64,000 nt of DNA from Pleomorphomonas sp. (GTDB taxonomy: Bacteria; Pseudomonadota; Alphaproteobacteria; Rhizobiales; Pleomorphomonadaceae). This document shows positions 1 through 64,000 of the stretch, one piece after another. The stretch is taken from assembly GCA_030603685.1 (NCBI GenBank), contig JAUVXG010000002.1, forward strand, positions 3,415-67,414, written 5' to 3'. How positions within the stretch are numbered: position 1 is the stretch's first letter; each line of letters opens with the position of its first letter. Under the pieces are notes generated by a model. It was not told the origin of the DNA. It made no database searches and saw nothing but the letters and a program-made list of their open reading frames with translations. The position numbers and the translations under genes were made by a program.

Positions 1-541
1 CGAAGGCATGGGCGACCTCGGTACCCGCCTTGAGCCGTCCGGCATAGAGGTCCACGTCACGATGGAGCGTCAGCGCTCCGTCGCGACCATCGCGGGAGGC
101 AACCAGCCGCAGGCGGTCGCCAAGTTCGGCGTCGCCAAAGCTCTTCTGCTCATAGGACGGTGCAAAGCCGTCGGCTTCCGGCAGAATCCAGATTTGCAGG
201 AAGTGCACGGGGTCGGTGGCCGATGCGTTGAACTCGCTGTGGCGGATGCCGGTGCCGGCGCTCATGCGTTGCACGTCGCCGGGGCGGATCACGGAGCCGG
301 TTCCGATGCTGTCGCGGTGCTGCAAGGCACCCTCCAGCACGTAGGAGACGATGTCCATGTCGGCATGCGGGTGGGGCGGGAAGCCGCCGCCGCCGGCCAC
401 ACGGTCGTCATTGATGACGCGGAGGGGGCCGAAGCCCATGGCGGCGGGGTCGAAGTAATGCCCGAAGGAAAAGCTGTGGTGGCTGTCGAGCCAGCCGGCG
501 TCGGTGTGGCCGCGGTCTTCGGCCTTGCGAATGGTGATCAT
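1..541 (-). CDS. Pirin family protein; the N-terminal ~180 aa are present and the C-terminus runs off the window
   Basis: It is absent from the ORF track because no stop lies in the window. Minus-strand translation from the ATG at 541..539 gives [32 protein letters not shown]...[24 protein letters not shown], a typical pirin cupin N-domain. The listed + ORF 8..556 is its antisense shadow. Confidence 0.85.
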
Positions 542-670
542 CGCGGGTCTCCCTGATCGGGGCGATGAGTGATCGCCCGCTTGGTGACCCCAAGATGGGA
601 CGCAACGGCCGGTTTGTCAGGACTATGTATTGCCGCCGCACTGTTCTCGAAAGGTGAACAGTCGGAGCGT

Positions 671-2167
671 TCAGCGGTCGACGATGATCTTCACGCGCGT
701 ACCGGGGCGCGGCTGCTCGTTGGCGGCCAAGCCATTGAGCGCCCTGAACAGGATGACGCCGCGGTCCATCGGTACCATTCGCCGGGTGAGCGTCTCGGCG
801 GTTTCGCCCGCCGCCACGGTGACGACGCGGATGCGCAACGGGGCGAGCGATGCCTTCTCGGCTTCCGACAGCGAGCGGAAGGACGCGACGGTGGAGGCAA
901 AGGTGCTGTCGAGCACGGCGGCGTCGCCGCGCGTTGCGAACAGGAAGCGGAAGGCCTGGTCGTTGAAGCGAACGACCGCGATCCGGTAGGTGAAGCCGCG
1001 TGCCGAGGCGGAGGCGACAGCGGCCGGCAGGCCGGCGATCGACACTGTGCGCACCGACTGGCGGTCAAGACCGTTGACCCATCCGGAGTTGATATACTCG
1101 ACAAGGTCGCTTCCGGCGGCGACGTTGGCGCCGTCGAAGCGCATGGCTACGCCGTCGGCATTGGTGGCCAGCACCGCCTTGGATGTGTTGTCGATCAGGA
1201 AGCCGTCCGGGACCTCGAAGGCGAAGCCCAGCTTGGCATGCAGGAACTGACGGCCGCGCACGTAGCCTTCATTCGGGTCGTCGCCATACATGATGCCGTC
1301 GATGCGCGAGAGATAGCCGTCACGGTCGACCTCGCCGTTGGTGACGCCGGTCGCCTTTGCGACCTCTTGTGCCTGGGCGAGGCGTTCGGGCGTCGACGGG
1401 TGCGAAGAGAGGAAGTCGATGGCGCCGGTGTCGTCTTCGGGCAAGCCGTTTTTCCAGGCCGCGAGACGCGACATCGAGGTCAGGAAGCGGGGCGAACCGA
1501 ACGGATCGAAGCCGGCCTTTGCCAGCGTTGCGATACCCACTCGGTCGGCCTCGAGCTCCTGAATCTGAGAGAACCGAGCCAGCGACACCTGGGTCGAGGC
1601 GAGGGCCACGCGCTGGACGGCCGGGTCTTGCACCACGTCCTGCACGGCCTGGCTGGCCACGGCGGCGGCCTCGGCCTTCTGGGCGCGCAGATAGGCGTGC
1701 CGCGCCGTGACGTGGGCCATCTCGTGGGAGATCACGGCGGCCACTTCCGCCGTGTCGCTGGCCAGCGCCAGGAGACCGCGCGTGACGTAGACGTATCCGC
1801 CGGGAAGGGCGAAGGCGTTGACGGCCGGTGAGTTGAGGATGGTGACGCGATAGCTGCGCCAGGGCTCCGGGCTGGCGGCAACCAGCCGCCCGACGACGCT
1901 GGCGATCGCCAGTTCGGCCTCGCGATCCTCGTAGGTGCCGCCGAAGGCCGCGACGATCTTGGGGTGCTCCCGCTCGGCAATCGCCACCTCGTTGGGGTCG
2001 ATCTTGCCCTGCGGGACGGCAGAGGCGGCCAGCTGTTCGGCGGAAATGCCGCCATCCTCACCGGAAAGCCCCAGACAGCCGGCGAGCGACAGGGCGATCG
2101 CCAGAGCTGCGGCTCTCGACGCGAACCAGCAGAGATTGCCCGTCCTACCCATCCGTCCGACCATCAC
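671..2167 (-). CDS. M48 family zinc metallopeptidase, probable lipoprotein
   Basis: 498-aa ORF with an HEXXH motif (VISHEMAHVTARH) and an N-terminal signal with a lipobox-like LSLAGC. Confidence 0.85.
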   Translation of the reverse strand: MMVGRMGRTGNLCWFASRAAALAIALSLAGCLGLSGEDGGISAEQLAASAVPQGKIDPNEVAIAEREHPKIVAAFGGTYEDREAELAIASVVGRLVAASPEPWRSYRVTILNSPAVNAFALPGGYVYVTRGLLALASDTAEVAAVISHEMAHVTARHAYLRAQKAEAAAVASQAVQDVVQDPAVQRVALASTQVSLARFSQIQELEADRVGIATLAKAGFDPFGSPRFLTSMSRLAAWKNGLPEDDTGAIDFLSSHPSTPERLAQAQEVAKATGVTNGEVDRDGYLSRIDGIMYGDDPNEGYVRGRQFLHAKLGFAFEVPDGFLIDNTSKAVLATNADGVAMRFDGANVAAGSDLVEYINSGWVNGLDRQSVRTVSIAGLPAAVASASARGFTYRIAVVRFNDQAFRFLFATRGDAAVLDSTFASTVASFRSLSEAEKASLAPLRIRVVTVAAGETAETLTRRMVPMDRGVILFRALNGLAANEQPRPGTRVKIIVDR

Positions 2168-2170
2168 CTT

Positions 2171-2986
2171 CTAGTCCGCTCCATTCTCTGCCGCTTCGTC
2201 CAACAGCCGCAAGGCTGCCGGCGTATCGAGTTCAAGATCGAGACCGTTGCGCCAGCGAGCCCAACCACGAACCTCAACCATCCGTCCGGAGAGGCTCTCC
2301 GGTGGTCGTCCGGCGGCAACCAGCGCCGACGTCAAGGCTTCTCGAAGGCGCACCGTGGCATCCGTTCGGAAGTTGTCGCCGAAATTGATATAGGTTGTTC
2401 GGCCCGATCGGCCAATCGAGGCGACCTTGCCACGACCGAGCACGAAGTCGGGCAGGCCAGTTGCCGCCGCATTCAGGTTTGTCCATATCCGGCTTTGCCG
2501 CCAAATACCACGTTTTTCCGCTCGCGCCTTGGCTTCGGCGGCAAGAAAGCGCGCGGCGCAGGGCGCAAAGGACACATCTGCGACGCCGGCTCCTGCCGCG
2601 AGAAGTCGTTCAGCTAGGCCGTCACCGTTCTCAAGACGGAGGATGCCATGAAGCCGTCCATGCCGGTCCGGTTCCTCGGTTGAAGCGACGAACGCGGTGG
2701 GTACGCCATGAAGGTCAGAGAGGATTCCGGTCTGAGTGGCCCGGGCCAAAGCGCCCGCCCTGACCGGAAGAACCACGCCGTCCAGAACGACAACGAGCTT
2801 GGGGCTGGCCGCCTGCAGCGGGGTCAACGTCAGCACGGGACGGATGGTGGCCGCCCGAGGCGGGAGAGCGGCTGCGACGCGATGGGTCGGCGTGAACGTC
2901 CCGTCAGCGCATGTTTCCTCGGCCTCGGCCGGCGAGGCCGCCAGCAAGAACAAGAAAAGGCAGAGCGCGACGACCGATCGGAGCAT
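2171..2986 (-). CDS. Secreted thermonuclease (SNase-like) family protein
   Basis: 271-aa ORF with a signal peptide (MLRSVVALCLFLFLLAASPAEA). The central region resembles SNase-fold proteins (DRHGRLHGIL...AEAKARAEKRGIWRQ). Confidence 0.55.
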   Translation of the reverse strand: MLRSVVALCLFLFLLAASPAEAEETCADGTFTPTHRVAAALPPRAATIRPVLTLTPLQAASPKLVVVLDGVVLPVRAGALARATQTGILSDLHGVPTAFVASTEEPDRHGRLHGILRLENGDGLAERLLAAGAGVADVSFAPCAARFLAAEAKARAEKRGIWRQSRIWTNLNAAATGLPDFVLGRGKVASIGRSGRTTYINFGDNFRTDATVRLREALTSALVAAGRPPESLSGRMVEVRGWARWRNGLDLELDTPAALRLLDEAAENGAD

Positions 2987-3160
2987 GAAAGGGTCTCAGA
3001 AGCATCCGACTCTAGCGAATGTCGCGCTACACGCCTATCCCACTCGATGACAAGGCTGCCTTCCCATCATGGCATGCGGGTTTCGAAAAGGGGCTGTCAA
3101 AGCCGCCGTTGATTTGCTAGATGAGCCAAAGCGGCCGGACGCTTGGTCCGGCCGCACCGC

Positions 3161-3186
3161 GTCCCGGTAGCTCAGCAGGATAGAGC
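3161..3186 (+). pseudogene. 5' fragment (acceptor 5' strand plus D-arm) of a split tRNA-Arg(CCU) gene
   Basis: GTCCCGG-TA-GCTC-AGCAGGATA-GAGC. tRNA similarity ends after 3186. GTCCCGG is the exact complement of CCGGGAC at 33501..33507. Confidence 0.85.
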
Positions 3187-3195
3187 GATTTTAAG

Positions 3196-3268
3196 GGTAG
3201 GAGATTTACCGAATCACTAGAAGCGGGCGGAAATCCGATCTTCTGATAACCGGTAAGTTTACCGAACC
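3196..3268 (+). repeat. Left-arm subterminal direct repeats (putative recombinase arm sites)
   Basis: GGTAGGAGATTTACCGAATC (3196..3215) and GGTAAGTTTACCGAACC (3252..3268) share GGTArG...TTTACCGAAyC. ACCGGTAAGTTT (3249..3260) recurs exactly at 33419..33430. Confidence 0.5.
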
Positions 3269-3271
3269 GCG

Positions 3272-3300
3272 TTGAAATGCGCTGTCTCCTGAGCTATGAG
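3272..3300 (+). promoter_or_regulatory. Putative sigma70-type promoter of the island tRNA-Arg
   Basis: TTGAAA (3272..3277), a 17-bp spacer, then TATGAG (3295..3300), ending 20 nt upstream of the tRNA 5' end at 3321. Confidence 0.4.
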
Positions 3301-3320
3301 GCGGTGGAAAAATGGAGTAA

Positions 3321-3644
3321 GTCCACGTAGCTCAGTTGGATAGAGCACAGGATTCCTCAATCGTAAGTTGCATGACTGCAAATTGGGGGCTACATACCGA
3401 AAGGTTGTATGTCAATCTGCTCAAAGTCGGGGAACGCTGCGCCGGAACGATTCCGGTATGCCAATCCCGAGCCAAGCCTCGGATGCGAATTCGAGGAAGG
3501 TGTAGAGACTGGACGGGCAGTACCTAAGGGTCGCAAGGCCTAGGGTAAAGGGACAGTCCAGACCACGAACGCCGGAAGGCGGCGGCGAAAGCCGAGGTGG
3601 TATGAATCCTGGGGTCGGAGGTTCGAATCCTCTCGTGGACGCCA
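3321..3644 (+). tRNA. tRNA-Arg(CCU) interrupted by a group I intron in the anticodon loop
   Basis: Exon 1 (3321..3357) is GTCCACG-TA-GCTC-AGTTGGATA-GAGC-A-CAGGA-TTCCT. Exon 2 (3605..3644) is AA-TCCTG-GGGTC-GGAGG-TTCGAAT-CCTCT-CGTGGAC-G-CCA. The spliced anticodon loop is TTCCTAA. All four stems pair. Confidence 0.9.
3358..3604 (+). ncRNA. Group I (IC3-like) self-splicing intron, 247 nt, no ORF
   Basis: A P1 helix is possible between CCU|CAAU (3355..3361) and AUUGGGG (3382..3388), with a U.G wobble at the splice site. The intron ends in G3604. The core segments GAGCCAAGCCTCGG and GAAGGTGTAGAGACTGGACGG...CCTAAGG match, from memory, the Azoarcus tRNA-Ile intron core. Confidence 0.85.
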
Positions 3645-3971
3645 CTCAAATAGAAATGGGGTCTGCCAGAAACGGCAGCTTGCTCCGAGACGATCACAGT
3701 AGCAAATGGCGATCAATCTTAGGCGCTCGGATGAGACTCCTAAAGGTTGATGTGGTGATCCAGCTTCGTCCGCTCAGACTCGATTCGACGCATGCAGCGT
3801 ACCCGCCGCGTTGCGTCCGAGATCAAACCATTTGAGTTCGGAGCTGCCGTAATCGAGGCAGAGAACGGTTCGCCGACTGGTTGGGCGGAATCCCATAGTG
3901 ACGAACAACGGATTTGTGGTCGGCAGTTCAAGGACTAAGAATGGGGCGAGCGACCCTCGTTTAACGCTTGA

Positions 3972-4646
3972 TTACGATGCTGATTCGTTGGCTCGAAAAG
4001 AGCGTAGCGCCTCGTCGGTGAGCCGTTTAAGCCGATCATACTGGTCCTTGGCCATAATTATAGCCCCGACCGGCGTTTTGCGCGTTGTTCGAAGGCCTAG
4101 CTCGTCTAGGACAAAAAAACCGTTTGGCATCCGGTCCAGCCATTCCTTCAGACCGAGAATCGTCGACTCGGTCTCGTCTGCCGTCTGAGTGAGCGCACCG
4201 CCGACGGGTACAGCCTCGTCGATAATTCTCTTGAGCACATTACACCGGTTCGTCAGCTCGGAGATTATAGCTTTGAGGTGCTCGACCAGGTTGCCTGTCG
4301 CGACGTCCATAAGCCCTGTATCGATTTCAGCCACCTTGTCCGAGCGAAGCGGTGCATCAATATTGACATTCATTATACGGCGATACGATTCGCTCCATAT
4401 CCGGAGTAATTCTCTGTGCGAATTATAGATGGTTTGGGTTTTAGGAAACTTCGGATCTGATTTCAGCCCCTCTTCTGAGACGACCTCTGCGGTTGGGCGA
4501 ATTGGTGTTTTTCGCTTCACTAAAGCGGAGCATATGGCATTTATTGCAGTTGCTCCATCTCTCCTACTTCCATCCGGAAGACCCTCGATCCATGTGGCAG
4601 AGCGAAGCTCGGCGCTCTGAATGATGGCACCTATGCGCGAAGTCAT
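3972..4646 (-). CDS. Third, non-recombinase gene of the recombinase trio (TnpC/GmtX-like position), function unknown
   Basis: 224-aa ORF whose start overlaps the stop of the 994-aa recombinase gene by 4 nt (4643..4646), so it lies in the same operon. I recognise no motif. Confidence 0.6.
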   Translation of the reverse strand: MTSRIGAIIQSAELRSATWIEGLPDGSRRDGATAINAICSALVKRKTPIRPTAEVVSEEGLKSDPKFPKTQTIYNSHRELLRIWSESYRRIMNVNIDAPLRSDKVAEIDTGLMDVATGNLVEHLKAIISELTNRCNVLKRIIDEAVPVGGALTQTADETESTILGLKEWLDRMPNGFFVLDELGLRTTRKTPVGAIIMAKDQYDRLKRLTDEALRSFRANESAS

Positions 4647-7627
4647 TCTAGACTCCCTGCAATTCTCATGACTGATCCCGAGTCCAACGACTCAGGTAGA
4701 TAAATCGGGCCAGAGATTGAAACGTCCAGTAAACTGCGCACCTCGTCCTCAAGACCGATATCCTGGAATCTGAGTTTGCCTTCGGTTAGCGCTTTCATTT
4801 CAGTAGAGCGAACGCGTTCAAGAACGAACAAGGCATACTGGTCCATAGCTTTCCTGCAATGCTCGGGAGTTATGTTCGCCATTAGCTGCGGCGGCGCTAT
4901 CCCGGAGTATTGAAGCATAATATTCAGATAGCGATCTCTCTTGTCCTCGACGCGTTGATCTGACAAAATCTGGTGTACTCGCCCGGCCATGGTGATACGG
5001 GCTGCCTGCTCAAATTCAGATATTTCCTCATAGAGCAGTATTGCTGAGCGTTCATTCGCTATGAGCTGAATGTCAGAGGAAGAGTCTTGGGGGGAGTCCA
5101 GTAATTTTATGCTAGCGTTGCATAGCTGCTCCACGTTGAATATTGAATTCTCGACAATTTCTTGTTTGTTCTTAATGTGGAACATTTCCTTTTGAAGCTG
5201 ATCGAATTTATTCTCAAAGGCGGATTTGTCGAGTCTGCCCGCCGTCACATGTTGTTCGTAGAGAGAGACCGTTTCGTTTATTCTCGTCTCTTCCCGCGCC
5301 AAATACTGCCTTTGCTCACAGAGCTTTGTGCCATATTGCGTGAGTTCATTGAGCCAAGGCGGGCCGCTCACGAAGTGCCGGCAGAGGATGCAGGAATGGG
5401 GTTCAACCGGGCCGTAGATGCTTCTCTTGCGGCCAGCCCTATCTTCGGCAGGGCGTAATTCACCCCCGTCCGCGCATCGCGTGCCGTCGTAAGGACATAT
5501 GCCGATGGAGACATTGCAAAACTGTACCTGAGCGTTTGACGCTATTGCTTCATCAATGGCGGTTTCAGAGATGGAGACGGTCCGCTGTCGGGCCTCCTCG
5601 ACTTCCATGCGGCGTAAGTCGTCAATAAACCGCCTCTGCTTTTCCGCGGACTTCGAGACTGCCTCAGCAATTATATCAGCGACCTCGATCGGGTCTCGGT
5701 CCACATAATAGAGTGTCATTGAAAGCGTGGCATGGCCAGCGACGAGCTTTGACAGGAGCTCAATGGGCATTCCTCCGCGATGGAGATTCGTTAATCCGCG
5801 CACGCGAAAACCATGAAGGTTATACGCTGGTCGATACGGCTGTTTATTGGTCGGGTGGATCTCTACGAGTTGGACCGTGTTTCCCGGATGCTGGTTGTTC
5901 CAGCGAAGCTGGATCTCGCCGAGAAGTGCGCACCAGGCGTGATTAATCTCAGACGAAGTCACTGTCCGCCCCTCCAGGGGGCGGTTCTCCGTTGGGAAAA
6001 GACGGGCGATGGGGAATATTTCCGGCATCGCGGTTCGAGTAGTGTCCGAATAGTCGAGGGCGTTGTCGAGATAGACACCAGGACCAACCGGCCCGGAGAT
6101 CGGGTTGTGAGCCTCCTGCCATTCTCGTAGCTCCCACAGCAATTTCAAAAGCTTTGGAAGGTACCACGGCATTTCATAGGGCTGCCCGGTTTTGTTGGAG
6201 TTTACGAAAAGCCCCGTAATTGTTCTCGACTCGCCCACGATTTCGCGGGCATACCCTCTCGACGGAAACCCCCTGTGAGGTTTCCCCTCTCGATCGGCCC
6301 AGTATCCGGAATGTGGCCCAGTGTTATCTTCCCAGAGTAGTGTTTGCCCATTGAACTGGCGGACGTCGCCTTCTCCCGAGTCCAGGCGCCTGAGTTGCCC
6401 CATACGGAGAGGTACTTCGAGCATCGCCATCAGAAGCGTAGGAATCACCGGGCAATATCGGTGAACCTTCCTCCCCTTGATCTTCAGCTGCACCCGGAAA
6501 TTGGAGGCAGTTTGCACCCAGGTGCCAGGGCCACCTTCCAGGATCTCCTTCATCAGAGGTATAAATTTCTCCGGCAGAGGACGGGACCGCGAACTCCTAG
6601 GTTTCGGCAGTTTGGCAAGCGAGTTGACGAGCGTCTGGTGCTCTTTAGCGGAGACCAGCTCGACCATTGGCCCGTCTTCGTCATTGTCAGTGTACCAATC
6701 AATGATCGCCTGCGAGATCGTGCGCGCCGCACCAAGTGACCCGGCCAAACCCCGACCAACTTGACCGTGGTTTCGAGAAATCAGGAATTCTGAGAAGGTT
6801 AATCCTTGGATCTTGGTGGACACTGCCTGACGCAAGGTTTTTCCTGGTGCCGCCTCCTTCAGCCAGGTTGCCATCTCTATGATCGTTGAGTGAGCTTGCC
6901 GCGGTTTCAGCTTCGAGTAGCGGCTGAACGTTTTATGGAATTCGCAAAACTCAGGGTCGGGCAGCTCCTTGGAGTATGTGAACGCCAACCAGCTTGGGTT
7001 TTTGCCCTCGGACTTAGTGCGATACTTTCGGCTTTTTGCGGTCAGGGTCTTGTCGTCGAAGATTGACGCCAGACCGACAATGACCTGAGCGAGGCATTGG
7101 GAAGTAAGTTCGCTCGTGCCGATTAACTCCCTGTTCCAGTCCGCACCGTCGGGCGTTCTGAAGATGTCCACCACACCATGAATGAAATCCAAGGACGCAT
7201 TGGCAACGCTCCAAAGGCCGGACGTTGCCATGGTGAAGACGGCCAGAATGCGTTCGATCCTGACCTGTGCCTGGTCTTGCTTGGTGAGAGTGTCCATGAA
7301 CTTTAACGCGCCCGCTTCGGCGAGTGCCTCCCGGAGCTCTTGGCCCAGATCGGACATGCCATTGAACCGCCGGCAGAGGTCCTTATGCAGCGGAGTTTTG
7401 AAAATCGTGTACGGCGAAAGGCAAACACCCTCCTCGTACAGCACGTCGACTGCTTCAAAGTGCTCGTCGGTAAGGTGCCGTGTCGGGCCGACTGACTTAA
7501 TGAGATCAACCGCCCACTTGGTTTGGGCGGATGGAGCGATCTCGCCATCCGCATATCTTTCTTGGCGTGAACAATTAACGAAAAGCTCGTCGCCATTCCT
7601 GCCAGTATAAAAGCTGGGCATCGGCAA
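4643..7627 (-). CDS. Large tyrosine recombinase/integrase (994 aa) with a long C-terminal extension
   Basis: Catalytic-domain motifs are present: LRMGQLRRLD (Arg), LHGFRVRGL (HxxR) and AGHATLSMTLYYV (His...Tyr). About 350 aa follow the Tyr, including a Cys-rich stretch (CNVSIGICPYDGTRC...CILC). Confidence 0.8.
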   Translation of the reverse strand: MPMPSFYTGRNGDELFVNCSRQERYADGEIAPSAQTKWAVDLIKSVGPTRHLTDEHFEAVDVLYEEGVCLSPYTIFKTPLHKDLCRRFNGMSDLGQELREALAEAGALKFMDTLTKQDQAQVRIERILAVFTMATSGLWSVANASLDFIHGVVDIFRTPDGADWNRELIGTSELTSQCLAQVIVGLASIFDDKTLTAKSRKYRTKSEGKNPSWLAFTYSKELPDPEFCEFHKTFSRYSKLKPRQAHSTIIEMATWLKEAAPGKTLRQAVSTKIQGLTFSEFLISRNHGQVGRGLAGSLGAARTISQAIIDWYTDNDEDGPMVELVSAKEHQTLVNSLAKLPKPRSSRSRPLPEKFIPLMKEILEGGPGTWVQTASNFRVQLKIKGRKVHRYCPVIPTLLMAMLEVPLRMGQLRRLDSGEGDVRQFNGQTLLWEDNTGPHSGYWADREGKPHRGFPSRGYAREIVGESRTITGLFVNSNKTGQPYEMPWYLPKLLKLLWELREWQEAHNPISGPVGPGVYLDNALDYSDTTRTAMPEIFPIARLFPTENRPLEGRTVTSSEINHAWCALLGEIQLRWNNQHPGNTVQLVEIHPTNKQPYRPAYNLHGFRVRGLTNLHRGGMPIELLSKLVAGHATLSMTLYYVDRDPIEVADIIAEAVSKSAEKQRRFIDDLRRMEVEEARQRTVSISETAIDEAIASNAQVQFCNVSIGICPYDGTRCADGGELRPAEDRAGRKRSIYGPVEPHSCILCRHFVSGPPWLNELTQYGTKLCEQRQYLAREETRINETVSLYEQHVTAGRLDKSAFENKFDQLQKEMFHIKNKQEIVENSIFNVEQLCNASIKLLDSPQDSSSDIQLIANERSAILLYEEISEFEQAARITMAGRVHQILSDQRVEDKRDRYLNIMLQYSGIAPPQLMANITPEHCRKAMDQYALFVLERVRSTEMKALTEGKLRFQDIGLEDEVRSLLDVSISGPIYLPESLDSGSVMRIAGSLE

Positions 7628-7680
7628 TTTCCTATATGGAGGAGGGGGGAGATAACCGGTTAAGCAATGGCCCTGTGACG

Positions 7681-9357
7681 TTACAGCTGCTGGAGAAACG
7701 TCTCTCGCAGACGGCGATACGGATCGGGCGGTGATGTGCCCGAGCTTGCGGCTTCAAGCAAAGTGTCGATTTCATCAGGGGTTAGTCGCGTGTAGACCTT
7801 ATGAGCCTCAAGGCTGCGATGGTGCATGCACTGTCGGATTACCTCGCCATCCACACCTGCAGTAAAAAGAAATCTTCCGTAGAAATGTCTTGCACCGTGA
7901 GGTGTCGTGCCAAATGCCTTTCGCGGCATTGCCAGATCAGAATCATCGAAGCGCCGCCCAGTCCTGACGATTGCGGCACGCCAGGCTTCATCGAAGGCGG
8001 ACATCGTGTAGGGATCACCGGCAAGCGTATCTTTTGAGCCACGCCCGACCAAAAGGAACGGATGGTCGAGTGCCGTTTTTGGACGCGTAGCAATCAATCG
8101 CGGGCGAGTTTCAAAAATGTAACGTCTCAGTAGAGCAGCGGTGCGGGCAATCAGAGGATCGATAGGCAGCCAATATCCCGGAGTGCCCACGTCATCGTCC
8201 GCCACGCCTTTCCATCCGGCCGCGAATGGTCCAGCCGCCAGCGTTCTCGCGGTCCATCCGAGTCTCTGGAGATAAACACCACGAGAGATTGCGCTTCCCT
8301 GGGCATCTCGAATTTGTCCGTATTCGGGATGATGCAGAAAGATCCACGGAGTGTTTCGAATGAACTGCACGTCTGAAAGGAATAAGTGAAGAGGCTCGCT
8401 TTTCCTTAGGCCCAAGGCGAAAATGAGATGAGCAAGCAGGCAAGCGGTGTCGTCGCAGCGCCCGCTATCGTTTGTAAATCCCCCATATAAAAACCGGCCA
8501 AGATAACGTGCCGGGAAAGTTGGAACTTTGCCAGTGCGGGCCGGTGAAGGCTTTAAAATATGCGGGAAGGCATGAGAGGGCGCGCGCCGGGTCGTTTTAA
8601 CGTGACCAAGCAGTGAAGTCTCCCGACGTCTTACAAGCTCAAGCGCCAATCGCAGGGAAACGATGGGGTCATTCGCTACCTTATGGGTTGTAATCGCCTC
8701 CACCCAGACGTTGGCCTTGTCATCGGATCTCAGCCACATGAAGTGCCGCGTTAGGGCGGAGAGAAGCACGTTAGCCTGCCGTCTTCCCAGTCCCGTCCAG
8801 TGGAGTCCGGTTTGATCGAAAGCCCGTCCGTCCTCATCCACCTGTATGGTGCCGTGCAAAAGACATCGAACGAAGCTTCTGAAGAGCTGGCGTTCGGTCC
8901 AACTGCCATGCGGTTTAGGAATCGATTGCCCGCCTCGGTGCGACGCCAGCGCAAAATCCACGAACAGGCCCACCGAGCGTGCAGTGTTTTTCATCCATGC
9001 ATAGGACATCGACGAATAATCATCGAAAAAATCCAGCAAGGGGGCATAACGAACGACCCGCTTCGTGTTCGCGTCAGTCGGAAGTGCGAGATACAGCACG
9101 GGCCAATGCGCTGTAGCACTCGCGTCGTGAACAGTCTGTCGCACAACAACATGGAAGAGTCCGCGTTCCGCGGTCCTGAACGAGATCGACTTCTGCATAT
9201 CGGCGACCGAAAAGTTGCGCTGGGGTGAACGGTGTTCTGGATCTTCGCATGTCGGTTCTGCACCGTACGGCAGTGCCAACACGCTGCGGACAGTCCGATC
9301 GGAAAGCCCCGGACACCGCTTGAAGGCCAACGTGGGATTCACGGGCGCGCGCCCCAA
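7681..9357 (-). CDS. Tyrosine recombinase/integrase (up to 558 aa; start uncertain)
   Basis: Motifs GLRKSEPLHL (Arg), HGARHFYGRF (HxxR) and HHRSLEAHKVYTRL (His...Tyr). It is the first gene of the minus-strand trio. Confidence 0.8.
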   Translation of the reverse strand: MGRAPVNPTLAFKRCPGLSDRTVRSVLALPYGAEPTCEDPEHRSPQRNFSVADMQKSISFRTAERGLFHVVVRQTVHDASATAHWPVLYLALPTDANTKRVVRYAPLLDFFDDYSSMSYAWMKNTARSVGLFVDFALASHRGGQSIPKPHGSWTERQLFRSFVRCLLHGTIQVDEDGRAFDQTGLHWTGLGRRQANVLLSALTRHFMWLRSDDKANVWVEAITTHKVANDPIVSLRLALELVRRRETSLLGHVKTTRRAPSHAFPHILKPSPARTGKVPTFPARYLGRFLYGGFTNDSGRCDDTACLLAHLIFALGLRKSEPLHLFLSDVQFIRNTPWIFLHHPEYGQIRDAQGSAISRGVYLQRLGWTARTLAAGPFAAGWKGVADDDVGTPGYWLPIDPLIARTAALLRRYIFETRPRLIATRPKTALDHPFLLVGRGSKDTLAGDPYTMSAFDEAWRAAIVRTGRRFDDSDLAMPRKAFGTTPHGARHFYGRFLFTAGVDGEVIRQCMHHRSLEAHKVYTRLTPDEIDTLLEAASSGTSPPDPYRRLRETFLQQL

Positions 9358-9571
9358 ATTGGGGATGACGCGTCAGTACGTCGTCTGACCCACACCAGAC
9401 GGGAATGTCAGGAGATTACAACCCGTTATTCCCTGCGATCTGCCGAGCGGGCCTTTGGCCTCGCGAGCGGAAGCGCACCCGTTGATGCGAACAGGTCTCT
9501 GGTGGGAATCAACAAGGAATGCTAGAAGGGATGCATACGACCTCCAGACCCGGCCCGGGGATGGTGTGTCG

Positions 9572-9603
9572 GTGGGTGGATGCGCGCCAACGCATCCACC
9601 CAC
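9572..9603. repeat. Perfect 13-bp inverted repeat (hairpin or operator) in the divergent region between the recombinase operon and the cargo
   Basis: GTGGGTGGATGCG (9572..9584), loop CGCCAA, CGCATCCACCCAC (9591..9603). It is followed by a second palindrome, AACGATcgaATCGTT, at about 9608..9622. Neither strand has a T-tract. Confidence 0.5.
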
Positions 9604-9687
9604 ACTTAACGATCGAATCGTTCACGTAGCCTGCAGACTATATCGCGCCGGTGATCCGTACAAGAACAATCGTACTTCGGACGAACA

Positions 9688-10194
9688 ATGCCACAGCCGG
9701 AACCCATGCTGGAAAGAGTCATCGCAGAGCTGCGATCAAAGGCGCGAACAGTAGAGGCCGAGCTGGTCGCGTTCCGGCAAAGAGCAACTGCTTATGAGGC
9801 GGAATTAGTCGCCGAGCTAGAAAAAACCAAGAAGAGAGTAAAGCTTTTTAGCGCTGAACTTGAGGCGATGAAAGGCGAGAACGGTACGCGTACCGCTGAT
9901 CCGTCGATGCCTGCAGCCAATAAGCCGCAACATGCGAGTGAAGAAGCTTCAGAATACATAAGCATATCCGAACTTATAAGGCTCAACGCAAGGGTTATAC
10001 TGAAGGAGGCCGGCTGCCCGTTGCCACCTCGTAAAATTAAAGAGATATTAGAATCTAGAGGCGTAGAAGTTTCCGCCACTAATCCGAACGAACTCATTAG
10101 AATTGCATTGTTTCGCCAGCCTTCTGAGTTCATAAATGTACGAAGTAAAGGGTGGACGCTTGTCGGGAAAAATGGAAGACCAATGTATGAGTAG
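9688..10194 (+). CDS. Coiled-coil protein with a C-terminal HARE-HTH-like winged-helix domain
   Basis: 168 aa. The N-terminal half has heptad-like, E/A/K-rich sequence. The C-terminal part, LIRLNARVILKEAGCPLPPRKIKEILESRGVEVSATNPNELIRIALFRQPSEFINVRSKGWTLVG, resembles HARE-HTH domains. Confidence 0.5.
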   Translation: MPQPEPMLERVIAELRSKARTVEAELVAFRQRATAYEAELVAELEKTKKRVKLFSAELEAMKGENGTRTADPSMPAANKPQHASEEASEYISISELIRLNARVILKEAGCPLPPRKIKEILESRGVEVSATNPNELIRIALFRQPSEFINVRSKGWTLVGKNGRPMYE

Positions 10195-10289
10195 TGGGCG
10201 TCGGCTCGTGTGGACGATGTATATTGGATTTGCTTTCTCTGAGATCGGTATATACTTGTTGAAGGCGAATTTTTGATTGCTTAATTGCG

Positions 10290-11369
10290 TTGATACAATT
10301 ATTAGGTGTTAACCGTACATTTTACGCCCACGGCAACACGGATATTTTCTTGAAGAACACAGATGTGCGCGGCTCAGCAGGAACCGCTCGTTCCCAAATA
10401 CAGAGCTTCGAGGACGGCGTGGAGAAAGTCGGAAAAGTTCCCGCGCGACTCTATAAATACAGAGCTTTCAGCACCCGCATGCTCGACTCGCTGGTCGAGG
10501 ATCAGCTGTTCTTTGCGGATCCCGGCACCTTCAACGATCCTCTCGACACGAAGCCGTCGCTCGATCCCGACATCGATGCGGATGCGCTGGCAGATATCCT
10601 TTTCCGGCTGGTGGAGCGACGTACCCATGATGAGATGAGTGCTGCCGCCAAGGCGATAAAGTACCGCGGCCCAAAGACCGTTAGTCACATTGCTGAATAC
10701 AGTCGGAAGCGTGCTGAACGGTCGATTGCAGAGGTTCGATACAGCGCGACGGACCCCACTTACGAGGTGGAAGATCCCGCCAAGTTTCTTTTCAGCCAAT
10801 ATGTCGAGACTGAGCTCATGCGTCGGTATGAGAAGGGTATATTCTCTCTCGCCGAGCGGCCGAATTGTCCATTGATGTGGAGCCATTATGGCGATCAACA
10901 CATGGGAGTTTGCATAGGGTACTCGGTGCCCGAGCAAGCCGAGGGGGACCTTTACCGGGTTAAGTACGGCGGAGACAGGTTGGTCGCGGCTTCCGAAGTA
11001 GCCGCGATGCTCGATGGGGATGAGAAAGCTCGTCGCAAGGTGGACGAGGCTGTTCTTACCCGTAAGGCAGCAGCTTGGCACTACGAGAAGGAGTGGCGAC
11101 TGATAGGTCCGCGCGGCCTCCAGGACTCCGGTTTGGAACTGGAGGAAGTCGTGTTCGGAATGCGCTGCTCCGCAGCCGTGAAGTATGCTGTCGTTCGCGT
11201 TCTTTCGGATCGTCGGCGCCCGGTGACGTTCTCAGAGATTTCTGTGCGGCCGGGAAAGTTCACGCTTAAGAAGGAAGAAGTGTCCATGGATGAGCTCCTC
11301 GAATTTTCGAGGCCGCGGCGCTCTTTGGACGTCAATGATTTTATTGAGGACCTGGACGGGGGCGACTGA
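10290..11369 (+). CDS. DUF2971 family protein (start uncertain; a GTG at 10365 is also possible)
   Basis: The signature LYKYRAFSTRMLDSLVEDQLFFADPGTFNDPLD is typical of DUF2971. The upstream leader is AT-rich. Confidence 0.65.
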   Translation: MIQLLGVNRTFYAHGNTDIFLKNTDVRGSAGTARSQIQSFEDGVEKVGKVPARLYKYRAFSTRMLDSLVEDQLFFADPGTFNDPLDTKPSLDPDIDADALADILFRLVERRTHDEMSAAAKAIKYRGPKTVSHIAEYSRKRAERSIAEVRYSATDPTYEVEDPAKFLFSQYVETELMRRYEKGIFSLAERPNCPLMWSHYGDQHMGVCIGYSVPEQAEGDLYRVKYGGDRLVAASEVAAMLDGDEKARRKVDEAVLTRKAAAWHYEKEWRLIGPRGLQDSGLELEEVVFGMRCSAAVKYAVVRVLSDRRRPVTFSEISVRPGKFTLKKEEVSMDELLEFSRPRRSLDVNDFIEDLDGGD

Positions 11370-11503
11370 GCATGTATGCCCGCATGGGCGAGACCCGAGC
11401 AGGACTAGGCTGACGAGTTGTTTATTGTTGCTAAAGCTAGGAAGCATCCGAGAACCTGGATCCCGACCTTCTGGGGCACTTTGGGCCGAAATTCTCCAGG
11501 AGG

Positions 11504-11791
11504 TCAATTATCTACATTTTCGTCACTAGAGCGTCCCGGCTCTGCCAGCCGTTCTCTTGCTGACACTCGGAATCTGATACGGCCCAGATAGTCGTCGACC
11601 TCGGTTGCGACTTCTACCCCTAGGGTGGCGAGACACAGTCTGAGCTTTTCGACCGTTTTCGTTGATGTCGATTTGCCCTGTTCCATTCGAAAAATGGTCG
11701 CACGGCTGACGCCCGCCGCGTCGGCTAGCTCACGCTGCGACATACCTAGGGCTCGGCGACCGGCCCTTATCATCAAGTTCAGATCACTCAT
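11504..11791 (-). CDS. XRE-family HTH transcriptional regulator
   Basis: LGMSQRELADAAGVSRATIFRMEQGKSTSTKTVEKL is a classical Cro/C1 HTH. The ORF extends to 11893, but the ATG at 11791 avoids overlap with the divergent AAA+ gene. Confidence 0.75.
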   Translation of the reverse strand: MSDLNLMIRAGRRALGMSQRELADAAGVSRATIFRMEQGKSTSTKTVEKLRLCLATLGVEVATEVDDYLGRIRFRVSARERLAEPGRSSDENVDN

Positions 11792-11873
11792 GGCTCTGCG
11801 TGGCAGCTGACGAACTCGCCAGTTCTGAGCCAGCCGATTGAACGCGTCAAACGAGCGCATCCAGAAGACAAGA

Positions 11874-13940
11874 ATGAATCCATACGGACTCATAAAAGAT
11901 GCCGAATGGATTCATTCGGCGTTGACGAGTTCGTTGGGAAGGGCATATTCCGACATGCCGATCAGTGATTCGCGCATTGATGCGAACGGATTTGGAGTCG
12001 CAATGCCTCGTTGGAAATCGACGAAAGAAGAAAAGCGTCGTCCCATCTCCGCGTTGGAGACGGTGGGGCGGCATCAATTCTCAAGCGTGTGCGTCTGGGC
12101 ATCCCTGATCTCGTCGATCCGGCATCTGATGAAACGGATGGAGTCGGGACCGGTGACAGTGGTTTGTGTCGCGCCTTCAGGAACCGATCCGGCTCTCTAC
12201 GAGGTTGCCTGGGATGCTCTGTGCAGAAAGCTCGCGTGGAAGCTAGGCGATCCTAGGAGCGTCTCCGGGAAGGCATTCGTGTTTCCGGCAGACAAGGCGG
12301 GTGTCAAAGGGCTATCGACCGATGAGAGATGGTGCGCAGGTTTTGCTTCCGATGTCTCAGACGTCCCGGCTTCCTTTGCGTCGTACGCCGAGGAGGTAAT
12401 CTCCATTCGGCCCATCACGGCCCGTGATATGCAGGCCGCCGCAAGACTGACCATCGGGTTTGAGCTTGAATCGACCGAGATCTCGGGCATCATCACGTCC
12501 AATCTTCCGGCGTATGACCACATTTTCCAGATGGGGCGAAAGCGAGCGCAAGTGGCAAAGGCCATACGACTCGTAACGGAATCCCACGGCAAAAAGAGCG
12601 CGACACGGGGCAAGGAAACGCTCACGCTTGACGAACTCCCCGGTATGGGCGCCGTCACGGTGTGGGCAAAAGAGGTTATTCAAGATCTGGAGGACTGGAA
12701 GGCCGGGAAAATAAACTGGGCCGATGTGGACCGTGGTATCATCCTTTACGGTCCGCCGGGTACTGGCAAATCCACCTTTGCAAAAGCGATGGCGGGCTCG
12801 GCGAAGATCCCATTGATCGCCGGGAGCATTGCGAAATGGCAAAGCTCGGGGCATCTTGGCGACATGCTTAAGTCGATGCGTGGCGCTTTTGCCAGCGCCG
12901 TGCGGCAAGCCCCGTCGATCCTACTAATTGACGAGATCGATGTCGTCGGCGATCGAGCAAAATTCGATTCCCAGCATCGTGACTACGACAACAAAGTGGT
13001 CGCGGCTCTACTGGAACTGCTCGATGGCGCAGAGACCCGCGAAGGTGTTGTCGTCATCGGGACGTCCAACTTCCATCCGCGCGAGGTGCTTGATCCGGCC
13101 CTCATTCGCCCCGGTCGGCTAGAAGCGTGGGTCGAGATACAAAAGCCTGACCACGCCGCTCGGATCGAGATTCTACGGGTTCACGGTGCGACGATTTCCG
13201 AGACCGAACTCGCACGGGTAGCAGAGAGAACAGAGGAAAGGACAGGCGCGGAGCTCGAAGCCTTGGTTCGCGCGGCGAAACGCTTTGCGCGTCGAGATGC
13301 GCGAGCACAATGCATCGATGATTATCTACGTACGTTGCCACGAACGCTTCCATTATCGGATTCGAATATCCGACGAACGGCGATTCATGAGTGCGGCCAT
13401 GCTCTCGCCGCCGTCGTTCTCAACCACGGACGCTTGGATCGCATCAGGATCATTCGCGAAATCGAAGAGCATACGATTCAGACAGCGGCCGGCAGAACCA
13501 TGATTGAAATGGCCGCCTACGACCTACGATCTCGGTCGGATCTCGAAGCGGAGATCGTTGTCATGCTTGCCGGAATGGCGGCCGAAGAGATGATTTATGG
13601 GGAGTGGACCGAAGGATCCGGTTGCTCGGAAACTTCGGACCTAGGCCACGCCACCTCTATCGCGCTTTCCATGTCGGGCATGTTCGGCATGCAAGGCTCG
13701 CTCGCTCGTGTCGTCAACGACCCGAAGACCTTTCGGATTATCGATAGCGGCCTCAGGCGAAGCCTGGATGATATCCTAGGAGTCGCAATGGAGCGCGCCC
13801 GGGCAATCGTCCGGGATGGAAAGGATGCTCTTGTCCGTATGTCGGAAGTCCTGATCGCCAAGGGCGAGGTGACGCAAGCAACCGTTCTCTCAATCATTGA
13901 GGAAAACACCAACCGGGAGGTGTTCGGTGATCGACATTGA
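11874..13940 (+). CDS. Soluble FtsH-like AAA+ ATPase fused to an M41 zinc peptidase, with an unknown ~280-aa N-terminal domain
   Basis: Walker A is GPPGTGKS and Walker B is ILLIDEIDVVG. The second region of homology is ALIRPGRLEAWVEI. The peptidase part has HECGH (HEXXH) plus SDLGHAT (compare FtsH NDIERAT). No hydrophobic TM segments are seen. The ORF opens at a TTG at 11838, and the first ATG is at 11874. Confidence 0.8.
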   Translation: MNPYGLIKDAEWIHSALTSSLGRAYSDMPISDSRIDANGFGVAMPRWKSTKEEKRRPISALETVGRHQFSSVCVWASLISSIRHLMKRMESGPVTVVCVAPSGTDPALYEVAWDALCRKLAWKLGDPRSVSGKAFVFPADKAGVKGLSTDERWCAGFASDVSDVPASFASYAEEVISIRPITARDMQAAARLTIGFELESTEISGIITSNLPAYDHIFQMGRKRAQVAKAIRLVTESHGKKSATRGKETLTLDELPGMGAVTVWAKEVIQDLEDWKAGKINWADVDRGIILYGPPGTGKSTFAKAMAGSAKIPLIAGSIAKWQSSGHLGDMLKSMRGAFASAVRQAPSILLIDEIDVVGDRAKFDSQHRDYDNKVVAALLELLDGAETREGVVVIGTSNFHPREVLDPALIRPGRLEAWVEIQKPDHAARIEILRVHGATISETELARVAERTEERTGAELEALVRAAKRFARRDARAQCIDDYLRTLPRTLPLSDSNIRRTAIHECGHALAAVVLNHGRLDRIRIIREIEEHTIQTAAGRTMIEMAAYDLRSRSDLEAEIVVMLAGMAAEEMIYGEWTEGSGCSETSDLGHATSIALSMSGMFGMQGSLARVVNDPKTFRIIDSGLRRSLDDILGVAMERARAIVRDGKDALVRMSEVLIAKGEVTQATVLSIIEENTNREVFGDRH

Positions 13941-14280
13941 TAATGCCGACTCATTTGGAAACGATGAGGTTCTGGATAGGGAGATCAGTCGCCTGGAGCG
14001 ACTTCTGGTCGACCTACGACACATTCGGATCTATGGCGTGCCGGATGAGGTTTCACTTCAGGCCGCGCCGATATTGGATCGGTGGTCCAGGTCTTTTACA
14101 ACGGCTTTGTGCCTCGTCGGGAGCTCTACTGGCCATCCAATCCTTTCTGGTACCGACCGATACATCGCTACGAGTGATCTGTGCGTGATTTCGGAGCGCG
14201 GGAGTTGGGCGCGAACGCGGTCGAGATATTATCGGCTTGGGAGAAAGATCGATATGAATACGAAGTTCGTGCTTTCATGA
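13927..14280 (+). CDS. Small hypothetical protein, translationally coupled to the AAA+/M41 gene
   Basis: The ORF frame opens at 13897. The GTG at 13927 overlaps the upstream stop at 13938..13940. I recognise no motif. Confidence 0.45.
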   Translation: MIDIDNADSFGNDEVLDREISRLERLLVDLRHIRIYGVPDEVSLQAAPILDRWSRSFTTALCLVGSSTGHPILSGTDRYIATSDLCVISERGSWARTRSRYYRLGRKIDMNTKFVLS

Positions 14281-14389
14281 GGAACGGTGATTTCTCGCAG
14301 GAAAGTTGTTAATGAGCGTGTCCAAGGCGTAGGGCTTGCTGATAGCATCGGGAGCGGCATTGCGCCCGATTACATGAAGTGTCAGCATC

Positions 14390-17300
14390 ATGGACGCCGT
14401 CGAGAGAGAACCGGAAGCGGACAGAATTCAAAGGATCTTTCGCGATCTTAGTGATGAGGAGGTTGTCGACCTCGAACGGGTAAGTTCGCTCCTTTCCTTG
14501 GGCATGGCTGCCGGAATTGGGTGGAACGAGCTTCTACAATCCCAGCGAATTCTCATCGTTGCCGAGGCTGGTACCGGAAAGACTCATGAATGCCAGCAAC
14601 AGCAACGCTTGCTTTGGGAAGCTGGTGAACCTGCATTCTTCTTCGAGCTAGCCACACTGGCCACCACCGAACCGCGCAAACTTCTCAGCCCGGATGAGGA
14701 GGCACGGTTTGATGCCTGGCTCACGGCGCAGTCGGATGTAGCGACCTTCTTTCTCGATTCCATTGATGAGCTGAACTTCACCTCAGGTTCCTTCAAGGCC
14801 GCCTTGCTCCAACTCAATCGAGCTCTCGGAGGGCAGCTCGGTCGAGCTAGAGTTGTCATTACGACGCGACCGGTTCCCTTCGATCAACAGGTGACTAGGC
14901 TTTTGTTGCCGGTTCCGGAAAGTAATGATGCCCCCCTCAGCGCCGAGCAACTAGCCGATATTTCGCTTGGGCGAAGCGCTAAGAAGACAGACGAGACGGC
15001 TCCGCCGGCCTGGCGAAGCGTGGGCCTTCTACCCCTGAATGACGAGCAAATTCGTCAAATGGCCATTACCCAGCGCGTCTCCGATGTCGACAGCCTCCTC
15101 TTGGATATCCGACAGCGGAACGCCGAAGACTTCGCAAGACGGCCGCAGGATCTGATCGAACTCTGCGCGGACTGGAACAGTGCACGACGAATCCGATCTC
15201 ACGGGGAGCAGGTAGCCGAGAACATTAGGGTAAAGCTGCTCCCCCGACGCCAAGAGAAAGCCCCGCTGTCCGGGGATCGCGCACTCGAAGGCGCTCGACG
15301 GTTGGCGCTGGCTGCGCTATTGGCCAGAAAGCTGACGATCCGCCATAGCGCAGAGGCGGACCTGGGTGGACCGAGCGAACCCGCCCTCGATCCGGCGAGA
15401 GTTCTTTACGACTGGACCCTAGAGGAACGCGCCACCTTGCTGGAGCGTGCATTGTTCGGCGTCGCCAGTTACGGTCGCGTTCGTTTCCACCACCGTTCCG
15501 TTTTGGAATACTTGGCGGCCGAGCAAATCGAAGCGATGCTTTCTAGAGGGATGTCGATCAAGGCGGCGAAGCGTCTGCTTTTTGCGGAGACCACCCAAGG
15601 CTCCGATATCGTGCGCCCGTCAATGCGCCCCGTCGCGGCCTGGATGGCGGGAAGGCGCCGTGGCTTTTTTGACGAGGTGCTACGACGCGAGCCGGAGGCG
15701 CTGCTGAATCTCGCCGACCCCCAGGCACTCGATCTGGAGCAGCGACGACAGGCCCTGAATGCCTTCGTGGCCCGCTACGGAGTGGGTGGATGGAGAGGAC
15801 TAAGGGTTCCCTTCATTCAGGCTCATCGCTTTGTCTCGCCGGAACTGGCACCGGATGTGACCAGAATCTGGAACAGTGGAATCCAGAACAGCGAGGTTCG
15901 CGATCTGTTGCTCACGCTGATCGAAGCGGGGCGGCTGCTCGATTGCGAAAGCATAGTGCATGACTTGGCAATTGCTGATGATACCCCTCTCGGAGAGAGG
16001 CTTGCCGCCATCGATGCGCTCGTGGCGCTGAATTCGCCCTCGCTCAGCGAAGTAATGCGGCTGATGCAGACACGACCGGAGGTCTGGACGGATCAGGTCG
16101 TTCGCCGGATGATTCCGCGCGTTTTTCCAAAACACATGAGCGTGGAGCAGCTCTCATTACTGTTGAAGCGCGTCGGCGAGGATCGAATCCTCATAGACGA
16201 CCTCACCTGGTATCTTCCGCGGATCATCGCATCCCCATCGTTTCCGGATACCTTGCTTGAGCCCTTGCGGGCGTGTCTGACCGAGTGTCTCGTCGAGGGG
16301 GCGTCCTGGACGGCGGCATGGCCCCACTTCGCGACGGCAAGGGCTTACCTGGCACCGTCTCTCGCGCAGGTCTGTCTCAAACTGCTCGAAAATGGACAAC
16401 GGACCAGAGACACGTTGCGCTCCGCCGCCCTGGCTTTTCGCTTCGGCAACGATAACGGAATGTGTGGCGAGCCCATACAGAGGCTGCTAGAGGCGCGCGA
16501 AGATTTCTCAAGCGCCGAGCGCGAGGCGGCGTTCTGGGCCGAGGACGAGTTTCTCCAATCCCTCCATTCGGAGCCAAGACCGTTCGAGCGGCTCTGGGAA
16601 TTAGGGCGAAACGAAACACTAATGCCGACCTCGGAAAAAGACCTTCCGTGGATTCTGGCGGGCATCGGTGATCGTGGACGCTCGTTTGACGACCGAGCAT
16701 TTCTGCTGGAGATTGCGGGACGCTGCCTGCGGCCCGACGGGGTATCATGGCAGGATTATGCGGCCGCACTGAGAGTCAGAGTGAATGATCAGCCGTTGTT
16801 GGTCGCGACGATCGACGACTGGCTCAAGCCAAGGCCGGTGGACCCGCGGCAAGAGGAATGGCAACGCGAGCATCAACGCCGCGTAGACGAGCAGAAGGAA
16901 AAGGAGGCTCGGGCACGTGAAAGTTGGATCGCGTTTTGGAAAAGGGTCTCCAGCGACCCGAGCAGCGCATTCACCGATGAAAGCTCCTACAGTACTGTTT
17001 GGAACCTTTGGACGGCGATGGAGCGCGCCGGCGCTAACAGTCGGGCCTCAGGATGGAACAGACGCTTCATCGAGAGCAATTTCGGCAGAGAGGTCGCCGA
17101 ACTTCTCCGAGCGGCCTTGGGTCCTATTTGGCGCGCGGACCGGCCGACGCTTGCGATGGAGCGAAAGCCGAAGAGGCGGACAACGACCTACGTCCGATGG
17201 CAATTGGGACTTACCGCTCTAGCCGCCGAGTCCGAGGATCCGGGCTGGGCTCTGAAGCTGACCGATGAGGAAGCCGAGACTGCCGCTCGATACGCTCCCA

Positions 17301-18769
17301 TTGAGTTGAACGCTTTCCCGACATGGTTCGAAACGTTCGCTTCGGCGCACCCTGGCGTTCTGGACCGAACGATCGGGGCTCTTCTCACCTTTGAACTTAA
17401 GCAATCGGCACGTTCGTCACAGTGGTTCTCGCCGATCTTGCAGAACCTTACGCACACGACATCGGCTGTAGCCGCGTTGTTTATTCCGAGATTGCGAAGG
17501 TGGCTTGACGATTTTGGCGATCGGCTTCGCAGAGGCGAAAGCCTTGAAGCGGCGAGCGAGCGGCTGCAGCAGGTTATCGAGGTACTTCTCCAGCATGGTG
17601 ACACCGAGACAAGGGAGCACATCGTCTCACTCGCCAAGCGCCGACTAAGACGCCTCGGGCGGCGGTTTGAGAGCGTTTGGCTGGCGGTTCTTCTTCGGCT
17701 TGAGCCCGCAGCCGGAGTTGCAGCCCTCGAACGAATCCTGGCGCGGATCCCCGTCTCCCCCGATTCAACCGCTCTGGATTGGTTCGGCCAACTCTTCGGC
17801 GAGCGGCGCCGCGGAACGCTGATCGATCTTTCTCAACCGGGGTTTACTCCGGGCTTGCTGCTCCGATTGACTCGGCGCGCTTACATCCACGTTCGGCCAA
17901 TGGATGACGTGCGTCACGAGGGATCCTATTCCCCCGGCCGAAGGGATCATGCCGAGCGCGGGAGGGGAACCATTCTATCCGCCTTGCTTCAAACCAAGGG
18001 GCCGGCCGGATGGGCTGCCAAACTCGAAATGGCCAATGATCCTCTGTTCGGCGACTTTCGCGATCGGGCCTTAGTCGTTGCACTGGAGAAGGCGGCGGAG
18101 GAGGTGGACAACGCCGTACTGAGCGATACGGACATAGCCAACCTCAACCGTTTCAACGAAGCGCGCCCTACCAGCCGCGAAGCCATGTTCGCTCTTATGC
18201 GCGATCGGCTGGACGATCTCGACGAGTTGTTGCTGGAAGACGTCTCGCCTCGCGAAAGCTGGGCGAAGATCGACGAGGAGCGCATCATGCGCCGGGAGAT
18301 TGCCCGGGAGTTGCTCAATCATGCCAATAATTGTTACACGGTCGACCAAGAGGCCGCCACAGCGGATGAGAAGGAAACCGACATCCGTCTGAGAGCTATG
18401 TCCGGTCATCAAGGCGTCGTGGAGCTGAAGATTGGCGAAAAGCCGAGATCCGCAGCCGACCTACGCGATGCGCTGACAAACCAACTGGTAAGGAAGTATA
18501 TGGCAGCCGACGAGTGCCGGGCCGGATGCTTACTGATAACGCTCGCGACCGATCGGACCTGGAGCCATCCCGAGAGCGGACAGAGTCTGGCTTTCAAAGC
18601 GTTGATCGACTGGCTGAACAGCGAAGCCCAGAAGATTGTCGTCCGTGCGGCGGGGGAAATTCGACTTTACGTCAAGGGGCTCGATCTTCGCCCAAGGCTT
18701 GCCCCTGAAAGGACCGCGCCGATCAAACCATCGGCTCCTACCCGTCGCAAAGGACGAACGCAGAAGTAG
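14390..18769 (+). CDS. NACHT/STAND P-loop NTPase (1459 aa) with long helical repeats and a C-terminal PD-(D/E)xK-like nuclease domain
   Basis: Walker A is AEAGTGKT (aa 58-65) and Walker B is FFLDSIDE. VVITTRP matches the NACHT TSRP-type motif. The C-terminus reads ...KETDIRLRAMSGHQGVVELKIGEK...TNQLVRKY, a D...ExK arrangement (aa ~1331-1347). Confidence 0.75.
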   Translation: MDAVEREPEADRIQRIFRDLSDEEVVDLERVSSLLSLGMAAGIGWNELLQSQRILIVAEAGTGKTHECQQQQRLLWEAGEPAFFFELATLATTEPRKLLSPDEEARFDAWLTAQSDVATFFLDSIDELNFTSGSFKAALLQLNRALGGQLGRARVVITTRPVPFDQQVTRLLLPVPESNDAPLSAEQLADISLGRSAKKTDETAPPAWRSVGLLPLNDEQIRQMAITQRVSDVDSLLLDIRQRNAEDFARRPQDLIELCADWNSARRIRSHGEQVAENIRVKLLPRRQEKAPLSGDRALEGARRLALAALLARKLTIRHSAEADLGGPSEPALDPARVLYDWTLEERATLLERALFGVASYGRVRFHHRSVLEYLAAEQIEAMLSRGMSIKAAKRLLFAETTQGSDIVRPSMRPVAAWMAGRRRGFFDEVLRREPEALLNLADPQALDLEQRRQALNAFVARYGVGGWRGLRVPFIQAHRFVSPELAPDVTRIWNSGIQNSEVRDLLLTLIEAGRLLDCESIVHDLAIADDTPLGERLAAIDALVALNSPSLSEVMRLMQTRPEVWTDQVVRRMIPRVFPKHMSVEQLSLLLKRVGEDRILIDDLTWYLPRIIASPSFPDTLLEPLRACLTECLVEGASWTAAWPHFATARAYLAPSLAQVCLKLLENGQRTRDTLRSAALAFRFGNDNGMCGEPIQRLLEAREDFSSAEREAAFWAEDEFLQSLHSEPRPFERLWELGRNETLMPTSEKDLPWILAGIGDRGRSFDDRAFLLEIAGRCLRPDGVSWQDYAAALRVRVNDQPLLVATIDDWLKPRPVDPRQEEWQREHQRRVDEQKEKEARARESWIAFWKRVSSDPSSAFTDESSYSTVWNLWTAMERAGANSRASGWNRRFIESNFGREVAELLRAALGPIWRADRPTLAMERKPKRRTTTYVRWQLGLTALAAESEDPGWALKLTDEEAETAARYAPIELNAFPTWFETFASAHPGVLDRTIGALLTFELKQSARSSQWFSPILQNLTHTTSAVAALFIPRLRRWLDDFGDRLRRGESLEAASERLQQVIEVLLQHGDTETREHIVSLAKRRLRRLGRRFESVWLAVLLRLEPAAGVAALERILARIPVSPDSTALDWFGQLFGERRRGTLIDLSQPGFTPGLLLRLTRRAYIHVRPMDDVRHEGSYSPGRRDHAERGRGTILSALLQTKGPAGWAAKLEMANDPLFGDFRDRALVVALEKAAEEVDNAVLSDTDIANLNRFNEARPTSREAMFALMRDRLDDLDELLLEDVSPRESWAKIDEERIMRREIARELLNHANNCYTVDQEAATADEKETDIRLRAMSGHQGVVELKIGEKPRSAADLRDALTNQLVRKYMAADECRAGCLLITLATDRTWSHPESGQSLAFKALIDWLNSEAQKIVVRAAGEIRLYVKGLDLRPRLAPERTAPIKPSAPTRRKGRTQK

Positions 18770-18775
18770 CCTCGT

Positions 18776-19300
18776 TTATATGAGGGCGATGTCCCCGTCT
18801 TGATAGGCACTGAACGCCATATCGATCTCGTTCGGCGTCATATAAAGCCCACCGCATGCCGCATCGAGAAACCGTCGTACGCACATAAGGCCATCCTGCG
18901 TTCCGCTGTTGATCAATGCCATTGGCGGACGACCGCCGAACAGTGGAACCTTGTTGGGCGTCCTCAGCCACGCGACGCCCTCCCGTTCGTCCGATTGTAG
19001 TACGCCGAGGGATTGGTGGATGCCGAGAACGATCGAGATGCGCATGAGCGTGTCAACGTTCAGCATGATGTCCCGACACTCTCGAACCGCGTTCGTCCAT
19101 TTGCGGTAAGTGGAACGCGACGGCATTCCGAGGATGAGCAGGCGCTCCTCCTCACTTAATCCCCAAAGCTCGGCGATGTTCAGAAAGGTCCGCAGCCCGG
19201 GCGCACCGAGTCTACGGCGATTTGCGCGAGAGAAGCGCTCCGCGGCCGAGAGCAGCATGTCGTGGGCGCCATCAAACGCACCGCGCTTCCGGGTTACCAT
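18776..19300 (-). CDS. MbcA/ParS/Xre-type antitoxin-like protein (Xre-like HTH plus DUF2384)
   Basis: RISIVLGIHQSLGVLQSDEREGVAWLRTPNKVPLFGGRPPMALINSGTQDGLMCVRRFLDA matches the DUF2384 toxin-binding domain pattern. The ATG at 19300 has AAGGAG 6 nt upstream, whereas the ORF track start at 19402 has no comparable site. Confidence 0.75.
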   Translation of the reverse strand: MVTRKRGAFDGAHDMLLSAAERFSRANRRRLGAPGLRTFLNIAELWGLSEEERLLILGMPSRSTYRKWTNAVRECRDIMLNVDTLMRISIVLGIHQSLGVLQSDEREGVAWLRTPNKVPLFGGRPPMALINSGTQDGLMCVRRFLDAACGGLYMTPNEIDMAFSAYQDGDIALI

Positions 19301-19439
19301 GTCTGCTCCTTCGGCTGTTCGGTCTTCCCTTGTCGCTGTCCGGTGAGCAGGAGGCGGGCACGTGGCCGCTTCCTTTCTTTTATGCAGGCGAGAACCTGTC
19401 ACGCCTACTTGAGCTGGAATGCGGGAGTGGGATTACAAG

Positions 19440-19961
19440 TTACGACTCCGCACTCAACGACGCGGACAACAAGCCACGCCGCTCGATCTCAGCCATCAGA
19501 GCCGCGTCAGAAAGCTTCGCCAACATGGCCTCTTCCGCGACGCGGACCCCACCTTTGCGAATGATCGGCAGCGCTTCCGAGAACAGAATGCCGTGTCTTT
19601 CGGCGACCGTTGCAAAGGCCTCATGGATGGTGCGGTAGTTTCGCTCGATCTCCGCGCCGATCTGTTGAAATGTGCCAACGACGTGAAACTCGTCGAACTC
19701 AGCTCTGATCGACGCGTCCGGATCGCCTTCGAGCATCAGGCGGCCGTCCTTTTTCTCGAAGACGACGGAGTGGTAGACGGTGTCCATAAAGATGGTCTGA
19801 TTTGCCGTAGCCTTTATCGAGATGGAGCCGTCGTCCTTAGCTTCAACTAGATAGTCCCAGGCCTTATCGTCTTCCCATTGGCCGATAACGATCCCATCGA
19901 CAGCTGCCTGCAGATCGGCGAGAAAACGACCGTGTCCAGTGTCTTGCGCTTCGGAAGCCAT
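19440..19961 (-). CDS. Hypothetical 173-aa protein upstream of the DUF2384 gene
   Basis: Clean ORF with GAGGA upstream of the ATG. I recognise no motif. Confidence 0.5.
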   Translation of the reverse strand: MASEAQDTGHGRFLADLQAAVDGIVIGQWEDDKAWDYLVEAKDDGSISIKATANQTIFMDTVYHSVVFEKKDGRLMLEGDPDASIRAEFDEFHVVGTFQQIGAEIERNYRTIHEAFATVAERHGILFSEALPIIRKGGVRVAEEAMLAKLSDAALMAEIERRGLLSASLSAES

Positions 19962-20172
19962 CCTATTCCTCGTACCTTCAATGAACGGAGCATGCCCAAT
20001 GCACGCGGGGTCCGCGCGCCTTCCACCCCGTCACTTTTGCCCGTACGAGCTCGACGAGTCGGCCGCCATTCTAGGCGCCATTTGCTCGATGAAGCCACTG
20101 TCGACATAGTCTTCCGTCGGCTCCGGCGAGCGTCTCGACGACCGGGATGGAGGCAGGAGCAGCTAAAGGGAG

Positions 20173-21066
20173 TCATCGCCTGAACCGAGGCGTCCAGCTC
20201 TCTATCATCGCTTCGTCGTCATCCTCGTCCTCGGCGTCCTCGACTCGGTTGGTGAGTGCCTTGCAGGTTAGGACGGTCAGCGTCTTCGCGTACTGGCCAA
20301 GGCCAACGATCTCTTCGGTGATTGCGTACCTACGCTCGCCATCCATCCAGTCATTGAGGAGCCCGTCGGCGGAGTCCCGCTGTCCGGTTCGGACATTGGC
20401 GGGGCGAGCATTGAAACGCTCGGTTAGGGTGCCGCCAGGAACCGGGGTACCTTTCCTAAGCCAGGTCAAACCCTTCGCCTGCTTCAAACCATCAGACATA
20501 AAACACCAGTCGATGGACTGTCCGCTACTCAGCACCACGGCGACGCCATCGGGAGTAAGTGACGCGTAGCGAATGGCGGTTGAGGTGAGCGAGGTCTCGC
20601 AAGCCTTAGCCAACGCCTCAATACCTGCGAGACCGGCTGCGTAATTGTCGATCGCCTTTTTAAATGGGCGCTCTGGCATCAACAGCGCAGCAGCGAAATA
20701 GTCCGCTTCCTGTTCGAAGGGGTCGGCTGACGCAAAGCCCGCCTGTGAACAGTGCACTCCGCCAATCAATAAGGCTTCCGGGTGGCCTTCAATGCAATAA
20801 TGCCCCAACTCGTGTGCGATGCTGAACCTTTGGAAGCCGCGGCTCGGAATGCGGGTAGCATAGAGGATGCCAAATTCATCACCGGCCTTGAGCAGCATGC
20901 CGGACACGCCCTCGGCGGTATCCGGCTTCGCCATGACGGTTATGCCTTTGTCGGTGGCAATGGCTTCGGGGTCAACGTGTAGAGTTTCGATCTTCATTTG
21001 ATGAAGTAACGCGCTGGCTGCAGCCTCCACCATGCTGCGTCGCGCCAGCCTCGGCCTTCCCGTCAT
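20173..21066 (-). CDS. ImmA/IrrE-family zinc metallopeptidase (CapP-like)
   Basis: FSIAHELGHYCIEGH (HEXXH). 297 aa. Its start overlaps the stop of the upstream XRE gene (21063..21066). Confidence 0.8.
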   Translation of the reverse strand: MTGRPRLARRSMVEAAASALLHQMKIETLHVDPEAIATDKGITVMAKPDTAEGVSGMLLKAGDEFGILYATRIPSRGFQRFSIAHELGHYCIEGHPEALLIGGVHCSQAGFASADPFEQEADYFAAALLMPERPFKKAIDNYAAGLAGIEALAKACETSLTSTAIRYASLTPDGVAVVLSSGQSIDWCFMSDGLKQAKGLTWLRKGTPVPGGTLTERFNARPANVRTGQRDSADGLLNDWMDGERRYAITEEIVGLGQYAKTLTVLTCKALTNRVEDAEDEDDDEAMIESWTPRFRR

Positions 21067-21419
21067 TTGTCATCCTCCGTTGCACCGCGCTTCCTGATCA
21101 GCAGGTTTACAAAGTCCTTCGCCAGCTCCAAGTCCTGCGACGTGAGTTTATGTAGGTCGCGGTGAAGACGCCCAACGGTTTCGGCCGACGCATCGGGAGT
21201 CTCCGAACGGCCCAGTAAATAGTCCGTCGTCACGTCGAGAGCGGATGCCAAAACCTTCAGGTTGTCGAACGACGGCTTTCGCGGCCCCGATTCGAAATGA
21301 GATACCGATGCCGGCGGCAAATTCGCCTTGGCGGCAAGTTGTGCCTGGCTAAGGCCGCGAAGCTCGCGAGCCGCCCTAAGACGTTCCTTAAAGATATCAG
21401 CTGGTTGATCAGGGGTCAT
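21063..21419 (-). CDS. XRE-family HTH regulator (ImmR/CapH-like)
   Basis: LRGLSQAQLAAKANLPPASVSHFESGPRKPSFDNLKVLASALDVTTDYLLGR. It is coupled to the ImmA-like gene. Confidence 0.8.
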   Translation of the reverse strand: MTPDQPADIFKERLRAARELRGLSQAQLAAKANLPPASVSHFESGPRKPSFDNLKVLASALDVTTDYLLGRSETPDASAETVGRLHRDLHKLTSQDLELAKDFVNLLIRKRGATEDDK

Positions 21420-21434
21420 GGCATTCCCGACATG

Positions 21435-21478
21435 GTTAACTTGACAATATCGCCACTTCGAGTCATCGTGGCGTTAAC
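21435..21478. promoter_or_regulatory. Putative operator/promoter between the XRE-ImmA pair and the ubiquitin-like operon
   Basis: GTTAAC (21435..21440), TTGACA (21441..21446), the inverted repeat CGCCAC (21451..21456) / GTGGCG (21468..21473), and GTTAAC (21473..21478). Confidence 0.35.
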
Positions 21479-21536
21479 GGCAATTTTCGCATGGCGGAGT
21501 CGCAAGTATCAACCCCTGAAATCCAAGGAAATGACC

Positions 21537-21779
21537 ATGGCAAAAAACGACAGGTTCGTGGTGAAGCATGGAGAGGACTGGGCGGTGAAGCGTGCGGGGG
21601 TGGCTCGGCCGGAAAGCGTGCACAATCTGCAAAGCCAAGCCGAACAGCAGGCCAAGTCCACAGTTCGTAGCTTAGGCGGCGGCGAGGTTCGCATTCAGGG
21701 ACGCGATGGAAAGTGGCGGGATTCCGACACGGTGGCGTCCGGTCGAGACCCATCACCGCCGCGCGACCGCAAACACTGA
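21537..21779 (+). CDS. DUF2188 domain protein
   Basis: MAKNDRFVVKHGEDWAVKRAGVARPESVH...GEVRIQGRDGKWRDSDT is the DUF2188 pattern. AGGAA lies 7 nt upstream. An alternative ATG is at 21531. Confidence 0.65.
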   Translation: MAKNDRFVVKHGEDWAVKRAGVARPESVHNLQSQAEQQAKSTVRSLGGGEVRIQGRDGKWRDSDTVASGRDPSPPRDRKH

Positions 21780-21795
21780 GTAAGGAGCAGTCGAA

Positions 21796-22521
21796 ATGAG
21801 TGCCATCGATGCATCGGAGCACAACTCGGCCAGCCGACTGGGTCAGGACAGGTTCATCGCGCGTATTGCCGACGAAAGCTTTGTCTTCCGTGATTTCCCC
21901 TTCGACGAGCGCGAAGTCACCGGTGGGCAATTGGCCGAACGGATGCGAGCCCATCCCGTAACTGACTACGTCGTGCTTCAGCAGCTTGAAACTCTCGAAT
22001 TGGAAACTCTGCGTCCAAATGAACCGGCCGACCTTGCGAAGTCGGTTCGCTTCTTCGTCATCCGCGGTGACGCCGTTTACAGCTTCGTCGTTGATGGTCT
22101 GAGCATGGTCTGGCCGCGAAAGGTCATCGATGGTCGCAGCATCAAGCGCCTTGTCGATAAGGAAGACGACGCCTTCGAGCTTCTGCTTGAGCGCGAGGAC
22201 GAACCTGATCTGATCATCGGCGACAAGGACGAGGTGCACCTTTCGGACGATGGCGTTGAGAAGTTCCAGACCCGGCCAGTCAAGCCGAAAGTCACGATCA
22301 TCGTCGAGGGTACGCCGCATGTCTGGACCAAGAAGACCATCAGTTACGATGAGGTGGTCACGCTAGAGGTCCCCGACTACCCACAGCATCCGGAGATCAC
22401 CTACTCGGTAAAGTACAAGAACGGCGTCGGTGAACGGCCCGAAGGTGTTCTCGTCAAGGGAGCATCGGTCAAGGTCAAGAATGGGATGATCTTCAGTGTT
22501 TCACCAACTGGTCAGTCATAA
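21796..22521 (+). CDS. Multi-ubiquitin (tandem beta-grasp/Ubl repeat) protein
   Basis: 241 aa with about three repeats of the pattern hhhVxGxxxxWxxxxIxxxxh...V (for example VTIIVEGTPHVWTKKTISYDEVV and YSFVVDGLSMVWPRKVIDGRSI). AAGGAG precedes the ATG. It sits immediately upstream of an E1-like gene. Confidence 0.65.
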   Translation: MSAIDASEHNSASRLGQDRFIARIADESFVFRDFPFDEREVTGGQLAERMRAHPVTDYVVLQQLETLELETLRPNEPADLAKSVRFFVIRGDAVYSFVVDGLSMVWPRKVIDGRSIKRLVDKEDDAFELLLEREDEPDLIIGDKDEVHLSDDGVEKFQTRPVKPKVTIIVEGTPHVWTKKTISYDEVVTLEVPDYPQHPEITYSVKYKNGVGERPEGVLVKGASVKVKNGMIFSVSPTGQS

Positions 22522-23701
22522 CGACGACATTCGTCGTCTCGTTGAGAAGGGATATGCGGTCGGGTACGATAGCGAATATCTGCTCGTTCGCGACATTCCC
22601 TATCTCGATGAGAGGATGGAGCTGCAAATCGGTGCCATCGTCACGAAGCTGGTCTTCAAGGATCAGAACTGCGTCGGGCAGGACGATCACCAGATATTCT
22701 TCGCCGGCTCCCATCCATACAACATCGACGGAACGCCCATCGCCAATCTGGGCGGAGGGACAACATCACTGGCGTTGAGTCCTGCGGCTGCCGATATCAA
22801 GGTGCAGCGGAGCTTCTCCAATAAGCCGTGGGTCAACGGAAAGGGGGTTGGGTTTCCGGATTTCTTCGCAAAGATCGAGAGCTATGTCGGTATCATTTCG
22901 GGGCCGGCCATCGAACTGCGGGGCGGCAACCCATATACGTTTCGTACAGTGGGAGCCGTTGCCTCGGACTCCGTGTTCAAGATTCACGACACTCTGACCA
23001 GTCGTGCCGAGATTGGGGATTTGTCAGCAAAGTTCAGGAACGAGGTGGTCGCGATAATTGGCCTTGGGGGCACTGGAGCTTATCTCCTGGATTTCCTGGT
23101 GAAGACGCCAGTTAGGGAAATCCGCGGCTTTGATCTCGATGATTTCCACGTTCACAACGCCTTCCGTTCACCCGGCAAACTAGATGAGGGCGAGTTTCAG
23201 TGCAGAAAGGCTGACGTCTATCAGGCTCGCTACGATAACTTTCGACATGGGTTGTCTCTAAGAGCGAAGTTCGTCGATGATTCCGCCGTGGACGATTTAG
23301 ATGGGGTGACCTTCGCTTTCGTGTGCGTCGACAAGGGGACATCGAGGGCGGGCGTCTTCGAGCTTCTGATGACCAAGAAGATCCCGTTCATTGACGTTGG
23401 AATGGGCCTGAAGCGGCGGGAAGGCGGGGCGCTCAATGGCATGATGCGCACCACATACTATTCCGAGAACGACGCGGAGAAAGTAAAGGGAAAAGGGCTT
23501 TCCGAACTGTCTGGACATGCCGACGATCTTTATCGCACCAATATCCAGATCGGCGAGCTGAATGCGCTCAATGCGGCTCTCGCGGTTATCAAGTACAAGC
23601 AGATAAAGGGATTCTACTTCGAAGAAGCCCCTACATATCATCTTCTCTTCGAGATCGCCGATCTGAAAACCACTCCCGAGTCGAACCTTGACGAAGATTG
23701 A
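22496..23701 (+). CDS. E2-like N-terminal domain fused to a ThiF/MoeB-type E1 adenylyltransferase
   Basis: The Rossmann motif IIGLGGTGAYLL (aa 187-198), GFDLDDFHVHNAFRSPG and FVCVDK fit the E1 nucleotide-binding core. The N-terminal ~165 aa contain SHPYN (aa 72-76), reminiscent of the E2 HPN motif. The GTG start overlaps the Ubl gene by 26 nt. Confidence 0.75.
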   Translation: MFHQLVSHNDDIRRLVEKGYAVGYDSEYLLVRDIPYLDERMELQIGAIVTKLVFKDQNCVGQDDHQIFFAGSHPYNIDGTPIANLGGGTTSLALSPAAADIKVQRSFSNKPWVNGKGVGFPDFFAKIESYVGIISGPAIELRGGNPYTFRTVGAVASDSVFKIHDTLTSRAEIGDLSAKFRNEVVAIIGLGGTGAYLLDFLVKTPVREIRGFDLDDFHVHNAFRSPGKLDEGEFQCRKADVYQARYDNFRHGLSLRAKFVDDSAVDDLDGVTFAFVCVDKGTSRAGVFELLMTKKIPFIDVGMGLKRREGGALNGMMRTTYYSENDAEKVKGKGLSELSGHADDLYRTNIQIGELNALNAALAVIKYKQIKGFYFEEAPTYHLLFEIADLKTTPESNLDED

Positions 23702-23729
23702 AACCATCGCCTCCCGTCGCGTCGAGTTC

Positions 23730-24098
23730 ATGCCCAAACAGCTTGAGCCGGGTATTCTCTACATCTCAGAGAAATACGGCACGGCAGCGCATCTCTGTGC
23801 ATGCGGCTGCGGCGCAAAGGTTCGCACACCGATTGGACCGACGGAATGGAAGGTGACCGATACTCCAAACGGTCCGAGCTTGTGGCCGTCGATCGGAAAT
23901 TGGCAGGAAGCCTGCCAATCTCACTACGTCATCGAGGCCGGCAGGATCATCTGGTGTGGAAAATGGACGCCGGAGCAAATCCTTGCGGGACGTCACGCGG
24001 AGGAGGCGCGGCGCGCGGCATACTATGAAGCTATGTATGCAAAGCAGCCGAGTTGGCTTGTCCGGGTTTGGCGCTGGCTTCGCTCTTTGGTCGGATAA
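23730..24098 (+). CDS. Small Cys-rich (zinc-ribbon-like) protein, DUF6527-like
   Basis: MPKQLEPGILYISEKYGTAAHLCACGCGAKVRTP...CQSHYVIEAGRIIWCGKW. The ORF opens at a TTG at 23688 that overlaps the E1 stop. The ATG at 23730 is the more conventional start. Confidence 0.6.
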   Translation: MPKQLEPGILYISEKYGTAAHLCACGCGAKVRTPIGPTEWKVTDTPNGPSLWPSIGNWQEACQSHYVIEAGRIIWCGKWTPEQILAGRHAEEARRAAYYEAMYAKQPSWLVRVWRWLRSLVG

Positions 24099-24302
24099 AG
24101 GGGCACCTAGCTTCAAGGAAAGTCCCTCATAACAGCCAAATGATCGTCTGGCGAAGACCTCGGGGAAATCCGCCAATCTCTGGGCTAAAGTCCGGGAGCG
24201 CTTTGGGCCAGGTTCGGACACCGAGGCGCGACCGGAAGGCCCGGACGGACGCAGCACAGAAGTAGCCAAGAGGCGATCGCTGAGGGGGGCGGTTTTTATT
24301 CC

Positions 24303-24566
24303 CTAAGGTCGTTGTTCCTCTCGGACCTCGCGTAGCGCACGGCTGAATAGGTGATTGAAAATGCGGTCTCGGTCTTCCGCATTCGTCATGATGATGTTCT
24401 GAAGGCTGCTATCACGCTGATATTGTTTGATGGTCTCTTCCAGCAAGCGCCGGACGAACGTCGGGCGCGATACGTCTGGGGGGTTGTTGCGGAGCACCGC
24501 AGTCATTTCGTCGTCAAGCGCTTTGCGCTTCACCTGTTCCAGCCGAATGAAATCCTCTTCCGTGAA
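24303..24566 (-). pseudogene. hsdR: C-terminal 87 codons of hsdR, lying beyond an in-frame TAG
   Basis: It is in the same frame as hsdR. Reading across 24569..24567 gives ...SFNERHGT*FTEEDFIRLEQVKRKALDDEM... The ORF track lists only its GTG-initiated part (24303..24533). Confidence 0.7.
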
Positions 24567-27311
24567 CTATGTTCCATGTCGCTCGTTGAACGACTTGACG
24601 ATTTCGGAAAGGGCCTTTGCCTCATCTTCCGAGTAGGGTTTGGCGCCAAACTCGGTGATGGTGGAGAGCGGTTGCGCATCTCCTACCTGAAGGGAAGCGG
24701 ATCCCACTTCTTTTTGCTGGACGCGGAAAGCACGCAGACTCAGCATCTCGTCCGTGATTTCAACTTCAGGTGGTTGCGCCCGGTTTGGCAACATCCGATC
24801 TAGCCAATCCGCGTAGGCATATAGCTTTTCAAGGCTGGTATCACCAAGCTGAACGATCTGAGCGACAAAGCTGTAAAACCGCTTGTAGCTTCTCAGAAGC
24901 TGCCGGAATTCCTCGTGTCGGCCTTCGTCGTCGTCGGCCTCAAATCGCGCTATGGCGTTGCGTACCAGCGCTTCCAGCGTAACGCGGTCTTCTGTCGCAA
25001 GCAGGCCCTTGAAAAAGACCGAGGCAAAACGCTCAATCTCGCCATTATCGAGATAGCCGAATGTGCGAATGCGTGTCTCCAACTGGTAGATTTGGTTCTT
25101 ATCAGAGACAGCTTCGAGGCTCGATACCTCATAGAAGGGGCGGAACGCCTCTTTGATCTCATCCATCGTATTCTGGAAGTCGAGAATGAAGGTCCGCTCT
25201 TTGCCTGGGTATGTGCGGTTCAGGCGGGAAAGAGTCTGCACCGCTTGAAGTCCCGCCAACTTCTTGTCGATATACATGCCGCAGAGCTTCGGCTGATCGA
25301 ACCCTGTCTGGTATTTTTCCGCTACAATAAGGACTTGATAGTCCGGGCTGTCGAAGCGCCCGGGGAGCTCGGTCTCGCTGAACTCGTTCAGCTCCGCTTC
25401 CGAATAGGAGGTGCCGTCGACATGAAGCTCGCCCGAAAAGGCGATGAGGGCCTTGAGGTCCGGATAGCCTTTGTCCTCGATATACGCCTTCAGGGCGAAA
25501 TAGTAGCGGAGCGCGCTTTCCCGGCTGGATGTGACGATCATTGCTTTCGCCTGACCATTCAACTCCGGCCTGACATGCCGCCTGAAATGCTCGACGATGA
25601 CCTCAACCTTCTGGCTGAGCGCCGTCGGATGTAGGGCGGCAAACCGGGCGACCTTTCGTTGCGCCCGCCGTGTGTCTAGCTGAGGGTCATCCTCAATGGC
25701 TTTTTCCAAGGCATAATAGGCCTTGTAAGTCATGTAGTGTTGCAGGACGTCGAGGATGAAGCCTTCCTCGATGGCCTGTCGCATAGAGTAGAGGTGGAAG
25801 GGATGCGGTAATCCATCCGTGCCAAATGTGCCGAAACGCTCAAGGGTGACGTTGCGAGGCGTCGCAGTGAAAGCGAAGTAACTGATGTTAGGCTGAGGGC
25901 CGCGCTGACGCTGATATTCTGCGATAAGCTCCTCAATCTCATCCGAGGTTCTAGATTCCTCCTCGCGGCTGAGGGCGTCACTCAACGCCTGAGCGCTCTT
26001 GCCCGACTGCGAACCATGTGCTTCGTCGATCAGGACGGCGAAACGCCGTGAGCCTTGGCCGGAAATCACACGAAGGTGTTCCGTGGAGAACTTCTGAATG
26101 GTCGTAATGATGACCTTCGCTTGGCCCTCAATGGCAGCTTTGAGCTGCCGCGATGTGCCGTCGATCTTGCGAACCACGCCGGGAGTCTGCTCGAACTGAG
26201 CGATCGTGCCTTGAAGTTGCCTGTCGAGAATGACGCGATCCGTGACGACAATCGCTGTATCGAAAATCGGCTCGTCGGCAGCGTCATGTAGCGTGACCAG
26301 CCGATGTGCCGTCCATGCAATGGTGTTGGATTTCCCCGATCCCGCCGAATGCTGGATGAGGTAGTTCTTGCCACTGCCGTTAGCGCTCGCATGAGCGAGC
26401 ATTTTCAGAACCGCGTCTATCTGGTGAAAGCGCGGAAAGATTAGCGCCTCCTTGCCGTCGCGCGTGTCTAGGTGGAGAAACCTCCCGATAATGTCGAGGA
26501 GAAGGTCGCGTGAGAAGATTGCACGGCCTTCCGGCTGATCAGCCCACAGATAGGCAACCCGGAAATCCCCTTCGAGGTTGGGATTTTCTGCTCCTCCGTT
26601 GTGCCCCCGATTGAAAGGAAGAAAGGTGGTTTTGCCGTTCTGAAGCCGAGTGGTCATGGAGACATTGTTCTGATCCACAGCAAAGTGAACCAGTGCACCC
26701 CGCTTGAAGGTCAGTAGCGGCTCATTCGCCGGTGCCCGGTCGTAGCGATATTGGCGCTCGGCATGCCGAAAGGTTTGGCCAGTCAACGTATTTTTCAATT
26801 CCAGTGTGGTCACAGGAAATCCGTTGACGAACAGAGCAACGTCAATAGCGTTCTCGTTCTTGGCGCTGTAGCGAAGTTGATTAATAACGCTGAGTATGTT
26901 GGCCTCGAACAGCTTTACCAGTGCCGGATTGACACCTGATGCCGGCCTAAAGGCCACAAGGAAAAATTTCAGGCTCGGAACGAGCTTCAACCCATTGCGC
27001 AGTACGTCCAGTGTGCCGCGCTGCTTCAGTCCCTGCTCAAGCTGCTTGAAGAACTCGGCTTCGGCGGACGGTCCATAGTGACTTTCCAGCTTCGCCCATT
27101 CGTCAGCCTGCGTTGCCTTGACGAACTCAATCACCAGCGCCTTGTCGAGCGCGAATGCCCGGTCATAGTCCGCCGGAGAGCGAGGACGATAGCCCTGCCG
27201 CTCGACCAGCGCCTTGCACAAATGGACTTCCAGTACTTCTTCCCGGTGAACGTTATCTTCGGCTAAGCCTTTGGCGTAAGGGTGGGATGTCGGCGGTTGT
27301 TCGTAGTTCAT
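24567..27311 (-). CDS. hsdR: Type I restriction enzyme R subunit (helicase/endonuclease), terminated by an in-frame TAG
   Basis: Helicase motif I is HSAGSGKSNTIAW and motif II is LIDEAHGSQSG. The ATG at 27311 overlaps the upstream stop as ATGA. Confidence 0.9.
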   Translation of the reverse strand: MNYEQPPTSHPYAKGLAEDNVHREEVLEVHLCKALVERQGYRPRSPADYDRAFALDKALVIEFVKATQADEWAKLESHYGPSAEAEFFKQLEQGLKQRGTLDVLRNGLKLVPSLKFFLVAFRPASGVNPALVKLFEANILSVINQLRYSAKNENAIDVALFVNGFPVTTLELKNTLTGQTFRHAERQYRYDRAPANEPLLTFKRGALVHFAVDQNNVSMTTRLQNGKTTFLPFNRGHNGGAENPNLEGDFRVAYLWADQPEGRAIFSRDLLLDIIGRFLHLDTRDGKEALIFPRFHQIDAVLKMLAHASANGSGKNYLIQHSAGSGKSNTIAWTAHRLVTLHDAADEPIFDTAIVVTDRVILDRQLQGTIAQFEQTPGVVRKIDGTSRQLKAAIEGQAKVIITTIQKFSTEHLRVISGQGSRRFAVLIDEAHGSQSGKSAQALSDALSREEESRTSDEIEELIAEYQRQRGPQPNISYFAFTATPRNVTLERFGTFGTDGLPHPFHLYSMRQAIEEGFILDVLQHYMTYKAYYALEKAIEDDPQLDTRRAQRKVARFAALHPTALSQKVEVIVEHFRRHVRPELNGQAKAMIVTSSRESALRYYFALKAYIEDKGYPDLKALIAFSGELHVDGTSYSEAELNEFSETELPGRFDSPDYQVLIVAEKYQTGFDQPKLCGMYIDKKLAGLQAVQTLSRLNRTYPGKERTFILDFQNTMDEIKEAFRPFYEVSSLEAVSDKNQIYQLETRIRTFGYLDNGEIERFASVFFKGLLATEDRVTLEALVRNAIARFEADDDEGRHEEFRQLLRSYKRFYSFVAQIVQLGDTSLEKLYAYADWLDRMLPNRAQPPEVEITDEMLSLRAFRVQQKEVGSASLQVGDAQPLSTITEFGAKPYSEDEAKALSEIVKSFNERHGT

Positions 27312-28351
27312 TCGCCGCCCCCAGAGACCGGAACCCAAATCTGTTTCAGGGGCAGCTTCACACGGGTCTCGTCGGAAAGGTCATTGTAGGTTCGGAACAG
27401 GGCGCGAAGGAGATCCGGCATCTGCCAGAGACGGAGCTTGAAGAAATTGTTGTCCAACTCCTTCTGGGCAACGCTATTGACCCCGCCGATGCTGACAAGA
27501 AGCCCCGTTCTCGCCTGCGTATTGGAAACAGAACCGATCAGCCGCAACACTACGTCATGGTTGGCTGCGCCATCGCTGGATTTCACCTGAACACAGATGC
27601 GGTCCTCGCCCAGGCCGAGCATGCCGCCAGCAGCGAGGATATCCACGCCACCATCAGGTCCAGGTGGAGAAACCTTAGTTGTATAGCCCTCCACGCGGAG
27701 TATTTCCGCCACGAGGTTCGCCAATGCATGGCCGGCGAACTCGCTCTTGATCAGCGAAATGATCTGCTGGTTCGCAATGTCCTCGATGTCGGTGGCGATT
27801 TCGTCCGCGTCCTCCTCATCATGGATGACGGGGACGGGCTTCGTGCCCTGCTTACCCAGAAGGGCACCGGGGTCTGTTCCCATTTTCAGCACGGATCGAA
27901 CTCGATCCAGCGCATTGTTGCGTGTGATCTCGCAGATGGTCATGAATGCGCCGAAAGAGTGCCGCAGGTCTTGCTTGAAGGAATCGCGCGGGACGGACTC
28001 GTTCAGCCATTTCACGGGCCGAGAATGGCGATAAGGGTCTCCGACATTGAAGGCATAGGGGCCGGTCACTTCGCCAATGGCAACGCCGGTCGTCAGCTTA
28101 CGCGGCATGACGACAAGATCCCCGATGGCAATTGTGTGTGCAAACTGGTTGAGCTGGGCGGAGAAGTTCTTCAGCCGGTTGAGGCCTTCTCCCGGCATGA
28201 CGTCGTGCAAATGCGCCAAGATGGCGTCGCGACCATTCAGGTTCGACAGGTCGCCGACTTCCAGAAAGCCCGGCAGCAGCCTGCCGGACAAGATGGCGGC
28301 AAGCTCGCGCTCACCCTGCTTGCCTGCGCGAACGATCCAAAGGCGCGTCAC
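27308..28351 (-). CDS. Mrr-like restriction endonuclease (PD-(D/E)xK, Mrr_cat) embedded in the Type I operon
   Basis: The C-terminal domain reads GPDGGVDILAAG...ICVQVKSSDG (D...QxK). The GTG at 28351 overlaps the upstream stop as GTGA. Confidence 0.7.
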   Translation of the reverse strand: MTRLWIVRAGKQGERELAAILSGRLLPGFLEVGDLSNLNGRDAILAHLHDVMPGEGLNRLKNFSAQLNQFAHTIAIGDLVVMPRKLTTGVAIGEVTGPYAFNVGDPYRHSRPVKWLNESVPRDSFKQDLRHSFGAFMTICEITRNNALDRVRSVLKMGTDPGALLGKQGTKPVPVIHDEEDADEIATDIEDIANQQIISLIKSEFAGHALANLVAEILRVEGYTTKVSPPGPDGGVDILAAGGMLGLGEDRICVQVKSSDGAANHDVVLRLIGSVSNTQARTGLLVSIGGVNSVAQKELDNNFFKLRLWQMPDLLRALFRTYNDLSDETRVKLPLKQIWVPVSGGGE

Positions 28352-28965
28352 GGCGTCTCCCCTCTCGCCATGCGGATTATCCAATTCTGCTCGACAAGCG
28401 CCGCGTTCAAAGCCGCCATTGCCACTTTCAGGTGCAGGATATCGACATGAATTTCGTCGATGAGAGGCGTGCCGTCCTTGGCTTTTGGCGTACCGTACTC
28501 GCCGTAGCGGAACGCCTCCGATCCACGATCGAGAGCCGCCAGTTCGTCACAGCGCTTGATGACCCAAGGCGGCACCGTTTTGCCAGCTTGCTGCTTGTGA
28601 TGCGCGTAGCTGCGAGCAAGCTTTCCGAGGTCGTGAATGTCTTTCGCCGCACGGACCTCTGGCGGCAGCCCTGCCTTCAAGAGAAGCTCGAAGGAATGCC
28701 GATAGAGAAACAGCGCCGCATTCGCGACTTGATAGTCTGCAACGCGCTTTTCAAGAATGGCCGCAATCAGCTCCTCGGCAGCGGCAAAGTATTGCTCGGC
28801 CAAAGCCCCATCACGCTCGGCCTGGATGAAAGGGCGGGAGAAGCCGCCGATCACGAAACCGAGCGGACCGCTCCATTCGTCGGGTCGCTCATGCTCCCCT
28901 GACAGAGGTTCGAAGAGCGGGCGCGACATTGCCTCTTTGGTGAAAAGGTCAGCTGATATTCGCAT
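28348..28965 (-). CDS. Hypothetical all-alpha protein (possibly HEPN-like), 205 aa
   Basis: The ATG at 28965 overlaps the hsdS stop as ATGA; the longer track ORF starting at 29100 would overlap hsdS by 136 nt. LYRHSFELLLKAGL and SEAFRYGEYG are only weakly HEPN-like. Confidence 0.5.
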   Translation of the reverse strand: MRISADLFTKEAMSRPLFEPLSGEHERPDEWSGPLGFVIGGFSRPFIQAERDGALAEQYFAAAEELIAAILEKRVADYQVANAALFLYRHSFELLLKAGLPPEVRAAKDIHDLGKLARSYAHHKQQAGKTVPPWVIKRCDELAALDRGSEAFRYGEYGTPKAKDGTPLIDEIHVDILHLKVAMAALNAALVEQNWIIRMARGETP

Positions 28966-30869
28966 CAGAGCAGCCTCGGCGTCATAGTCGCCTTGGTTTT
29001 CGGTCCTTGGCCCCTTGGGGTAAGGCTGTGACGCTTCATCCAGCCAAGCCAAGGCGTCAGGTCCGCAGCGCTGAATTTTTCGCCCTTTTCCGTGTGCCAC
29101 TCGTTCAGCACACCTTCTATGATCGTTGCGTCATTTGGTGTTCTACCGTCAAGCAGGGCATCATTCCACACAGCGTAGAGTGTGGCGACGGCCTCTGTGG
29201 CGCGGCGATCGAGATCGCGGAGCATAGTGATGAGGTTACGGAGTGCATCGGCCTTGGGGCCAAGCAAGGCGTCCAATTCCGCCCTGTGCTGCCCAGCTTT
29301 GGACAAGGGCGCGTAGGTGACAGCGGTTCCGGTTCCATCCGGCTGACGGGCGCGGTAAAAGCCAGCCGCTTCCACCCCGCGCTCGGTATCCTCGACCAGC
29401 GCCCGATCGAGCGGCCCCGCCGCCTCGCGTAGATAGTTTCCCCGAAGCCCGTCAATGCCAAGATGGGCCTCCGCGAGGTAGAGTTCTTTTTGCAACTTCA
29501 CCCGACCGAATTTCGGGTTACCTTGATGCCGGTCGATGATCTCTGCCCCTATAAGCACGCGGAACTTGCTTCGGTCGGGCTTGGTCGTGATGGCTGGCAA
29601 CTTCTCGCGAACGTCGATTTGACCGGTGACAGCGTCTGTGATGAGCGCTGCACGGCGCTGACGCAATAACTCAATGCTGGTAGAAACAGACCGGAGAAGC
29701 TTGTCCACTCCGACAATGCGGGCATCGATGGCTGCAGCAATATCGGCCTGCTCCTCAATCGAAGGCAGCCAAACCACCACATCCATGAACTTTGCGTGTT
29801 CAAGACGCCATTGGTCGGTTCGGATCCCGTTCGAGATGGTCAGGAACAGCGAAGGCATCGGCTGAGCACGCAAAAAATGATGCATAAAGCGACTGACCAT
29901 AGGGGCCACTGGTCTGTAAACAAGGTAATCGGGACTTGTGATACCCCGCAATTCAGAGATACCCAGTGAACCTTGCCACGCTTTCATTTTATTAATGACT
30001 AGGTCACCCGGCTCAACGAGCTGGTAGGAGGACAAGTCATCTGGTGTTTTGTTTATGTTGTCGTCGCGAGAGGACTTTAATATTACACCAAAATCTCGAT
30101 AGACCGAGAGAACGTCGAGATCAGACATACCCTGCCGCTTGGTGATGCGAAATAGGTATCGCATTCGATGGGGCTGCCAACCGTTTGGTACGAATGGAAA
30201 CCAGCGATTTCCTGTCTCGACGCGTTCGCGACGCAGGTTCAAGCCAGTGCGAATAAGCTCCTGGATGACTCCCGTGCGCTGTTCATCAAGAACTTTGACC
30301 AGCCGTTCTTTCTTTTCAATTAGTTGGTCGAGGCGGGCGGTTTCGCGGTCAAGATAGGCGGCGATAGCCTTTTGGATGTCCAGATTGGGGACGGGGATAA
30401 TTACGGAGCCGATGCCGTGCAGGGTTAGCCCATATCGCGTAACACCCTGCGCAGTATTACTTAATGCCTCGTGTGTTGGCTTCGCCTTCAGCGCCCAAAA
30501 GAGATAGGAGCTAACGATTTCCGACGGCTTAGGACGCAAGATAGCTAAATGGTATCCGCAAATAACGCCCTCGGCGCTAGGCTCTACGAGAGCTGGGATT
30601 GCGATGTCTTCCGGTGTCTCGCTATCTTTCGTAATGATAACATCGCCGGCGCGAAGCGCGAATTTTCTGATTTCCTGTGGCTTCGCGGAGCCCATATTGA
30701 ATTCTATCTGGTCGGTGATGCGGTCGTTATAGTAGACATCTACGTAGTTGCAGAGGCGAACAGTCTCTTCGCCTTCTTCAATTATTTTGTCCACGTTGCT
30801 GGATTTTATAATCGCCAGCCGACGAACCGGTTTCAGCGGCCATCGTTCGTTTGCATCGAGCGATGTCAT
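28965..30869 (-). CDS. hsdS: Type I R-M specificity subunit fused to a ~200-aa extra C-terminal domain (Panacea/DUF4065-like?)
   Basis: There are two TRD-type halves, and the usual HsdS ending is present (ALITDAVTGQIDVRE at about aa 410-425). The ORF then continues for ~200 aa that contain GRVKLQKELYLAEAHLG...AAGPLD. Confidence 0.8.
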   Translation of the reverse strand: MTSLDANERWPLKPVRRLAIIKSSNVDKIIEEGEETVRLCNYVDVYYNDRITDQIEFNMGSAKPQEIRKFALRAGDVIITKDSETPEDIAIPALVEPSAEGVICGYHLAILRPKPSEIVSSYLFWALKAKPTHEALSNTAQGVTRYGLTLHGIGSVIIPVPNLDIQKAIAAYLDRETARLDQLIEKKERLVKVLDEQRTGVIQELIRTGLNLRRERVETGNRWFPFVPNGWQPHRMRYLFRITKRQGMSDLDVLSVYRDFGVILKSSRDDNINKTPDDLSSYQLVEPGDLVINKMKAWQGSLGISELRGITSPDYLVYRPVAPMVSRFMHHFLRAQPMPSLFLTISNGIRTDQWRLEHAKFMDVVVWLPSIEEQADIAAAIDARIVGVDKLLRSVSTSIELLRQRRAALITDAVTGQIDVREKLPAITTKPDRSKFRVLIGAEIIDRHQGNPKFGRVKLQKELYLAEAHLGIDGLRGNYLREAAGPLDRALVEDTERGVEAAGFYRARQPDGTGTAVTYAPLSKAGQHRAELDALLGPKADALRNLITMLRDLDRRATEAVATLYAVWNDALLDGRTPNDATIIEGVLNEWHTEKGEKFSAADLTPWLGWMKRHSLTPRGQGPKTKATMTPRLL

Positions 30870-32917
30870 CCTGCCACCTCCTTGAGGAGGCCAGCAATGT
30901 CTGCTTCCAACGTCTTTAATTCCGCGTCGATGTCCGTAAGCTTGCGGGGCGGGACATAGCGGTAGAAATAGCGGTTGAAGCTGATTTCATAACCGACACG
31001 GCCGACGCTCTTGTCGGTATCATCCCGATAGGTCTCGTCTACCCAGGCGTCGGGCACGAAGGGCGTCACCTCGCGTGCGATATAAGCTTTCCAGTCTTCT
31101 ACCAGGGGGACGAGTTCGTAATCGCGAAGCTCCGGGTCCGGCTCAGGATTGCCATCGCCGTCGCGACATATGGCGGCGGTCTCGTCCCGCTCTGACAGAG
31201 CTGCGAGAATTGCCTTTTTGACTGGCGCGCCAATTCGGATGCCTGCGCCCTTCAGCGCCTTGGTTAAGGCAGTCTCGAAGGTCTGACGATCCTTGAACAG
31301 CGTATTGGATAGGCGGTTCGTCACGACATTCAGCACGTTATCCTGATCAACGAGATCCAGCTTCAGAAAGGGCTTGGCGAGCATTAGCCGCTCAATGCGC
31401 TCCTTGGTCGCCTGAAAGTTCAGCCTCAGCGGTCGTTCGACTTTGATTTCCCGATACCCAAAATCCACCGTATCGAAAACCTTCGAAACTGCCTCCCACG
31501 GTCCGCCTCCATTCGCCATTTCGTGGAAGATACGAGCGATCGTCTCGCGAGCATCGTCGCGGATTTCCCGGCGCTTGGAGCCAAGATTTTTGCGCATCGG
31601 TTTCCAGAATTGCTCGCCCGAGGCATCGATGAGCTGGACCTTTCCGCGCCGATCCTTGCGCTTGCGGTTGGTCAGCAGCCATACGTAGGTCTGGATGCCG
31701 GTATTGTAAAAAAGGTCGGTGGGGAGCGCGACGATGGCTTCAATCCAGTCGTTCTCCAGCATCCAGCGACGGATTTCGCTTTCGCCGGATCCCGCACCGC
31801 CGGTGAAAAGCGGCGAACCGTTCATGACGATGCCGATCCGTGAGCCGGCTTCGTCGTCCCGCATCTTGGAAATCATGTGCTGGAGGAAGAGAAGCTGTCC
31901 GTCCGAAATGCGGGGCAGGCCAGCGCCGAAGCGTCCGTCCTTGCCTTTCGTCTCGGCTTCTTCCTTGATGGGTTCCTGATACTTTTTCCAATCGACGCCA
32001 TAGGGCGGATTGGACAGCATATAGTGGAACTTCCGGCTCTTGTGGGCGTCGTGCGTCAGCGTGTTGCCGAAAGCGATGTTCTCTGGATCGTGCCCTGTGA
32101 CCAGCATGTCCGATTTGCAAATGCCGAAGGACTCGCCATTAAGTTCCTGGCCAAAGAGTTCGACGCGGATGTCCGGATTGAGGTCGCGCATTCCCTCTTC
32201 GGCAAGAGCCATCATGCCGCCGGTCCCGCATGCCGGATCATATACTTGGCGGATGATGCCCTTGCCAGTGAGCGCCTGCGAATCGTTGACCAAAAGAAGG
32301 TCGACGATCAGGCGGATGACCTCGCGGGGCGTGAAATGCTCGCCTGCCGTTTCGTTGGAAATTTCCGAGAAGCGACGGATCAGATCTTCGAACAGATAGC
32401 CCATGGCTAGGGTCGAAACCTCAGAGGGTCTCAAGTCTAGCGTGGCGAACTGCTCGAACACCTTCCACAGGATCGCTGCTTCATTCAATCGCTTCAGTTG
32501 GTCTGTGAAGAGGAACTTGTCGAGGAAAACGTCTCGGACGGATTCAGAAAAATCGCGAATGTAAGCCACTAGGTTATCGTGCACATGCCCCGGGCTTTGA
32601 GAGCGAATGCGTGAAAAGTTAAGCTGGCTCGTATTGTAAACAAGCAGACTTCTACCATGACTGCCGAACTGCGAACTAGCCGCAGCGTACAACATCATAT
32701 CACGAGTTTGTTCGTCGATACCTTGCGGCAGGGACGCGTAAGCCTTCAGGATCGCTTCTTTGCTCGGCTCAAGGATGCAATCAAGCCGACGGAGCACCAC
32801 GAAGGGTAGGATGACCTTGCCATATTCCGATTGCTTAAAGTCGCCGCGCAGCGTCTCGGCAATCTGCCAGACAAAGTTTGCCAGTGACTTCGCTTGCTGT
32901 AGCGTATTGTCGTCCAT
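30866..32917 (-). CDS. hsdM: Type I R-M N6-adenine DNA methyltransferase subunit
   Basis: HsdM_N-type N-terminus (FVWQIAETLRGDFKQSEYGKVILPFVVLRRLD), motif I DPACGTGGM and motif IV NPPYG. Confidence 0.92.
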   Translation of the reverse strand: MDDNTLQQAKSLANFVWQIAETLRGDFKQSEYGKVILPFVVLRRLDCILEPSKEAILKAYASLPQGIDEQTRDMMLYAAASSQFGSHGRSLLVYNTSQLNFSRIRSQSPGHVHDNLVAYIRDFSESVRDVFLDKFLFTDQLKRLNEAAILWKVFEQFATLDLRPSEVSTLAMGYLFEDLIRRFSEISNETAGEHFTPREVIRLIVDLLLVNDSQALTGKGIIRQVYDPACGTGGMMALAEEGMRDLNPDIRVELFGQELNGESFGICKSDMLVTGHDPENIAFGNTLTHDAHKSRKFHYMLSNPPYGVDWKKYQEPIKEEAETKGKDGRFGAGLPRISDGQLLFLQHMISKMRDDEAGSRIGIVMNGSPLFTGGAGSGESEIRRWMLENDWIEAIVALPTDLFYNTGIQTYVWLLTNRKRKDRRGKVQLIDASGEQFWKPMRKNLGSKRREIRDDARETIARIFHEMANGGGPWEAVSKVFDTVDFGYREIKVERPLRLNFQATKERIERLMLAKPFLKLDLVDQDNVLNVVTNRLSNTLFKDRQTFETALTKALKGAGIRIGAPVKKAILAALSERDETAAICRDGDGNPEPDPELRDYELVPLVEDWKAYIAREVTPFVPDAWVDETYRDDTDKSVGRVGYEISFNRYFYRYVPPRKLTDIDAELKTLEADIAGLLKEVAG

Positions 32918-33006
32918 CCCTGATCCTGTCTACTGACGCCGCGTCCGCGTCACTGAGCAGAACCGAGCTGACGCCGCCAGACGCGAAACGGCAGACACAT
33001 GTATTT

Positions 33007-33025
33007 GTTAACCAATTGGGTTAAC
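33007..33025. promoter_or_regulatory. 19-bp palindrome upstream of hsdM (candidate operator)
   Basis: GTTAACC-AATTG-GGTTAAC, about 90 bp upstream of the hsdM start codon. Confidence 0.3.
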
Positions 33026-33276
33026 GCCCCCCTAATCGCCGACGTCATAACGGCTTACCCCGAGCGCGAGCATATGCGTCGGCGATTGAATTGTCTGCCC
33101 TGAAAATGGACGGATCCGGTTCGGCTTCGAGTTACTATGCTGCCATCACTTCTTGCCAAGCAACCAACCGAGGGAGCCATAACGGGGCGAGGCTTGGTTT
33201 CATTGAGCTCGTGGCGAGCGGATGCAGGTCTACAAGCCCGGCCTTTGGCCGGGTCCAGCACATTCGTGTTGGCCAC

Positions 33277-33341
33277 GCTGGGCTTAACGACGGGGGCGGC
33301 TACGGCGCTACGGAGGGGCGCGCCGCCCCCGTCTACCCAGC
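33277..33341. other. Long GC-rich composite hairpin in the non-coding right arm of the island
   Basis: GCTGGG (33277..33282) pairs with CCCAGC (33336..33341). GACGGGGGCGGC (33289..33300) pairs perfectly with GCCGCCCCCGTC (33322..33333), leaving a 21-nt loop. Confidence 0.5.
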
Positions 33342-33418
33342 TCCTCGCGTTATCGGGTAGGCCTCGATCGACAGAGGCGAAATTGCGCCCCTCGTCTGCG
33401 GGAAGCTGGGCTCCGCGT

Positions 33419-33448
33419 ACCGGTAAGTTTCGGGAGATCTGAACCCAC
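33419..33448 (+). repeat. Right-arm subterminal repeat related to the left-arm repeats
   Basis: ACCGGTAAGTTT (33419..33430) is identical to 3249..3260. GGAGATCTGAACCCAC (33433..33448) resembles GGAGATTTACCGAATCAC (3200..3217). Confidence 0.5.
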
Positions 33449-33456
33449 TCTTAAAT

Positions 33457-33511
33457 GAGCAACGGTTTCCTAAACCGTAGGTCAGGGGTTCGAATCCCTT
33501 CCGGGACGCCA
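33457..33511 (+). pseudogene. 3' fragment (D-stem 3' strand through CCA) of the split tRNA-Arg(CCU)
   Basis: GAGC-A-ACGGT-TTCCTAA-ACCGT-AGGTC-AGGGG-TTCGAAT-CCCTT-CCGGGAC-G-CCA. No acceptor 5' strand or D-arm is present immediately upstream. Confidence 0.85.
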
Positions 33512-33529
33512 CTTTCCGACTGTCCAAAC

Positions 33530-33781
33530 CTATCGTTTGACTGCCCTGATAACGCCGATCAGGATGCTGGCGCCCACGACGCCGGCGATCAGGTAACCGA
33601 TCCAGCCGCCGAACGAGATGCCGAGGATCCCGAACAGGAAACTCGCAATGGCGGCGCCGATGATGCCGAGCACGATGTTCAGGAAGAGCCCCGTGTCGGT
33701 CTTCATCAGTCCCGAGGCAATCCAGCCCGCGAGGCCGCCGATGATGATGGCTGCGATCCAGCCGATGCTTGCGTCATCCAT
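33530..33781 (-). CDS. GlsB/YeaQ/YmgE family (transglycosylase-associated) small membrane protein
   Basis: 83 aa, MDDASIGWIAAIIIGGLAGWIASGLM...GWIGYLIAGVVGASILIGVIRAVKR. The track ORF (to 33997) over-extends the N-terminus. Confidence 0.8.
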   Translation of the reverse strand: MDDASIGWIAAIIIGGLAGWIASGLMKTDTGLFLNIVLGIIGAAIASFLFGILGISFGGWIGYLIAGVVGASILIGVIRAVKR

Positions 33782-34023
33782 TCTCTTACCCCCAAGCAAA
33801 CCGTTCGAATCGAATGGCCAAGCCGCCGGCAGATTGCGTCTTGGGGAGCAATCTTCCGCTGCCCGGCATTGACACAACGAACGATCGGGAAGGCAGTTCC
33901 CTCCGGAAGGGAAACATGTGTTTTCCGCCGGGCACCCGGCTGTGGGCATAGACACTGGAAGAAAACGCCGACGGCCCCTGCAAAGGACCGCCGGCACCGT
34001 GACGACTGTCGAGCTTGCGCCGC

Positions 34024-34938
34024 TCAGGGGAACCGGGCGCGGAAATCGGCCAGTGTCGCGTAGGAACGCTGAGTGCCGCGCCGAGTAATCGAGTCGGCGG
34101 CATATTTCGCCGCCTCGGTCAGCGCTTCGAAGATTGCGAGTCCTTCGGAATGGAAGTGGGCGAAAGCGCCTATGAAGGCGTCGCCGGCGCCAGTGGTGTC
34201 GACGGGCTCCACCTTGACCGGCGAGACCCGGCGCGTGCCGGCCGCGTCGACCAGAAGGGCGCCTCGGCCCCCCATGGTGACCACCACCGTGCCGATGCCG
34301 CGTTCGATCAGCGACCGCGCGGCCACCTCCGCTTCCTGCTCATTGTTGACCGGGAGGCCGGTCAGCGTTGCCAGCTCGGTTTCGTTGGGGGTCAGAAACG
34401 CGAGATCGGCAAGACGCGCCACGTCGAGGTCCGCGGCGGCCGGGGCAGGGTTGAGCAGCGTCGGCACGCCGAGTTCCTTGGCCTTGAGAACCGTGTGGTA
34501 GACGGTTTCGACCGGGACCTCCATCTGCATCAGGATCAGCGAGCAGCCCTTGAGTGCCGGGATAGCGGCATCGACGTCGGCCGAGGTCAGATCGGCGTTG
34601 GCGCCCTTGACGATCAGGATCGAGTTCTCGCCCGACGGTTCCACGAAGATCGGTGCCACGCCCGACGACCGGCCCGGCGTCCGCAACACGTGGGTGGTGT
34701 CGATGCCGTTGCGCTGGAAGTTGGCGATCGTCGCGTCGGCGAAGGCATCGTCACCGACGCGGGTCACCATCGCGACGCTCGAACCGAGCCTTGCCGCCGC
34801 GATCGCCTGGTTGGCGCCCTTGCCACCGTGGCCCATCTCGAAGGTTGGCGCTTCGATGGTCTCGCCGCGCAGCGGCATGCGGTTCACGTAGGTGATCAGG
34901 TCCATCATGTTGGAGCCGACAACGGCGATCTTCGACAT
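34024..34938 (-). CDS. PfkB-family ribokinase/deoxyribokinase
   Basis: MSKIAVVGSNMMDLITY..., GGKGANQA, and the C-terminal DTTGAGDAFIGAF motif. Confidence 0.85.
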   Translation of the reverse strand: MSKIAVVGSNMMDLITYVNRMPLRGETIEAPTFEMGHGGKGANQAIAAARLGSSVAMVTRVGDDAFADATIANFQRNGIDTTHVLRTPGRSSGVAPIFVEPSGENSILIVKGANADLTSADVDAAIPALKGCSLILMQMEVPVETVYHTVLKAKELGVPTLLNPAPAAADLDVARLADLAFLTPNETELATLTGLPVNNEQEAEVAARSLIERGIGTVVVTMGGRGALLVDAAGTRRVSPVKVEPVDTTGAGDAFIGAFAHFHSEGLAIFEALTEAAKYAADSITRRGTQRSYATLADFRARFP

Positions 34939-35001
34939 CTTTTCCTCCGGTTGTCCGCAGCCCGTCCCCAGGGCGCGGCCGACTGTTGCTTGCGGCGGCG
35001 C

Positions 35002-36078
35002 TCAGCCGGCCATGCGTTCGGCTTCCCGACGACACTCCCCGGCATCGAGATGGCCGAGCTCGACGGTGAAGCGGGCCGTCTCGCCGGCGGCGAGGCTGCG
35101 GACGTTGCCCTTCTGTTTCTCCGCCGTGTAGCCTTCCGGCTCGCAGGTCGACGGCAGCGCGAAGGCGGCCACCTGCTGGTCGTGACCGGCCAGGATCCAG
35201 CGCACGGTCTTGGGGAAGTCCGTGGTGTTGTAGCGGGCGAAGAAGGCGTCGCCTTCGGGCCGACGCATCAACAGGCGAGTGTCGCCGGCGGCGTCGGTGG
35301 CGAGGCCGCGCAGATAGAACACCTGCTCGGGGTCATAGCCGTCGGCCTTGCGGATGACGCGGCTGCCGGCGGGATCGACGGCCAGTGCTGCGACGCGGGC
35401 GAGATAGTCCGGGTTTGGCCGCACATGGGCCGGTACGGCCGTGCGCGTCGCCGTGCGATCGGGCGTGAAGGGCGCCTGCTGAAGGATCTCGGCGCCTTCG
35501 CTGAAGGCGTAGTTGACGTGGCACATGTACATGAGGTCCATCGGGTCGCCAGCCGACAGGTTCGTCACCTCCATCGCCATGTCGAAGCGGGCCGAGCCGG
35601 CGCGCAGCGTCACCGACGGACGGGCTTCGTAGTGCGAGCCGAACCCCATGGCATACTCGTAGCTGCCGACGACGCGCAAATAGTCGCCGCGATCGTCGCT
35701 GCCCGTCTCGATGCCGGCCCAGTCCATGGCGGCGCAGGGCATCTCGCCATGGGAGGGGTGGTTGTCGGTGGGGCCGGGGACGCCGTTTCGCAGCAGGCCC
35801 GAGTGGAAGGCGAAGCAGCCGTAGGTTTCGCCGATGGTCGTCACGCGGCGCGGCGCCTTGAAGATGCTCTTCATGGTCAGGTCGACGCCGTCGAAGGCGG
35901 CCTGCCAGATCATCTGTCCGAGGTAGGGCAGGATGATGAGCGCGCCGCGGGCGTTCTCGAGACGGATCGCCTCGATGCCCGTCGGGTAGAGGAACAGGCT
36001 GGCCTTGAGGGTGCCATGCTCGACGGCCGTGCGCTCGACCTCCTTGAAGGCGGCGCGGGAGAGATGGAAGAGGGTCAT
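35002..36078 (-). CDS. DUF4432 / aldose-1-epimerase-like protein (candidate sugar mutarotase)
   Basis: The 358-aa ORF starts at MTLFHLSRAAFKEV, and its start overlaps the stop of the upstream permease gene. The 701-aa track ORF is an over-extension into the permease gene. Confidence 0.65.
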   Translation of the reverse strand: MTLFHLSRAAFKEVERTAVEHGTLKASLFLYPTGIEAIRLENARGALIILPYLGQMIWQAAFDGVDLTMKSIFKAPRRVTTIGETYGCFAFHSGLLRNGVPGPTDNHPSHGEMPCAAMDWAGIETGSDDRGDYLRVVGSYEYAMGFGSHYEARPSVTLRAGSARFDMAMEVTNLSAGDPMDLMYMCHVNYAFSEGAEILQQAPFTPDRTATRTAVPAHVRPNPDYLARVAALAVDPAGSRVIRKADGYDPEQVFYLRGLATDAAGDTRLLMRRPEGDAFFARYNTTDFPKTVRWILAGHDQQVAAFALPSTCEPEGYTAEKQKGNVRSLAAGETARFTVELGHLDAGECRREAERMAG

Positions 36079-37088
36079 TTGCCGCGATTCCTCAGAACGT
36101 TGATCACCATGACGAGCAGCAGGAAGCCGCCCCAGATGAAATCGATGAGGTGGTTGGAGAAACGCATCATCTGGAAGCCGGAGGCGAGCAGCATCAGGGC
36201 GATGACGGCGATGGAAACGCCCAGCACCGTGCCCTTGCCGCCAGCCGGATTGGTGCCGCCCAGCACCGAGATGAGCACCGCCTGGAGAAGATAGGAGGTG
36301 CCGTAGTCGGACTTGGCGGCGTTGGTGCGGCCCGAGAGCACGATGCCGGCCAGAGCTGCCAGCGTGCCGCTCAGCATGTAGGAATAGAGCACCATGCGCT
36401 CCGTCCGGAGGCCGGCGAACACGGCGGCGCGCGGGTTGGTGCCGATCAGGAACAGATTGAGGCCGAAGGGCGTCTTGGTCAGCATGACGGCGATGGCCAC
36501 GACCACCACCAGGAACAGGACCAGCGGCACGGCGATGCCGAGGATCTTGCCGTTGCCGATGAAGCCCCACCAGGCCGGGAAGCCCACGATGGCCGGACCG
36601 CCGGTCAGCACCATGCAGAGGCCGGTGAAGATCTGTCCGGTGCCGAGCGTGGCGAGAATGGGCGTGATCCTGACCTTGGCGATCAGCAAGCCGTTGAGGG
36701 TGCCGGCGAGCAACCCGACCCCGAGCGCCAGGACGACGCCTGCAGCGACGCGCATCAGCTCGGCCGCCGCGCCGGCCTCGGGGGCGGCCGGGTAGAGGCG
36801 GGTGAAGAACACGCCGGCCAGGATGCCGGCGAGGTTGGCGATGCCGATCACCGACAGGTCGATGCCGCCGGTCAGCATGGCCAGCATCATGGCGATGGCC
36901 ACGATGCCCAACTCGGGGAAGATGAAGCTGATGGATTCGAAGTTGTAGTAGCGCAGGAACTTGTTCGGCTCCAACGCCGACATCAGCAGGAAGATCACCG
37001 CGGTGATGATCAGGAGCTGGACGATGTTGTTGTCGCGGTTGATGAAGCGACGAAGGTCGGTGAGCTTGTTCATGGATCCGGCTTTCAC
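36075..37088 (-). CDS. Sugar ABC transporter permease (RbsC-like)
   Basis: 337 aa, multi-TM, with the branched-chain/monosaccharide permease pattern. Confidence 0.85.
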   Translation of the reverse strand: MKAGSMNKLTDLRRFINRDNNIVQLLIITAVIFLLMSALEPNKFLRYYNFESISFIFPELGIVAIAMMLAMLTGGIDLSVIGIANLAGILAGVFFTRLYPAAPEAGAAAELMRVAAGVVLALGVGLLAGTLNGLLIAKVRITPILATLGTGQIFTGLCMVLTGGPAIVGFPAWWGFIGNGKILGIAVPLVLFLVVVVAIAVMLTKTPFGLNLFLIGTNPRAAVFAGLRTERMVLYSYMLSGTLAALAGIVLSGRTNAAKSDYGTSYLLQAVLISVLGGTNPAGGKGTVLGVSIAVIALMLLASGFQMMRFSNHLIDFIWGGFLLLVMVINVLRNRGK

Positions 37089-38056
37089 ACGAGCGCCTTG
37101 CGGTCACGCCAGGCGGTGAGGGCCGTGGCGATGACGATGACGCAACCGACGACGACGCCTTGCCAGGTGTTGTCGATGCGCATGATGATCAGGCTGTTCT
37201 TGATGAGCGTCAGCATGAAGACGCCGAGGATGGTGCCGAACACCGAGCCGCGGCCACCGAAGATCGAAGCGCCGCCCAGCACCACGGCGGCGATGACGTC
37301 GAGCTCGTAGCCGACGAAATCGCGCGGGTTGGCGAGCCAGATCATCGAGGCGTGCAGGAGGCCGGCAAAACCTGCCAGAGCGCCGGCAAGGCCGTAGACC
37401 AGGTAGACCGTGCGGCGGGTGTTGAAGCCGACGCGCTTGGCGGACTCGGCATCGTCGCCATAGGCGAAAATGGCCCGGCCGGCCATGGTGCGCGTCAGGA
37501 ACAGCCACATCAGCAGGGCGATGCCGAGGTAGATGAAGATCATCAAGGACAGCTTGCTGCCGCCGATCTCGACGGTGCTGCTGCCGAAGGCGATCAGAGA
37601 GGGCGGCATGCGGTCGATGTTGATGATCGACGTGCCGACAAGCCCGAGCAACAGGCCGCGCACGACCGAGGCGGAGCCGAGCGTGACGATCAGCGGGATC
37701 ATCCGGAAGGTGTGGATGAAGAAGGCGTTGGCCAGGCCGCAGAGGAGTCCGATCACCGTCGCGCCGATGAACGGCAGCACCACGCCCTGATAGCCCATGG
37801 CGTTCATGGCGATCACCGTCAGGTACATGGCGGCGACGGCGAAGGCGGGGAAGGAGACGTCGATGCCGCCGGAAATCATGACGGTCAGCACGCTGAGCGC
37901 CATGATGCCGATGACGACATTCGCCCTCAGAAGATTGAACAGGTTGTCGGCCTGCCAGAAGGCGGGGTTGATCACGCCGATCACGATCATCACGACGATG
38001 AGGATGGCGAGCACCGCCGTTTCGGACCGGCGCAGAAGTTTGGAAACAGAGGTCAT
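37085..38056 (-). CDS. Sugar ABC transporter permease (RbsC-like)
   Basis: 323 aa, multi-TM, paralogous to the neighbouring permease. Confidence 0.85.
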   Translation of the reverse strand: MTSVSKLLRRSETAVLAILIVVMIVIGVINPAFWQADNLFNLLRANVVIGIMALSVLTVMISGGIDVSFPAFAVAAMYLTVIAMNAMGYQGVVLPFIGATVIGLLCGLANAFFIHTFRMIPLIVTLGSASVVRGLLLGLVGTSIINIDRMPPSLIAFGSSTVEIGGSKLSLMIFIYLGIALLMWLFLTRTMAGRAIFAYGDDAESAKRVGFNTRRTVYLVYGLAGALAGFAGLLHASMIWLANPRDFVGYELDVIAAVVLGGASIFGGRGSVFGTILGVFMLTLIKNSLIIMRIDNTWQGVVVGCVIVIATALTAWRDRKALV

Positions 38057-39549
38057 CAGCGCAGACCCTTCAGGCGGCCATGGATGTCGTCTTCTTCGAC
38101 GCTTCGCGTGTCGAGCCGATCGACGATTTCGCCCCGGTGCATCAGCAGGATGCGATTGCAGTTCTGAATGAGCTCGGGCACGTCGTCGGAGATCATCAGC
38201 ACGGCGAGACCGGTACTGGCGGCCAGTTCACGGATACGCCGGTGGATCTCGGCCTTGGAGCCGACATCGACGCCCACGGTGGGGCCGTTGAGAATCAGCA
38301 CCTTGGGATGGGTCAGCAACCAGCGGCCGATAACGACGCGTTGTGGATTGCCGCCGGAAAGCTGGCCGGCGTGCTTTTCGATGTCCGGCGTGGCGATGCG
38401 CATGTCGGATACGGTCTGTTCGGCCAGGGCGTTGAGCCGTTCATGATCGAGGAACGGTCCGCGCGTCGCCCTGCCGATGGCGCTGGCAATGACGTTGCGA
38501 GCGATCGGCTGCCGCATGAACAGGCCTTCGGACAGGCGGTCTTCTGGCACGTAAGCGATGCCGGCGGCGACGGCGTCCTGCACGCTTTCCAGACTGAGAG
38601 GCGTACCGTCGAGGCGGATGTCGCCGCTGTGCGGCTCCATGCCGAACAGCGCCATGGCAAGCTCGGTCCGACCGGATCCGAGAAGCCCGCTGAGGCCGAC
38701 AATCTCGCCTCGGTGAAGGTCGAGATCGACACCGCGCACGGTGTCGCCGACGGAGAGGCCCCGCACCGAAAGGCGGGGCTCCTCGCTGTCGTCACCGGTC
38801 CAGACGTGCCGCTCGTGGCCGATGTCGTGGCCGGTCATGGCACGAGTGATGCGCGCCTCGTTGAACTCGCCGGTCGGGCCTTCCTCGACCTTGCGGCCGT
38901 TGCGGAAGACCGTGATGCGTTCGGAAATTTCCAGCATCTCACGCATCTTGTGGCTGACGAACAGCACGGCGATGCCCTTGGCCTGGATCTCGCGAACGAT
39001 GGAGAACAGGCGGTCGACCTCGCGGCCGGTGAGCGCCGTGGTCGGTTCGTCCATGATCAGGAGGCGCGTCTCGCTCATCAGGGCGCGAGCGATGGCGACG
39101 ATCTGGCGGTCGGCGGTCGAGAGGGTGCCGACCGTGGCGTCGAGATCGATCGCCACGTCGAGCCGGGCCAGAGCCTCGGCGCCGAGCTGGCGGCGACGCT
39201 TGGGATCGACGAAAGTCTTGCCTTCGCTGAGCAGCCGGTTGAGGGCGAGGTTCTCGGCCACGGTCAGGCTGGGGAACAGCGAGAAGTCCTGGTAGATGAC
39301 CTGAATGCCGGCGGCGATGGCGTCGCGCGGACCAAGATCGGCAACCGGTTTGCCGTCGATGAGGAGGTCTCCCTCGTCGAAGTCGTAGACGCCGGAGACG
39401 ATCTTGATGAGGGTGGACTTGCCGGAGCCGTTCTCGCCGGCAAGGCAGACGATCTCGGCGGGGAAGATCTGGAAGTCGACGCCGTCGAGCGCCTTCATGC
39501 CAGGAAAGCGCTTTGTGACGGCGCGGAGTTCGATCAGGGGTTCGGCCAT
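38056..39549 (-). CDS. Sugar ABC transporter ATP-binding protein with two ABC domains
   Basis: GENGSGKST and GLLGSGRTE Walker A motifs and LSGGNPQR-type signatures. The ATG at 39549 (MAEPLIELRAV) is preferred over the track start at 39696. Confidence 0.88.
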   Translation of the reverse strand: MAEPLIELRAVTKRFPGMKALDGVDFQIFPAEIVCLAGENGSGKSTLIKIVSGVYDFDEGDLLIDGKPVADLGPRDAIAAGIQVIYQDFSLFPSLTVAENLALNRLLSEGKTFVDPKRRRQLGAEALARLDVAIDLDATVGTLSTADRQIVAIARALMSETRLLIMDEPTTALTGREVDRLFSIVREIQAKGIAVLFVSHKMREMLEISERITVFRNGRKVEEGPTGEFNEARITRAMTGHDIGHERHVWTGDDSEEPRLSVRGLSVGDTVRGVDLDLHRGEIVGLSGLLGSGRTELAMALFGMEPHSGDIRLDGTPLSLESVQDAVAAGIAYVPEDRLSEGLFMRQPIARNVIASAIGRATRGPFLDHERLNALAEQTVSDMRIATPDIEKHAGQLSGGNPQRVVIGRWLLTHPKVLILNGPTVGVDVGSKAEIHRRIRELAASTGLAVLMISDDVPELIQNCNRILLMHRGEIVDRLDTRSVEEDDIHGRLKGLR

Positions 39550-39704
39550 GGTGTGCGCTTCGATTTCCGAACGGGGACGACCTTTGGGATGAATGGCATG
39601 GCGAGCGGTCGCGACGGCCGGCCGGTCAGGCCGCCTCGTCGAACCGGAATCGTCACGCAAGGTATGGGGAACGGCGGGCTTGCCGCCGCTCCCCACATCG
39701 TCCG

Positions 39705-40751
39705 TCAGAAGTTGTAGTCGGCCATGTTGTCCTTGGTGACGCCGACCCAGCCCTGGCCATAGAGCAGGTTGGGGGCAGCGCCCTCGGGCGTCGTCAGGCT
39801 CTCGTAGCCCTTGAGGCCGAGGTTGAGACCAGCCTTGATCTCATCCTTCTTCTCGCTCAGCGCCAAGACGGCGAGTGTGTTCATGGCGTAGGCGGCAACG
39901 GCCGGATCCCAGAACTGGATGTACTGGATGTCGCCGTCCTCAAGGTATTTGCCCGCCACCGACGGAAGGCCGGTACCGGCGAAGAACACCTTGTCCTTGA
40001 GGCCGCGTTCGGCAATCAGACGACCGGCACCGGCCGAGGTCGGCATCGGGCCACCGACGATGCCGGTGACGTCCGGATAGGTCGTCAGGGCTTCGGACAG
40101 GCGATTGTAGTCGGTGTTGGCGTCGTCATAGGTCTCGAGACGCTCGGTGGCGAGCGCCATGTCGGGGAAGTGTTCCTTCTGGTAGGCGATGGCGCCGTCG
40201 ATCCACTCGTTCTGCGACTGCGAGGTCAGGCTGCCGACGGTGGCGAGATACTTGCCCTTGCCGCCCATGGACTTGCCGAGGACTTCCATCAGCTTGGCGC
40301 CGTAGGCCTTGTTGTCGAAGGCTTCGAGCACGTAGTCGGCGTTCTTGAGATTGGACGCCTCGTGGGCGATCACCACGATGCCGCGATCGCGAGCCTTCTG
40401 GAGCACGGGCTCGACGGCTTCCACCGAGAAGGGAACGACGCAGATGGCGTCGACGCCCTGGGCGATCAGGTTCTCGATCAGCTGCACCTGAGCCGCCGCG
40501 TCGGCCTGGCTCGGGCCGACCTGCCAGACGTCGTGTCCGGTGTCGTCGCCGAACTGCTTGACGCCATCGCGCATGCGATCGAACCAGGCGATGCCGTCGA
40601 CCTTGACCACCGGGGCGATCGAGAAGGTCTTGCCGACGGCATCGGCCGTGATGTCCTTGCGAGCCTGGCTTACGTCGACGACGCCGTCGGCGAAGGCCGG
40701 CAGGGCCAGCATGGAGAGGCCGGCGGCCAGCGAAATCAGTGTCTTCTTCAT
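39705..40751 (-). CDS. Sugar ABC transporter periplasmic substrate-binding protein
   Basis: Signal peptide MKKTLISLAAGLSMLALPAFA and a periplasmic binding protein type I pattern. Confidence 0.85.
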   Translation of the reverse strand: MKKTLISLAAGLSMLALPAFADGVVDVSQARKDITADAVGKTFSIAPVVKVDGIAWFDRMRDGVKQFGDDTGHDVWQVGPSQADAAAQVQLIENLIAQGVDAICVVPFSVEAVEPVLQKARDRGIVVIAHEASNLKNADYVLEAFDNKAYGAKLMEVLGKSMGGKGKYLATVGSLTSQSQNEWIDGAIAYQKEHFPDMALATERLETYDDANTDYNRLSEALTTYPDVTGIVGGPMPTSAGAGRLIAERGLKDKVFFAGTGLPSVAGKYLEDGDIQYIQFWDPAVAAYAMNTLAVLALSEKKDEIKAGLNLGLKGYESLTTPEGAAPNLLYGQGWVGVTKDNMADYNF

Positions 40752-40791
40752 TATGTCGTCTCCTCCCAAGAGATCGATTGTCTAGGGCCCG

Positions 40792-41496
40792 TCAGTATCC
40801 GGCGGGACCTCCCTTACCGGCGCCGCCAACAATGGCGATACTGGCGCTGGCACCTATGCGCGTGGCCCCGGCTTCCACCATGGCCCACGCAGTCTCGGCG
40901 GTGCGAACACCACCGGAAGCCTTCACTCCCATCTCCGGACCGACCACCCGACGCATCAGCGCGATGTCCTCCACAGTCGCGCCACCCGTCGAGAAGCCGG
41001 TGGATGTTTTCACGAAGTCGGCCCCGAGTTCCTTGGAGATCCGGCAGGCGGTCTCCTTCTGGGCGTCGTTCAAGAGACAGGTTTCGATGATCACCTTCAG
41101 CACCTTGCCGGCCGTGGCCTGCCGGACGGCGGCGATGTCGGCGCGAAAACGATCGAGGTCGCCCTCGCGCAGGGCACCGATGTCGATCACCATGTCGATC
41201 TCGTCGGCACCGTCGGCGATGGCGCGGGAGGCTTCATCGGCCTTGGCGGCGGCCCCGGAGGCGCCGAGCGGGAACCCGACCACGACGCAAGTCTTCACCT
41301 TGCCGCCCTTCAGGCGATCGGCCACGAAGCGGGCGTGAACGGCATTGACGCAAACCGAAGCGAACCCGTGGGCGATTGCCTCCTCGCAAAGTCGCGACAC
41401 CTCGGCTCTCGTCGCCTCCGGCTTCAGAATCGTGTGGTCGATCATGCCGGCCAGAGTCTGCGAATTTTCAACCGAATTGTGTTTTGATTCTTCCAC
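40792..41496 (-). CDS. deoC: Deoxyribose-phosphate aldolase
   Basis: MIDHTILKPEAT, FASVCVNA, KVIIETCLL and FVKTSTGF (the Schiff-base Lys region). The GTG at 41496 has GGAGG 7 nt upstream. The track start at 41577 is a TTG. Confidence 0.88.
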   Translation of the reverse strand: MEESKHNSVENSQTLAGMIDHTILKPEATRAEVSRLCEEAIAHGFASVCVNAVHARFVADRLKGGKVKTCVVVGFPLGASGAAAKADEASRAIADGADEIDMVIDIGALREGDLDRFRADIAAVRQATAGKVLKVIIETCLLNDAQKETACRISKELGADFVKTSTGFSTGGATVEDIALMRRVVGPEMGVKASGGVRTAETAWAMVEAGATRIGASASIAIVGGAGKGGPAGY

Positions 41497-41621
41497 TTTC
41501 AGGCCTCCATCCGGCCGATATGTTATGATTCTAACAAGATTTGTTTGGAAGGTTTCATAGTGGCCTTGACGAGTCAAGGGGAAAGGTGGATTGAAAGGCC
41601 TGCAAGCGGCGAGGACATCCA

Positions 41622-42314
41622 GTGAAGAAGGCCGAACGCCTAGAGCGCCTCGAGGACAGGTTGAAGGATGCTGGCGTGCTGCATCTCAGCGATGCGGCCA
41701 GCCATCTCGGCGTGTCGGAAATGACCGTGCGGCGCGACCTTGCATCGGCGCCGCATCTGTTCAGCTATCTCGGCGGCTACATCCTGCCGGCGGGCAGTGA
41801 GCGCTCCACCTATCGTCTTGATGCAGAAGCCGATACCCATTCCGAGGCGAAGGAGTTGGCGTGCCAGAAGGCGTCGCGGCTCGTGGAACCGGACGACACG
41901 ATCTTCATCGATTGCGGAACCACGACGCCCCGGATGACCGAGTACCTGCCACTGTCCGGCAAGCTGACCGTCATCACCTACGCCATGAACGTCGCCGAGC
42001 GCGTCATGAAGCGGCCGAACACCAATCTCATTCTGCTGGGCGGGCTGTTCCACGCGTCGTCACAGACCTTCTCCGGCGACGAGGCGCTCCGGTCGGTCGA
42101 GCGGCTGGGAATCAGCAAGGCCTTCCTGTCGGCCGGTGGGCTGCACTCGCAGCATGGCGCCACCTGTTCGAACTTTCACGAAGTGCCGATCAAGCAGGCC
42201 GTACTCGCGCGCGCCGGCCTGAGCTATCTGGTGATCGATTCAAGCAAGCTCGAGAAGATCAAGCCGGCATTCTTCGCAACGACCGACCAGTTCGACGACG
42301 TCATCACCGAGTGA
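41622..42314 (+). CDS. DeoR-family transcriptional regulator
   Basis: N-terminal HTH LHLSDAASHLGVSEMTVRRDL and a C-terminal DeoR sugar-binding domain. It is divergent from deoC. Confidence 0.85.
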   Translation: MKKAERLERLEDRLKDAGVLHLSDAASHLGVSEMTVRRDLASAPHLFSYLGGYILPAGSERSTYRLDAEADTHSEAKELACQKASRLVEPDDTIFIDCGTTTPRMTEYLPLSGKLTVITYAMNVAERVMKRPNTNLILLGGLFHASSQTFSGDEALRSVERLGISKAFLSAGGLHSQHGATCSNFHEVPIKQAVLARAGLSYLVIDSSKLEKIKPAFFATTDQFDDVITE

Positions 42315-42350
42315 GGGTTGCTGTCGCGTTTCTCGCGTGCACCCACGCTG

Positions 42351-42746
42351 TCAGGCGAGGGCGGCGATGGCGGTCTTTGCCTGATCGAGTGCGGCGATCG
42401 CACGATCCTTGGCTTCTTCGTTCTTCGCTTCGGCGAGAACGGCTTCGGCTGCGGCCACTTCCGACGCGGCGACGGCCGGATCGAACTCGGCCTCCGGCAC
42501 CGCCTTTTCGGCCAGAACGCTGAGGCCGGATGCGTTGACGTCGGCAAAGCCGCCGCGCACGTAGATGCGGCTGGAAACGCCGCCGGCCTTCACGGTGACG
42601 ATGCCGGTCTTCAGCGTGGTCAGGAACGGCGCGTGACCGGCGAGCACGCCAAAATCGCCCTCGCTGCCGGGCAGGTCCACCTGATCGGCGTCGATCGACA
42701 GAATCAGGCGCTCAGGGCTGACGAGCTCGAACTTGAAGGTTGCCAT
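42351..42746 (-). CDS. atpC: F0F1 ATP synthase subunit epsilon
   Basis: MATFKFELVSPERLILS... and the last position in atpHAGDC. The track ORF over-extends to 42860. Confidence 0.9.
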   Translation of the reverse strand: MATFKFELVSPERLILSIDADQVDLPGSEGDFGVLAGHAPFLTTLKTGIVTVKAGGVSSRIYVRGGFADVNASGLSVLAEKAVPEAEFDPAVAASEVAAAEAVLAEAKNEEAKDRAIAALDQAKTAIAALA

Positions 42747-42883
42747 CCGGCGCTCCCAACGGTGTTCTGGCAGTTCCAAGCCTCGGGAACCGCTCGGCGG
42801 CCATTTCGGCCGGTCAATGCATAGGTCCGGCGCGACGGCGCCGGAGAGGCGGGCGGCCATGGCCGCCCCACCCGATCACATCA

Positions 42884-45222
<2,339 letters not shown>

Positions 45223-45301
45223 ATCGGCTCCTGCCCGGGGGGCATCGGGGCGCGGGAGAGGAGGGCGGCCTTCGCCCCCCTCGGTTCATCCTGCGTTAGC
45301 G

Positions 45302-46831
45302 TCAGGCAAAGGTCCTGGCGAAGTTGGAGATCGCCTCGTGGAGCTTGCCGCGAAGCTCGTCGGAGAGCTGCTTCTCGGCCCAGATGCGGTCCAGGATGTC
45401 GGCGTGCTTCTCGCGGAGGTAGCGCAGCAGTCCCTCCTCGAACGGACGAACCTTGCTGAGCGGCAGCGGATCGAGGAAGCCGGATACGCCGGCGAAGATC
45501 ACGGCCACTTCTTCCTGCGTCTTCAGCGGCGAGAACTGCGGCTGCTTCAGGAGTTCGGTGAGGCGGGCGCCGCGGTTGAGCAGGCGCTGCGTCGAGGCAT
45601 CGAGGTCGGAGCCGAACTGCGCGAAGGCGGCCATCTCGCGATACTGTGCAAGCTCGCCCTTGATGGTGCCGGCCACCTGCTTCATCGCCTTGATCTGGGC
45701 CGACGAGCCGACGCGCGACACCGAGAGGCCGACGTTCACGGCGGGGCGGATGCCCTGGTAGAACAGCGAGGTCTCAAGGAAGATCTGGCCGTCGGTGATC
45801 GAGATGACGTTGGTCGGGATGTAGGCCGACACGTCGTTCGCCTGGGTCTCGATGACCGGAAGGGCGGTGAGCGAACCGGAGCCATTCTCGTCGTTGAGCT
45901 TGGCGGCGCGCTCGAGCAGGCGGGAGTGCAGATAGAACACGTCGCCGGGGAACGCTTCACGTCCCGGCGGACGGCGCAGCAGCAGCGACATCTGGCGGTA
46001 GGCGACGGCCTGCTTGGTCAGATCGTCGTAGGCGATCAGCGCGTGCATGCCGTTGTCGCGGAAATACTCGCCCATGGCGCAGCCGGCGAACGGGGCGATG
46101 TACTGCATCGGCGCCGGGTCGGAAGCGGTGGCGGCGACGACGATCGAGTACTTGAGCGCGCCGGCGTCTTCCAGCTTCTTGACGAACTGGGCGACGGTGG
46201 AGCGCTTCTGACCGATGGCGACGTAGACGCAGTAGAGCTTGTGCTTCTCGTCGTCTCCCTCGTGCAGGGACTTCTGGTTGAGGAAGGTGTCGAGGATGAT
46301 GGCGGTCTTGCCGGTCTGGCGGTCGCCAATCACCAGCTCGCGCTGGCCGCGGCCGATCGGGATCATCGCGTCGATGGCCTTGAGGCCGGTCGACATCGGC
46401 TCGTGCACCGACTTGCGCGGGATGATGCCGGGCGCCTTGACGTCGACGCGGGCGCGCGTCTCGAACTCGATCGGGCCCTTGCCGTCGATCGGATTGCCGA
46501 GGGCGTCGACGACGCGTCCGAGCAGGCCGCGGCCGACCGGCACGTCGACGATGGCGCCGGTCCGCTTGACGGTGTCGCCTTCCTTGATGTCACGGTCGGA
46601 GCCGAAGATGACGACGCCGACGTTGTCGCTCTCGAGGTTCAGCGCCATGCCGCGAATGCCGCCGGGGAACTCGACCATCTCGCCCGCCTGGACGTTGTCG
46701 AGACCGTAGACGCGGGCGATGCCGTCACCCACGGAGAGAACCTGGCCGACCTCGGATACCTCGGCATTGCGGCCGAAGTTCTTGATCTGCTCCTTGAGGA
46801 TTGCGGAAATTTCCGCGGCGCGGATATCCAT
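45302..46831 (-). CDS. atpA: F0F1 ATP synthase subunit alpha
   Basis: [10 protein letters not shown] Walker A, 509 aa. Confidence 0.97.
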
Positions 46832-47391
46832 CAGCCGACCTCTTTCAATGCAATCTTGAGTGCGTCGAGTTTCGTTTTGAGCGACGTGTCGATCATGCGC
46901 GAACCGAGCTTGACGACGAGACCGCCGATCAGCGACGGGTCGACTTCGAGTTCAACATGAACCGACTTGCCGGATATGTCGGCCAGCGCGCGCTTGATCT
47001 CGGCGAGCTGGCTGTCGGAAAGGGGGATCGCCGAGGCGATGCCGGCCGTCACTTCGCCGCGCCGGTCAGCGAGCAACTGACGGAAGCCACGGAACATGTC
47101 GGCCATCGCCGAAAGGCGGTTGTTGGAGGCGACGAGCTTGATGAAATTGCTCACGGTCTGGCCAAGGCCGGCGGCCTCGACCACGGCGCCAATGGCGCGG
47201 ACCTGATCCTCGGTGCTGAAGACCAACGATTTCATCAGCCGACGAAGGTCGGCGCTTTCTCGGCGGAGGGTCTCGAAACGGGCAATGTCCGCCTCGACGA
47301 TGTCGAGTTCGCTGGTCTCGCTCGCCAGTTCGAACAGGGCCGTCGCATAACGCTCGGCGACCCCGAAGACCATCGTTTCCGCTTCGCTCAC
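46831..47391 (-). CDS. atpH: F0F1 ATP synthase subunit delta (OSCP)
   Basis: [14 protein letters not shown]. The GTG at 47391 has GAGGGG upstream. The track ATG at 47406 is an alternative start. Confidence 0.88.
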
Positions 47392-47681
47392 GTAAGAACC
47401 CCTCATCGGTGCGAACCATCAAAGGTTCACCCGTTTGAACGCTTTGAAGAAATTCGCAGAATAGAATACGACGGCGGCACGGCGCACGGCCCCGCAGCGA
47501 ACTTGGCTCCGTCTATCACAGGACTTTCCCTCACGCAACGCGTTCACTGGATTCAGGAATTCCGCGTTTTGCGCGGATATCCTTAGGTAATTGGCCGCTT
47601 GGGACATCCCCTTAAAAAAACCTCATCCTAAAGTCGAATAGTTTATCGTTTTAGGTGGGGTTGAGCGCCGTTTTACGGCGG

Positions 47682-49916
47682 TCAAAGGAAGTTCTGCGGG
47701 TCGACGTCGACATAAGCCTCGACGCCGCGCGTCGGCCGGTCGGCGGCGGCGATCCAGGCGCGCATGTAGGCGGAAAGGTCGGTGTCGCGGCCGGAGTGAG
47801 CAATGAGCCGGAAACGGTGGCGGCCGCGCACCACGGCGAGCGCCGCCTCGGCCGGGCCGAGCACCTCGACGGCTGGATCGTTGGGCGCCATGCGGGCGAG
47901 GTGGCGCGCATGGTCTTCGGCCAGTTCCCGACTTGGACCGGATACCAGGATCGCCGCGAGGCGGCCGAAAGGCGGCATGGCCGACCGCTCGCGCTCGGCA
48001 AGCTCGGTCCGGTAGAAGCGTTCGGCGTCACCCGATATGAGCGCTTCGATCACCGGGCTTTCCGGCGCGTAGGTCTGGAGCAGGCCGAGACCCTTGCCGA
48101 TGACGCGACCGGCGCGGCCGGTGACCTGGGCGAGGAGCTGAAAGGTCCGCTCGGCAGCGCGCGGATCGCCCTGTGACAGGCCCAGATCGGCATCGACGAC
48201 GCCGACCAGCGTCAGCTTGGGGAACGTGTGCCCCTTTGCGACCATCTGCGTGCCGACGACGATGTCGCACTCGCCCTTGGCCACCGCCTCGAACTCCGCC
48301 TTGAGGCGCTGGATGCCGCCGCCGATGTCCGACGACAGGACCACGGTGCGCTTGTCGGGGAGCAGGGTTTGCATCTCCTCGGCAATGCGCTCGACGCCGG
48401 GGCCGCAGGCGACGAGGCTGTCGAGCGTGCCGCAGGAGGGGCAGGCTTCGGGCCGGGGCACCGTGTGTCCGCAGTGATGGCAGACGAGCCGGCCGCGGAA
48501 GCGGTGCTCTACCAGCCACGCCGAGCACTGCGGGCACTGGAAGCGGTGGCCGCAGGACCGGCAGAGAGTGAGCGGCGCATAGCCGCGCCGATTGAGGAAC
48601 AGCATGGCCTGTTCGCCCCGCTCGGTCACCTCGCGGATGGCGGCGACGAGGCCGGGCGCCAGGAAGCGGCCGCGTGGCGGACCGGCCTTCCGCATGTCGA
48701 TGGCGTAGAGGCTGGGCAGTTCGCGCCCGGTGGCGCGGGCCGGCAGTATGATGTGCCGGTAGCGGCCGCGCTCGGCATTGACGCGGCTTTCGAGCGACGG
48801 CGTCGCCGAGGCGAGGATGACGGGGATCCTTTCCAGTCGACCGCGCACCACCGCCATGTCGCGGGCGTGGTAGCTCGCCCATTCCTCCTGTTTGTAGGCG
48901 CCGTCGTGTTCCTCGTCGACGACGATCAGACCAAGGTCGGAGAAGGGCAGGAACAGGGCCGAACGGGCGCCGACGACCACGCGCGCCTCGCCGAGCGCCA
49001 CGGCGCGCCATGTCCGGGCGCGCATCTTCGGGCCGACGTCCGAGTGCCATTCGGCCGGCAGTGCGCCGAAGCGCTCGGAGAAGCGCTCCAGAAAGGCGCG
49101 GGTGAGCGCGATCTCGGGCACCAGGATCAGCGCTTGCCGTCCGGCCCTCAGCGCGTCGGCTACCGCTTCCAGGTAGACTTCGGTCTTGCCCGAACCGGTG
49201 ACGCCGTCGATCAGCGTCACCCCATCGTCTCGCGCTTCGCGCAACCGGGCGACGGCGGCGGTCTGATCCGGCGTCAGGGCGATGGGGTTGAAGTCGGGAT
49301 CGGGCGCGCGAAACGGCCGGCCAGGAGGCAGTTCCACTTCGGCCAGCGCGCCGGCGGTCACGAGTCCCTCGACCACCGAGGGGGAAACGCCGGCCGCTGC
49401 CGCGAGACCGGCGCGTGTCCAGGCCTGCCCTTCGTTGTCGGCGAGCAGCGCCCTCACGCGTCGGCGCGCGTCGGTGAGACGCTCGGGTGCGGCGTTCGTC
49501 GCCACGAGCCCGCGCAAGGGCGGTTCCGGCTCCAACGCATCCGGCGCCCGCAGGACCATGCGCATCACCATGCCGCGTGGCGTCAGCGTGTAGCGGGCGA
49601 CCCAGTCGACGAAGGTGAGCATCTCGGGGGTCAGAGGAGGCGCGTCGAAAGCGATCTCGATGGGGCGCAGGCGGTTCGACGAGGCCTGTAGTTCGGCCGG
49701 CTCCGCCGTGACGACGCCGACCACCTTGCGCGGACCAAGCGGCACCTGAACGATCGAACCGGGCACGACCACCATTCCGTGCGGTACGCGGTAGGAATAG
49801 GACAGGTCAAGACCGACCGGCGTCAGCACTTGCACCACCTCTCCGCCTGCCGCCGGGCGAGGGGCGGCTTCTCCGAACAGGTCGTGGAGCGAGGAAGTGG
49901 GTTTTTCGGTCGGCAT
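47682..49916 (-). CDS. priA: Primosomal protein N' (replication restart helicase)
   Basis: DGVTGSGKTEVY and VVDEEHD helicase motifs, plus the Cys-rich insert CRSCGHRFQCPQCSAWL...CHHCGH...CPSCG. Confidence 0.93.
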   Translation of the reverse strand: MPTEKPTSSLHDLFGEAAPRPAAGGEVVQVLTPVGLDLSYSYRVPHGMVVVPGSIVQVPLGPRKVVGVVTAEPAELQASSNRLRPIEIAFDAPPLTPEMLTFVDWVARYTLTPRGMVMRMVLRAPDALEPEPPLRGLVATNAAPERLTDARRRVRALLADNEGQAWTRAGLAAAAGVSPSVVEGLVTAGALAEVELPPGRPFRAPDPDFNPIALTPDQTAAVARLREARDDGVTLIDGVTGSGKTEVYLEAVADALRAGRQALILVPEIALTRAFLERFSERFGALPAEWHSDVGPKMRARTWRAVALGEARVVVGARSALFLPFSDLGLIVVDEEHDGAYKQEEWASYHARDMAVVRGRLERIPVILASATPSLESRVNAERGRYRHIILPARATGRELPSLYAIDMRKAGPPRGRFLAPGLVAAIREVTERGEQAMLFLNRRGYAPLTLCRSCGHRFQCPQCSAWLVEHRFRGRLVCHHCGHTVPRPEACPSCGTLDSLVACGPGVERIAEEMQTLLPDKRTVVLSSDIGGGIQRLKAEFEAVAKGECDIVVGTQMVAKGHTFPKLTLVGVVDADLGLSQGDPRAAERTFQLLAQVTGRAGRVIGKGLGLLQTYAPESPVIEALISGDAERFYRTELAERERSAMPPFGRLAAILVSGPSRELAEDHARHLARMAPNDPAVEVLGPAEAALAVVRGRHRFRLIAHSGRDTDLSAYMRAWIAAADRPTRGVEAYVDVDPQNFL

Positions 49917-49981
49917 CGGCTGATTCGAGATGTACGGAGAACGATCATAGGCTAAACGGAGGACCGCCGCCTCGCCAAGCC

Positions 49982-50908
49982 GTGGCCCACATGGAATTGT
50001 CGCCGCCCATGAGTCGTCCCGCCGTCATCGTTCTTTCCTCCTTCGTTGCCCGCGGATCGGTGGGGGCTCGCGCCGCCTTCGCGCTGGAGCGGCTTGGTCA
50101 CCGCGTCTGGACGTTGCCCACGGTCATCCTGCCCTGGCATCCCGGCCATGGTCGGGCCCATCGCATGGTCTTGCCGGAAGCCGATTTCGCCGCGCTCTGC
50201 GCCGATCTTGCCCGGGCGCCTTGGCTGTCCGAAGTCGGCGGCATCATCACCGGATATCTCGGTTCGGCCGGACAGGCAGACGCCGCCGCAGGGCTGGTCG
50301 CTGCCGTCAGGGCAGCCAATCCGAATGCCTTGCATCTCGCCGATCCCGTCATCGGCGACATGACGACCGGCGGCACGGGCGGTCTCTACGTGCCCGAACC
50401 CGTCGCCTTGGCTCAGCGCGACCGTCTGGTCGCCATCGCCGACATTGCGACGCCCAACCGTTTCGAAATCGGCTGGCTCACCGGTCGCCCGGTCGAGACG
50501 TTGACCGAGATCTCGGCGGCGGCGCGGGCACTCGGGCCGAAGCGGGTCGTCGTCACGTCGGCGCCTGCGCTGATGACCGGCAAGATCGCGGCCGCCCTCG
50601 TCACCACGGGCGAGACCATCGTCGCCGAGAACCAGATGGTCGAAGGCGCCCCCAACGGCACGGGCGATCTGTTCGCCGCGCTGTTCCTGTCGCGGCTGAT
50701 CGGCGGTGCATCCGACGAGGCGGCGCTTGCCGCTGCATCGGCCTCCACCTTCGAGGTCATCGCCCGGTCGGTGAAGGCCGGTGGCCGCGAGCTGGACCTC
50801 GTGGACCAGCAGGACGCGCTGGTTCGCCCGATGGCCATGGTCGACATTCGCCGGCTGGCCACGCCGCGCCGCCCCGTCGCGCGTCCCACGGGAATCGAGA
50901 CCTTGTGA
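49982..50908 (+). CDS. Pyridoxal/pyridoxamine kinase (PdxK/PdxY family); start uncertain, with an ATG also at 50009
   Basis: VIVLSSFVARGSVGARAAFALERLGHRVWTLPTVILPWHPGHG and the C-terminal GTGDLFAALF. Confidence 0.8.
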   Translation: MAHMELSPPMSRPAVIVLSSFVARGSVGARAAFALERLGHRVWTLPTVILPWHPGHGRAHRMVLPEADFAALCADLARAPWLSEVGGIITGYLGSAGQADAAAGLVAAVRAANPNALHLADPVIGDMTTGGTGGLYVPEPVALAQRDRLVAIADIATPNRFEIGWLTGRPVETLTEISAAARALGPKRVVVTSAPALMTGKIAAALVTTGETIVAENQMVEGAPNGTGDLFAALFLSRLIGGASDEAALAAASASTFEVIARSVKAGGRELDLVDQQDALVRPMAMVDIRRLATPRRPVARPTGIETL

Positions 50909-51000
50909 TGTTCGCGATGATTGACGCTTATAAGTAGACTTCCGTATAACGCGCCGGCGGACACCTCCGCCGCTCCGTCCCTCCAGCCGGATTTTCGCCG

Positions 51001-51687
51001 ATGACCGAACCGAAAGCTCCTCTCCGCCCGAAGCTTCCCGCCTCCTTCCCGGGGCGTCTGACGACAGGCTACGAGGCTTTCCGGGAGGGGCGATACCCGA
51101 GCGAAAACGAGCGGTACAAGCGGCTCGCCGCCGAGGGCCAGAAGCCGCGGATCATGATCATCGGTTGCTCGGACAGCCGCGTGTCGCCGGAAGTGATCTT
51201 CGATGCCGGCCCCGGCGAAATCTTCGTCGTCCGCAACGTCGCCAACATCGTGCCGCCCTACACGCCGGACGGTGAGACGCACGGCACCTCGGCCGCGCTG
51301 GAGTTCGCGGTGATGGCGCTTGCCGTCCGTCATATCGTGGTGATGGGCCACGGCCGCTGCGGCGGTATCGCGGCGGCGCTCGACAGTCGCGATCCGCTTA
51401 CGCCGACCGACTTCATCGGCAAGTGGGTTTCGGTGCTGGACGACACCGCCGAGCGGGTGCGCTGCGACCACGCGATCGCCCCGGGCTTGCGCTACACCGC
51501 GTTGGAGCATGAGGCGATCAAGTCGTCGCTCAAGAATCTTCTCGCCTATCCCTTCGTCAAGAACCGTGTCGATGCCGGCGAGCTGGCGCTGCACGGCGCC
51601 TGGTTCGACGTCTCGGAGGGCGAGCTTCACGTGCTCGACCACGAGAGCGGAGATTTCACCGTCCTCTCCGGTACGCTTGCCCCTTGA
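51001..51687 (+). CDS. Beta-class carbonic anhydrase
   Basis: GCSDSRVSPE...VVRNVANIV...VMGHGRCGG (the Cys-His-Cys zinc ligand pattern). Confidence 0.88.
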   Translation: MTEPKAPLRPKLPASFPGRLTTGYEAFREGRYPSENERYKRLAAEGQKPRIMIIGCSDSRVSPEVIFDAGPGEIFVVRNVANIVPPYTPDGETHGTSAALEFAVMALAVRHIVVMGHGRCGGIAAALDSRDPLTPTDFIGKWVSVLDDTAERVRCDHAIAPGLRYTALEHEAIKSSLKNLLAYPFVKNRVDAGELALHGAWFDVSEGELHVLDHESGDFTVLSGTLAP

Positions 51688-51774
51688 ACCTTGACGGCAA
51701 GGCGATTACGGCTAACGGCCGAAGCCGGCCGGACGAGGCCGTGCGCCCTGCTTTCTGTTCTTGAGGATGCGACG

Positions 51775-52887
51775 ATGGCAAAGAATTCGCTGTTCCTGCT
51801 GCCCGGCGACGGCATCGGCCCGGAAATCATGGCCGAGGTCGAGACGATCATCGCCTTCCTGAACCGCAAGGGCCTGACCGACTTCTCGCTCGATCGCGGT
51901 CTGGTCGGCGGTTCGGCCTATGACGCCCACGGCGCTGCCATCTCCGAGGCCGACATGGCCAAGGCGCTCGCCGCCGACGCCGTGCTGTTCGGCGCCGTCG
52001 GCGGTCCCAAGTGGGACAGCGTTCCCTATGACTGCCGCCCCGAAGCCGGTCTGCTGCGTCTTCGCAAGGACCTCGGCCTGTTCGCCAATCTCCGCCCGGC
52101 CATCTGCTACCCGGCGCTGGCCGACGCCTCGTCGCTGAAGCGCGAAGTGGTGGAAGGCCTCGATATCCTGATCGTCCGAGAGCTGACCGGCGGCGTCTAC
52201 TTCGGCGAGCCGAAGGAGATCGTCACGCTGGAGAACGGTGAAAAGCGCGCCGTCGACACGCAGGTCTACACCACCCACGAGATCGAGCGCATCGCCCGCG
52301 TCGCCTTCGACCTCGCCAAGGCGCGCAATGGCCGCGTTTCCTCGGCCGAGAAGCGGAACGTCATGAAGTCGGGCGTGCTCTGGAACCAGGTGGTGACCAA
52401 GGTCGGCAAGGAAGAGTACGCCGACGTCAAGCTCGATCACATCCTGGCCGACAACTGCGCCATGCAGCTCGTCCGCTATCCCAAGCAGTTCGACGTGATC
52501 CTGACCGACAACCTGTTCGGCGACGTGCTCTCCGACATCGGCGCCATGCTGACGGGCTCGCTCGGCATGCTGCCGTCGGCTTCGCTTGGTGCCCCGGATG
52601 CCGCCACCGGCAAGCGCAAGGCGCTCTACGAGCCCGTCCATGGCTCGGCGCCCGATATCGCCGGCACGGGCGCGGCCAACCCGATCGCCATGATCGCCTC
52701 CTTCGGCATGGCGCTGCGCTATTCCTTCGGCATGATCGATCTCGCCGGCAAGCTGGACGAAGCGATTGCCCGGGTGCTCGGCAAGGGGCTCCGGACCAAG
52801 GATATCGCCCAGAAAGGTGAAGCCACCGTCGACACCCGCGCCATGGGCGCGGCCATCCTGGCCGAGTTCGAGGCCTTGGTCGGCTGA
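51775..52887 (+). CDS. leuB: 3-isopropylmalate dehydrogenase
   Basis: [18 protein letters not shown]..., NLFGDVLSD. The track ORF over-extends to 51691. Confidence 0.93.
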
Positions 52888-52910
52888 CCATTCGACTTTA
52901 GGCTATTGGG

Positions 52911-52950
52911 GCGGCGGTCACGGGGTTGTTAACTCCGCCGCTCTTGTTTT
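52911..52950 (+). terminator. Rho-independent terminator after leuB
   Basis: GCGGCGG (52911..52917) pairs with CCGCCGC (52935..52941), followed by TCTTGTTTT. Confidence 0.55.
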
Positions 52951-53072
52951 CGTGGGGAGCCGCACCAAATCTTGGTCATGACGGCATCGCCCATCAGGCA
53001 CTGCCCCCCGTCTCGCCAGCGGCGGTGACCGTCGCCGGGTTCCCCTCCCGGCCCGCGCTGATCCCTAGCGCC

Positions 53073-53111
53073 GCGCCCAGCCTTCCCCCGAGGCTGGGCG
53101 CTTCTCTTTTT
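53073..53111 (+). terminator. Strong + strand rho-independent terminator with no annotated + gene upstream
   Basis: GCGCCCAGCC (53073..53082) pairs with GGCTGGGCGC (53092..53101), a 10-bp perfect stem with a 9-nt loop, followed by TTCTCTTTTT. Confidence 0.6.
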
Positions 53112-53114
53112 GAG

Positions 53115-53675
53115 TTAGTCCTTGAGCTCCAAGCCTTCGTAAATGTCGGCAAGGGAAAGGCGCACGCCGATTTCGGGCAGATCGACGAGACCTTCGTGTC
53201 CCATTGCCTCGCCCTCGAGGATGAGTTCGCCTCCCGCCCGGCGCAGCACAGCTGCACGCATGACGTCCTGGTTCAAGATGACATAGGTGGAGATGGTCGG
53301 AATGGCGGCATAGTCGCGCGGCTTCTGAAGATAGTCGGTGGTGAGTGAAGACGGAGACGCTACTTCGATCACCACGGTCGGTCCGGTGGCGACATGGTCT
53401 GCCGGGGCGCTCGGGCCGCAGTCGACCATGACATCGGGATAGCGGACGTTTCCTCTGGGGGTGGCGACGGCCACTTCCACACGAGCCTTGCACGGTTTGC
53501 CGCGAAGAGATTCCCGAAGGGAAGAAAACACATTGCCGATAATATCGCCATGAGCAATGCTTCCGCCCGTCATCAGTCGTGGCCGGCCATCCACCAGCTC
53601 GTGGCGCTCCTCCTGCGTCTCCTGCCAGTGCAGGAACTGATCGACGCTCATGGGCGTCTCGGCCAGTTGGGTCAT
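53115..53675 (-). CDS. Uma2 family (DUF820) PD-(D/E)xK endonuclease
   Basis: MSVDQFLHWQETQEERHELVDGRPRLM...YPDVMVDCG...VVIEVASPSS. The ATG at 53675 is preferred over the track start at 53777. Confidence 0.8.
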   Translation of the reverse strand: MTQLAETPMSVDQFLHWQETQEERHELVDGRPRLMTGGSIAHGDIIGNVFSSLRESLRGKPCKARVEVAVATPRGNVRYPDVMVDCGPSAPADHVATGPTVVIEVASPSSLTTDYLQKPRDYAAIPTISTYVILNQDVMRAAVLRRAGGELILEGEAMGHEGLVDLPEIGVRLSLADIYEGLELKD

Positions 53676-53973
53676 GCTTGCGGTCCTCTTGTCGCCGGCG
53701 ATGCTAACACATCGGCGATTGTCGGCGCCCCGGTTTTTCAGTATAGAGCGGATCATGAACGCGAAGCCGCAGATCACGCGCCTGCCGACGTCGGCCGATT
53801 ATTTCCCGGCCCACGATCACGCGCGTCTGCCGTGGCGGTTTCTGGCGCGGCAGACCGGCGACAGCCGACTCCGGCCCTGAGATGACGGCCGGCGCCGCCG
53901 GACCCTTCTACTGCTTTCCAGACAGATCAGGGGCGAGGTTCGCCCGCCCCACGGAATCGAAAGTCCGATCATC

Positions 53974-55386
<1,413 letters not shown>

Positions 55387-55416
55387 CGTATCGCCCCGGG
55401 CGGGAAGAATGATCAG

Positions 55417-55445
55417 GGCCGGAGCCGATCGCTCCGGCCTTTTTC
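55417..55445 (+). terminator. Rho-independent terminator after leuC, shared with the convergent gene
   Basis: GGCCGGAGC (55417..55425) pairs with GCTCCGGCC (55431..55439), followed by TTTTTC. Confidence 0.7.
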
Positions 55446-56472
55446 ATTGCTCGCCCAGCCAGCGCAGCCAGCGACCATGGAAGTCGCCACGCGCCAGGAC
55501 GTGGTGCTCGCCCGAAGGGAAAAGCGTGACGAGGAGGCCGGCGCCGGGCGTCTGGCCGTCCGCCTCCAGTCGCAGCCAGGCGAGCGGCGCCGTTTCGGCG
55601 GCCCTCAGCATGGCTGTCTGGATGCCGAGGCGGGCAGGATCGGCGAGGTATTGCCAGAAGATCGAGTGGACGACGACACGCAGCGCTCCGTCTTCCGGCG
55701 GTTTGGCCAGTTCGCGGGCGAGAAATTCGGCGGCGTCGGCCGCCTCGACGCGCTCTCGCCGGGCGGCGGCGTGATCGAGGGCAGCATTGAGCCGCGCCTT
55801 GCGTTCCGTCTGGTCGGGCCAGACATAGGACAGAAGCCGCGTCCGGTGTTCCGCGTCGGCCGGATCGAGAGGGGAGAGGTCGCAGGCCCTGCGACGTACC
55901 ACCTCGACTGTGGTATCGAGCGGTGGAGGGGCGTCGCAGTCGGGGGCGAGTTCGATGGGGGCTTTCTTCTTGCCCCAGTGGATGTCGCCGTAGCGATAGG
56001 CGTAGTCGTCCCAGTGGAGGTTGAGACCAGCGCTGGCGCCGATTTCAAGGATGTCGAGTTTCGGTCCGAAGCGACGGGCAAGCCAGAGGAAGCCGGGAAG
56101 AAGCATGGCCGACCGACCGACCTCGTTGGTCTGTGGAGGGCTCATCAGAATGTCGTGCAGGTCGTGATCGTGCCGGCCGATGGCGGCTCGGACGGCGGCG
56201 GCGAGCGTTTCGTCCGACACGTCGATCGGGGGGTAGACCGCGGCGAGGCCGGCGTCGCGCCGGGTCAGGACCAAGCGGTGCAGGCCGCCGAACAGGCGGA
56301 GCGGCACGGCGTCTTCGCCGGCGTGGCCGTTCCAGGCGAGGATGCGGCGGCCAGTCAGCGTCGTCTGGTCGAGAAAGCGCGGTGCGAGGTCGGCAAGCCG
56401 GGCTGTGAAGGGAGACCCCATGGCGCGGCAGGCCTCGGCCTGGCGATGGAAATGGTCGAAAATGTCGCTCAT
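55444..56472 (-). CDS. DUF2332 family protein
   Basis: MSDIFDHFHRQAEACRAMGSPFTARL is a typical DUF2332 N-terminus. The track ORF over-extends to 56553. Confidence 0.7.
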   Translation of the reverse strand: MSDIFDHFHRQAEACRAMGSPFTARLADLAPRFLDQTTLTGRRILAWNGHAGEDAVPLRLFGGLHRLVLTRRDAGLAAVYPPIDVSDETLAAAVRAAIGRHDHDLHDILMSPPQTNEVGRSAMLLPGFLWLARRFGPKLDILEIGASAGLNLHWDDYAYRYGDIHWGKKKAPIELAPDCDAPPPLDTTVEVVRRRACDLSPLDPADAEHRTRLLSYVWPDQTERKARLNAALDHAAARRERVEAADAAEFLARELAKPPEDGALRVVVHSIFWQYLADPARLGIQTAMLRAAETAPLAWLRLEADGQTPGAGLLVTLFPSGEHHVLARGDFHGRWLRWLGEQ

Positions 56473-56691
56473 CGCGGCTTGCCTCCCAGCTCTCCCGAAT
56501 TCGTCGCGACGATAACGGCGGGGAGCGGTAATGACCAGCCCGGAGGCCGTCACGCCGCCGTGAGCGGGCGATGCTCGCTTCCCCTACAAAAAACGCAACT
56601 CGCTTCGTCTCAGCCTTGCTCAAGCCGCCGGCATGGGGCAAGTAATGCTGGTGTCACGCGTAAGTGTCGCTTTTCCGGGGGACTTTTGACC

Positions 56692-57174
56692 ATGTCGCTG
56701 ACGATTGCCGCTGTCACCCAGGCGGATGCCCACAAGCTGGCGCCGATCATCGCCGCCTACGCCCAGGCAATGAAGCGCGGAGCGCCGCGCCGTCCGGACG
56801 AGTATTATGCCGAGCTTCTGGCCGTCGACCCGGCAACGGAAGTGCTGGGTGCCTTCGTCGACGAGGAACTGGTCGGCTTCGCCGTGTTCTTCGACCTGCC
56901 GGACACCATGTCGGGTCATCGGGTCGGCCATCTCGAGGATATCTACGTCCTGCCGGAGTTTCGCAACCGCGGCATCGGCCGCAAGTTCGTCGAGGTTCTG
57001 AAGGTCGAAGGGCAGAGCCGCGGCTGGGATCGCCTGCGCTGGGTCGTTCCGCCGCCCGTCGACGCCGCCGCCACCGGCCTGCCGACCGACAGTGCGCTCT
57101 ACGAAGAGATCGCCACGCCGTCGGTTTCCAAGCTCTACGACATCGTCATCGACCCGCTGTCGCGCAAGTCCTGA
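56692..57174 (+). CDS. GNAT family N-acetyltransferase
   Basis: 160 aa with the acetyl-CoA motif YVLPEFRNRGIGRKF. It is hidden at the tail of the 575-aa track ORF 55447..57174. Confidence 0.8.
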   Translation: MSLTIAAVTQADAHKLAPIIAAYAQAMKRGAPRRPDEYYAELLAVDPATEVLGAFVDEELVGFAVFFDLPDTMSGHRVGHLEDIYVLPEFRNRGIGRKFVEVLKVEGQSRGWDRLRWVVPPPVDAAATGLPTDSALYEEIATPSVSKLYDIVIDPLSRKS

Positions 57175-57280
57175 TGATTTGCCTATAAAGCAAGCAGGTA
57201 CCGCCCACGCTCAGGGCTTTCCCGGATGGCTGTTTCGCCCTTAAATGCGGTCGCGCTCGATGCGACCGCAGGGAGAGATG

Positions 57281-58489
57281 ATGGCCGTCCTGACCAAGCT
57301 GACGCACGTCACCCGCTATGTCTATGACAAGCCGGTCGTTCTCTCTCCGCAACTGGTGCGGCTGAGGCCTGCGCCGCACAGCCGCACGGCCGTGCCGGCC
57401 TATGCGCTGAAGGTCACGCCGGAGAACCACTTCGTCAACTGGCAGCAAGACCCGCATGGGAACTGGCTGGCTCGCTTCGTCTTTCCCGAGCCGACGTCCG
57501 AGTTTTCCGTCAGCGTCGACCTCCTGGCCGAGATGGCGGTCTACAACCCCTTCGATTTCTTCATCGAGGACTACGCCGAGCACTGGCCGTTCACCTACGC
57601 GCCGGAGCTCGCCAAGGATCTGGCGCCCTTCCTCGAATGCGAGGGGGATGGGGAGCTCTTCGAGGCCTATCTCGCGACGATCCCGCGCGATCGCAAGCAG
57701 ACCACCGATTTCGTGGTGGATGTGAACCAGGCGCTGCACAGGCACATCGCCTACGAGATCCGCCTGGAGCCGGGTGTCCAGAGCCCGGAGGAGACGCTGT
57801 CGCGCCGGGCCGGCTCGTGCCGCGACAGCGGTTGGCTTCTGGTGCAGCTTCTGCGCCGGCTCGGCCTCGCCGCCCGCTTCGTCTCCGGCTACCTCATCCA
57901 GCTCAGGCCGGACGTCAAGGCGCTCGACGGCCCGTCGGGCACGGAGGCCGACTTCACCGATCTCCACGCCTGGGCGGAGGTCTACATTCCCGGTGCCGGC
58001 TGGATCGGCCTCGATCCGACCTCCGGCCTTCTGACCGGCGAGAGCCACATTCCGCTCGCCGCGACGCCGCATTACCGGTCGGCGGCGCCGATCGTCGGTT
58101 CCTACAGCGCGCCACCCGATACGAGGGCCGAGTTCTTCTTCGACATGAAGATCGCCCGCATCGACGAGCGGCCGCGCGTCACATGGCCGTTTTCCGACGA
58201 GGCCTGGGCGCGACTCGACCGACTGGGTGACGTTGTGGATGCCGATCTCCAGGAGGGCGACGTGCGCCTGACCATGGGCGGCGAGCCGACCTTCGTTTCC
58301 ATTGACGACTATCAGTCGGACGAGTGGAACACCGCCGCCGTGGGGCCGACCAAACGGGGCCGGGCGGACGAACTGATCCGCCGCCTCGCCGGCCGTTTCG
58401 CTCCGGGCGGCTTTTTGCACTATGGACAAGGCAAGTGGTACCCGGGCGAGAGCCTGCCGCGCTGGACCTTCTCGCTCTACTGGCGCTAG
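57281..58489 (+). CDS. Transglutaminase-family / DUF2126 large protein, N-terminal part, ending at an in-frame TAG
   Basis: [19 protein letters not shown] (Bact_transglu_N type) and the transglutaminase core GSCRDSGWL...DLHAWAEVY...GLDPTSG. It ends ...SLYWR-TAG. Confidence 0.85.
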
Positions 58490-60595
58490 GACGGCAAGCC
58501 GATCTGGCGCAACCTCGACCTCGTCGCCCCCGAACGCCTGCCGACGCCCGCCGACGCCGAGGCGGCCTGCGCGCTGGCGCGGGGCGTCGCCCGCCGGCTC
58601 GGTGTACCCGGTCGGTGTGCCGTGCCCGCCTACGAGGATCCGGCCCACTGGATCCTCAAGGAAGCCGACCTGCCGGACAATGTCACCGCCGAGGACAGCA
58701 AGCTCGACGATGCCGAGGCGCGCGCCCGCATCGCCCGGGTGTTCGAACGGGGGCTTGGGACGCCCAGCGCCTATGTGCTGCCGGTGCAGCGCTGGCAGGG
58801 CACCGCTGGCAGCAACTGGCTGTCGGAAGTGTGGAGCTTCCGGCGCGGCAAGCTCTACCTTCTTCCGGGCGACTCGCCGGCCGGTTTCCGTCTGCCGCTC
58901 GCCTCGCTTCCATGGGTACCGCCGGCCGCCTATCCCTTCCATGTCGACCGCGACCTGATGGGCGATCTGCCCGATCTGCCGGATCCGGATCAGCTCGCCA
59001 CCGCCTACGAGCATTCGCGCGAACCGGCGGCTGACGATCCGCGCGTCGATCAATGGATGACCGATGGGGGCGGAGCGGTTCGCACGGCGATGAGCGTCGA
59101 ACCTAGGAATGGCCGGCTCTGCGTGTTCATGCCGCCGGTGGCAGGCGCCGACGACTATCTTGAGCTTCTCGCCGCCGTGGAATCGACGGCTGAGGATCTC
59201 GGTCTGCCGGTTCATGTCGAAGGCTACCCGCCGCCGCACGATCCGCGTCTCACTGTCATTCGCGTGGCGCCCGATCCCGGCGTCATCGAGGTCAACGTCC
59301 ATCCTGCCGCCAGTTGGAAGGATTGCGTCGCCATCACCTCGGCCGTCTACGAGGAGGCGCGGCTTTCCCGCCTCGGCACCGACAAGTTCATGATCGACGG
59401 TCGTCACACCGGCACTGGCGGTGGCAATCATGTGGTGGTCGGCGGTGAAACGCCGGCCGACAGTCCGTTCCTGCGTCGCCCCGATCTGCTCAAGAGCCTT
59501 GTGCTCTACTGGCAGCGACACCCGTCGCTGAGCTATCTGTTCTCGGGCCTGTTCATCGGGCCGACCAGCCCGGCGCCGCGCATCGACGAGGCGCGGCACG
59601 ACAGCCTTTACGAACTTGAGATCGCCTTGGCCCAGGTGCCGGCACTGGGCGAGGGGTCGGCCCCGTTGCCCTGGCTGGTCGATCGCCTGTTCCGCAATCT
59701 TCTGACCGACGTTACCGGCAATACCCACCGCTCGGAAATCTGCATCGACAAGCTGTTTTCGCCGGACGGGCCGACCGGCCGGCTGGGTCTCGTCGAGTTC
59801 CGCTCCTTCGAGATGCCGCCGGACGCGCGCATGTCGCTCGCCCAGCAGCTTCTGCTCCGGGCGCTGATCGCCTGGTTCTGGAAGGAGCCGCAGCAAGGCG
59901 GCTTCACCCGTCACGGCACGGCGCTGTTCGACCGCTTCATGCTGGAGCATTTCGTCTGGAAGGACTTTCTCGAAGTGATCGCCGACCTCAACCGGGCCGG
60001 CTATCCCATGGAATCGGTCTGGTACGACGCCCAGCGCGAGTTCCGCTTTCCCTATTTCGGCACCGTCAGCCGGCAGGGCGTCTCGCTGGAGCTTCGCGGC
60101 GCGCTGGAGCCTTGGCACGTCACCGGCGAGCAAGGAGCGGTTGGCGGCACGGTGCGTTTCGTCGACAGCTCGGTGGAGCGGCTGCAGGCGCGCGTTTCCG
60201 GCTTCAATCCCGCCCGACACGTACTCGCCTGCAATGGGCGGCGCGTGCCGGTGACGGCGACCGGGCGCAACGGCGTCCATGTCGGCGGCGTTCGGTTCAA
60301 GGCGTGGCAGCCGGCCAGCGGCATCCACCCGGTGTTGCCGGTCAACGCGCCGCTCACTTTCGAGGTCATCGATCGCTGGTCGCGGCGCTCGCTCGGCGGC
60401 GCCACCTACTTCGTCGCCCATCCCGGTGGTCGCAACTACGAGACCTTCCCGGTCAATGCCTATGAGGCCGAGGCGCGGCGGCTTGCCCGCTTTCAGGACT
60501 TCGGCCATTCGCAAGGGGTGGTGAACCTGCCTGCCGAGGAAGCGTCGGACGAGTTCCCGACGACCCTCGACCTCCGGCGACCTGCCTTCATCTGA
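58490..60595 (+). CDS. Transglutaminase-family / DUF2126 large protein, C-terminal part, in the same frame
   Basis: No stop lies between 58490 and 60595 in the frame of the upstream part. The sequence continues [14 protein letters not shown]... The track lists it from the GTG at 58622. Confidence 0.8.
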
Positions 60596-60681
60596 ACCAG
60601 GACCGACGGGCGGCCATCTTGGCGATGTCGCGTCGGTCTGCTTAACTTGACAGCCCAACTGTCGTCCGCGCCGGAAACCCG

Positions 60682-63186
60682 ATGAGCCAGCTTCAGCCCG
60701 ATCCGCCCCCTGCCGGACAGAAAGCCGGGCCTGGTTTGTTGATGCGGGACTACAAGCCGCTTGCCGGTGCCTATGACGAGATGATGGCGCCCGATGGTGC
60801 GCTACGCGGCCCATGGCCTTCCTTTCTGCAGCGCCTCGCCGATCTTGGCGAGGATGGCGTTCGCGAGGCTTTTGCCGGCGCCGAACAGCAGCTCAAGAAC
60901 TCCGGTGTGTTCTTCCGTGTCTATGACGATCCGGCCGGTGCCGAGAGGCCGTGGCCGCTGACGCCGTTGCCGCTTCTTCTTTCCCAGTCGGAGTGGGCGG
61001 CGCTGTCGGCCGGCGCCGTCCAGCGTGCCCGGCTTGCGGAGGCGCTGCTCGCCGATGTCTATGGCCCGGGGCGGCTGGCGCGCGATGGCGTGTTGCCGGC
61101 TGCGGCCATTGCCGGCAGTCCCGATTTTCTGAGGCCGATGGTCGGCGTCGTGCCGAAAGGCGGCCGCTTCCTGCGCTTCTTCGCCGTCGATCTTGGTCGA
61201 GGCCCCGATGGCCGCTGGTGGGTGCTTTCCGATCGCGCGCAGGCGCCGTCCGGCGCCGGCTACGCGCTGGAGAACCGCCTGGCAGTGACGCGGGCGCTGC
61301 CGGAGGTGGCGCGCGGGCTCAACGTCGAGCGGCTCGCGCCGTTCTTCCAGGCCTTTCGCGACGATCTCGCCGCCCTCAACGCCAACGCCGAGGCGCGGGT
61401 CGGCCTGCTGACGCCGGGACGGCTCAACGAGACCTATTTCGAGCATGCCTATCTCGCTCGCTACCTCGGCTTCCTGCTGGTGGAAGGCGGCGATCTGACG
61501 GTTCGTGACGACGCGGTCTATGTGCGCACCGTCTCGGGGCTCAAGCGCATCGATGCGCTGTGGCGGCGGCTCGACGGCGATTTCGCCGATCCCCTGGAGC
61601 TTCGCACCGCCTCGGCGCTCGGCGTGCCGGGCCTCGTTCAGGCCGTCCGCTCGGCAAGCGTCGACGTCACCAATGCGCTCGGTTCCGGCGTCGCGGAATC
61701 GCGGGCCTTGATGGGCTTCATGCCGGCACTCTGCCGGCATCTGCTTGGTGAGGACCTGACGCTGCCGAACCTTGCCACCTGGTGGTGCGGGCAGGAAGCC
61801 GAGCGGCAGGCGGTGCTTGCCGGTTTCGACCGGATGGCCATCGCCTCGGCCTTTTCCGGACCGCTGCCGGGGCTGCCCTTCTGGAGCAAGCTCGGCGCGG
61901 CCATGAGCAAGGCCGAGCGGCAGGTGGCGCGGAACCTGATCGAAACGCGTGGCCTCGACGTGGTTGGCCAGGAGAACGTCGGGCTCTCGACCATGCCCGT
62001 CTGGGATGGCAGTCGTCTCGTGCCCAAGCCTTTCGTTTTGCGCCTGTTCGTGGCCGCCGTCGGCGATCGGGACTGGGTGGTGATGCCCGGCGGTTTCTGC
62101 CGCATATCGGGGTCGAGCGACGCCCGCCTCGTGTCCATGCAGCAAGGGGCCGAGACAGCCGACGTCTGGGTTCTGTCCGATACGCCGGTCAGGGAGGTCT
62201 CGTTGCTGCCCCGGCCGGATCGAATATCCATTCGCCGATCCACCGGTACCTTGCCGTCGCGCTCGGCCGACAATCTCTACTGGTTGGCCCGGTATCTGGA
62301 GCGGTCGGAAGGCACCCTGCGTCTTCTGAGGGCTTTGATCAACCGACTGGTGGACGCGGGCGGCGAAGCCGACCAGCCGATCATCCAGGCACTGACCGAC
62401 CATTTGCGGTTCATCGGCGCCATCGATCTCGAACGCAAGGGGACGCCCGTCCAACTTGTCGCCGCGGCGCTCGGCGACCCCGCGTCGCCCTCCGGTCTGC
62501 CGGCACTGACCGGAGCGGCGCGCGCCGCCGGCTCTGCCATCCGCGATCGCCTGGCGCCGGATGCCTTCCGGGCGGTGACGGAGATCGCCGTCCTGTTCGA
62601 GACCATAGGCCGCCGGCGTCTCGCGCCGGTCCAGATGCTCGATGAGGTCAATCATGGCCTGCGACGCATCGCCGCTTTCGCAGGCCTCGCCTCGGAGAAC
62701 ATGAACCGCGCCATGGGCTGGCGGTTCCTCGATCTCGGCCGACGAGTCGAACGGGCCCTCGCCACGGCGGCCATTGTTCGCCGATTCGCCCTCGATGCGC
62801 CGTCAACCGAGGCGCTGGACCTCGCTCTCGAGGCGGGCGACAGTCAGATCACCTATCGCTGGCGCTACGTGATGCGGCCGGCTCCTCTGCCGGTGATCGA
62901 CCTTCTGATGCTGGACGACGCCAATCCGCGTTCCGTTGCCTTTCAAACGGCGCGCATCGTCGAACACCTGGAGGCATTGCCGGCCACCCGCCTCGACGGG
63001 CGGCCGGTGGAGCTTCTGCGCCTTGCCCGCAAGCTCGATGCGCGGCTTGCCAACACGGCGGCCGAGAAGATGGAGGCACGCGACATCGACAAGATCACCG
63101 GCCGGCTGTTGCGGCTGTCCGGCCTCGTGACCGATCGCTTCTTCACCCAACGCCCCAGCGAGGCGCGGCCGGAGGAGCTGGAATGA
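60682..63186 (+). CDS. Circularly permuted type 2 ATP-grasp protein fused to an alpha-E domain
   Basis: 834 aa. The N-terminal ~480 aa fit the DUF404/DUF407-type permuted ATP-grasp pattern. The C-terminal ~310 aa are alpha-E-like (NLYWLARYLERSEGTLRLL). Confidence 0.8.
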   Translation: MSQLQPDPPPAGQKAGPGLLMRDYKPLAGAYDEMMAPDGALRGPWPSFLQRLADLGEDGVREAFAGAEQQLKNSGVFFRVYDDPAGAERPWPLTPLPLLLSQSEWAALSAGAVQRARLAEALLADVYGPGRLARDGVLPAAAIAGSPDFLRPMVGVVPKGGRFLRFFAVDLGRGPDGRWWVLSDRAQAPSGAGYALENRLAVTRALPEVARGLNVERLAPFFQAFRDDLAALNANAEARVGLLTPGRLNETYFEHAYLARYLGFLLVEGGDLTVRDDAVYVRTVSGLKRIDALWRRLDGDFADPLELRTASALGVPGLVQAVRSASVDVTNALGSGVAESRALMGFMPALCRHLLGEDLTLPNLATWWCGQEAERQAVLAGFDRMAIASAFSGPLPGLPFWSKLGAAMSKAERQVARNLIETRGLDVVGQENVGLSTMPVWDGSRLVPKPFVLRLFVAAVGDRDWVVMPGGFCRISGSSDARLVSMQQGAETADVWVLSDTPVREVSLLPRPDRISIRRSTGTLPSRSADNLYWLARYLERSEGTLRLLRALINRLVDAGGEADQPIIQALTDHLRFIGAIDLERKGTPVQLVAAALGDPASPSGLPALTGAARAAGSAIRDRLAPDAFRAVTEIAVLFETIGRRRLAPVQMLDEVNHGLRRIAAFAGLASENMNRAMGWRFLDLGRRVERALATAAIVRRFALDAPSTEALDLALEAGDSQITYRWRYVMRPAPLPVIDLLMLDDANPRSVAFQTARIVEHLEALPATRLDGRPVELLRLARKLDARLANTAAEKMEARDIDKITGRLLRLSGLVTDRFFTQRPSEARPEELE

Positions 63187-64000
63187 TCTACGAGTTGCGC
63201 CAGCAAACACGCTATGCCTATGCGGCGGCAGTGCCCTATTCGAGCCACGTCGCCCGGCTGTTGCCGGTGGACCGCAAGGGGCAGACGGTACGCAAGGCGA
63301 TGCTTTCCATCGCCCCGATGCCGTCGGAGCGGCGGGAGAGCCTTGATTTCTTCGGCAACCGCATCTGCCATTTCGCTCTCGACCGACCGCATGACGAGCT
63401 GGTCGTTCGCCTCGAAGCCGAGGTGGACGTGCGGCCTGCCGAACCCTATCTCCCCGCGCTGACGCCATCGGCAGACGAAGTTCGGGCGCTCGCTGTGGCG
63501 AGTCGCGACCTCGGCCCGGACTCGCCGGTGCATGGTCTGTTCGTCTCGCCTTCGGTGCCGCTGGACGCCGCCATCACCCGCTATGCCGCCCAGTCCTTCT
63601 CGGCTCGGCGGCCCGTGCTGGAGGGGGCGATCGAGCTCATGAAGCGCATCAAGGGCGACTTCGCCTATGTGCTCGGCGCCACCGATGCCGACACCAGCCC
63701 GTCGGACGCTTTCATCGCGAGAAAGGGAGTCTGCCAGGACTTCGCCCAGGTGATGATCGCCGGTCTCAGAGGTATCGCGCTGCCGGCGCGCTACGTTTCC
63801 GGCTATCTTCGCACCGAGCCGCCGCCCGGACGAGAGCGGCTCGAAGGGGCCGACGCTACCCATGCCTGGGTCGAGGTCTGGTGCGGCGGCGAGGCCGGCT
63901 GGGTGGGGCTCGACCCAACCAACGGCATCATGGCCGGCGAGGACCATCTCGTGCTCGCCATTGGCCGAGACTATTCCGACGTGTCGCCGCTCGATGGCGT
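63183..64000 (+). CDS. Transglutaminase family protein; the C-terminus runs off the window
   Basis: The ATG at 63183 overlaps the upstream stop as ATGA. MIYELRQQTRYAYAAAVPYSSH..., with the core GVCQDFAQV...DATHAWVEVW...GLDPTNG. It is not in the track because no stop lies in the window. Confidence 0.85.
   Translation, partial: MIYELRQQTRYAYAAAVPYSSHVARLLPVDRKGQTVRKAMLSIAPMPSERRESLDFFGNRICHFALDRPHDELVVRLEAEVDVRPAEPYLPALTPSADEVRALAVASRDLGPDSPVHGLFVSPSVPLDAAITRYAAQSFSARRPVLEGAIELMKRIKGDFAYVLGATDADTSPSDAFIARKGVCQDFAQVMIAGLRGIALPARYVSGYLRTEPPPGRERLEGADATHAWVEVWCGGEAGWVGLDPTNGIMAGEDHLVLAIGRDYSDVSPLDG

Follow-up and report, generated by a model that had tools for sequence, protein, structure and literature searches.

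Judged by its predicted proteins and its insertion site, the 30,270-bp segment at positions 3187–33456 of the window (the whole 64,000-nucleotide stretch of Pleomorphomonas sp. DNA analysed here) is a Gamma-Mobile-Trio (GMT)-type mobile defence island, belonging to a distant alphaproteobacterial branch. Our main reading, to which we assign a probability of roughly 85%, is that this island splits the D-arm of a tRNA-Arg(CCU) gene without regenerating it, brings in a cargo of defence genes, and offsets the damage with an intron-bearing tRNA-Arg(CCU) of its own. The apparent novelty lies in the nature of the compensating gene, an unannotated tRNA that contains an intron; the island is a twist on a known element, not a system of a new kind.

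The resident tRNA-Arg(CCU) gene is present as two fragments on the plus strand, which proved to be as the preliminary description had read them. The 5' fragment (3161–3186; GTCCCGGTAGCTCAGCAGGATAGAGC) contains the acceptor 5' strand and the D-arm up to GAGC, and the 3' fragment (33457–33511) contains GAGC, the anticodon arm, the T arm, the acceptor 3' strand, and CCA. Joined at GAGC, 3161–3186 and 33461–33511 form a 77-nt sequence that folds into a cloverleaf and exactly matches an intact tRNA gene in 41 of the 120 genome loci fetched, confirming that the two pieces belong to one tRNA-Arg(CCU). The empty site that had been suggested as a check is found in two relatives (L011 and L096), where an uninterrupted tRNA-Arg(CCU) with the joined sequence lies at the syntenic locus, the insertion is absent, and the flanks are 81–88% identical on both sides. 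This agreement between the joined halves and intact syntenic genes is well beyond chance. GAGC is found at both the left and the right junction and nothing else is common to the two, so the exact break point, and with it the island boundary, is ambiguous by 4 bp. At loci L184 and L189, GATG and GAAT, respectively, occupy the junction instead of GAGC. Neither junction carries a complete tRNA, and a direct repeat of the tRNA 3' segment is absent.

The island (unstranded, 3187–33456) is delimited by the empty site in these two relatives and by a drop in G+C, which is approximately 0.52–0.61 within 3001–34000 versus 0.63–0.70 outside; the lower G+C noticed earlier between the tRNA halves is thereby borne out. 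The left terminal region (3187–3262, plus strand) contains TTTAAGGGTAGGAGATTTACCGAA (3190–3213) and CGGTAAGTTT (3251–3260), and it forms an imperfect inverted repeat with the right terminal region (33421–33456, plus strand), which contains CGGTAAGTTT and CCCACTCTTAAAT. There are two copies of CGGTAAGTTT in the whole window, one per island end, and when nine left junctions from independent loci are aligned, the left-end motifs fall at equal distances. The right junction of a simple island is represented by the window's island alone, the flanks fetched for the relatives reaching 10 kb. Only with the break put ahead of GAGC do the D-stem arms GCTC and GAGC lie on either side of the island, and they measure 4 bp, whereas the GMT paper (Mahata et al., bioRxiv 10.1101/2023.03.28.534373) scored repeats of at least 5 bp.

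The recombination trio occupies 3972–9357, approximately 0.8–6.2 kb from the left end of an island with a definable empty site, and all three genes are on the minus strand. The GmtY-like tyrosine recombinase (7681–9357, 558 aa; PF00589, NF040693) matches the NF040693 recomb_GmtY profile over 414 of its 441 positions (E 3.8e-67), with 227 bits against a cut-off of 340. The GmtZ-like integrase of the VPA1269 family (4643–7627, 994 aa), recognised by both Pfam and NCBIfam, scores 84 bits against PF13009, above the cut-off of 25.4, and 260 bits against NF047926 integrase_GmtZ (E 2.7e-77), where the equivalog cut-off is 600; its homologues at 33–53% identity carry the source name "VPA1269 family protein." The third gene (3972–4646, 224 aa) overlaps gmtZ at its stop codon and resembles GmtX in position and size alone. 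It is kept beside gmtZ in all related loci, and its product matches no Pfam or NCBIfam family even at E values up to 10 and no PDB entry, either by sequence or by a Foldseek search with an AlphaFold model (pLDDT 72). A conserved 168-aa ORF divergent from gmtY (9688–10194, plus strand) has tblastn matches at the equivalent position in related loci (L121, L125, L127, L212, L213, and L214) and no family match in Pfam, NCBIfam, or PADLOC.

Because the left end encodes distant GmtY and GmtZ homologues followed by a small third gene, we assign the element to the GMT islands, and because both homologues score below the NCBIfam equivalog cut-offs, we place it in a distant branch. A tblastn search against plasmids returned only distant GmtZ relatives (<30% identical) and no complete related island. 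With two large proteins of the tyrosine recombinase type and a small third one, the trio presumably also resembles Tn554-type transposons (TnpA, TnpB, and the small TnpC), GInts, and the BIM and RIT modules. We take site-specific insertion without long repeats, and a short junction sequence that may differ from the target, to be traits of Tn554-like elements. Tn554 is unmentioned in those portions of the GMT paper that are considered here (bioRxiv 10.1101/2023.03.28.534373).

The archetype of GMT islands is VPaI-6, found in Vibrio parahaemolyticus (Mahata et al., bioRxiv 10.1101/2023.03.28.534373), and as in VPaI-6 the trio of the window's island lies in a row at one border. Shared with VPaI-6-type islands are also site-specific insertion, a recognisable empty site, a defence-rich cargo, an intragenic location, and a carried homologue of the disrupted gene; GMT islands inside genes are described as often encoding such a homologue, "possibly to compensate." Unlike the Vibrio archetype, the trio in the window faces the nearby end, with the gmtX-like gene outermost and the cargo upstream of gmtY, the polarity apparently being reversed. 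The third protein differs from that of the archetype in having no detectable similarity to GmtX, the trio is accompanied by the divergent 168-aa ORF, and the gene that compensates codes for a tRNA interrupted by a group I intron, not for a protein.

Transfer RNA genes are among the published targets of GMT islands. The island of V. parahaemolyticus 04.2548, located in tRNA-Gly, is experimentally mobile (bioRxiv 10.1101/2023.03.28.534373, Extended Data Fig. 4/Dataset S2), and Dataset S2 also lists Vibrio islands in tRNA-Arg(UCU) and one of Neorhizobium sp. SOG26 (Rhizobiaceae) in tRNA-Arg(CCU). The window's island resembles these in that its target is inside a tRNA gene, and GGATAGAGC from the D-arm is part of the sites in Vibrio tRNA-Arg and in Neorhizobium. 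In Neorhizobium, the targeted tRNA-Arg(CCU) is of the type that we see as fragments in Rhizobium, Agrobacterium, and Mesorhizobium. The main text of the paper does not mention tRNA, and the portions considered report no replacement tRNA or intron. The earlier remark that such an arrangement had not been described therefore holds in part: intragenic insertion with an island-borne homologue and tRNA-Arg targets are published (bioRxiv 10.1101/2023.03.28.534373), whereas compensation by an intron-bearing tRNA is absent from those portions.

Calls made with Pfam, NCBIfam, and PADLOC predict that the cargo (10290–32917) is devoted to anti-phage defence, with HyoA, PDC-S31, PDC-S02/Mrr, and a type I restriction-modification system. 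It encodes a PDC-S31/DUF2971 protein (10290–11369), an HTH protein (11504–11893), an FtsH-like AAA+/M41 protein (11838–13940), the NACHT antiphage protein HyoA (14390–18769; 1469 bits in NCBIfam, above the cut-off), an Xre/MbcA-type antitoxin-like protein (18776–19402), an M78 peptidase with an HTH partner (20173–21419), a DUF6791-ThiF protein (22496–23701), the type I restriction gene hsdR (24567–27338), an Mrr/PDC-S02 protein (27308–28384), and, by Pfam, hsdS (28965–30869) and hsdM (30866–32917). PDC-S31, PDC-S02, and the type I restriction enzyme are called by PADLOC.

The second, complete, intron-bearing tRNA-Arg(CCU) reported earlier at 134 bp inside the left end is indeed located there, on the plus strand. 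Its 5' exon (3321–3357) ends with the anticodon CCT, a 247-nt group I intron (3358–3604) follows anticodon position 36, and the 3' exon (3605–3644) includes an encoded CCA. The 5' splice site is preceded by U (T at 3357) and the last intron base is G (3604). Neither ARAGORN nor Rfam at its gathering thresholds makes a call in the window, and ARAGORN finds no tRNA in the related loci; the intron-bearing gene was found via a relaxed Rfam search, BLAST, and regular expressions. Its match to the Rfam group I model RF00028 reaches 32 bits against a gathering score of 50 (E 2.6e-6 for 701 bases searched), and a Rhizobium copy of the intron reaches 35.9 bits against the group I model. The Rfam group I seed is without bacterial introns, and a cut-off of approximately 20 bits was used by Williams (bioRxiv 10.1101/2020.01.27.920355), where the alphaproteobacterial tRNA-Arg(CCU) group I introns form class Arg.5Ug, subgroup IC3.

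Because ARAGORN is silent and the Rfam match is sub-threshold, support for the intron is drawn from splicing in silico, compensatory changes, and homology to known introns. The 77-mer spliced in silico is called tRNA-Arg(cct) by ARAGORN, as are the spliced distinct sequences of the family (52 of 52 calls). Across the family the exons hardly vary, and in the acceptor and T stems the changes that occur are compensatory. An RNAalifold consensus of 53 distinct sequences, which covers the nested helices, contains 76 pairs, 32 of which vary on both sides, with 1.2% non-canonical cells. The window's intron is 78–79% identical to the Rhizobium and Mesorhizobium copies, and the family shares homology with tRNA-Arg(CCU) introns already known from alphaproteobacteria (PMC7717549). 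Like those of Agrobacterium tumefaciens and Bartonella bacilliformis (BbgpI; PMC7717549), it follows CCU, has U and G as splice bases, has the same core, and is unannotated by standard tools. The homologous Bartonella introns are spliced in vivo and self-splice in vitro, and there no tRNA-Arg(CCU) other than the intron-bearing gene was found (PMC7717549). The Agrobacterium and Bartonella introns were described in resident chromosomal genes, whereas the gene in the window is cargo of a mobile island. A consensus scan detected no promoter-like site upstream of the island tRNA and no terminator around it.

We propose that the GmtY-like recombinase, the GmtZ-like integrase, and the small third protein would recognise the D-arm region of the tRNA-Arg(CCU) gene and insert the island at or around GAGC (tRNA positions 22–25), leaving the gene unregenerated and delivering the anti-phage defence cargo. 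The island's own tRNA-Arg(CCU), which lies between the left end and the trio and is oriented like the broken gene, would compensate the damage, and its transcript would have to self-splice to provide a functional tRNA. It is probably expressed and spliced, restoring AGG decoding. A circular intermediate and replicative, trio-dependent transfer were shown in Vibrio islands only (bioRxiv 10.1101/2023.03.28.534373, in the portions considered), and transfer of the present island may likewise proceed via a circle and be replicative. The carried tRNA would thus lower the cost of insertion, and later loss of the island would become costly as a side effect.

It had been claimed that the element breaks the resident gene and supplies an isoacceptor with the same anticodon; this stands, and the pairing is no accident of one genome, since it is kept in at least 16 related islands (from Rhizobium, Agrobacterium, Mesorhizobium, and metagenomes) with the same D-arm break point and an intron-bearing tRNA as in the window. 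A truncated D-arm fragment, the terminal motifs, and an intron-bearing tRNA-Arg(CCU) occur together in Rhizobium phaseoli, Mesorhizobium, A. rhizogenes, R. rhizogenes, two Logan contigs, and approximately ten metagenome contigs, and the GmtZ-like proteins of those islands are just 29–70% identical to that of the window. We also sampled independently of the tRNA, taking the loci of seven GmtZ homologues from a protein search, five of which were recovered. The fragment adjoins the intron-bearing tRNA in four, and the R. rhizogenes locus of this sample contains both in a rearranged layout. In the Agrobacterium leguminum island (L125), neither a tRNA fragment nor an intron-bearing tRNA is found within 10 kb.

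Two loci have a more complex organisation. In L166, two truncated 5' fragments follow one another, and the acceptor stem of both is of the island type (GTCCACG). Ahead of the second lies CATCGGCTACGA, a motif that several other island tRNAs also have upstream; this second fragment gives way to an island end and then to a third, intron-bearing tRNA that is complete. In L215, a region that is rearranged or nested, right-end-like sequence abuts the decayed 3' part of an intron-bearing tRNA. These two arrangements indicate probable insertion into intron-bearing copies, and islands may therefore insert into each other's replacement tRNA.

The location in a tRNA gene, the lower G+C, and the tyrosine recombinase domains could also suggest an island or prophage of the classical tRNA-integrating kind, with a P4-type integrase, as such elements likewise use a tRNA gene as landing site. 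However, those cross over in the 3' half of the gene, regenerate it, and leave direct repeats, whereas here the gene is split in the D-arm, with just 4 bp in common and no 3' repeat, and is replaced by a separate complete gene; Pfam profile searches also found no phage or conjugation genes in the island. That the tRNA pieces arose by chance or from a pseudogene is countered by the identity of the joined tRNA to intact genes and by synteny on both sides. Either origin is refuted by the junction sequences and empty sites, and we give it next to no credence. The general statement in the preliminary description that tRNA-targeting islands regenerate the 3' end applies to classical integrases but not to the GmtY/GmtZ recombinase family here, in which the gene is split. 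Under another explanation, the tRNA would serve the AT-richer genes of the island, like phage tRNAs, and its match to the disrupted gene would be incidental. AGG is a real host codon, at 3.7 per 1000 codons in host genes versus 0.3 for AGA, and it rises to 7.9 in island genes, as such a role would predict. However, the largest mismatch concerns AGA (8.3 versus 0.3 per 1000), and the island nonetheless lacks a tRNA-Arg(UCU), while the carried anticodon is always that of the disrupted gene and the tRNA adjoins the junction in island after island; we consider codon supply improbable.

The carried tRNA may alternatively have been selected chiefly because it renders the host dependent on the island, whose loss would then mean loss of AGG decoding. 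This is plausible, as the resident gene is not regenerated and AGG is used in host genes; because Vibrio GMT islands transfer replicatively, with no loss of the donor copy seen, the resident gene would stay broken. Sequence alone, however, does not distinguish selected dependence from simple compensation, and precise excision, if it occurs, would restore the gene. The stacked islands of L166 also show that a carried tRNA becomes expendable once a newcomer brings another. Furthermore, AGG can usually be read in part by tRNA-Arg(UCU), and E. coli can dispense with tRNA-Arg(CCU), both of which count against dependence as the main selective force, and overall we regard it as rather doubtful. A different role for the intron would be immunity, by splitting the recognition site in the DNA and so shielding the island tRNA from GMT recombinases. 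In Rhizobium-type hosts, the island 5' exon agrees with the published target between −19 and +11 relative to the break, bar one base, and the intron begins thereafter. The insertions into intron-bearing copies suggested by L166 and L215 lead us to reject this idea, which we rate as very unlikely.

Returning to the main reading of insertion with compensation, the replacement tRNA would keep the recombinase target in its 5' exon. It could thus be the next landing pad, with islands piling up and each breaking the tRNA of its predecessor, and GMT islands would also move intron-bearing tRNA-Arg(CCU) genes between alphaproteobacteria; we put this forward tentatively, as somewhat less probable than not. 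If this is true, lineages without the intron would come to rely on self-splicing for their only tRNA-Arg(CCU), and this would help to explain the sporadic distribution of the tRNA-Arg(CCU) intron, which was reportedly noted by Paquin et al. in 1999. It suggests a concrete route for the horizontal spread of the intron and links two literatures, those on mobile defence islands and on the patchy tRNA-Arg(CCU) introns of alphaproteobacteria.

The habit of GMT islands of carrying a spare of what they break extends here from protein genes to a tRNA gene, a spare that is invisible to standard annotation because of its group I intron, and genomes annotated as lacking tRNA-Arg(CCU) may hold one on such an island. 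The short and highly conserved target in the tRNA-Arg(CCU) D-arm, together with the conserved end motifs, could provide a handle on how GmtY and GmtZ select their site and cut it.

Not every intron-bearing tRNA-Arg(CCU) gene is island-borne. Pattern matching in metagenomes gave 83 matches, of which six are chance, and where at least 2.5 kb of downstream sequence is available, GMT genes are adjacent to the intron-bearing tRNA-Arg(CCU) in 8 of 36 loci, ruling out that every such gene belongs to an island. In a crude neighbour-joining tree, island-borne and other intron-bearing copies are interspersed.

The split of the resident tRNA-Arg(CCU) gene proposed in the preliminary description was borne out. 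The 5' fragment (3161-3186, GTCCCGGTAGCTCAGCAGGATAGAGC) and the 3' fragment (33457-33511), which comprises GAGC, the anticodon arm with anticodon CCT, the T arm, the acceptor 3' strand, and CCA, form a 77-nt cloverleaf when joined at GAGC. A 30-nt probe across the joined junction matched more than 120 genomes, and the identical 77-nt gene is intact in 41 of the 120 fetched loci. The predicted empty site was also found: two metagenome-assembled relatives, L011 (JAGSYU010000092.1) and L096 (JAEZHI010000045.1), contain an uninterrupted tRNA whose flanks match those of the window (left, 81% identity; right, 85-88%). Positions 3187-33456 (30,270 bp) are therefore an insertion, with a break point that is ambiguous by 4 bp because GAGC is present at both junctions. 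The G+C content falls across the insertion, as described, from ~0.66 to ~0.52-0.61. Directly 5' of the resident gene, a perfect 10-bp G+C-rich hairpin (3131-3155; GCGGCCGGAC N5 GTCCGGCCGC) is kept in both empty-site relatives. The exact 30-nt D-arm/anticodon-arm sequence of tRNA-Arg(CCU), as found in loci L001-L120, is common to very distant bacteria (Prochlorococcus, Clostridia, Spirochaetota), so sites that this island family could target are extremely widespread.

Just inside the left end of the island lies a second tRNA-Arg(CCU), with exons at 3321-3357 and 3605-3644 separated by a 247-nt intron that starts after the anticodon CCT, with T before the 5' splice site and G as its last base. 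ARAGORN and Rfam at default thresholds made no calls in the window, this gene included. In a relaxed Rfam search, the group I intron model aligned to 3368-3584 and scored 32 bits (E 2.6e-6 for the searched stretch), short of the gathering score of 50, and the 77-mer left after in-silico removal of the intron was called tRNA-Arg(cct) by ARAGORN. The spliced 77-mer is identical to the broken resident gene at 60 of 77 positions, in agreement with the earlier claim of a complete second tRNA-Arg(CCU) with an intron and a different sequence. The intron is of the classical alphaproteobacterial tRNA-Arg(CCU) type, which is class Arg.5Ug of subgroup IC3 (Williams, bioRxiv 10.1101/2020.01.27.920355).

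Three minus-strand genes (3972-9357) lie beside the left end of the island. They encode a 558-aa tyrosine recombinase matching NCBIfam recomb_GmtY (E 3.8e-67), a 994-aa protein matching PF13009 and integrase_GmtZ (E 2.7e-77), and a 224-aa protein that has no family match in sequence searches, has no match in the PDB for its AlphaFold model (pLDDT 72), and resembles GmtX in position and size only. Homologues of the 994-aa protein in Rhizobium, Agrobacterium, and Mesorhizobium bear the source name "VPA1269 family protein"; VPA1270, VPA1269, and VPA1268 are the GmtY, GmtZ, and GmtX proteins of Gamma-Mobile-Trio (GMT) islands, whose trio marks one island border (Mahata et al., bioRxiv 10.1101/2023.03.28.534373). 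As both recombinase scores are under the NCBIfam equivalog cut-offs, the window island represents a distant GMT branch.

According to the portions of that preprint consulted, GMT islands target specific "naive insertion sites," form circles, and transfer replicatively; the mobility of one within tRNA-Gly was shown experimentally, and Dataset S2 includes islands within tRNA-Arg, among them Vibrio islands in tRNA-Arg(UCU) and an island of Neorhizobium sp. SOG26 (NZ_CP025512.1) in tRNA-Arg(CCU) (site GTGGTCCCATAGCTCAGCAGGATAGAGCGCAGGATTCCTAATCCTG...). Spares of disrupted genes on GMT islands are also on record there. The anatomy given in the preliminary description is right, but the element belongs to a family described in 2023-24, with its tRNA targets and carried spares. 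GMT cargo includes defence and offence genes (bioRxiv 10.1101/2023.03.28.534373), and the window cargo fits this published picture, with a HyoA NACHT antiphage protein, PDC-S31, PDC-S02/Mrr, and a type I restriction-modification system. Further cargo includes an FtsH-like AAA+ protein, an Xre/MbcA-type antitoxin-like gene, and an M78/HTH pair.

Two regions near the trio are shared with related islands. A 168-aa ORF (9688-10194, plus strand) that is divergent from gmtY and has no family match is kept at the same position in the Rhizobium, Agrobacterium, Mesorhizobium, and Logan islands (31-64% identity), and is a candidate for a fourth core gene in this GMT branch. Adjoining the trio, the block at 10290-13940 (DUF2971/PDC-S31, HTH, and FtsH-like AAA+/M41 proteins) recurs in island L212 (3664-7213; protein identity 67-81%), where the remaining cargo differs and includes AbiJ; this block is possibly a single defence system.

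Related islands were found by fetching the genomic context of GmtZ homologues. The window layout is present in Rhizobium phaseoli (L121, 53% identity), Mesorhizobium (L127, 48%), Agrobacterium rhizogenes (L214, 49%), and Logan contigs L212 (63%) and L213 (70%), the host genes beside L213 being those beside the window island. In each, host DNA leads into a tRNA-Arg 5' fragment ending in the D-arm, followed by the island end, a complete intron-bearing tRNA-Arg(CCU), and the trio on the opposite strand. The start of the fragment and that of the intron-bearing tRNA are usually 160-167 nt apart, in the same orientation. The Rhizobium, Agrobacterium, and Mesorhizobium islands have a different host flank in common, starting with an M20 peptidase gene. 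An R. rhizogenes locus (L215, 33%) contains both the fragment and the intron-bearing tRNA in a rearranged layout, and neither was found within 10 kb in Agrobacterium leguminum (L125). About ten further islands came from a metagenome scan with the intron/3'-exon junction as query.

The break lies at GGATA[GAGC] in every left junction, with GATG and GAAT in place of GAGC in L184 and L189, respectively. These replacements point to the four positions as the probable strand-exchange (coupling) region, where identity with the target would not be required. Common to the island ends are TTTAAGGG..GG....TTTACCG at +4 to +28 and CGGTAAGTTTA at +63 to +75. The ends of the window island are imperfect inverted repeats, and CGGTAAGTTT has just two copies in the window, both within the island, one 65 nt from its left end and the other 36 nt from its right end. 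A circular form of the island would carry the joint ...CTCTTAAAT[GAGC]GATTTTAAGGG....

The GmtZ-like proteins of related islands are only 29-70% identical to that of the window, while the exons of the carried tRNA are almost invariant, and the few substitutions in them compensate one another (acceptor stem, GTCTACG/CGTAGAC; T stem, GCAGG/CCTGC). The RNAalifold consensus of 53 distinct sequences contains a cloverleaf closed across the intron as well as intron helices; 32 of its 76 pairs vary on both sides, with 1.2% non-canonical cells. Judged from sequence, the carried tRNA is under selection.

The carried tRNA could serve as a codon supply for island genes, in which AGG and AGA make up 7.9 and 8.3 per 1000 codons, respectively. 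However, supply as the driver would call for a UCU tRNA, and we do not favour this reading. Host genes contain 3.7 AGG versus 0.3 AGA per 1000 codons, so the host has use for a tRNA with the CCU anticodon. Based on the anticodon, which always equals that of the broken gene, and on the position of the carried tRNA beside the junction, compensation for insertion damage is the best reading. In Vibrio, GMT transfer is replicative, and loss of the donor copy was not seen (bioRxiv 10.1101/2023.03.28.534373, in the portions consulted). If transfer is likewise replicative here, the resident gene would stay broken, and a cell that later lost the island by deletion would be left without its only known tRNA-Arg(CCU); host "addiction" to the island is therefore plausible as a side effect.

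The replacement tRNA may itself be a target. Metagenome contig Ga0222427_102877 (L166, oriented 2112-2760) contains three tRNA-Arg 5' parts in a row: a truncated fragment (D-arm), a second truncated fragment 415 nt on, and a complete intron-bearing tRNA. All three have the acceptor stem GTCCACG typical of intron-bearing copies. The second has an island end on its downstream side and is preceded by CATCGGCTACGA, a motif that several other island tRNAs also have upstream. In L215, an intron-bearing tRNA beside gmtX survives as a decayed 3' part, which a right-end-like sequence abuts. Both loci fit insertion of one island into the replacement tRNA of another. The L215 region (JAAMCZ010000010.1, 7330-17200) is a rearranged or nested GMT region, in which gmtY, gmtZ, and gmtX come after the host 5' fragment in polarity opposite to that of other islands, and another intron-bearing tRNA, this one complete, is located 3 kb beyond the decayed 3' part. 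Given L166 and L215, a role of the intron in shielding the island tRNA from targeting is not apparent. Intron-bearing tRNA-Arg(CCU) genes are not always island-borne, as GMT genes occur at only 8 of the 36 metagenome loci with enough downstream sequence; in a crude tree, island-borne and other copies are interspersed.

Relative to the consulted portions of the GMT preprint, three features appear to be new. The spare is a tRNA gene with an intron, which annotation pipelines overlook; carrying it is a conserved trait in one alphaproteobacterial branch of GMT islands, whose D-arm break point is precise and whose end motifs are conserved; and the spare may itself be targeted, which would allow islands to stack. 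GMT islands as a possible vehicle for the spread of the tRNA-Arg(CCU) intron likewise appear new on this basis.

An unannotated stretch carried by over 1,200 enterobacterial resistance plasmids matches the intron core (query window 3419-3606) at 76.6% identity. In pCTX-M3 (NC_004464.2, ~61823-62123; L216 2925-3225), a complete-looking tRNA-Leu(UAA)-like gene is split by a candidate group I intron (Rfam 36.8 bits, below threshold) and adjoins an AAA-family ATPase gene and aac(3)-IId. It may fall within the proteobacterial tRNA-Leu intron classes counted by Williams (bioRxiv 10.1101/2020.01.27.920355).

Follow-up and report, generated by a model that had tools for sequence, protein, structure and literature searches.

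A HyoA-family antiphage gene and an XRE/AAA-M41/DUF6634 module are probably separate, neighbouring cassettes in a mobile-island cargo region of Pleomorphomonas sp.

Members of the Avs10 (Erebus/Hypnos/bNACHT64) family are reported to be activated by the HK97-fold major capsid protein of phages and to be active as single proteins in E. coli (PMC12803255). Gamma-Mobile-Trios (GMTs), in turn, are defined by tandem genes for the tyrosine recombinase GmtY, for GmtZ (Phage_Integr_2/Integrase_2) and for GmtX, together with defence-rich cargo (bioRxiv 10.1101/2023.03.28.534373). Here we compare with these and other described systems a locus that lies within a 64,000-nt stretch of Pleomorphomonas sp. 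DNA (contig JAUVXG010000002.1; hereafter the window). An earlier note, made from the letters of this DNA, had proposed that an XRE regulator, an FtsH-like AAA+/M41 protease, a small protein and a NACHT protein encoded here form one functional defence system. The assignment of the locus to defence held up and, as the note had supposed, we found no named system that joins a protease of this kind to a NACHT protein. The proposal of a four-gene system, however, fails because the genes do not co-occur as a unit and because the NACHT protein belongs to a named family. We consider it probable instead that the locus consists of two independent cassettes, HyoA and the XRE/AAA-M41/DUF6634 module, which lie side by side among the cargo genes of a mobile island with a GMT-like recombinase trio.

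All four open reading frames were found where the earlier note had placed them (Table 1), the XRE gene diverging from three co-directional genes. The GTG start of the small gene overlaps the protease stop by 14 nt, and the same overlap is repeated in loci L005, L006, L167, L169 and L170, which bears out the suggestion that the two genes are translationally coupled. The large reading frame begins just downstream, after a gap of 109 nt. Note that a sequence scan predicted no terminator-like site in this DUF6634-HyoA spacer; read-through from DUF6634 into HyoA, and hence their co-transcription, is therefore possible in this strain.

Table 1. Features of the HyoA and XRE/AAA-M41/DUF6634 locus, in window coordinates
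Feature	Position	Strand	Basis
XRE-family HTH regulator	11504..11791 (maximal ORF to 11893)	-	HTH_3, 5.8e-12
Divergent control region	11792..12002		Consensus matches and direct reading
Soluble FtsH-like ATP-dependent zinc protease (predicted)	12003..13940 (maximal ORF 11838..13940)	+	Pfam AAA, AAA_lid_3 and Peptidase_M41
Protease, degenerate AAA-like N-domain (predicted)	~12003-12590	+	Predicted fold
Protease, active AAA domain	~12615-13319	+	Pfam AAA, 3.3e-27
Protease, M41 peptidase domain	~13335-13937	+	Peptidase_M41, 1.3e-15
DUF6634 small protein, 117 aa	13927..14280 (GTG start)	+	Pfam PF20339, 1.5e-11
Spacer with cassette junction	14281..14389		blastn comparisons
HyoA, stand-alone STAND/NACHT-like antiphage protein, 1459 aa	14390..18769	+	NCBIfam NF058534
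HyoA, P-loop NTPase (predicted)	~aa 54-165, nt 14549-14884	+	Conserved motifs
HyoA, C-terminal region with PD-(D/E)xK-like motif	~aa 1290-1400, nt 18257-18589	+	Motif
Right junction of the HyoA cassette	18770..18812		Comparison with L006

The large protein matched NF058534 ("NACHT domain-containing antiphage protein HyoA") with 1469.4 bits against a cutoff of 1200, residues 13-1436 aligning with positions 1-1430 of the 1430-position model; the sister model EruA scored 109.8 bits against a cutoff of 1000. By this match above a curated cutoff, the protein belongs to a named antiphage family. (Note that the Pfam NACHT match was sub-threshold, with E=0.052 and 13.8 bits versus a cutoff of 26.7, and that the label NACHT rests on the NCBIfam HyoA model.) Searches of HyoA against Pfam and PADLOC gave no significant match, and a PDB profile search gave none. 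From the gene names, HyoA would be the Hypnos of the Avs10 (Erebus/Hypnos/bNACHT64) STAND family; a literature search by gene name returned no relevant papers naming HyoA or EruA. The window protein resembles this family in its full-length, above-cutoff match, its size of about 1450 aa, its predicted N-terminal P-loop STAND/NACHT-like NTPase and its single-gene organisation in variable regions and defence islands, and differs in that its gene lies immediately downstream of an unrelated protease module.

More than 1500 HyoA homologues of about 1450 aa were found in many phyla, the window protein being about 50% identical to most of its relatives and 74% identical to the closest. Across 22 homologues, G61, G63, K64 and T65 of the Walker A motif GTGKT (aa 61-65) were kept in at least 90%, D123, D126 and E127 of the Walker B region were invariant, and so were D1319, E1321, D1331 and E1345-L-K1347. 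The C-terminal nuclease, which would be the effector domain required for cell death in the Avs10 family, is putative and is proposed solely from the invariant D1331...E1345-x-K1347 motif, the region having no Pfam or PDB match. Between these parts lies a long region without a domain match, which is presumably the sensor.

We sampled the neighbourhoods of HyoA at 80 loci from different species (±10 kb). There was no conserved neighbour among the 80 loci, the commonest flanking families, which were recombinases, being present in 6 of them, and neither AAA-M41 nor DUF6634 was matched at any of the 80. The idea that the protease licenses or resets the NACHT sensor is thus left unsupported. The only AAA genes adjoining HyoA, at two loci (L026 and L035), were IetA accompanied by IetS, which form another known system. 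Judged from this sample, HyoA appears to be a single gene without an obligatory partner; the NACHT gene of the window adds a further member to a named family of single genes. HyoA hosts include Alpha-, Beta- and Gammaproteobacteria, Desulfobacterota (deltaproteobacterial lineages), Verrucomicrobiota, Chlorobiota and Latescibacterota; every named source of AAA-M41 relatives is alphaproteobacterial.

The database copy of the AAA-M41 protein has 661 aa, and the residue numbers used here are those of this form, which starts at 11955. An invariant Met (M17 of the 661-aa form), which aligns with most homologue starts and is preceded by GGAG, suggests that translation begins at 12003 and yields a product of 645 aa. 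Thus, of the AAA+/M41 protein of ~689 aa described in the earlier note, the domains were recovered by Pfam while the length is probably too great. In Kyte-Doolittle analysis with 19-residue windows no transmembrane segment was found, the maximum being 1.17 against a threshold of 1.6, so the protease is predicted to be soluble, and its description as a dedicated soluble FtsH-like paralogue can be retained.

The protease resembles FtsH in having an AAA domain, a lid and an M41 peptidase in which both HEXXH and the third-ligand Asp region are present, and in keeping the Walker A/B motifs, sensor-1 and Arg fingers. In a PDB profile search, its family profile (positions 207-643) aligned end to end with FtsH cytosolic chains, with E~1e-82. 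Moreover, the Walker A/B motifs, the W295-Q..GHLG pore loop, N372, R385 and R388, together with H478-E-x-x-H482 (HECGH), E544 and D562, were invariant in 21 homologues. The protease differs from FtsH, nevertheless, in that transmembrane helices and a periplasmic domain are replaced by an N-domain of about 200 aa, in that its pore loop reads W-Q-x-x-G-H-L-G rather than M-F-V-G, and in that its gene is found in islands or on plasmids, paired with XRE and DUF6634; its score against the FtsH model TIGR01241 (182.1 bits) was far under the equivalog cutoff of 600. The AF2 model of the N-domain (pLDDT 79.5) combines alpha/beta and helical parts in a fold similar to that of AAA+ modules, and its top 50 PDB fold matches were all P-loop NTPase modules, nearly all of them AAA+, with probabilities of up to 0.98 but with E values of at least 1.7e-3 and TM scores of at most 0.45. 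We regard it, on the strength of this model, as a degenerate AAA-like domain. A literature search found no relevant paper on M41 or FtsH in a defence context.

DUF6634 is a family of 818 clusters at 50% identity. In 11 sampled loci its gene directly adjoins AAA-M41 and is read from the same strand, following the protease gene in the window clade and preceding it in distant loci; in a twelfth it lies 3.2 kb off. Elsewhere DUF6634 pairs with Lon-like AAA genes, on Rhodobacterales plasmids, and with RNase H-like genes, and every DUF6634 plasmid host is alphaproteobacterial. The AF2 model of the small protein was poor (pLDDT 64), a search with that model gave no fold match, and a literature search returned no relevant paper on DUF6634.

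The conserved part of the XRE protein begins MSDLNL, and for this reason its start is likely to be at 11791 and not at 11893. The XRE protein is 77-100% identical, and its gene lies divergently beside AAA-M41/DUF6634, in L005, L006 and L167-L170; a member of the family is encoded upstream on the opposite strand in 13 loci. The divergent control region contains a palindrome, GCCGAATGgattCATTCGGC, at 11901-11920, a consensus match to a promoter (TTGACG-16-CATATT, 11922-11949) and, ahead of the proposed protease start, the Shine-Dalgarno sequence GGAG (11993-11996). An XRE operator that overlaps the module promoter is predicted from this arrangement.

XRE, AAA-M41 and DUF6634 were found together in six independent close relatives, none of which has an intact HyoA gene, and conservation of the module extends to both orders of its genes. 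The trio of protease, small protein and NACHT protein, which the earlier note expected to recur as a unit in other genomes, therefore did not do so from either side of the comparison. No PADLOC model and no specific NCBIfam model covers the module, and we found no paper on it or on a tested function for it. Known defence genes beside module copies include Druantia, AbiJ, SIR2-HerA, Mza, TerY-P-like and PDC-S31 genes. The genes that follow the module are co-directional with it in the window (HyoA), L170 (AbiJ), L104 (Mza-like) and L167 (a HyoA stub), and convergent in L006 (SLATT/TIR), L005 (DruE), L095 and L118. The module of L167 has housekeeping genes around it; in L167 and L169 there is no recombinase trio within 9 kb, and further copies reside on plasmids.

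Two described systems resemble parts of the module. Like IetAS, it brings together a classical-clade AAA+ ATPase and a protease within defence islands, and its AAA domain matches IetA models (9e-23). In the module, however, a single protein carries both ATPase and protease, the latter being an M41 metalloprotease rather than an S8 subtilase, and the partners are DUF6634 and XRE. Membership of IetAS was rejected: the NCBIfam IteA score of 76.4 bits falls short of the cutoff of 510, the locus has neither IetS nor any other subtilase, and PADLOC IetA matched the AAA core only. In the manner of CapH/CapP and ImmR/ImmA, an XRE repressor stands beside a zinc metallopeptidase amid defence and mobile-element genes, and the XRE protein matches the PADLOC capH model weakly (1.4e-6). 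The module differs from these pairs in that its peptidase is an ATP-dependent FtsH-type unfoldase rather than an M78/ImmA-like enzyme, in that it has a third component, a conserved small protein, and in that it does not consistently face a regulated operon; a CapH/CapP-type pair was rejected on the grounds of peptidase type (M41/AAA, not M78) and the inconsistent orientation of downstream genes across loci.

Comparison with related elements located the cassette boundaries. Window positions 3318..14344 align with 1..11001 of L006 at 94.8%, and in blastn comparisons homology to the window ends at 14344 for L006, at 14280 for L170 and at 14246 for L169. Similarity to L006 restarts at 18813, within an Xre/MbcA/ParS-like gene. 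In the slot after DUF6634, HyoA is replaced by SLATT, ThsB_TIR and TIR_2 in L006, and by AbiJ on the same backbone in L170; the slot holds DruE in L005 and vWA/PP2C/kinase genes in L169. The window, L006 and L170 thus provide a clean case of cassette exchange, in which three sister elements with a near-identical backbone carry HyoA, SLATT/TIR or AbiJ in one slot.

In L167 and L168 an intact module lies beside the remains of HyoA, a stub of 127 codons that contains an in-frame stop. They share the module-HyoA junction, including the spacer, with about 80% DNA identity to the window, and this pseudogenised stub is the sole other trace of the junction that we found. Since L167 and L168 have the junction with the same spacer, the adjacency of the module and HyoA is not unique to this strain; the junction was present in the ancestor of L167/L168, a lineage in which HyoA was lost and the module stayed intact.

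In the window and in the related elements L006 and L170, the module adjoins a conserved backbone with a recombinase trio. In the window the trio occupies 9357..3972 on the minus strand and encodes, in that order, a 558-aa Phage_integrase protein, a 994-aa Integrase_2 protein and a 224-aa protein without a match. This same-order set of three genes, followed by defence-rich cargo, makes the carrier a candidate GMT-like island at the level of Pfam architecture only. The relatives of the carrier are alphaproteobacterial, whereas GMTs take their name from the Gammaproteobacteria, in which they were described as abundant. (A search for the island ends returned only 11-12-bp repeats, of doubtful significance.)

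How, then, might the neighbouring genes be related in function? It is highly improbable, in our assessment, that XRE, AAA-M41, DUF6634 and HyoA constitute one defence operon, with a protease that would either act on the NACHT sensor, by maturing, licensing, resetting or degrading it, or serve as a second effector. Co-directional genes, a short gap with no terminator-like site, inheritance of an identical junction in the L167/L168 lineage and the precedent of IetAS, which pairs an AAA+ ATPase with a protease and adjoins HyoA at 2 of 80 loci, would all fit such an operon; the module, however, occurs at 0 of 80 HyoA loci and intact HyoA in 0 of 6 independent close relatives of the module, sister elements have unrelated defence genes in the slot, in some cases oppositely oriented, HyoA has decayed in L167 beside an intact module, and related Avs10 members are reported to function as single proteins in E. 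coli (PMC12803255). A NACHT sensor dependent on a protease is accordingly a false lead, with no evidence for it, that can be removed. We also think it unlikely that the module is a portable switch of the CapH/CapP or ImmR/ImmA kind, in which a signal would cause the protease to remove XRE and so induce the downstream cargo, here HyoA. The weak capH match, the palindrome and promoter-like site and the diverse co-directional defence genes downstream in the window, L170 and L104 (with the stub in L167) are what such a switch would lead one to expect. Against this, the downstream genes are convergent in L006, L005, L095 and L118, the L167 module persists with a dead stub downstream and housekeeping surroundings, the protease is of the FtsH type rather than a site-specific M78/ImmA-type peptidase, and Lon-like AAA and RNase H-like genes are further partners of DUF6634. 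A housekeeping role for the mobile element, such as controlling how the GMT-like island is excised, transferred or maintained, with no part in defence, is suggested by the recombinase-trio backbone beside the module in three elements, yet copies in L167, L169 and on plasmids do without the trio, the identity of the module to L006 is mosaic, unlike that of the backbone, and its neighbours are overwhelmingly defence genes; we judge such a role to be very unlikely.

Under the preferred reading of two independent cassettes, the sensor region of HyoA would bind the phage major capsid protein on infection, HyoA would oligomerise by means of its NTPase, and cleavage of DNA by the C-terminal PD-(D/E)xK-like domain would abort the infection; the trigger and the nuclease effector are carried over by analogy with the Avs10 family. 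In the module, XRE would repress the divergent promoter through the palindrome, the protease hexamer would unfold and degrade substrates, and the translationally coupled DUF6634 protein would be an adaptor, inhibitor or substrate of the protease. The slot downstream of DUF6634 would be exchangeable cargo, its content swapped by homologous recombination in or beside the module. The module is a credible candidate for a defence or toxin-antitoxin-like system. We put forward, tentatively, the specific possibility of an undescribed autonomous system of this sort, with DUF6634 as a promiscuous AAA+ partner and infection releasing or retargeting the protease. DUF6634 would then be an adaptor, inhibitor or decoy substrate of AAA+ unfoldases/proteases, FtsH-like here and Lon-like on Rhodobacterales plasmids, and the freed protease would bring about shutdown of the cell or destruction of phage proteins; in a weaker variant, the module may modulate whichever defence cargo sits downstream, HyoA included. 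A soluble FtsH-like protease that carries an extra degenerate AAA domain, is tied to DUF6634 and XRE and occurs repeatedly amid defence systems represents a gap in current catalogues. If the module does act in defence or as a toxin-antitoxin-like system, an ATP-dependent metalloprotease would be added as a class of effector or regulator, and DUF6634 would gain a function.

Finally, identity between the modules of the window and L006 is mosaic, falling from 99% to about 70%, compared with about 100% in the backbone. We considered reading this pattern as co-evolution of the M41 domain with DUF6634, and dropped that reading because a recombination tract accompanying the cargo swap explains the mosaic more simply.

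The four open reading frames that an earlier note had read as one defence operon (XRE regulator, soluble FtsH-like protease, small protein and NACHT-nuclease) were confirmed at their positions in the window. A multi-gene NACHT-protease system as a new finding is not supported. Our best-supported reading, which we consider probable, is that the locus consists of two independent cassettes, one being the large gene alone (hereafter hyoA, product HyoA) and the other the XRE/AAA-M41/DUF6634 module, in which AAA-M41 is the protease and DUF6634 the small protein.

The large open reading frame matched NCBIfam model NF058534 ("NACHT domain-containing antiphage protein HyoA") over its full length with 1469 bits (cutoff 1200), and only weakly the sister model EruA. 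Searches of Pfam and PADLOC returned no significant match, the Pfam NACHT hit being sub-threshold. Among 22 homologues GxGKT was conserved in at least 90%, and both the Walker B region and a C-terminal D1331...E1345-x-K1347 arrangement typical of PD-(D/E)xK nucleases were invariant. The NACHT part of the earlier label follows the NCBIfam model; nuclease activity is predicted from a motif and not from an established fold. The names HyoA and EruA did not occur in the literature searched; the description of Hypnos and Erebus (Lee et al. 2026, PMC12803255) was found by guessing that these were the names abbreviated, and we infer that HyoA is Hypnos. In the two-cassette reading HyoA would act alone as a STAND sensor-effector, with trigger and effector as presumed from its family. 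Members of the HyoA cluster of P0132 (90% identity or more) come from Altericroceibacterium and Sphingosinithalassobacter of the Sphingomonadales and from a Martelella plasmid of the Rhizobiales, suggesting that the single gene has recently moved horizontally.

Scanning a single genome of each species by alignment, with 10-kb flanks, yielded 80 hyoA loci in Alpha-, Beta- and Gammaproteobacteria, Desulfobacterota (deltaproteobacterial lineages), Verrucomicrobiota, Chlorobiota, Latescibacterota and others. Neither M41 (tblastn) nor DUF6634 (tblastn and HMM) was found within 10 kb of hyoA at any of the 80. Weak AAA-only matches occurred at four loci; two of these genes adjoin hyoA, and both belong to IetA+IetS, a different known defence system of AAA+ ATPase and subtilase (L026 14590..18226 and L035 5894..9508), most likely reflecting defence-island clustering. 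Clustering of all flanking open reading frames revealed no conserved neighbour, the commonest families (6/80 loci) being recombinases.

The module, for its part, recurs without hyoA, which together with the survey speaks against the four genes being a conserved unit, on grounds for refutation that the earlier note itself had named. In the sister elements L006 and L170 (AAA-M41 82% and 81% identical at the amino acid level), which share the backbone of the window element, DUF6634 is followed by SLATT, ThsB_TIR and TIR_2 on the opposite strand and by AbiJ, respectively. In L005 (63%) the backbone differs, homology is confined to the module, and a convergent DruE (Druantia) follows; in L169 from Oryzibacter (75%) housekeeping genes lie upstream and a vWA, PP2C and kinase set follows. 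DNA homology to L006 covers window positions 3318..14344 (approximately 100% over the recombinase genes) and resumes at 18813. Across 11100..14344 the identity is mosaic within the module, being 99% at 12318-12617 and approximately 70-74% from 13218 to 14344 (the M41 domain and DUF6634), which suggests a recombination tract accompanying cargo swap. The position after DUF6634 is a clear cassette-exchange slot. In L167 and L168 (79%), among housekeeping genes, the intact AAA-M41/DUF6634 pair is followed directly, with the spacer seen in the window, by a stub of hyoA (9465..9845 and 4351..4731; the first 127 codons, 75% amino acid identity, in-frame stop) and then by an Xre/MbcA/ParS gene in inverted orientation, an arrangement resembling the scar of a deletion-inversion at the module-hyoA junction. 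The window carries this junction too, so at least two lineages have inherited it, and loss of hyoA left the module intact.

Features of the window (window coordinates)
Feature	Position	Strand	Remarks
Recombinase trio	3972..9357	minus	558-aa Phage_integrase, 994-aa Integrase_2, 224-aa protein without match; island start
168-aa protein	9688..10194	plus	no family match; conserved, also in L006 and L170
DUF2971 protein	10290..11369	plus	PADLOC candidate PDC-S31, 1.6e-40; also in L006 and L170
XRE gene	11504..11893	minus	HTH_3, 5.8e-12
Perfect 8+8 palindrome	11901-11920		XRE/protease divergent intergenic region
Promoter-like TTGACG-16-CATATT	11922-11949		same region
Protease, maximal ORF	11838..13940		AAA, AAA_lid_3, Peptidase_M41
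DUF6634 ORF, 117 aa	13927..14280		GTG start; Pfam 1.5e-11
hyoA, 1459 aa	14390..18769		109 nt past DUF6634
Xre/MbcA/ParS-type antitoxin-like gene	18776..19402	minus
173-aa protein	19440..19961	minus	no family match
ImmA/IrrE-type M78 peptidase	20173..21066	minus
XRE HTH gene	21063..21419	minus	overlaps M78 gene
Multiubiquitin-domain protein	21796..22521	plus
DUF6791 + ThiF (E1-like) protein	22496..23701	plus
Type I restriction-modification set	24567..32917	minus	HsdR 24567..27338, HsdS 28965..30869, HsdM 30866..32917
Mrr_cat restriction endonuclease	27308..28384	minus	inserted within type I set

Because the conserved portion of the XRE protein opens at MSDLNL, its likely start is 11791. The protease length of ~689 aa in the earlier note is probably overlong: a public copy has 661 aa, and an invariant Met, which lines up with the first residue of most homologues and has GGAG (11993-11996) ahead of it, favours a start at 12003, which would give 645 aa. 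The overlap of the DUF6634 start with the protease stop was confirmed, and its 14 nt are kept in every close relative. No terminator-like site was found in the DUF6634-hyoA spacer, and hydropathy revealed no stretch of transmembrane strength in the protease, DUF6634 or HyoA.

AAA-M41 proteins (~650 aa) are common in Rhizobiales. Their profile aligned to cytosolic FtsH structures at positions 207-643 (E~1e-82), with a distinctive W-Q-x-x-G-H-L-G pore loop and with Walker A/B, sensor-1, Arg fingers, HEXXH, E544 and D562 (aligned with the third zinc ligand of FtsH) all invariant among homologues. The N-domain (~200 aa) had no sequence match; the top 50 PDB matches to its AF2 model (pLDDT 79.5) were all P-loop NTPase modules, nearly all AAA+ (probability up to 0.98, E 1.7e-3 at best, TM at most 0.45), which together with a P-loop remnant lacking Lys (APSGTDP) weakly supports a degenerate first AAA domain.

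Among ~45 soluble AAA-M41 genes sampled, 11 have DUF6634 directly beside them on the same strand (at a twelfth locus it is 3.2 kb away), and 13 loci have a divergent XRE gene. In the window clade DUF6634 lies downstream of AAA-M41; in distant loci it lies upstream. Since linkage survives this change of order, we argue for a functional link. Clustered at 50% identity, the DUF6634 family yields at least 818 clusters. On plasmids (L173, L175, L177 and L174; Paracoccus, Ketogulonicigenium, Falsirhodobacter and Thalassobaculum) the gene ahead of DUF6634 is either that of a Lon-like AAA ATPase (about 365 aa; range 362-369 aa), accompanied by a metallophosphoesterase and a 135-aa protein that recurs, or an RNase H-like gene. 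This small protein therefore behaves as a promiscuous partner, chiefly for AAA+ machines. In soluble AAA-M41 subfamilies that lack DUF6634, the partner is instead a ~210-aa protein, a metallophosphoesterase or a PIN protein.

Separate from hyoA, the module would constitute an ATP-dependent protease system that regulates itself. PADLOC has no model for it, NCBIfam has no specific one, and no paper on it was found in the literature searched. Its neighbours are time and again defence genes: PDC-S31, hyoA, TIR/SLATT, AbiJ, DruE, SIR2+HerA, MzaC+HATPase and the vWA/PP2C/kinase set. A defence or toxin-antitoxin-like function is, tentatively, its most likely role. A portable switch regulating the cargo downstream of it seems less likely, given that cargo orientation is inconsistent and that the module is retained even where nothing but a dead hyoA stub follows it. 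Mobile-element housekeeping is unlikely, the module being present without the recombinase trio, and the licensing of a NACHT sensor by the protease, as the earlier note proposed, is more doubtful still. The residual interest of the locus lies in the uncharacterised module and in the cassette-exchange slot.

The carrier is a low-GC island (~3300..33500; GC 0.52-0.60 versus 0.64-0.70 in the flanks) with a backbone approximately 100% identical to that of L006. [quoted passage not shown] ARAGORN found no tRNA in the 64-kb window. Direct repeats near both GC boundaries, ACCGGTAAGTTT (3249..3260 / 33419..33430) and GGTTCGAATCC (3620..3630 / 33487..33497; resembling a tRNA T-arm), are statistically weak (E 0.12-0.5) and could be att remnants. 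No RES toxin was recognised beside the Xre/MbcA/ParS gene, which with its 173-aa neighbour is conserved in L006 and is itself inverted in L167. The Multiubiquitin and DUF6791-ThiF genes look like a ubiquitin-like conjugation cassette as in defence islands, and the M78 peptidase and XRE genes form a second protease-repressor pair on the island.

Follow-up and report, generated by a model that had tools for sequence, protein, structure and literature searches.

A probable complete Type II Bub ubiquitin-like conjugation operon, led by a DUF2188 gene that recurs at the regulatory end of many defence operons

The ubiquitin-like (Ubl) conjugation cassettes that Iyer, Burroughs and Aravind grouped as the '6E' class are now named Bub. 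In the published definition, a Type II Bub operon consists of BubA, BubBD (an E2-E1 fusion) and BubE (a DUF6527 protein), and is typically devoid of a JAB peptidase because BubE is itself a serine protease (Ye et al. 2024, bioRxiv 10.1101/2024.11.21.623953). In the same study, mutating S106, R219 or Y342 of Escherichia coli BubBD abolished conjugation, each residue on its own, and BubE was characterized as a Zn-binding protease with a Ser-His dyad, active in removing BubA conjugates: the S92A and H102A substitutions led to loss of cleavage in vitro and restored the conjugates in cells. The protease activity of BubE in vitro was very weak, requiring 48 h, and the authors had weighed a Ubl-transfer role for the protein before the proteolysis tests. 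They further reported that CapH and CapP adjoin 31% of Bub operons. Operons combining CapP, CapH and a DUF2188 gene with other effectors had already been listed by Lau et al. (2022, bioRxiv 10.1101/2022.04.27.489752), who cite Burroughs & Aravind 2020 for the original link between DUF2188 and defence.

Here we analysed a locus within a 64,000-nucleotide stretch of DNA (the window) from a Pleomorphomonas-like alphaproteobacterium. An earlier note, made from the sequence alone, had described four packed same-strand genes encoding proteins of 80, 241, 401 and 122-136 amino acids, accompanied by XRE/ImmA regulators. Both descriptions were borne out, the regulators being CapH and CapP and all four cassette proteins having Pfam matches whose scores exceed the curated cut-offs. 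The features are as follows:

20173..21066, minus strand: capP, Peptidase_M78/ImmA-like Zn-metallopeptidase (PADLOC capP E 6.6e-63, profile positions 3-241 of 242; Pfam Peptidase_M78 E 6.8e-14)
21063..21419, minus strand: capH, XRE-type HTH repressor (PADLOC capH E 1.3e-23; Pfam HTH_3 E 1.9e-17)
21420..21536, no strand: divergent intergenic region of 117 bp, presumed promoter and CapH operator (sequence read directly)
21537..21779, plus strand: DUF2188 leader gene, 80 aa (PF09954 E 3.3e-16; PADLOC PDC-S16 E 8.1e-17)
21796..22521, plus strand: bubA, 241 aa (Multi_ubiq PF14452 E 7.7e-41, three matched stretches)
22496..23701, plus strand: bubBD, 401 aa, GTG start (DUF6791 PF20590, residues 10-166, E 2e-38; ThiF PF00899, residues 178-303, E 6.8e-9)
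23688..24098, plus strand: bubE, 136 aa, TTG start (DUF6527 PF20137 E 1e-22)
24275..24294, plus strand: weak hairpin resembling a terminator, with a T-run after it, 3' of bubE (consensus scan; the count of such sites is not above that in shuffled sequence)

The genes are tightly spaced: the DUF2188 gene is separated from bubA by a gap of 16 nt, bubA and bubBD overlap by 26 nt, bubBD and bubE by 14 nt, and capP and capH by 4 nt. Based on the PADLOC and Pfam matches and on gene orientation, the HTH repressor and the M78-type metallopeptidase lie upstream of the Bub operon and are transcribed divergently from it. The region between capH and the DUF2188 gene contains a TTGACA hexamer (~21441-21446) and an imperfect palindrome, GTTAAC..CGCCAC-N11-GTGGCG-TTAAC, at 21427-21497 (an inverted repeat with 30-nt arms, 70% complementary), which is a putative CapH operator. 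Promoter and terminator consensus scans performed no better than on shuffled sequence, and neither tRNA genes nor Rfam families were found in the window. An exact-sequence look-up located the operon sequence in both a 76-kb NCBI contig and a Logan assembly.

The gene content, the domain families and every catalytic or metal-binding residue of the cassette, as detailed below, can be read directly from the locus, and lead us to regard it with high confidence as a complete Type II Bub operon (formerly 6E.2) within a mobile defence island. This agrees with the earlier note's placement of the cassette in the class predicted by Iyer, Burroughs and Aravind, and within a defence island carried by a mobile element, although the word 'defence' as applied to the Bub operon itself derives from its genomic context. 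The arrangement recurs in related Bub loci: BubA was found directly upstream of the BubBD relative in 21/21 loci that are complete on the relevant side, a BubE match was present in 21 of the 22, and the gene overlaps, including the 26 nt shared by bubA and bubBD, are the same as those seen here. As no model of PADLOC-DB v2 matches BubA or BubE, a PADLOC run with that version would not call a Bub system.

The gene that does not fit the published definition is the first one. The earlier note had drawn attention to the leading position of the DUF2188 gene, which proved to be real and recurrent, yet tied to the regulatory portion of defence operons of many types rather than to Bub. A DUF2188 gene is missing from 20 of the 22 related Bub loci, and in a survey of 88 DUF2188 loci, Bub was found in 17 and no Bub gene in 71. 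At the non-Bub loci the same 80-aa protein (64-100% identical) is encoded by the first gene behind either CapH/CapP or BrxR/CapW, and the operons it leads include CBASS, Thoeris-like TIR, Qat and short-pAgo systems, among others. At least nine effector types follow the orthologue in this survey, with proteins ~64-84% identical preceding CBASS patatin effectors, TRIP13, ThsB-like TIR, QatA, TIR-APAZ, HNH and LmuA-like genes. We conclude that DUF2188 is not a core Bub gene and belongs with the promoter-proximal, regulatory part of a wide variety of defence operons, a positional pattern that is the sole part of this analysis to go beyond the literature searched.

One could argue that DUF2188, while no general leader, works together with Bub in this particular sub-lineage, e.g., as a BubBD substrate, adaptor or inhibitor. 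Its gene directly precedes bubA in the window and in 17 further loci, at a distance of only 16 nt here, and the order capP-capH / DUF2188-bubA-bubBD-bubE holds in 15/15 DUF2188-Bub loci with readable upstream DNA. Moreover, the protein carries a strongly conserved C-terminal tail, RDSDTV..G.DP.PPRDKKH, which lies outside the Pfam domain and resembles a binding motif. However, the presence of so similar a protein ahead of unrelated effectors speaks against such a partnership, and at loci where the identity of the neighbouring BubBD falls to 32-35%, that of DUF2188 is still 76-81%, which argues against its co-evolution with Bub. We therefore find a dedicated Bub partner unlikely.

What DUF2188 does in the position it occupies can be addressed more tentatively. 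Its position, conservation and independence of the effector are what the survey data show. It is possible, though we would not presume it, that DUF2188 and its invariant tail are a third, generally used element in the DNA-damage-responsive regulation of defence in CapH/CapP- or BrxR/CapW-controlled operons (Bub, CBASS, Thoeris-like, Qat, short pAgo, Lamassu-like and HNH), acting on a conserved host or phage partner, e.g., as a HicB-like gating or timing module, and not on one effector. Just as well, it may be a small stand-alone defence gene (PADLOC candidate PDC-S16) using the same inducible promoter. The AF2 model (mean pLDDT 78) has a beta-beta-beta-alpha-beta-beta topology. A Foldseek search of the PDB with this model returned nothing at E <= 0.001 (best E 0.5), with the HicB-like antitoxin 3k6q reaching a probability of only 0.38, and neither phmmer nor a 35-sequence DUF2188 profile matched any PDB sequence, 5JN6 included. 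Either way, DUF2188 comes first in the operons of nine or more unrelated defence systems, and the DNA-damage-responsive regulators that precede it belong to two families with no relation to each other; should DUF2188 have a common role, this would bear on how inducible bacterial immune operons are switched or buffered in general, beyond one locus.

The last gene of the cassette settles what had appeared to be its most unusual property. The earlier note had found no JAB or serine-protease gene and had left the role of the Cys-rich protein unknown, a combination that would suggest a distinct, peptidase-less class of Ubl conjugation systems, in which DUF2188 would count as a fifth, integral part and the Cys-rich protein as a metal-binding adaptor or an E3-like factor. 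The absence of JAB did stand: profile searches covering the four proteins, ten ORFs in alternative frames and the flanking genes detected none at E <= 0.1, so that a JAB domain hidden in another frame was rejected, and they detected no other peptidase domain in any frame of the cassette apart from DUF6527, itself a peptidase family. It is this domain that makes up the Cys-rich protein, and the claimed novelty of a JAB-less cassette is thereby lost, a peptidase domain being present in one of the four proteins.

The CxCGCG...CxxH motif reported earlier is genuine, and corresponds in BubE to C37-A-C39-G-C41-G and C76-Q-S-H79. The four zinc cysteines (C37, C39, C41 and C76) and the S68-H79 dyad are all retained, and are conserved with the Citrobacter and E. 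coli proteins and across 22 loci; C39, C41, C76, S68 and H79 are invariant in the comparison with Citrobacter and E. coli BubE. S68 and H79 are the counterparts of the mutated S92 and H102. BubE ends in an amphipathic C-terminal tail (...SWLVRVWRWLRSLVG), in keeping with the hydrophobic terminal extension expected of a Type II BubE, and its 136-aa form is favoured because conservation among aligned homologues extends upstream of the internal ATG. We thus predict, by homology to the characterized proteins, that BubE is a Zn-binding serine protease and the 'missing' peptidase of the cassette. A peptidase-less class could still appeal to the lack of JAB, to the DUF2188 gene in front of bubA, and to the very weak activity of BubE and the Ubl-transfer role once considered for it. 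Nevertheless, the JAB-less layout is precisely the published Type II definition, the S92A/H102A data contradict a non-proteolytic BubE, and DUF2188 is absent from most related Bub loci while occurring mostly without Bub, making this reading very improbable. No JAB would be required here, because Type II operons do not encode BubA as part of a fusion protein needing to be cut. The cassette is therefore an ordinary case of an already described kind of Bub operon, and not a new peptidase-less class.

BubBD comprises an E2-like DUF6791 domain (~1-166, with S108, K110 and H65) and a ThiF-type adenylation domain (~178-401), the latter containing the G189-x-G191-G192-T-G194 loop, R224 and the crossover-loop residue Y346. 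The fusion of an E2-like domain to E1, claimed earlier, held with respect to the ThiF core and the full-length homology to BubBD, whereas the N-terminal domain matched DUF6791 and no Prok-E2 profile at E <= 0.1. The protein aligns over its full length with the experimentally tested BubBD of E. coli ZDHYS365 (33% identity, E 4e-59), such that S108 corresponds to S106, R224 to R219 and Y346 to Y342; the E. coli and Citrobacter residues are numbered after a machine-read supplement, which contains minor errors, namely one missing Tyr and an offset of 2 residues. H65, S108, N109, K110, P111, R224 and Y346 are invariant across 20 BubBD homologues from genomes, and among 34 database homologues H65, S108, N109, R224 and Y346 are invariant, with K110 and P111 at least 90% conserved. 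None of the three cysteines (59, 236 and 277) is conserved with E. coli BubBD, and residues 278-401, which include the crossover loop, contain no Cys.

The structure prediction is in line with this assignment. When the AF2 model of BubBD (mean pLDDT 71.6) was compared to the PDB using Foldseek, Citrobacter BubCD was the best match (9eav_B, E 3.7e-11), followed by 6h78 (UBA5) and 1zkm (ThiF), the whole-chain search being dominated by the E1 half. The DUF6791 domain is modelled as a helix, a four-strand meander, the S108-bearing loop and another helix, a layout that would fit a truncated UBC fold. A profile of 19 such N-terminal domains had a single, spurious match among PDB sequences, the de novo designed helical barrel 9s1t, and hhalign gave a probability of 0.6% for similarity between the DUF6791 domain and Citrobacter BubB.

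Two further readings can be dismissed briefly. A sulfur-carrier or peptide-modification cassette of the ThiF/MoeB type, with thiocarboxylate or microcin-like chemistry, would account for the ThiF Pfam match, for the appearance of ThiF, MccB and PaaA among the Foldseek matches, and for TcdA-type dehydratases being the only sequence matches in the PDB (E ~3e-3), but it is highly implausible, given a triple beta-grasp partner of 241 aa in place of a carrier of ThiS/MoaD size, no sulfurtransferase or biosynthetic genes nearby, a fused DUF6791 domain and a DUF6527 protease that are both Bub-specific, BubCD as the top structural matches, and protein-protein conjugates as the products of E. coli BubBD. 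A thioester-based system of the Bil or CBASS Cap2/Cap3 type is just as remote: the PADLOC E1-E2 (Cap2) models match weakly (E >= 2.6e-4) over ~50 residues of the Rossmann nucleotide-binding loop only, and Cap2 appears at Foldseek rank 27, yet there is no JAB, CD-NTase or separate E2, and no conserved Cys occupies the E1 or E2 site, where Ser108 and Tyr346 are conserved instead. Bil identity in particular was rejected, the separate E2, the JAB and the E1 with a Cys-containing domain all being absent.

The 241-aa protein, in which the earlier note had discerned about three tandem beta-grasp repeats, indeed has three beta-grasp domains (Ubl3 class), in the range of one to three expected of the stand-alone Ubl in a Type II operon, as seen in its three Multi_ubiq stretches and in the match of residues 36-240 to PDB 9cd2, the Ubl3 of the E. 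coli ZDHYS365 Type II Bub (E 2.2e-23). Using Citrobacter and E. coli BubA reference sequences from the machine-read supplement, we mapped Citrobacter D30, E62, E68, D85, D130 and E147 to E38, E70, E76, D92, D138 and E155 of the window's BubA, and E. coli D73 and E136 to D92 and E155. Because these acidic residues of the intra- and inter-dimer Ca2+ sites are conserved, BubA probably has the capacity for Ca2+-dependent dimerisation and filament formation. It ends in ...TGQS, and the C-terminal residue of Type II BubA was Ser, not Gly, in 35/35 readable cases (21 of the 22 BubBD loci, the window and 13 DUF2188 loci) and in E. coli BubA. This end may be used as such, or be cut back to Gly239.

Carrying over the chemistry and regulation established in the E. 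coli and Citrobacter experiments, we infer the following sequence of events. CapH would repress the divergent promoter, and DNA damage or phage infection would activate the CapP metallopeptidase, which would then cleave CapH and allow transcription of DUF2188-bubA-bubBD-bubE; control of the cassette by this pair is supported by the PADLOC matches. The ThiF-type domain of the BubBD dimer, with its glycine-rich loop (189-194) and R224, would adenylate the C-terminal carboxylate of BubA. As an oxyester, BubA would be passed to the crossover-loop Tyr346 and then, with the help of K110 and H65, to Ser108 of the E2-like domain, and would end on lysines of target proteins. BubE, a predicted Zn-stabilised beta-sandwich with the Ser68-His79 dyad and the amphipathic tail, would cleave the BubA conjugates and so restrain the pathway, while the DUF2188 gene, located close to the promoter, would be a module of its own that moves together with the regulatory portion of numerous defence operons.

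As a result, four 'hypothetical' genes now have names and residue-level predictions, and a false lead, that of a peptidase-less ubiquitin system, has been removed. Moreover, a complete CapH/CapP-controlled Bub operon with a Ubl3 in an alphaproteobacterium offers a further candidate for tests outside E. coli.

How the locus relates to known systems differs between its parts. For DUF2188, the topology described for DUF2188/HicB N-terminal-like proteins (R. palustris RPA3313, PDB 5JN6; mSphere 2026, PMC13621843) matches the predicted three-strand sheet, helix and extra strands, although no HicA-like toxin adjoins the window's gene. The regulators resemble the CapH/CapP of Lau et al. 2022 in being a divergent HTH and M78 pair upstream of a defence operon; those authors treat DUF2188 operons as particular systems, whereas in the present survey the unrelated BrxR/CapW regulators can likewise precede the orthologue, and at least nine effector types follow it.

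Bil and the Type II CBASS Cap2/Cap3 share with the cassette E1/E2-based conjugation and residence in defence islands, Cap2 being likewise an E2-E1 fusion, but they possess catalytic cysteines and a JAB peptidase, neither of which is present here; furthermore, CBASS conjugates a CD-NTase, not a Ubl, and the cassette contains no CD-NTase. Type I Bub (6E.1), i.e., BubAB, BubCD and BubE of Citrobacter sp. RHBSTW-00271, provides the closest E1 fold in the PDB (9eav, 9eae, 9ea5) and has in common with the cassette the DUF6527 protease, a Ubl3-type BubA and the conserved Ca2+-site residues. Its oxyester-based chemistry may likewise be compared with that predicted here. Type I, however, fuses the Ubl to E2 and JAB to E1, whereas the cassette fuses E2 to E1 and lacks JAB; the E2 helper residues are His and Asp in the former and Lys and His in the latter, and hhalign detected no sequence-profile similarity between the two E2 domains.

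The closest relative is the Type II prototype from E. coli ZDHYS365 (Ye, Gong, Chambers & Corbett, bioRxiv 10.1101/2024.11.21.623953). The two belong to different sub-lineages, with BubA ending in TGQS in the window and in TDKS in E. coli; the window's host is alphaproteobacterial, and its operon has the additional DUF2188 gene between capH and bubA. Nonetheless, the three core genes, their order and the absence of JAB are the same in both, as are the E2 Ser/Lys/His, the adenylation Arg and the crossover Tyr of BubBD, the C4 site and Ser-His dyad of BubE, and the Ubl3 architecture of a BubA that ends in Ser.

The cassette consists of four tightly packed genes on one strand (21537-24098), as the earlier note had read them, and all four were confirmed as ORFs. 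Their spacing, a 16-nt gap followed by overlaps of 26 and 14 nt, is operon-like. The Pfam search that the note had proposed placed all four proteins above the curated cut-offs, and the divergently transcribed pair beside them was recognized by PADLOC as CapH and CapP.

Cassette and divergent regulator genes (window coordinates, strand)
20173-21066, -: CapP, Peptidase_M78 protein, divergent (PADLOC CapP, E 6.6e-63)
21063-21419, -: CapH, HTH protein, divergent (PADLOC CapH, E 1.3e-23)
21537-21779, +: DUF2188 protein, 80 aa (Pfam DUF2188, E 3.3e-16)
21796-22521, +: BubA, 241 aa (Pfam Multi_ubiq, E 7.7e-41, matched in three stretches)
22496-23701, +: BubBD, 401 aa (DUF6791, residues 10-166, E 2e-38, then ThiF, residues 178-303, E 6.8e-9)
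23688-24098, +: BubE, 136 aa (Pfam DUF6527, E 1e-22)

Operons known as '6E/DUF6527' were renamed Bub by Ye, Gong, Chambers and Corbett (bioRxiv 10.1101/2024.11.21.623953), who define Type II by BubA (a ubiquitin-like protein, Ubl), BubBD (an E2-E1 fusion) and BubE (DUF6527); a JAB peptidase is 'typically' absent. The class to which the earlier note had assigned the cassette therefore stands, but what it counted as unusual does not: a JAB or other peptidase domain was indeed found in none of the four cassette proteins, their neighbours or ten alternative-frame ORFs, yet Type II Bub operons normally lack JAB. PADLOC-DB v2.0.0, which the note had also suggested running, would label only capH, capP and PDC-S16 at the locus and miss the Bub system, having no model that matches BubA or BubE and giving BubBD weak Cap2 matches only.

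Genomes were scanned at one per species, and 22 loci with a BubBD relative (39-75% identity) emerged. BubA lies directly upstream in 21 of the 21 loci that are complete on that side, and a BubE match follows at all but one of the 22, with the same overlaps as in the window; the BubBD family itself is large, with 6,889 or more clusters (90% identity) passing E <= 1e-5. The window locus therefore belongs, without special features, to a family that is widespread and has already been characterised. The DUF2188/bubA end also recurs in a 76-kb NCBI contig and a Logan assembly, where the encoded DUF2188 and BubA proteins are identical.

Conjugate formation by E. coli BubBD requires R219 (adenylation), Y342 (crossover loop) and S106 (E2), and the Type II E2 Ser has invariant Lys and His companions (10.1101/2024.11.21.623953). 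Along its full length the window BubBD shares 33% identity (E 4e-59) with the E. coli ZDHYS365 protein (Table S2 sequence of Ye et al.). Its S108, in the motif F-S-N-K-P, aligns with S106 and its R224 with R219, while Y346 (DDLYRTNIQ) occupies the Y342 position by the paper's numbering, the machine-read supplement sequence being gapped by one residue exactly there. In 20 genome-assembly homologues H65, S108, N109, K110, P111, R224 and Y346 are invariant; in 34 database homologues H65, S108, N109, R224 and Y346 are invariant, with K110 and P111 at least 90% conserved. The window protein has three cysteines (59, 236 and 277); the E. coli protein conserves none of them, and all three fall outside the crossover region.

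The ThiF core that the earlier note had seen in this protein was recovered; for the N-terminal domain the matching family is DUF6791, with no Prok-E2 profile match at E <= 0.1. In an AF2 model (mean pLDDT 71.6), whose best PDB matches were Citrobacter BubCD (9eav_B, E 3.7e-11), then UBA5 and ThiF, the whole-chain Foldseek alignment covers the E1 half only. The DUF6791 domain is modelled as a helix, a four-strand meander, a long loop to S108 and a helix, a predicted topology that a truncated E2 could have. Searching PDB sequences with a profile of this domain was negative, as was hhalign against Citrobacter BubB, and for its putative UBC/E2 assignment the support is the E. coli S106A mutant published by Ye et al.

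The earlier note had also found no serine-protease gene; the supposedly missing peptidase is the Cys-rich DUF6527 protein, BubE. Ye et al. report that BubE, which has a C4 zinc site and a Ser-His dyad, acts as a serine protease and strips BubA conjugates in cells (10.1101/2024.11.21.623953). In alignment with Citrobacter and E. coli BubE, C39, C41, C76, S68 and H79 of the window protein are invariant and C37 is conserved wherever the reference text is intact, and the C-terminus is an amphipathic tail, matching the family description.

The reading of BubA as about three beta-grasp repeats was borne out by the three Multi_ubiq stretches and by the match of residues 36-240 to a solved Type II Bub Ubl3 structure (9cd2, E 2.2e-23). 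Ubl3 proteins form Ca2+-dependent dimers and filaments (10.1101/2024.11.21.623966), and the acidic Ca2+ ligands of Citrobacter/E. coli Ubl3 correspond to window residues E38, E70, E76, D92, D138 and E155. Wherever the C-terminus could be read, Type II BubA (35 proteins, from 21 of the 22 BubBD loci and the window, plus 13 DUF2188 loci) ends in Ser, as TGQS, TGES, ANRS or ATRS, and E. coli BubA likewise does so (TDKS). The final bubA codons (22510-22521) fall within the conserved overlap with the start of bubBD. Ubiquitin-like proteins typically end in Gly, and a Gly at position -3 is found in the window's clade only, where trimming of BubA to Gly239 as the reactive end is conceivable. The in vitro work on E. 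coli BubA used the protein without processing (10.1101/2024.11.21.623953), which makes the terminal Ser (Ser241 in the window protein) the probable reactive end.

The DUF2188 gene is the sole cassette element outside the Bub papers, and the term is absent from the supplementary files of the Bub mechanism paper (10.1101/2024.11.21.623953). Its first position, which the earlier note had pointed out, is real, but the gene leads many types of defence operon. DUF2188 is not a Bub gene. Among the 22 BubBD loci only two have it, L014 and the Bradyrhizobium locus L005, each with close CapH/CapP orthologues; at the four others with a more distant CapP, coordinates show that the capP-bubA interval is too small for it.

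To survey its contexts we collected 88 DUF2188 loci, from eight exact look-ups and the best 80 of 281 metagenome matches, a sample biased toward close relatives of the window's protein. At these loci DUF2188 comes first behind a divergent regulator, with a median gap of 18 nt to the next gene. The regulator is of the BrxR/CapW-type WYL family at 33 of the 88 and CapH/CapP at roughly as many (23 by upstream-ORF clustering, 31 counting any CapH or CapP match). At least nine unrelated defence operon types are headed by DUF2188.

Gene following DUF2188 (number of the 88 loci)
Bub-II: 17
CBASS patatin effector: 11
LmuA-like protein: 7
ThsB-like TIR: 6
PDC-M14A-like: 5
QatA (with QatBCD): 4
TIR-APAZ of short pAgo systems: 3
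HNH: 3
TRIP13 of type III CBASS: 2
Other genes: remainder

DUF2188 is a leader gene that inducible defence operons of different kinds share. Its position and the regulator type are all that the loci have in common, and for this reason we favour a function linked to induction, or to some conserved component of host or phage, over one linked to Bub. CapP-CapH-DUF2188 operons with other effectors were already listed by Lau et al. 2022 (bioRxiv 10.1101/2022.04.27.489752), who cite Burroughs & Aravind 2020 for the defence link; Huiting et al. drew a DUF2188 gene beside the P. aeruginosa Pa011 CBASS operon, and the PADLOC candidate PDC-S16 is the DUF2188 family. In the incomplete literature searched, we found no description of this breadth across systems and both regulator families, and we regard the pattern as a modest but real lead.

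Close relatives of the protein form 870 clusters, nearly all of exactly 80 aa, with an almost invariant C-terminal tail (RDSDTV..G.DP.PPRDKKH). Across the 88 loci (L023-L110) DUF2188 identity is 64-100%: 76-81% where the adjacent BubBD drops to 32-35%, 68-80% where CapP drops to 27-30%, and 64-84% at loci without a match to the window CapH, CapP or Bub proteins (mostly BrxR/CapW loci). By these identities DUF2188 is the most conserved of the regulator, DUF2188 and effector modules, and since the neighbours differ in identity from it, the three recombine independently. The AF2 model (mean pLDDT 78) has a beta-beta-beta-alpha-beta-beta order, the topology given for DUF2188 and the HicB N-terminal domain in a 2026 paper (mSphere 2026, PMC13621843); structure and sequence searches with DUF2188 gave no significant match. 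Individual loci display module shuffling: L037, L045, L049 and L051 share the window's capP-capH-DUF2188 (64-82%) with a distant Bub lineage (BubBD 32-35%), and L036 and L072 share its Bub lineage (64-67%) with a distant CapP (27-28%).

Between about 3 kb and 34 kb of the window G+C falls from 0.65-0.70 to 0.52-0.60. Besides capP-capH and the DUF2188-Bub operon, this island holds the following genes.

Other genes of the island (window coordinates, strand)
3972-9357, -: recombinase-type trio, consecutive (224 aa without match; 994 aa, Integrase_2; 558 aa, Phage_integrase)
10290-13940, +: DUF2971 protein (359 aa), then FtsH-like protein (700 aa, AAA+ and Peptidase_M41)
14390-18769, +: 1,459-aa orphan ORF, Walker-A-like motif AEAGTGKTH near the N-terminus
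18776-19402, -: Xre/MbcA/ParS-type antitoxin (Xre-like HTH and toxin-binding C-domain)
19440-19961, -: 173-aa ORF between antitoxin and capP, no family match
24567-32917, -: type I restriction-modification system (HsdR 24567-27338, HsdS 28965-30869, HsdM 30866-32917)
27308-28384 and 28348-29100, -: Mrr_cat nuclease gene and 250-aa unknown ORF, inserted between hsdR and hsdS

Chromosomal genes flank the island (PriA and LeuC, the latter 95% identical to Pleomorphomonas koreensis LeuC). Given the G+C drop, gene content and flanks, it is justified to speak of a defence island carried by a mobile element. The 64-kb window contains no tRNA gene, either at the island borders or elsewhere, and no Rfam family. 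The 1,459-aa ORF matches nothing in Pfam or PADLOC and is a candidate for a large NTPase defence gene of an uncharacterised kind. No RES-type toxin gene adjoins the antitoxin, and the 173-aa ORF recurs, among the fetched loci, in the identical contig L023 only. Separately, we noted that the trio at the left edge resembles the tyrosine-recombinase trio of a mobile element, that the DUF2971 and FtsH-like pair looks like cargo, not a housekeeping FtsH, and that the 1,459-aa ORF lies directly upstream of the Xre antitoxin and capP.

CapH and CapP adjoin 31% of 544 Bub operons, and the Bub authors saw no phage protection in E. coli for any Bub operon (10.1101/2024.11.21.623953). By homology we infer that the window cassette would act through oxyester intermediates and deconjugation; its DNA-damage regulation, and any defence role, would likewise follow from homology. 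Compared with Type II Bub as described by Ye et al., the window cassette agrees on each defining point.
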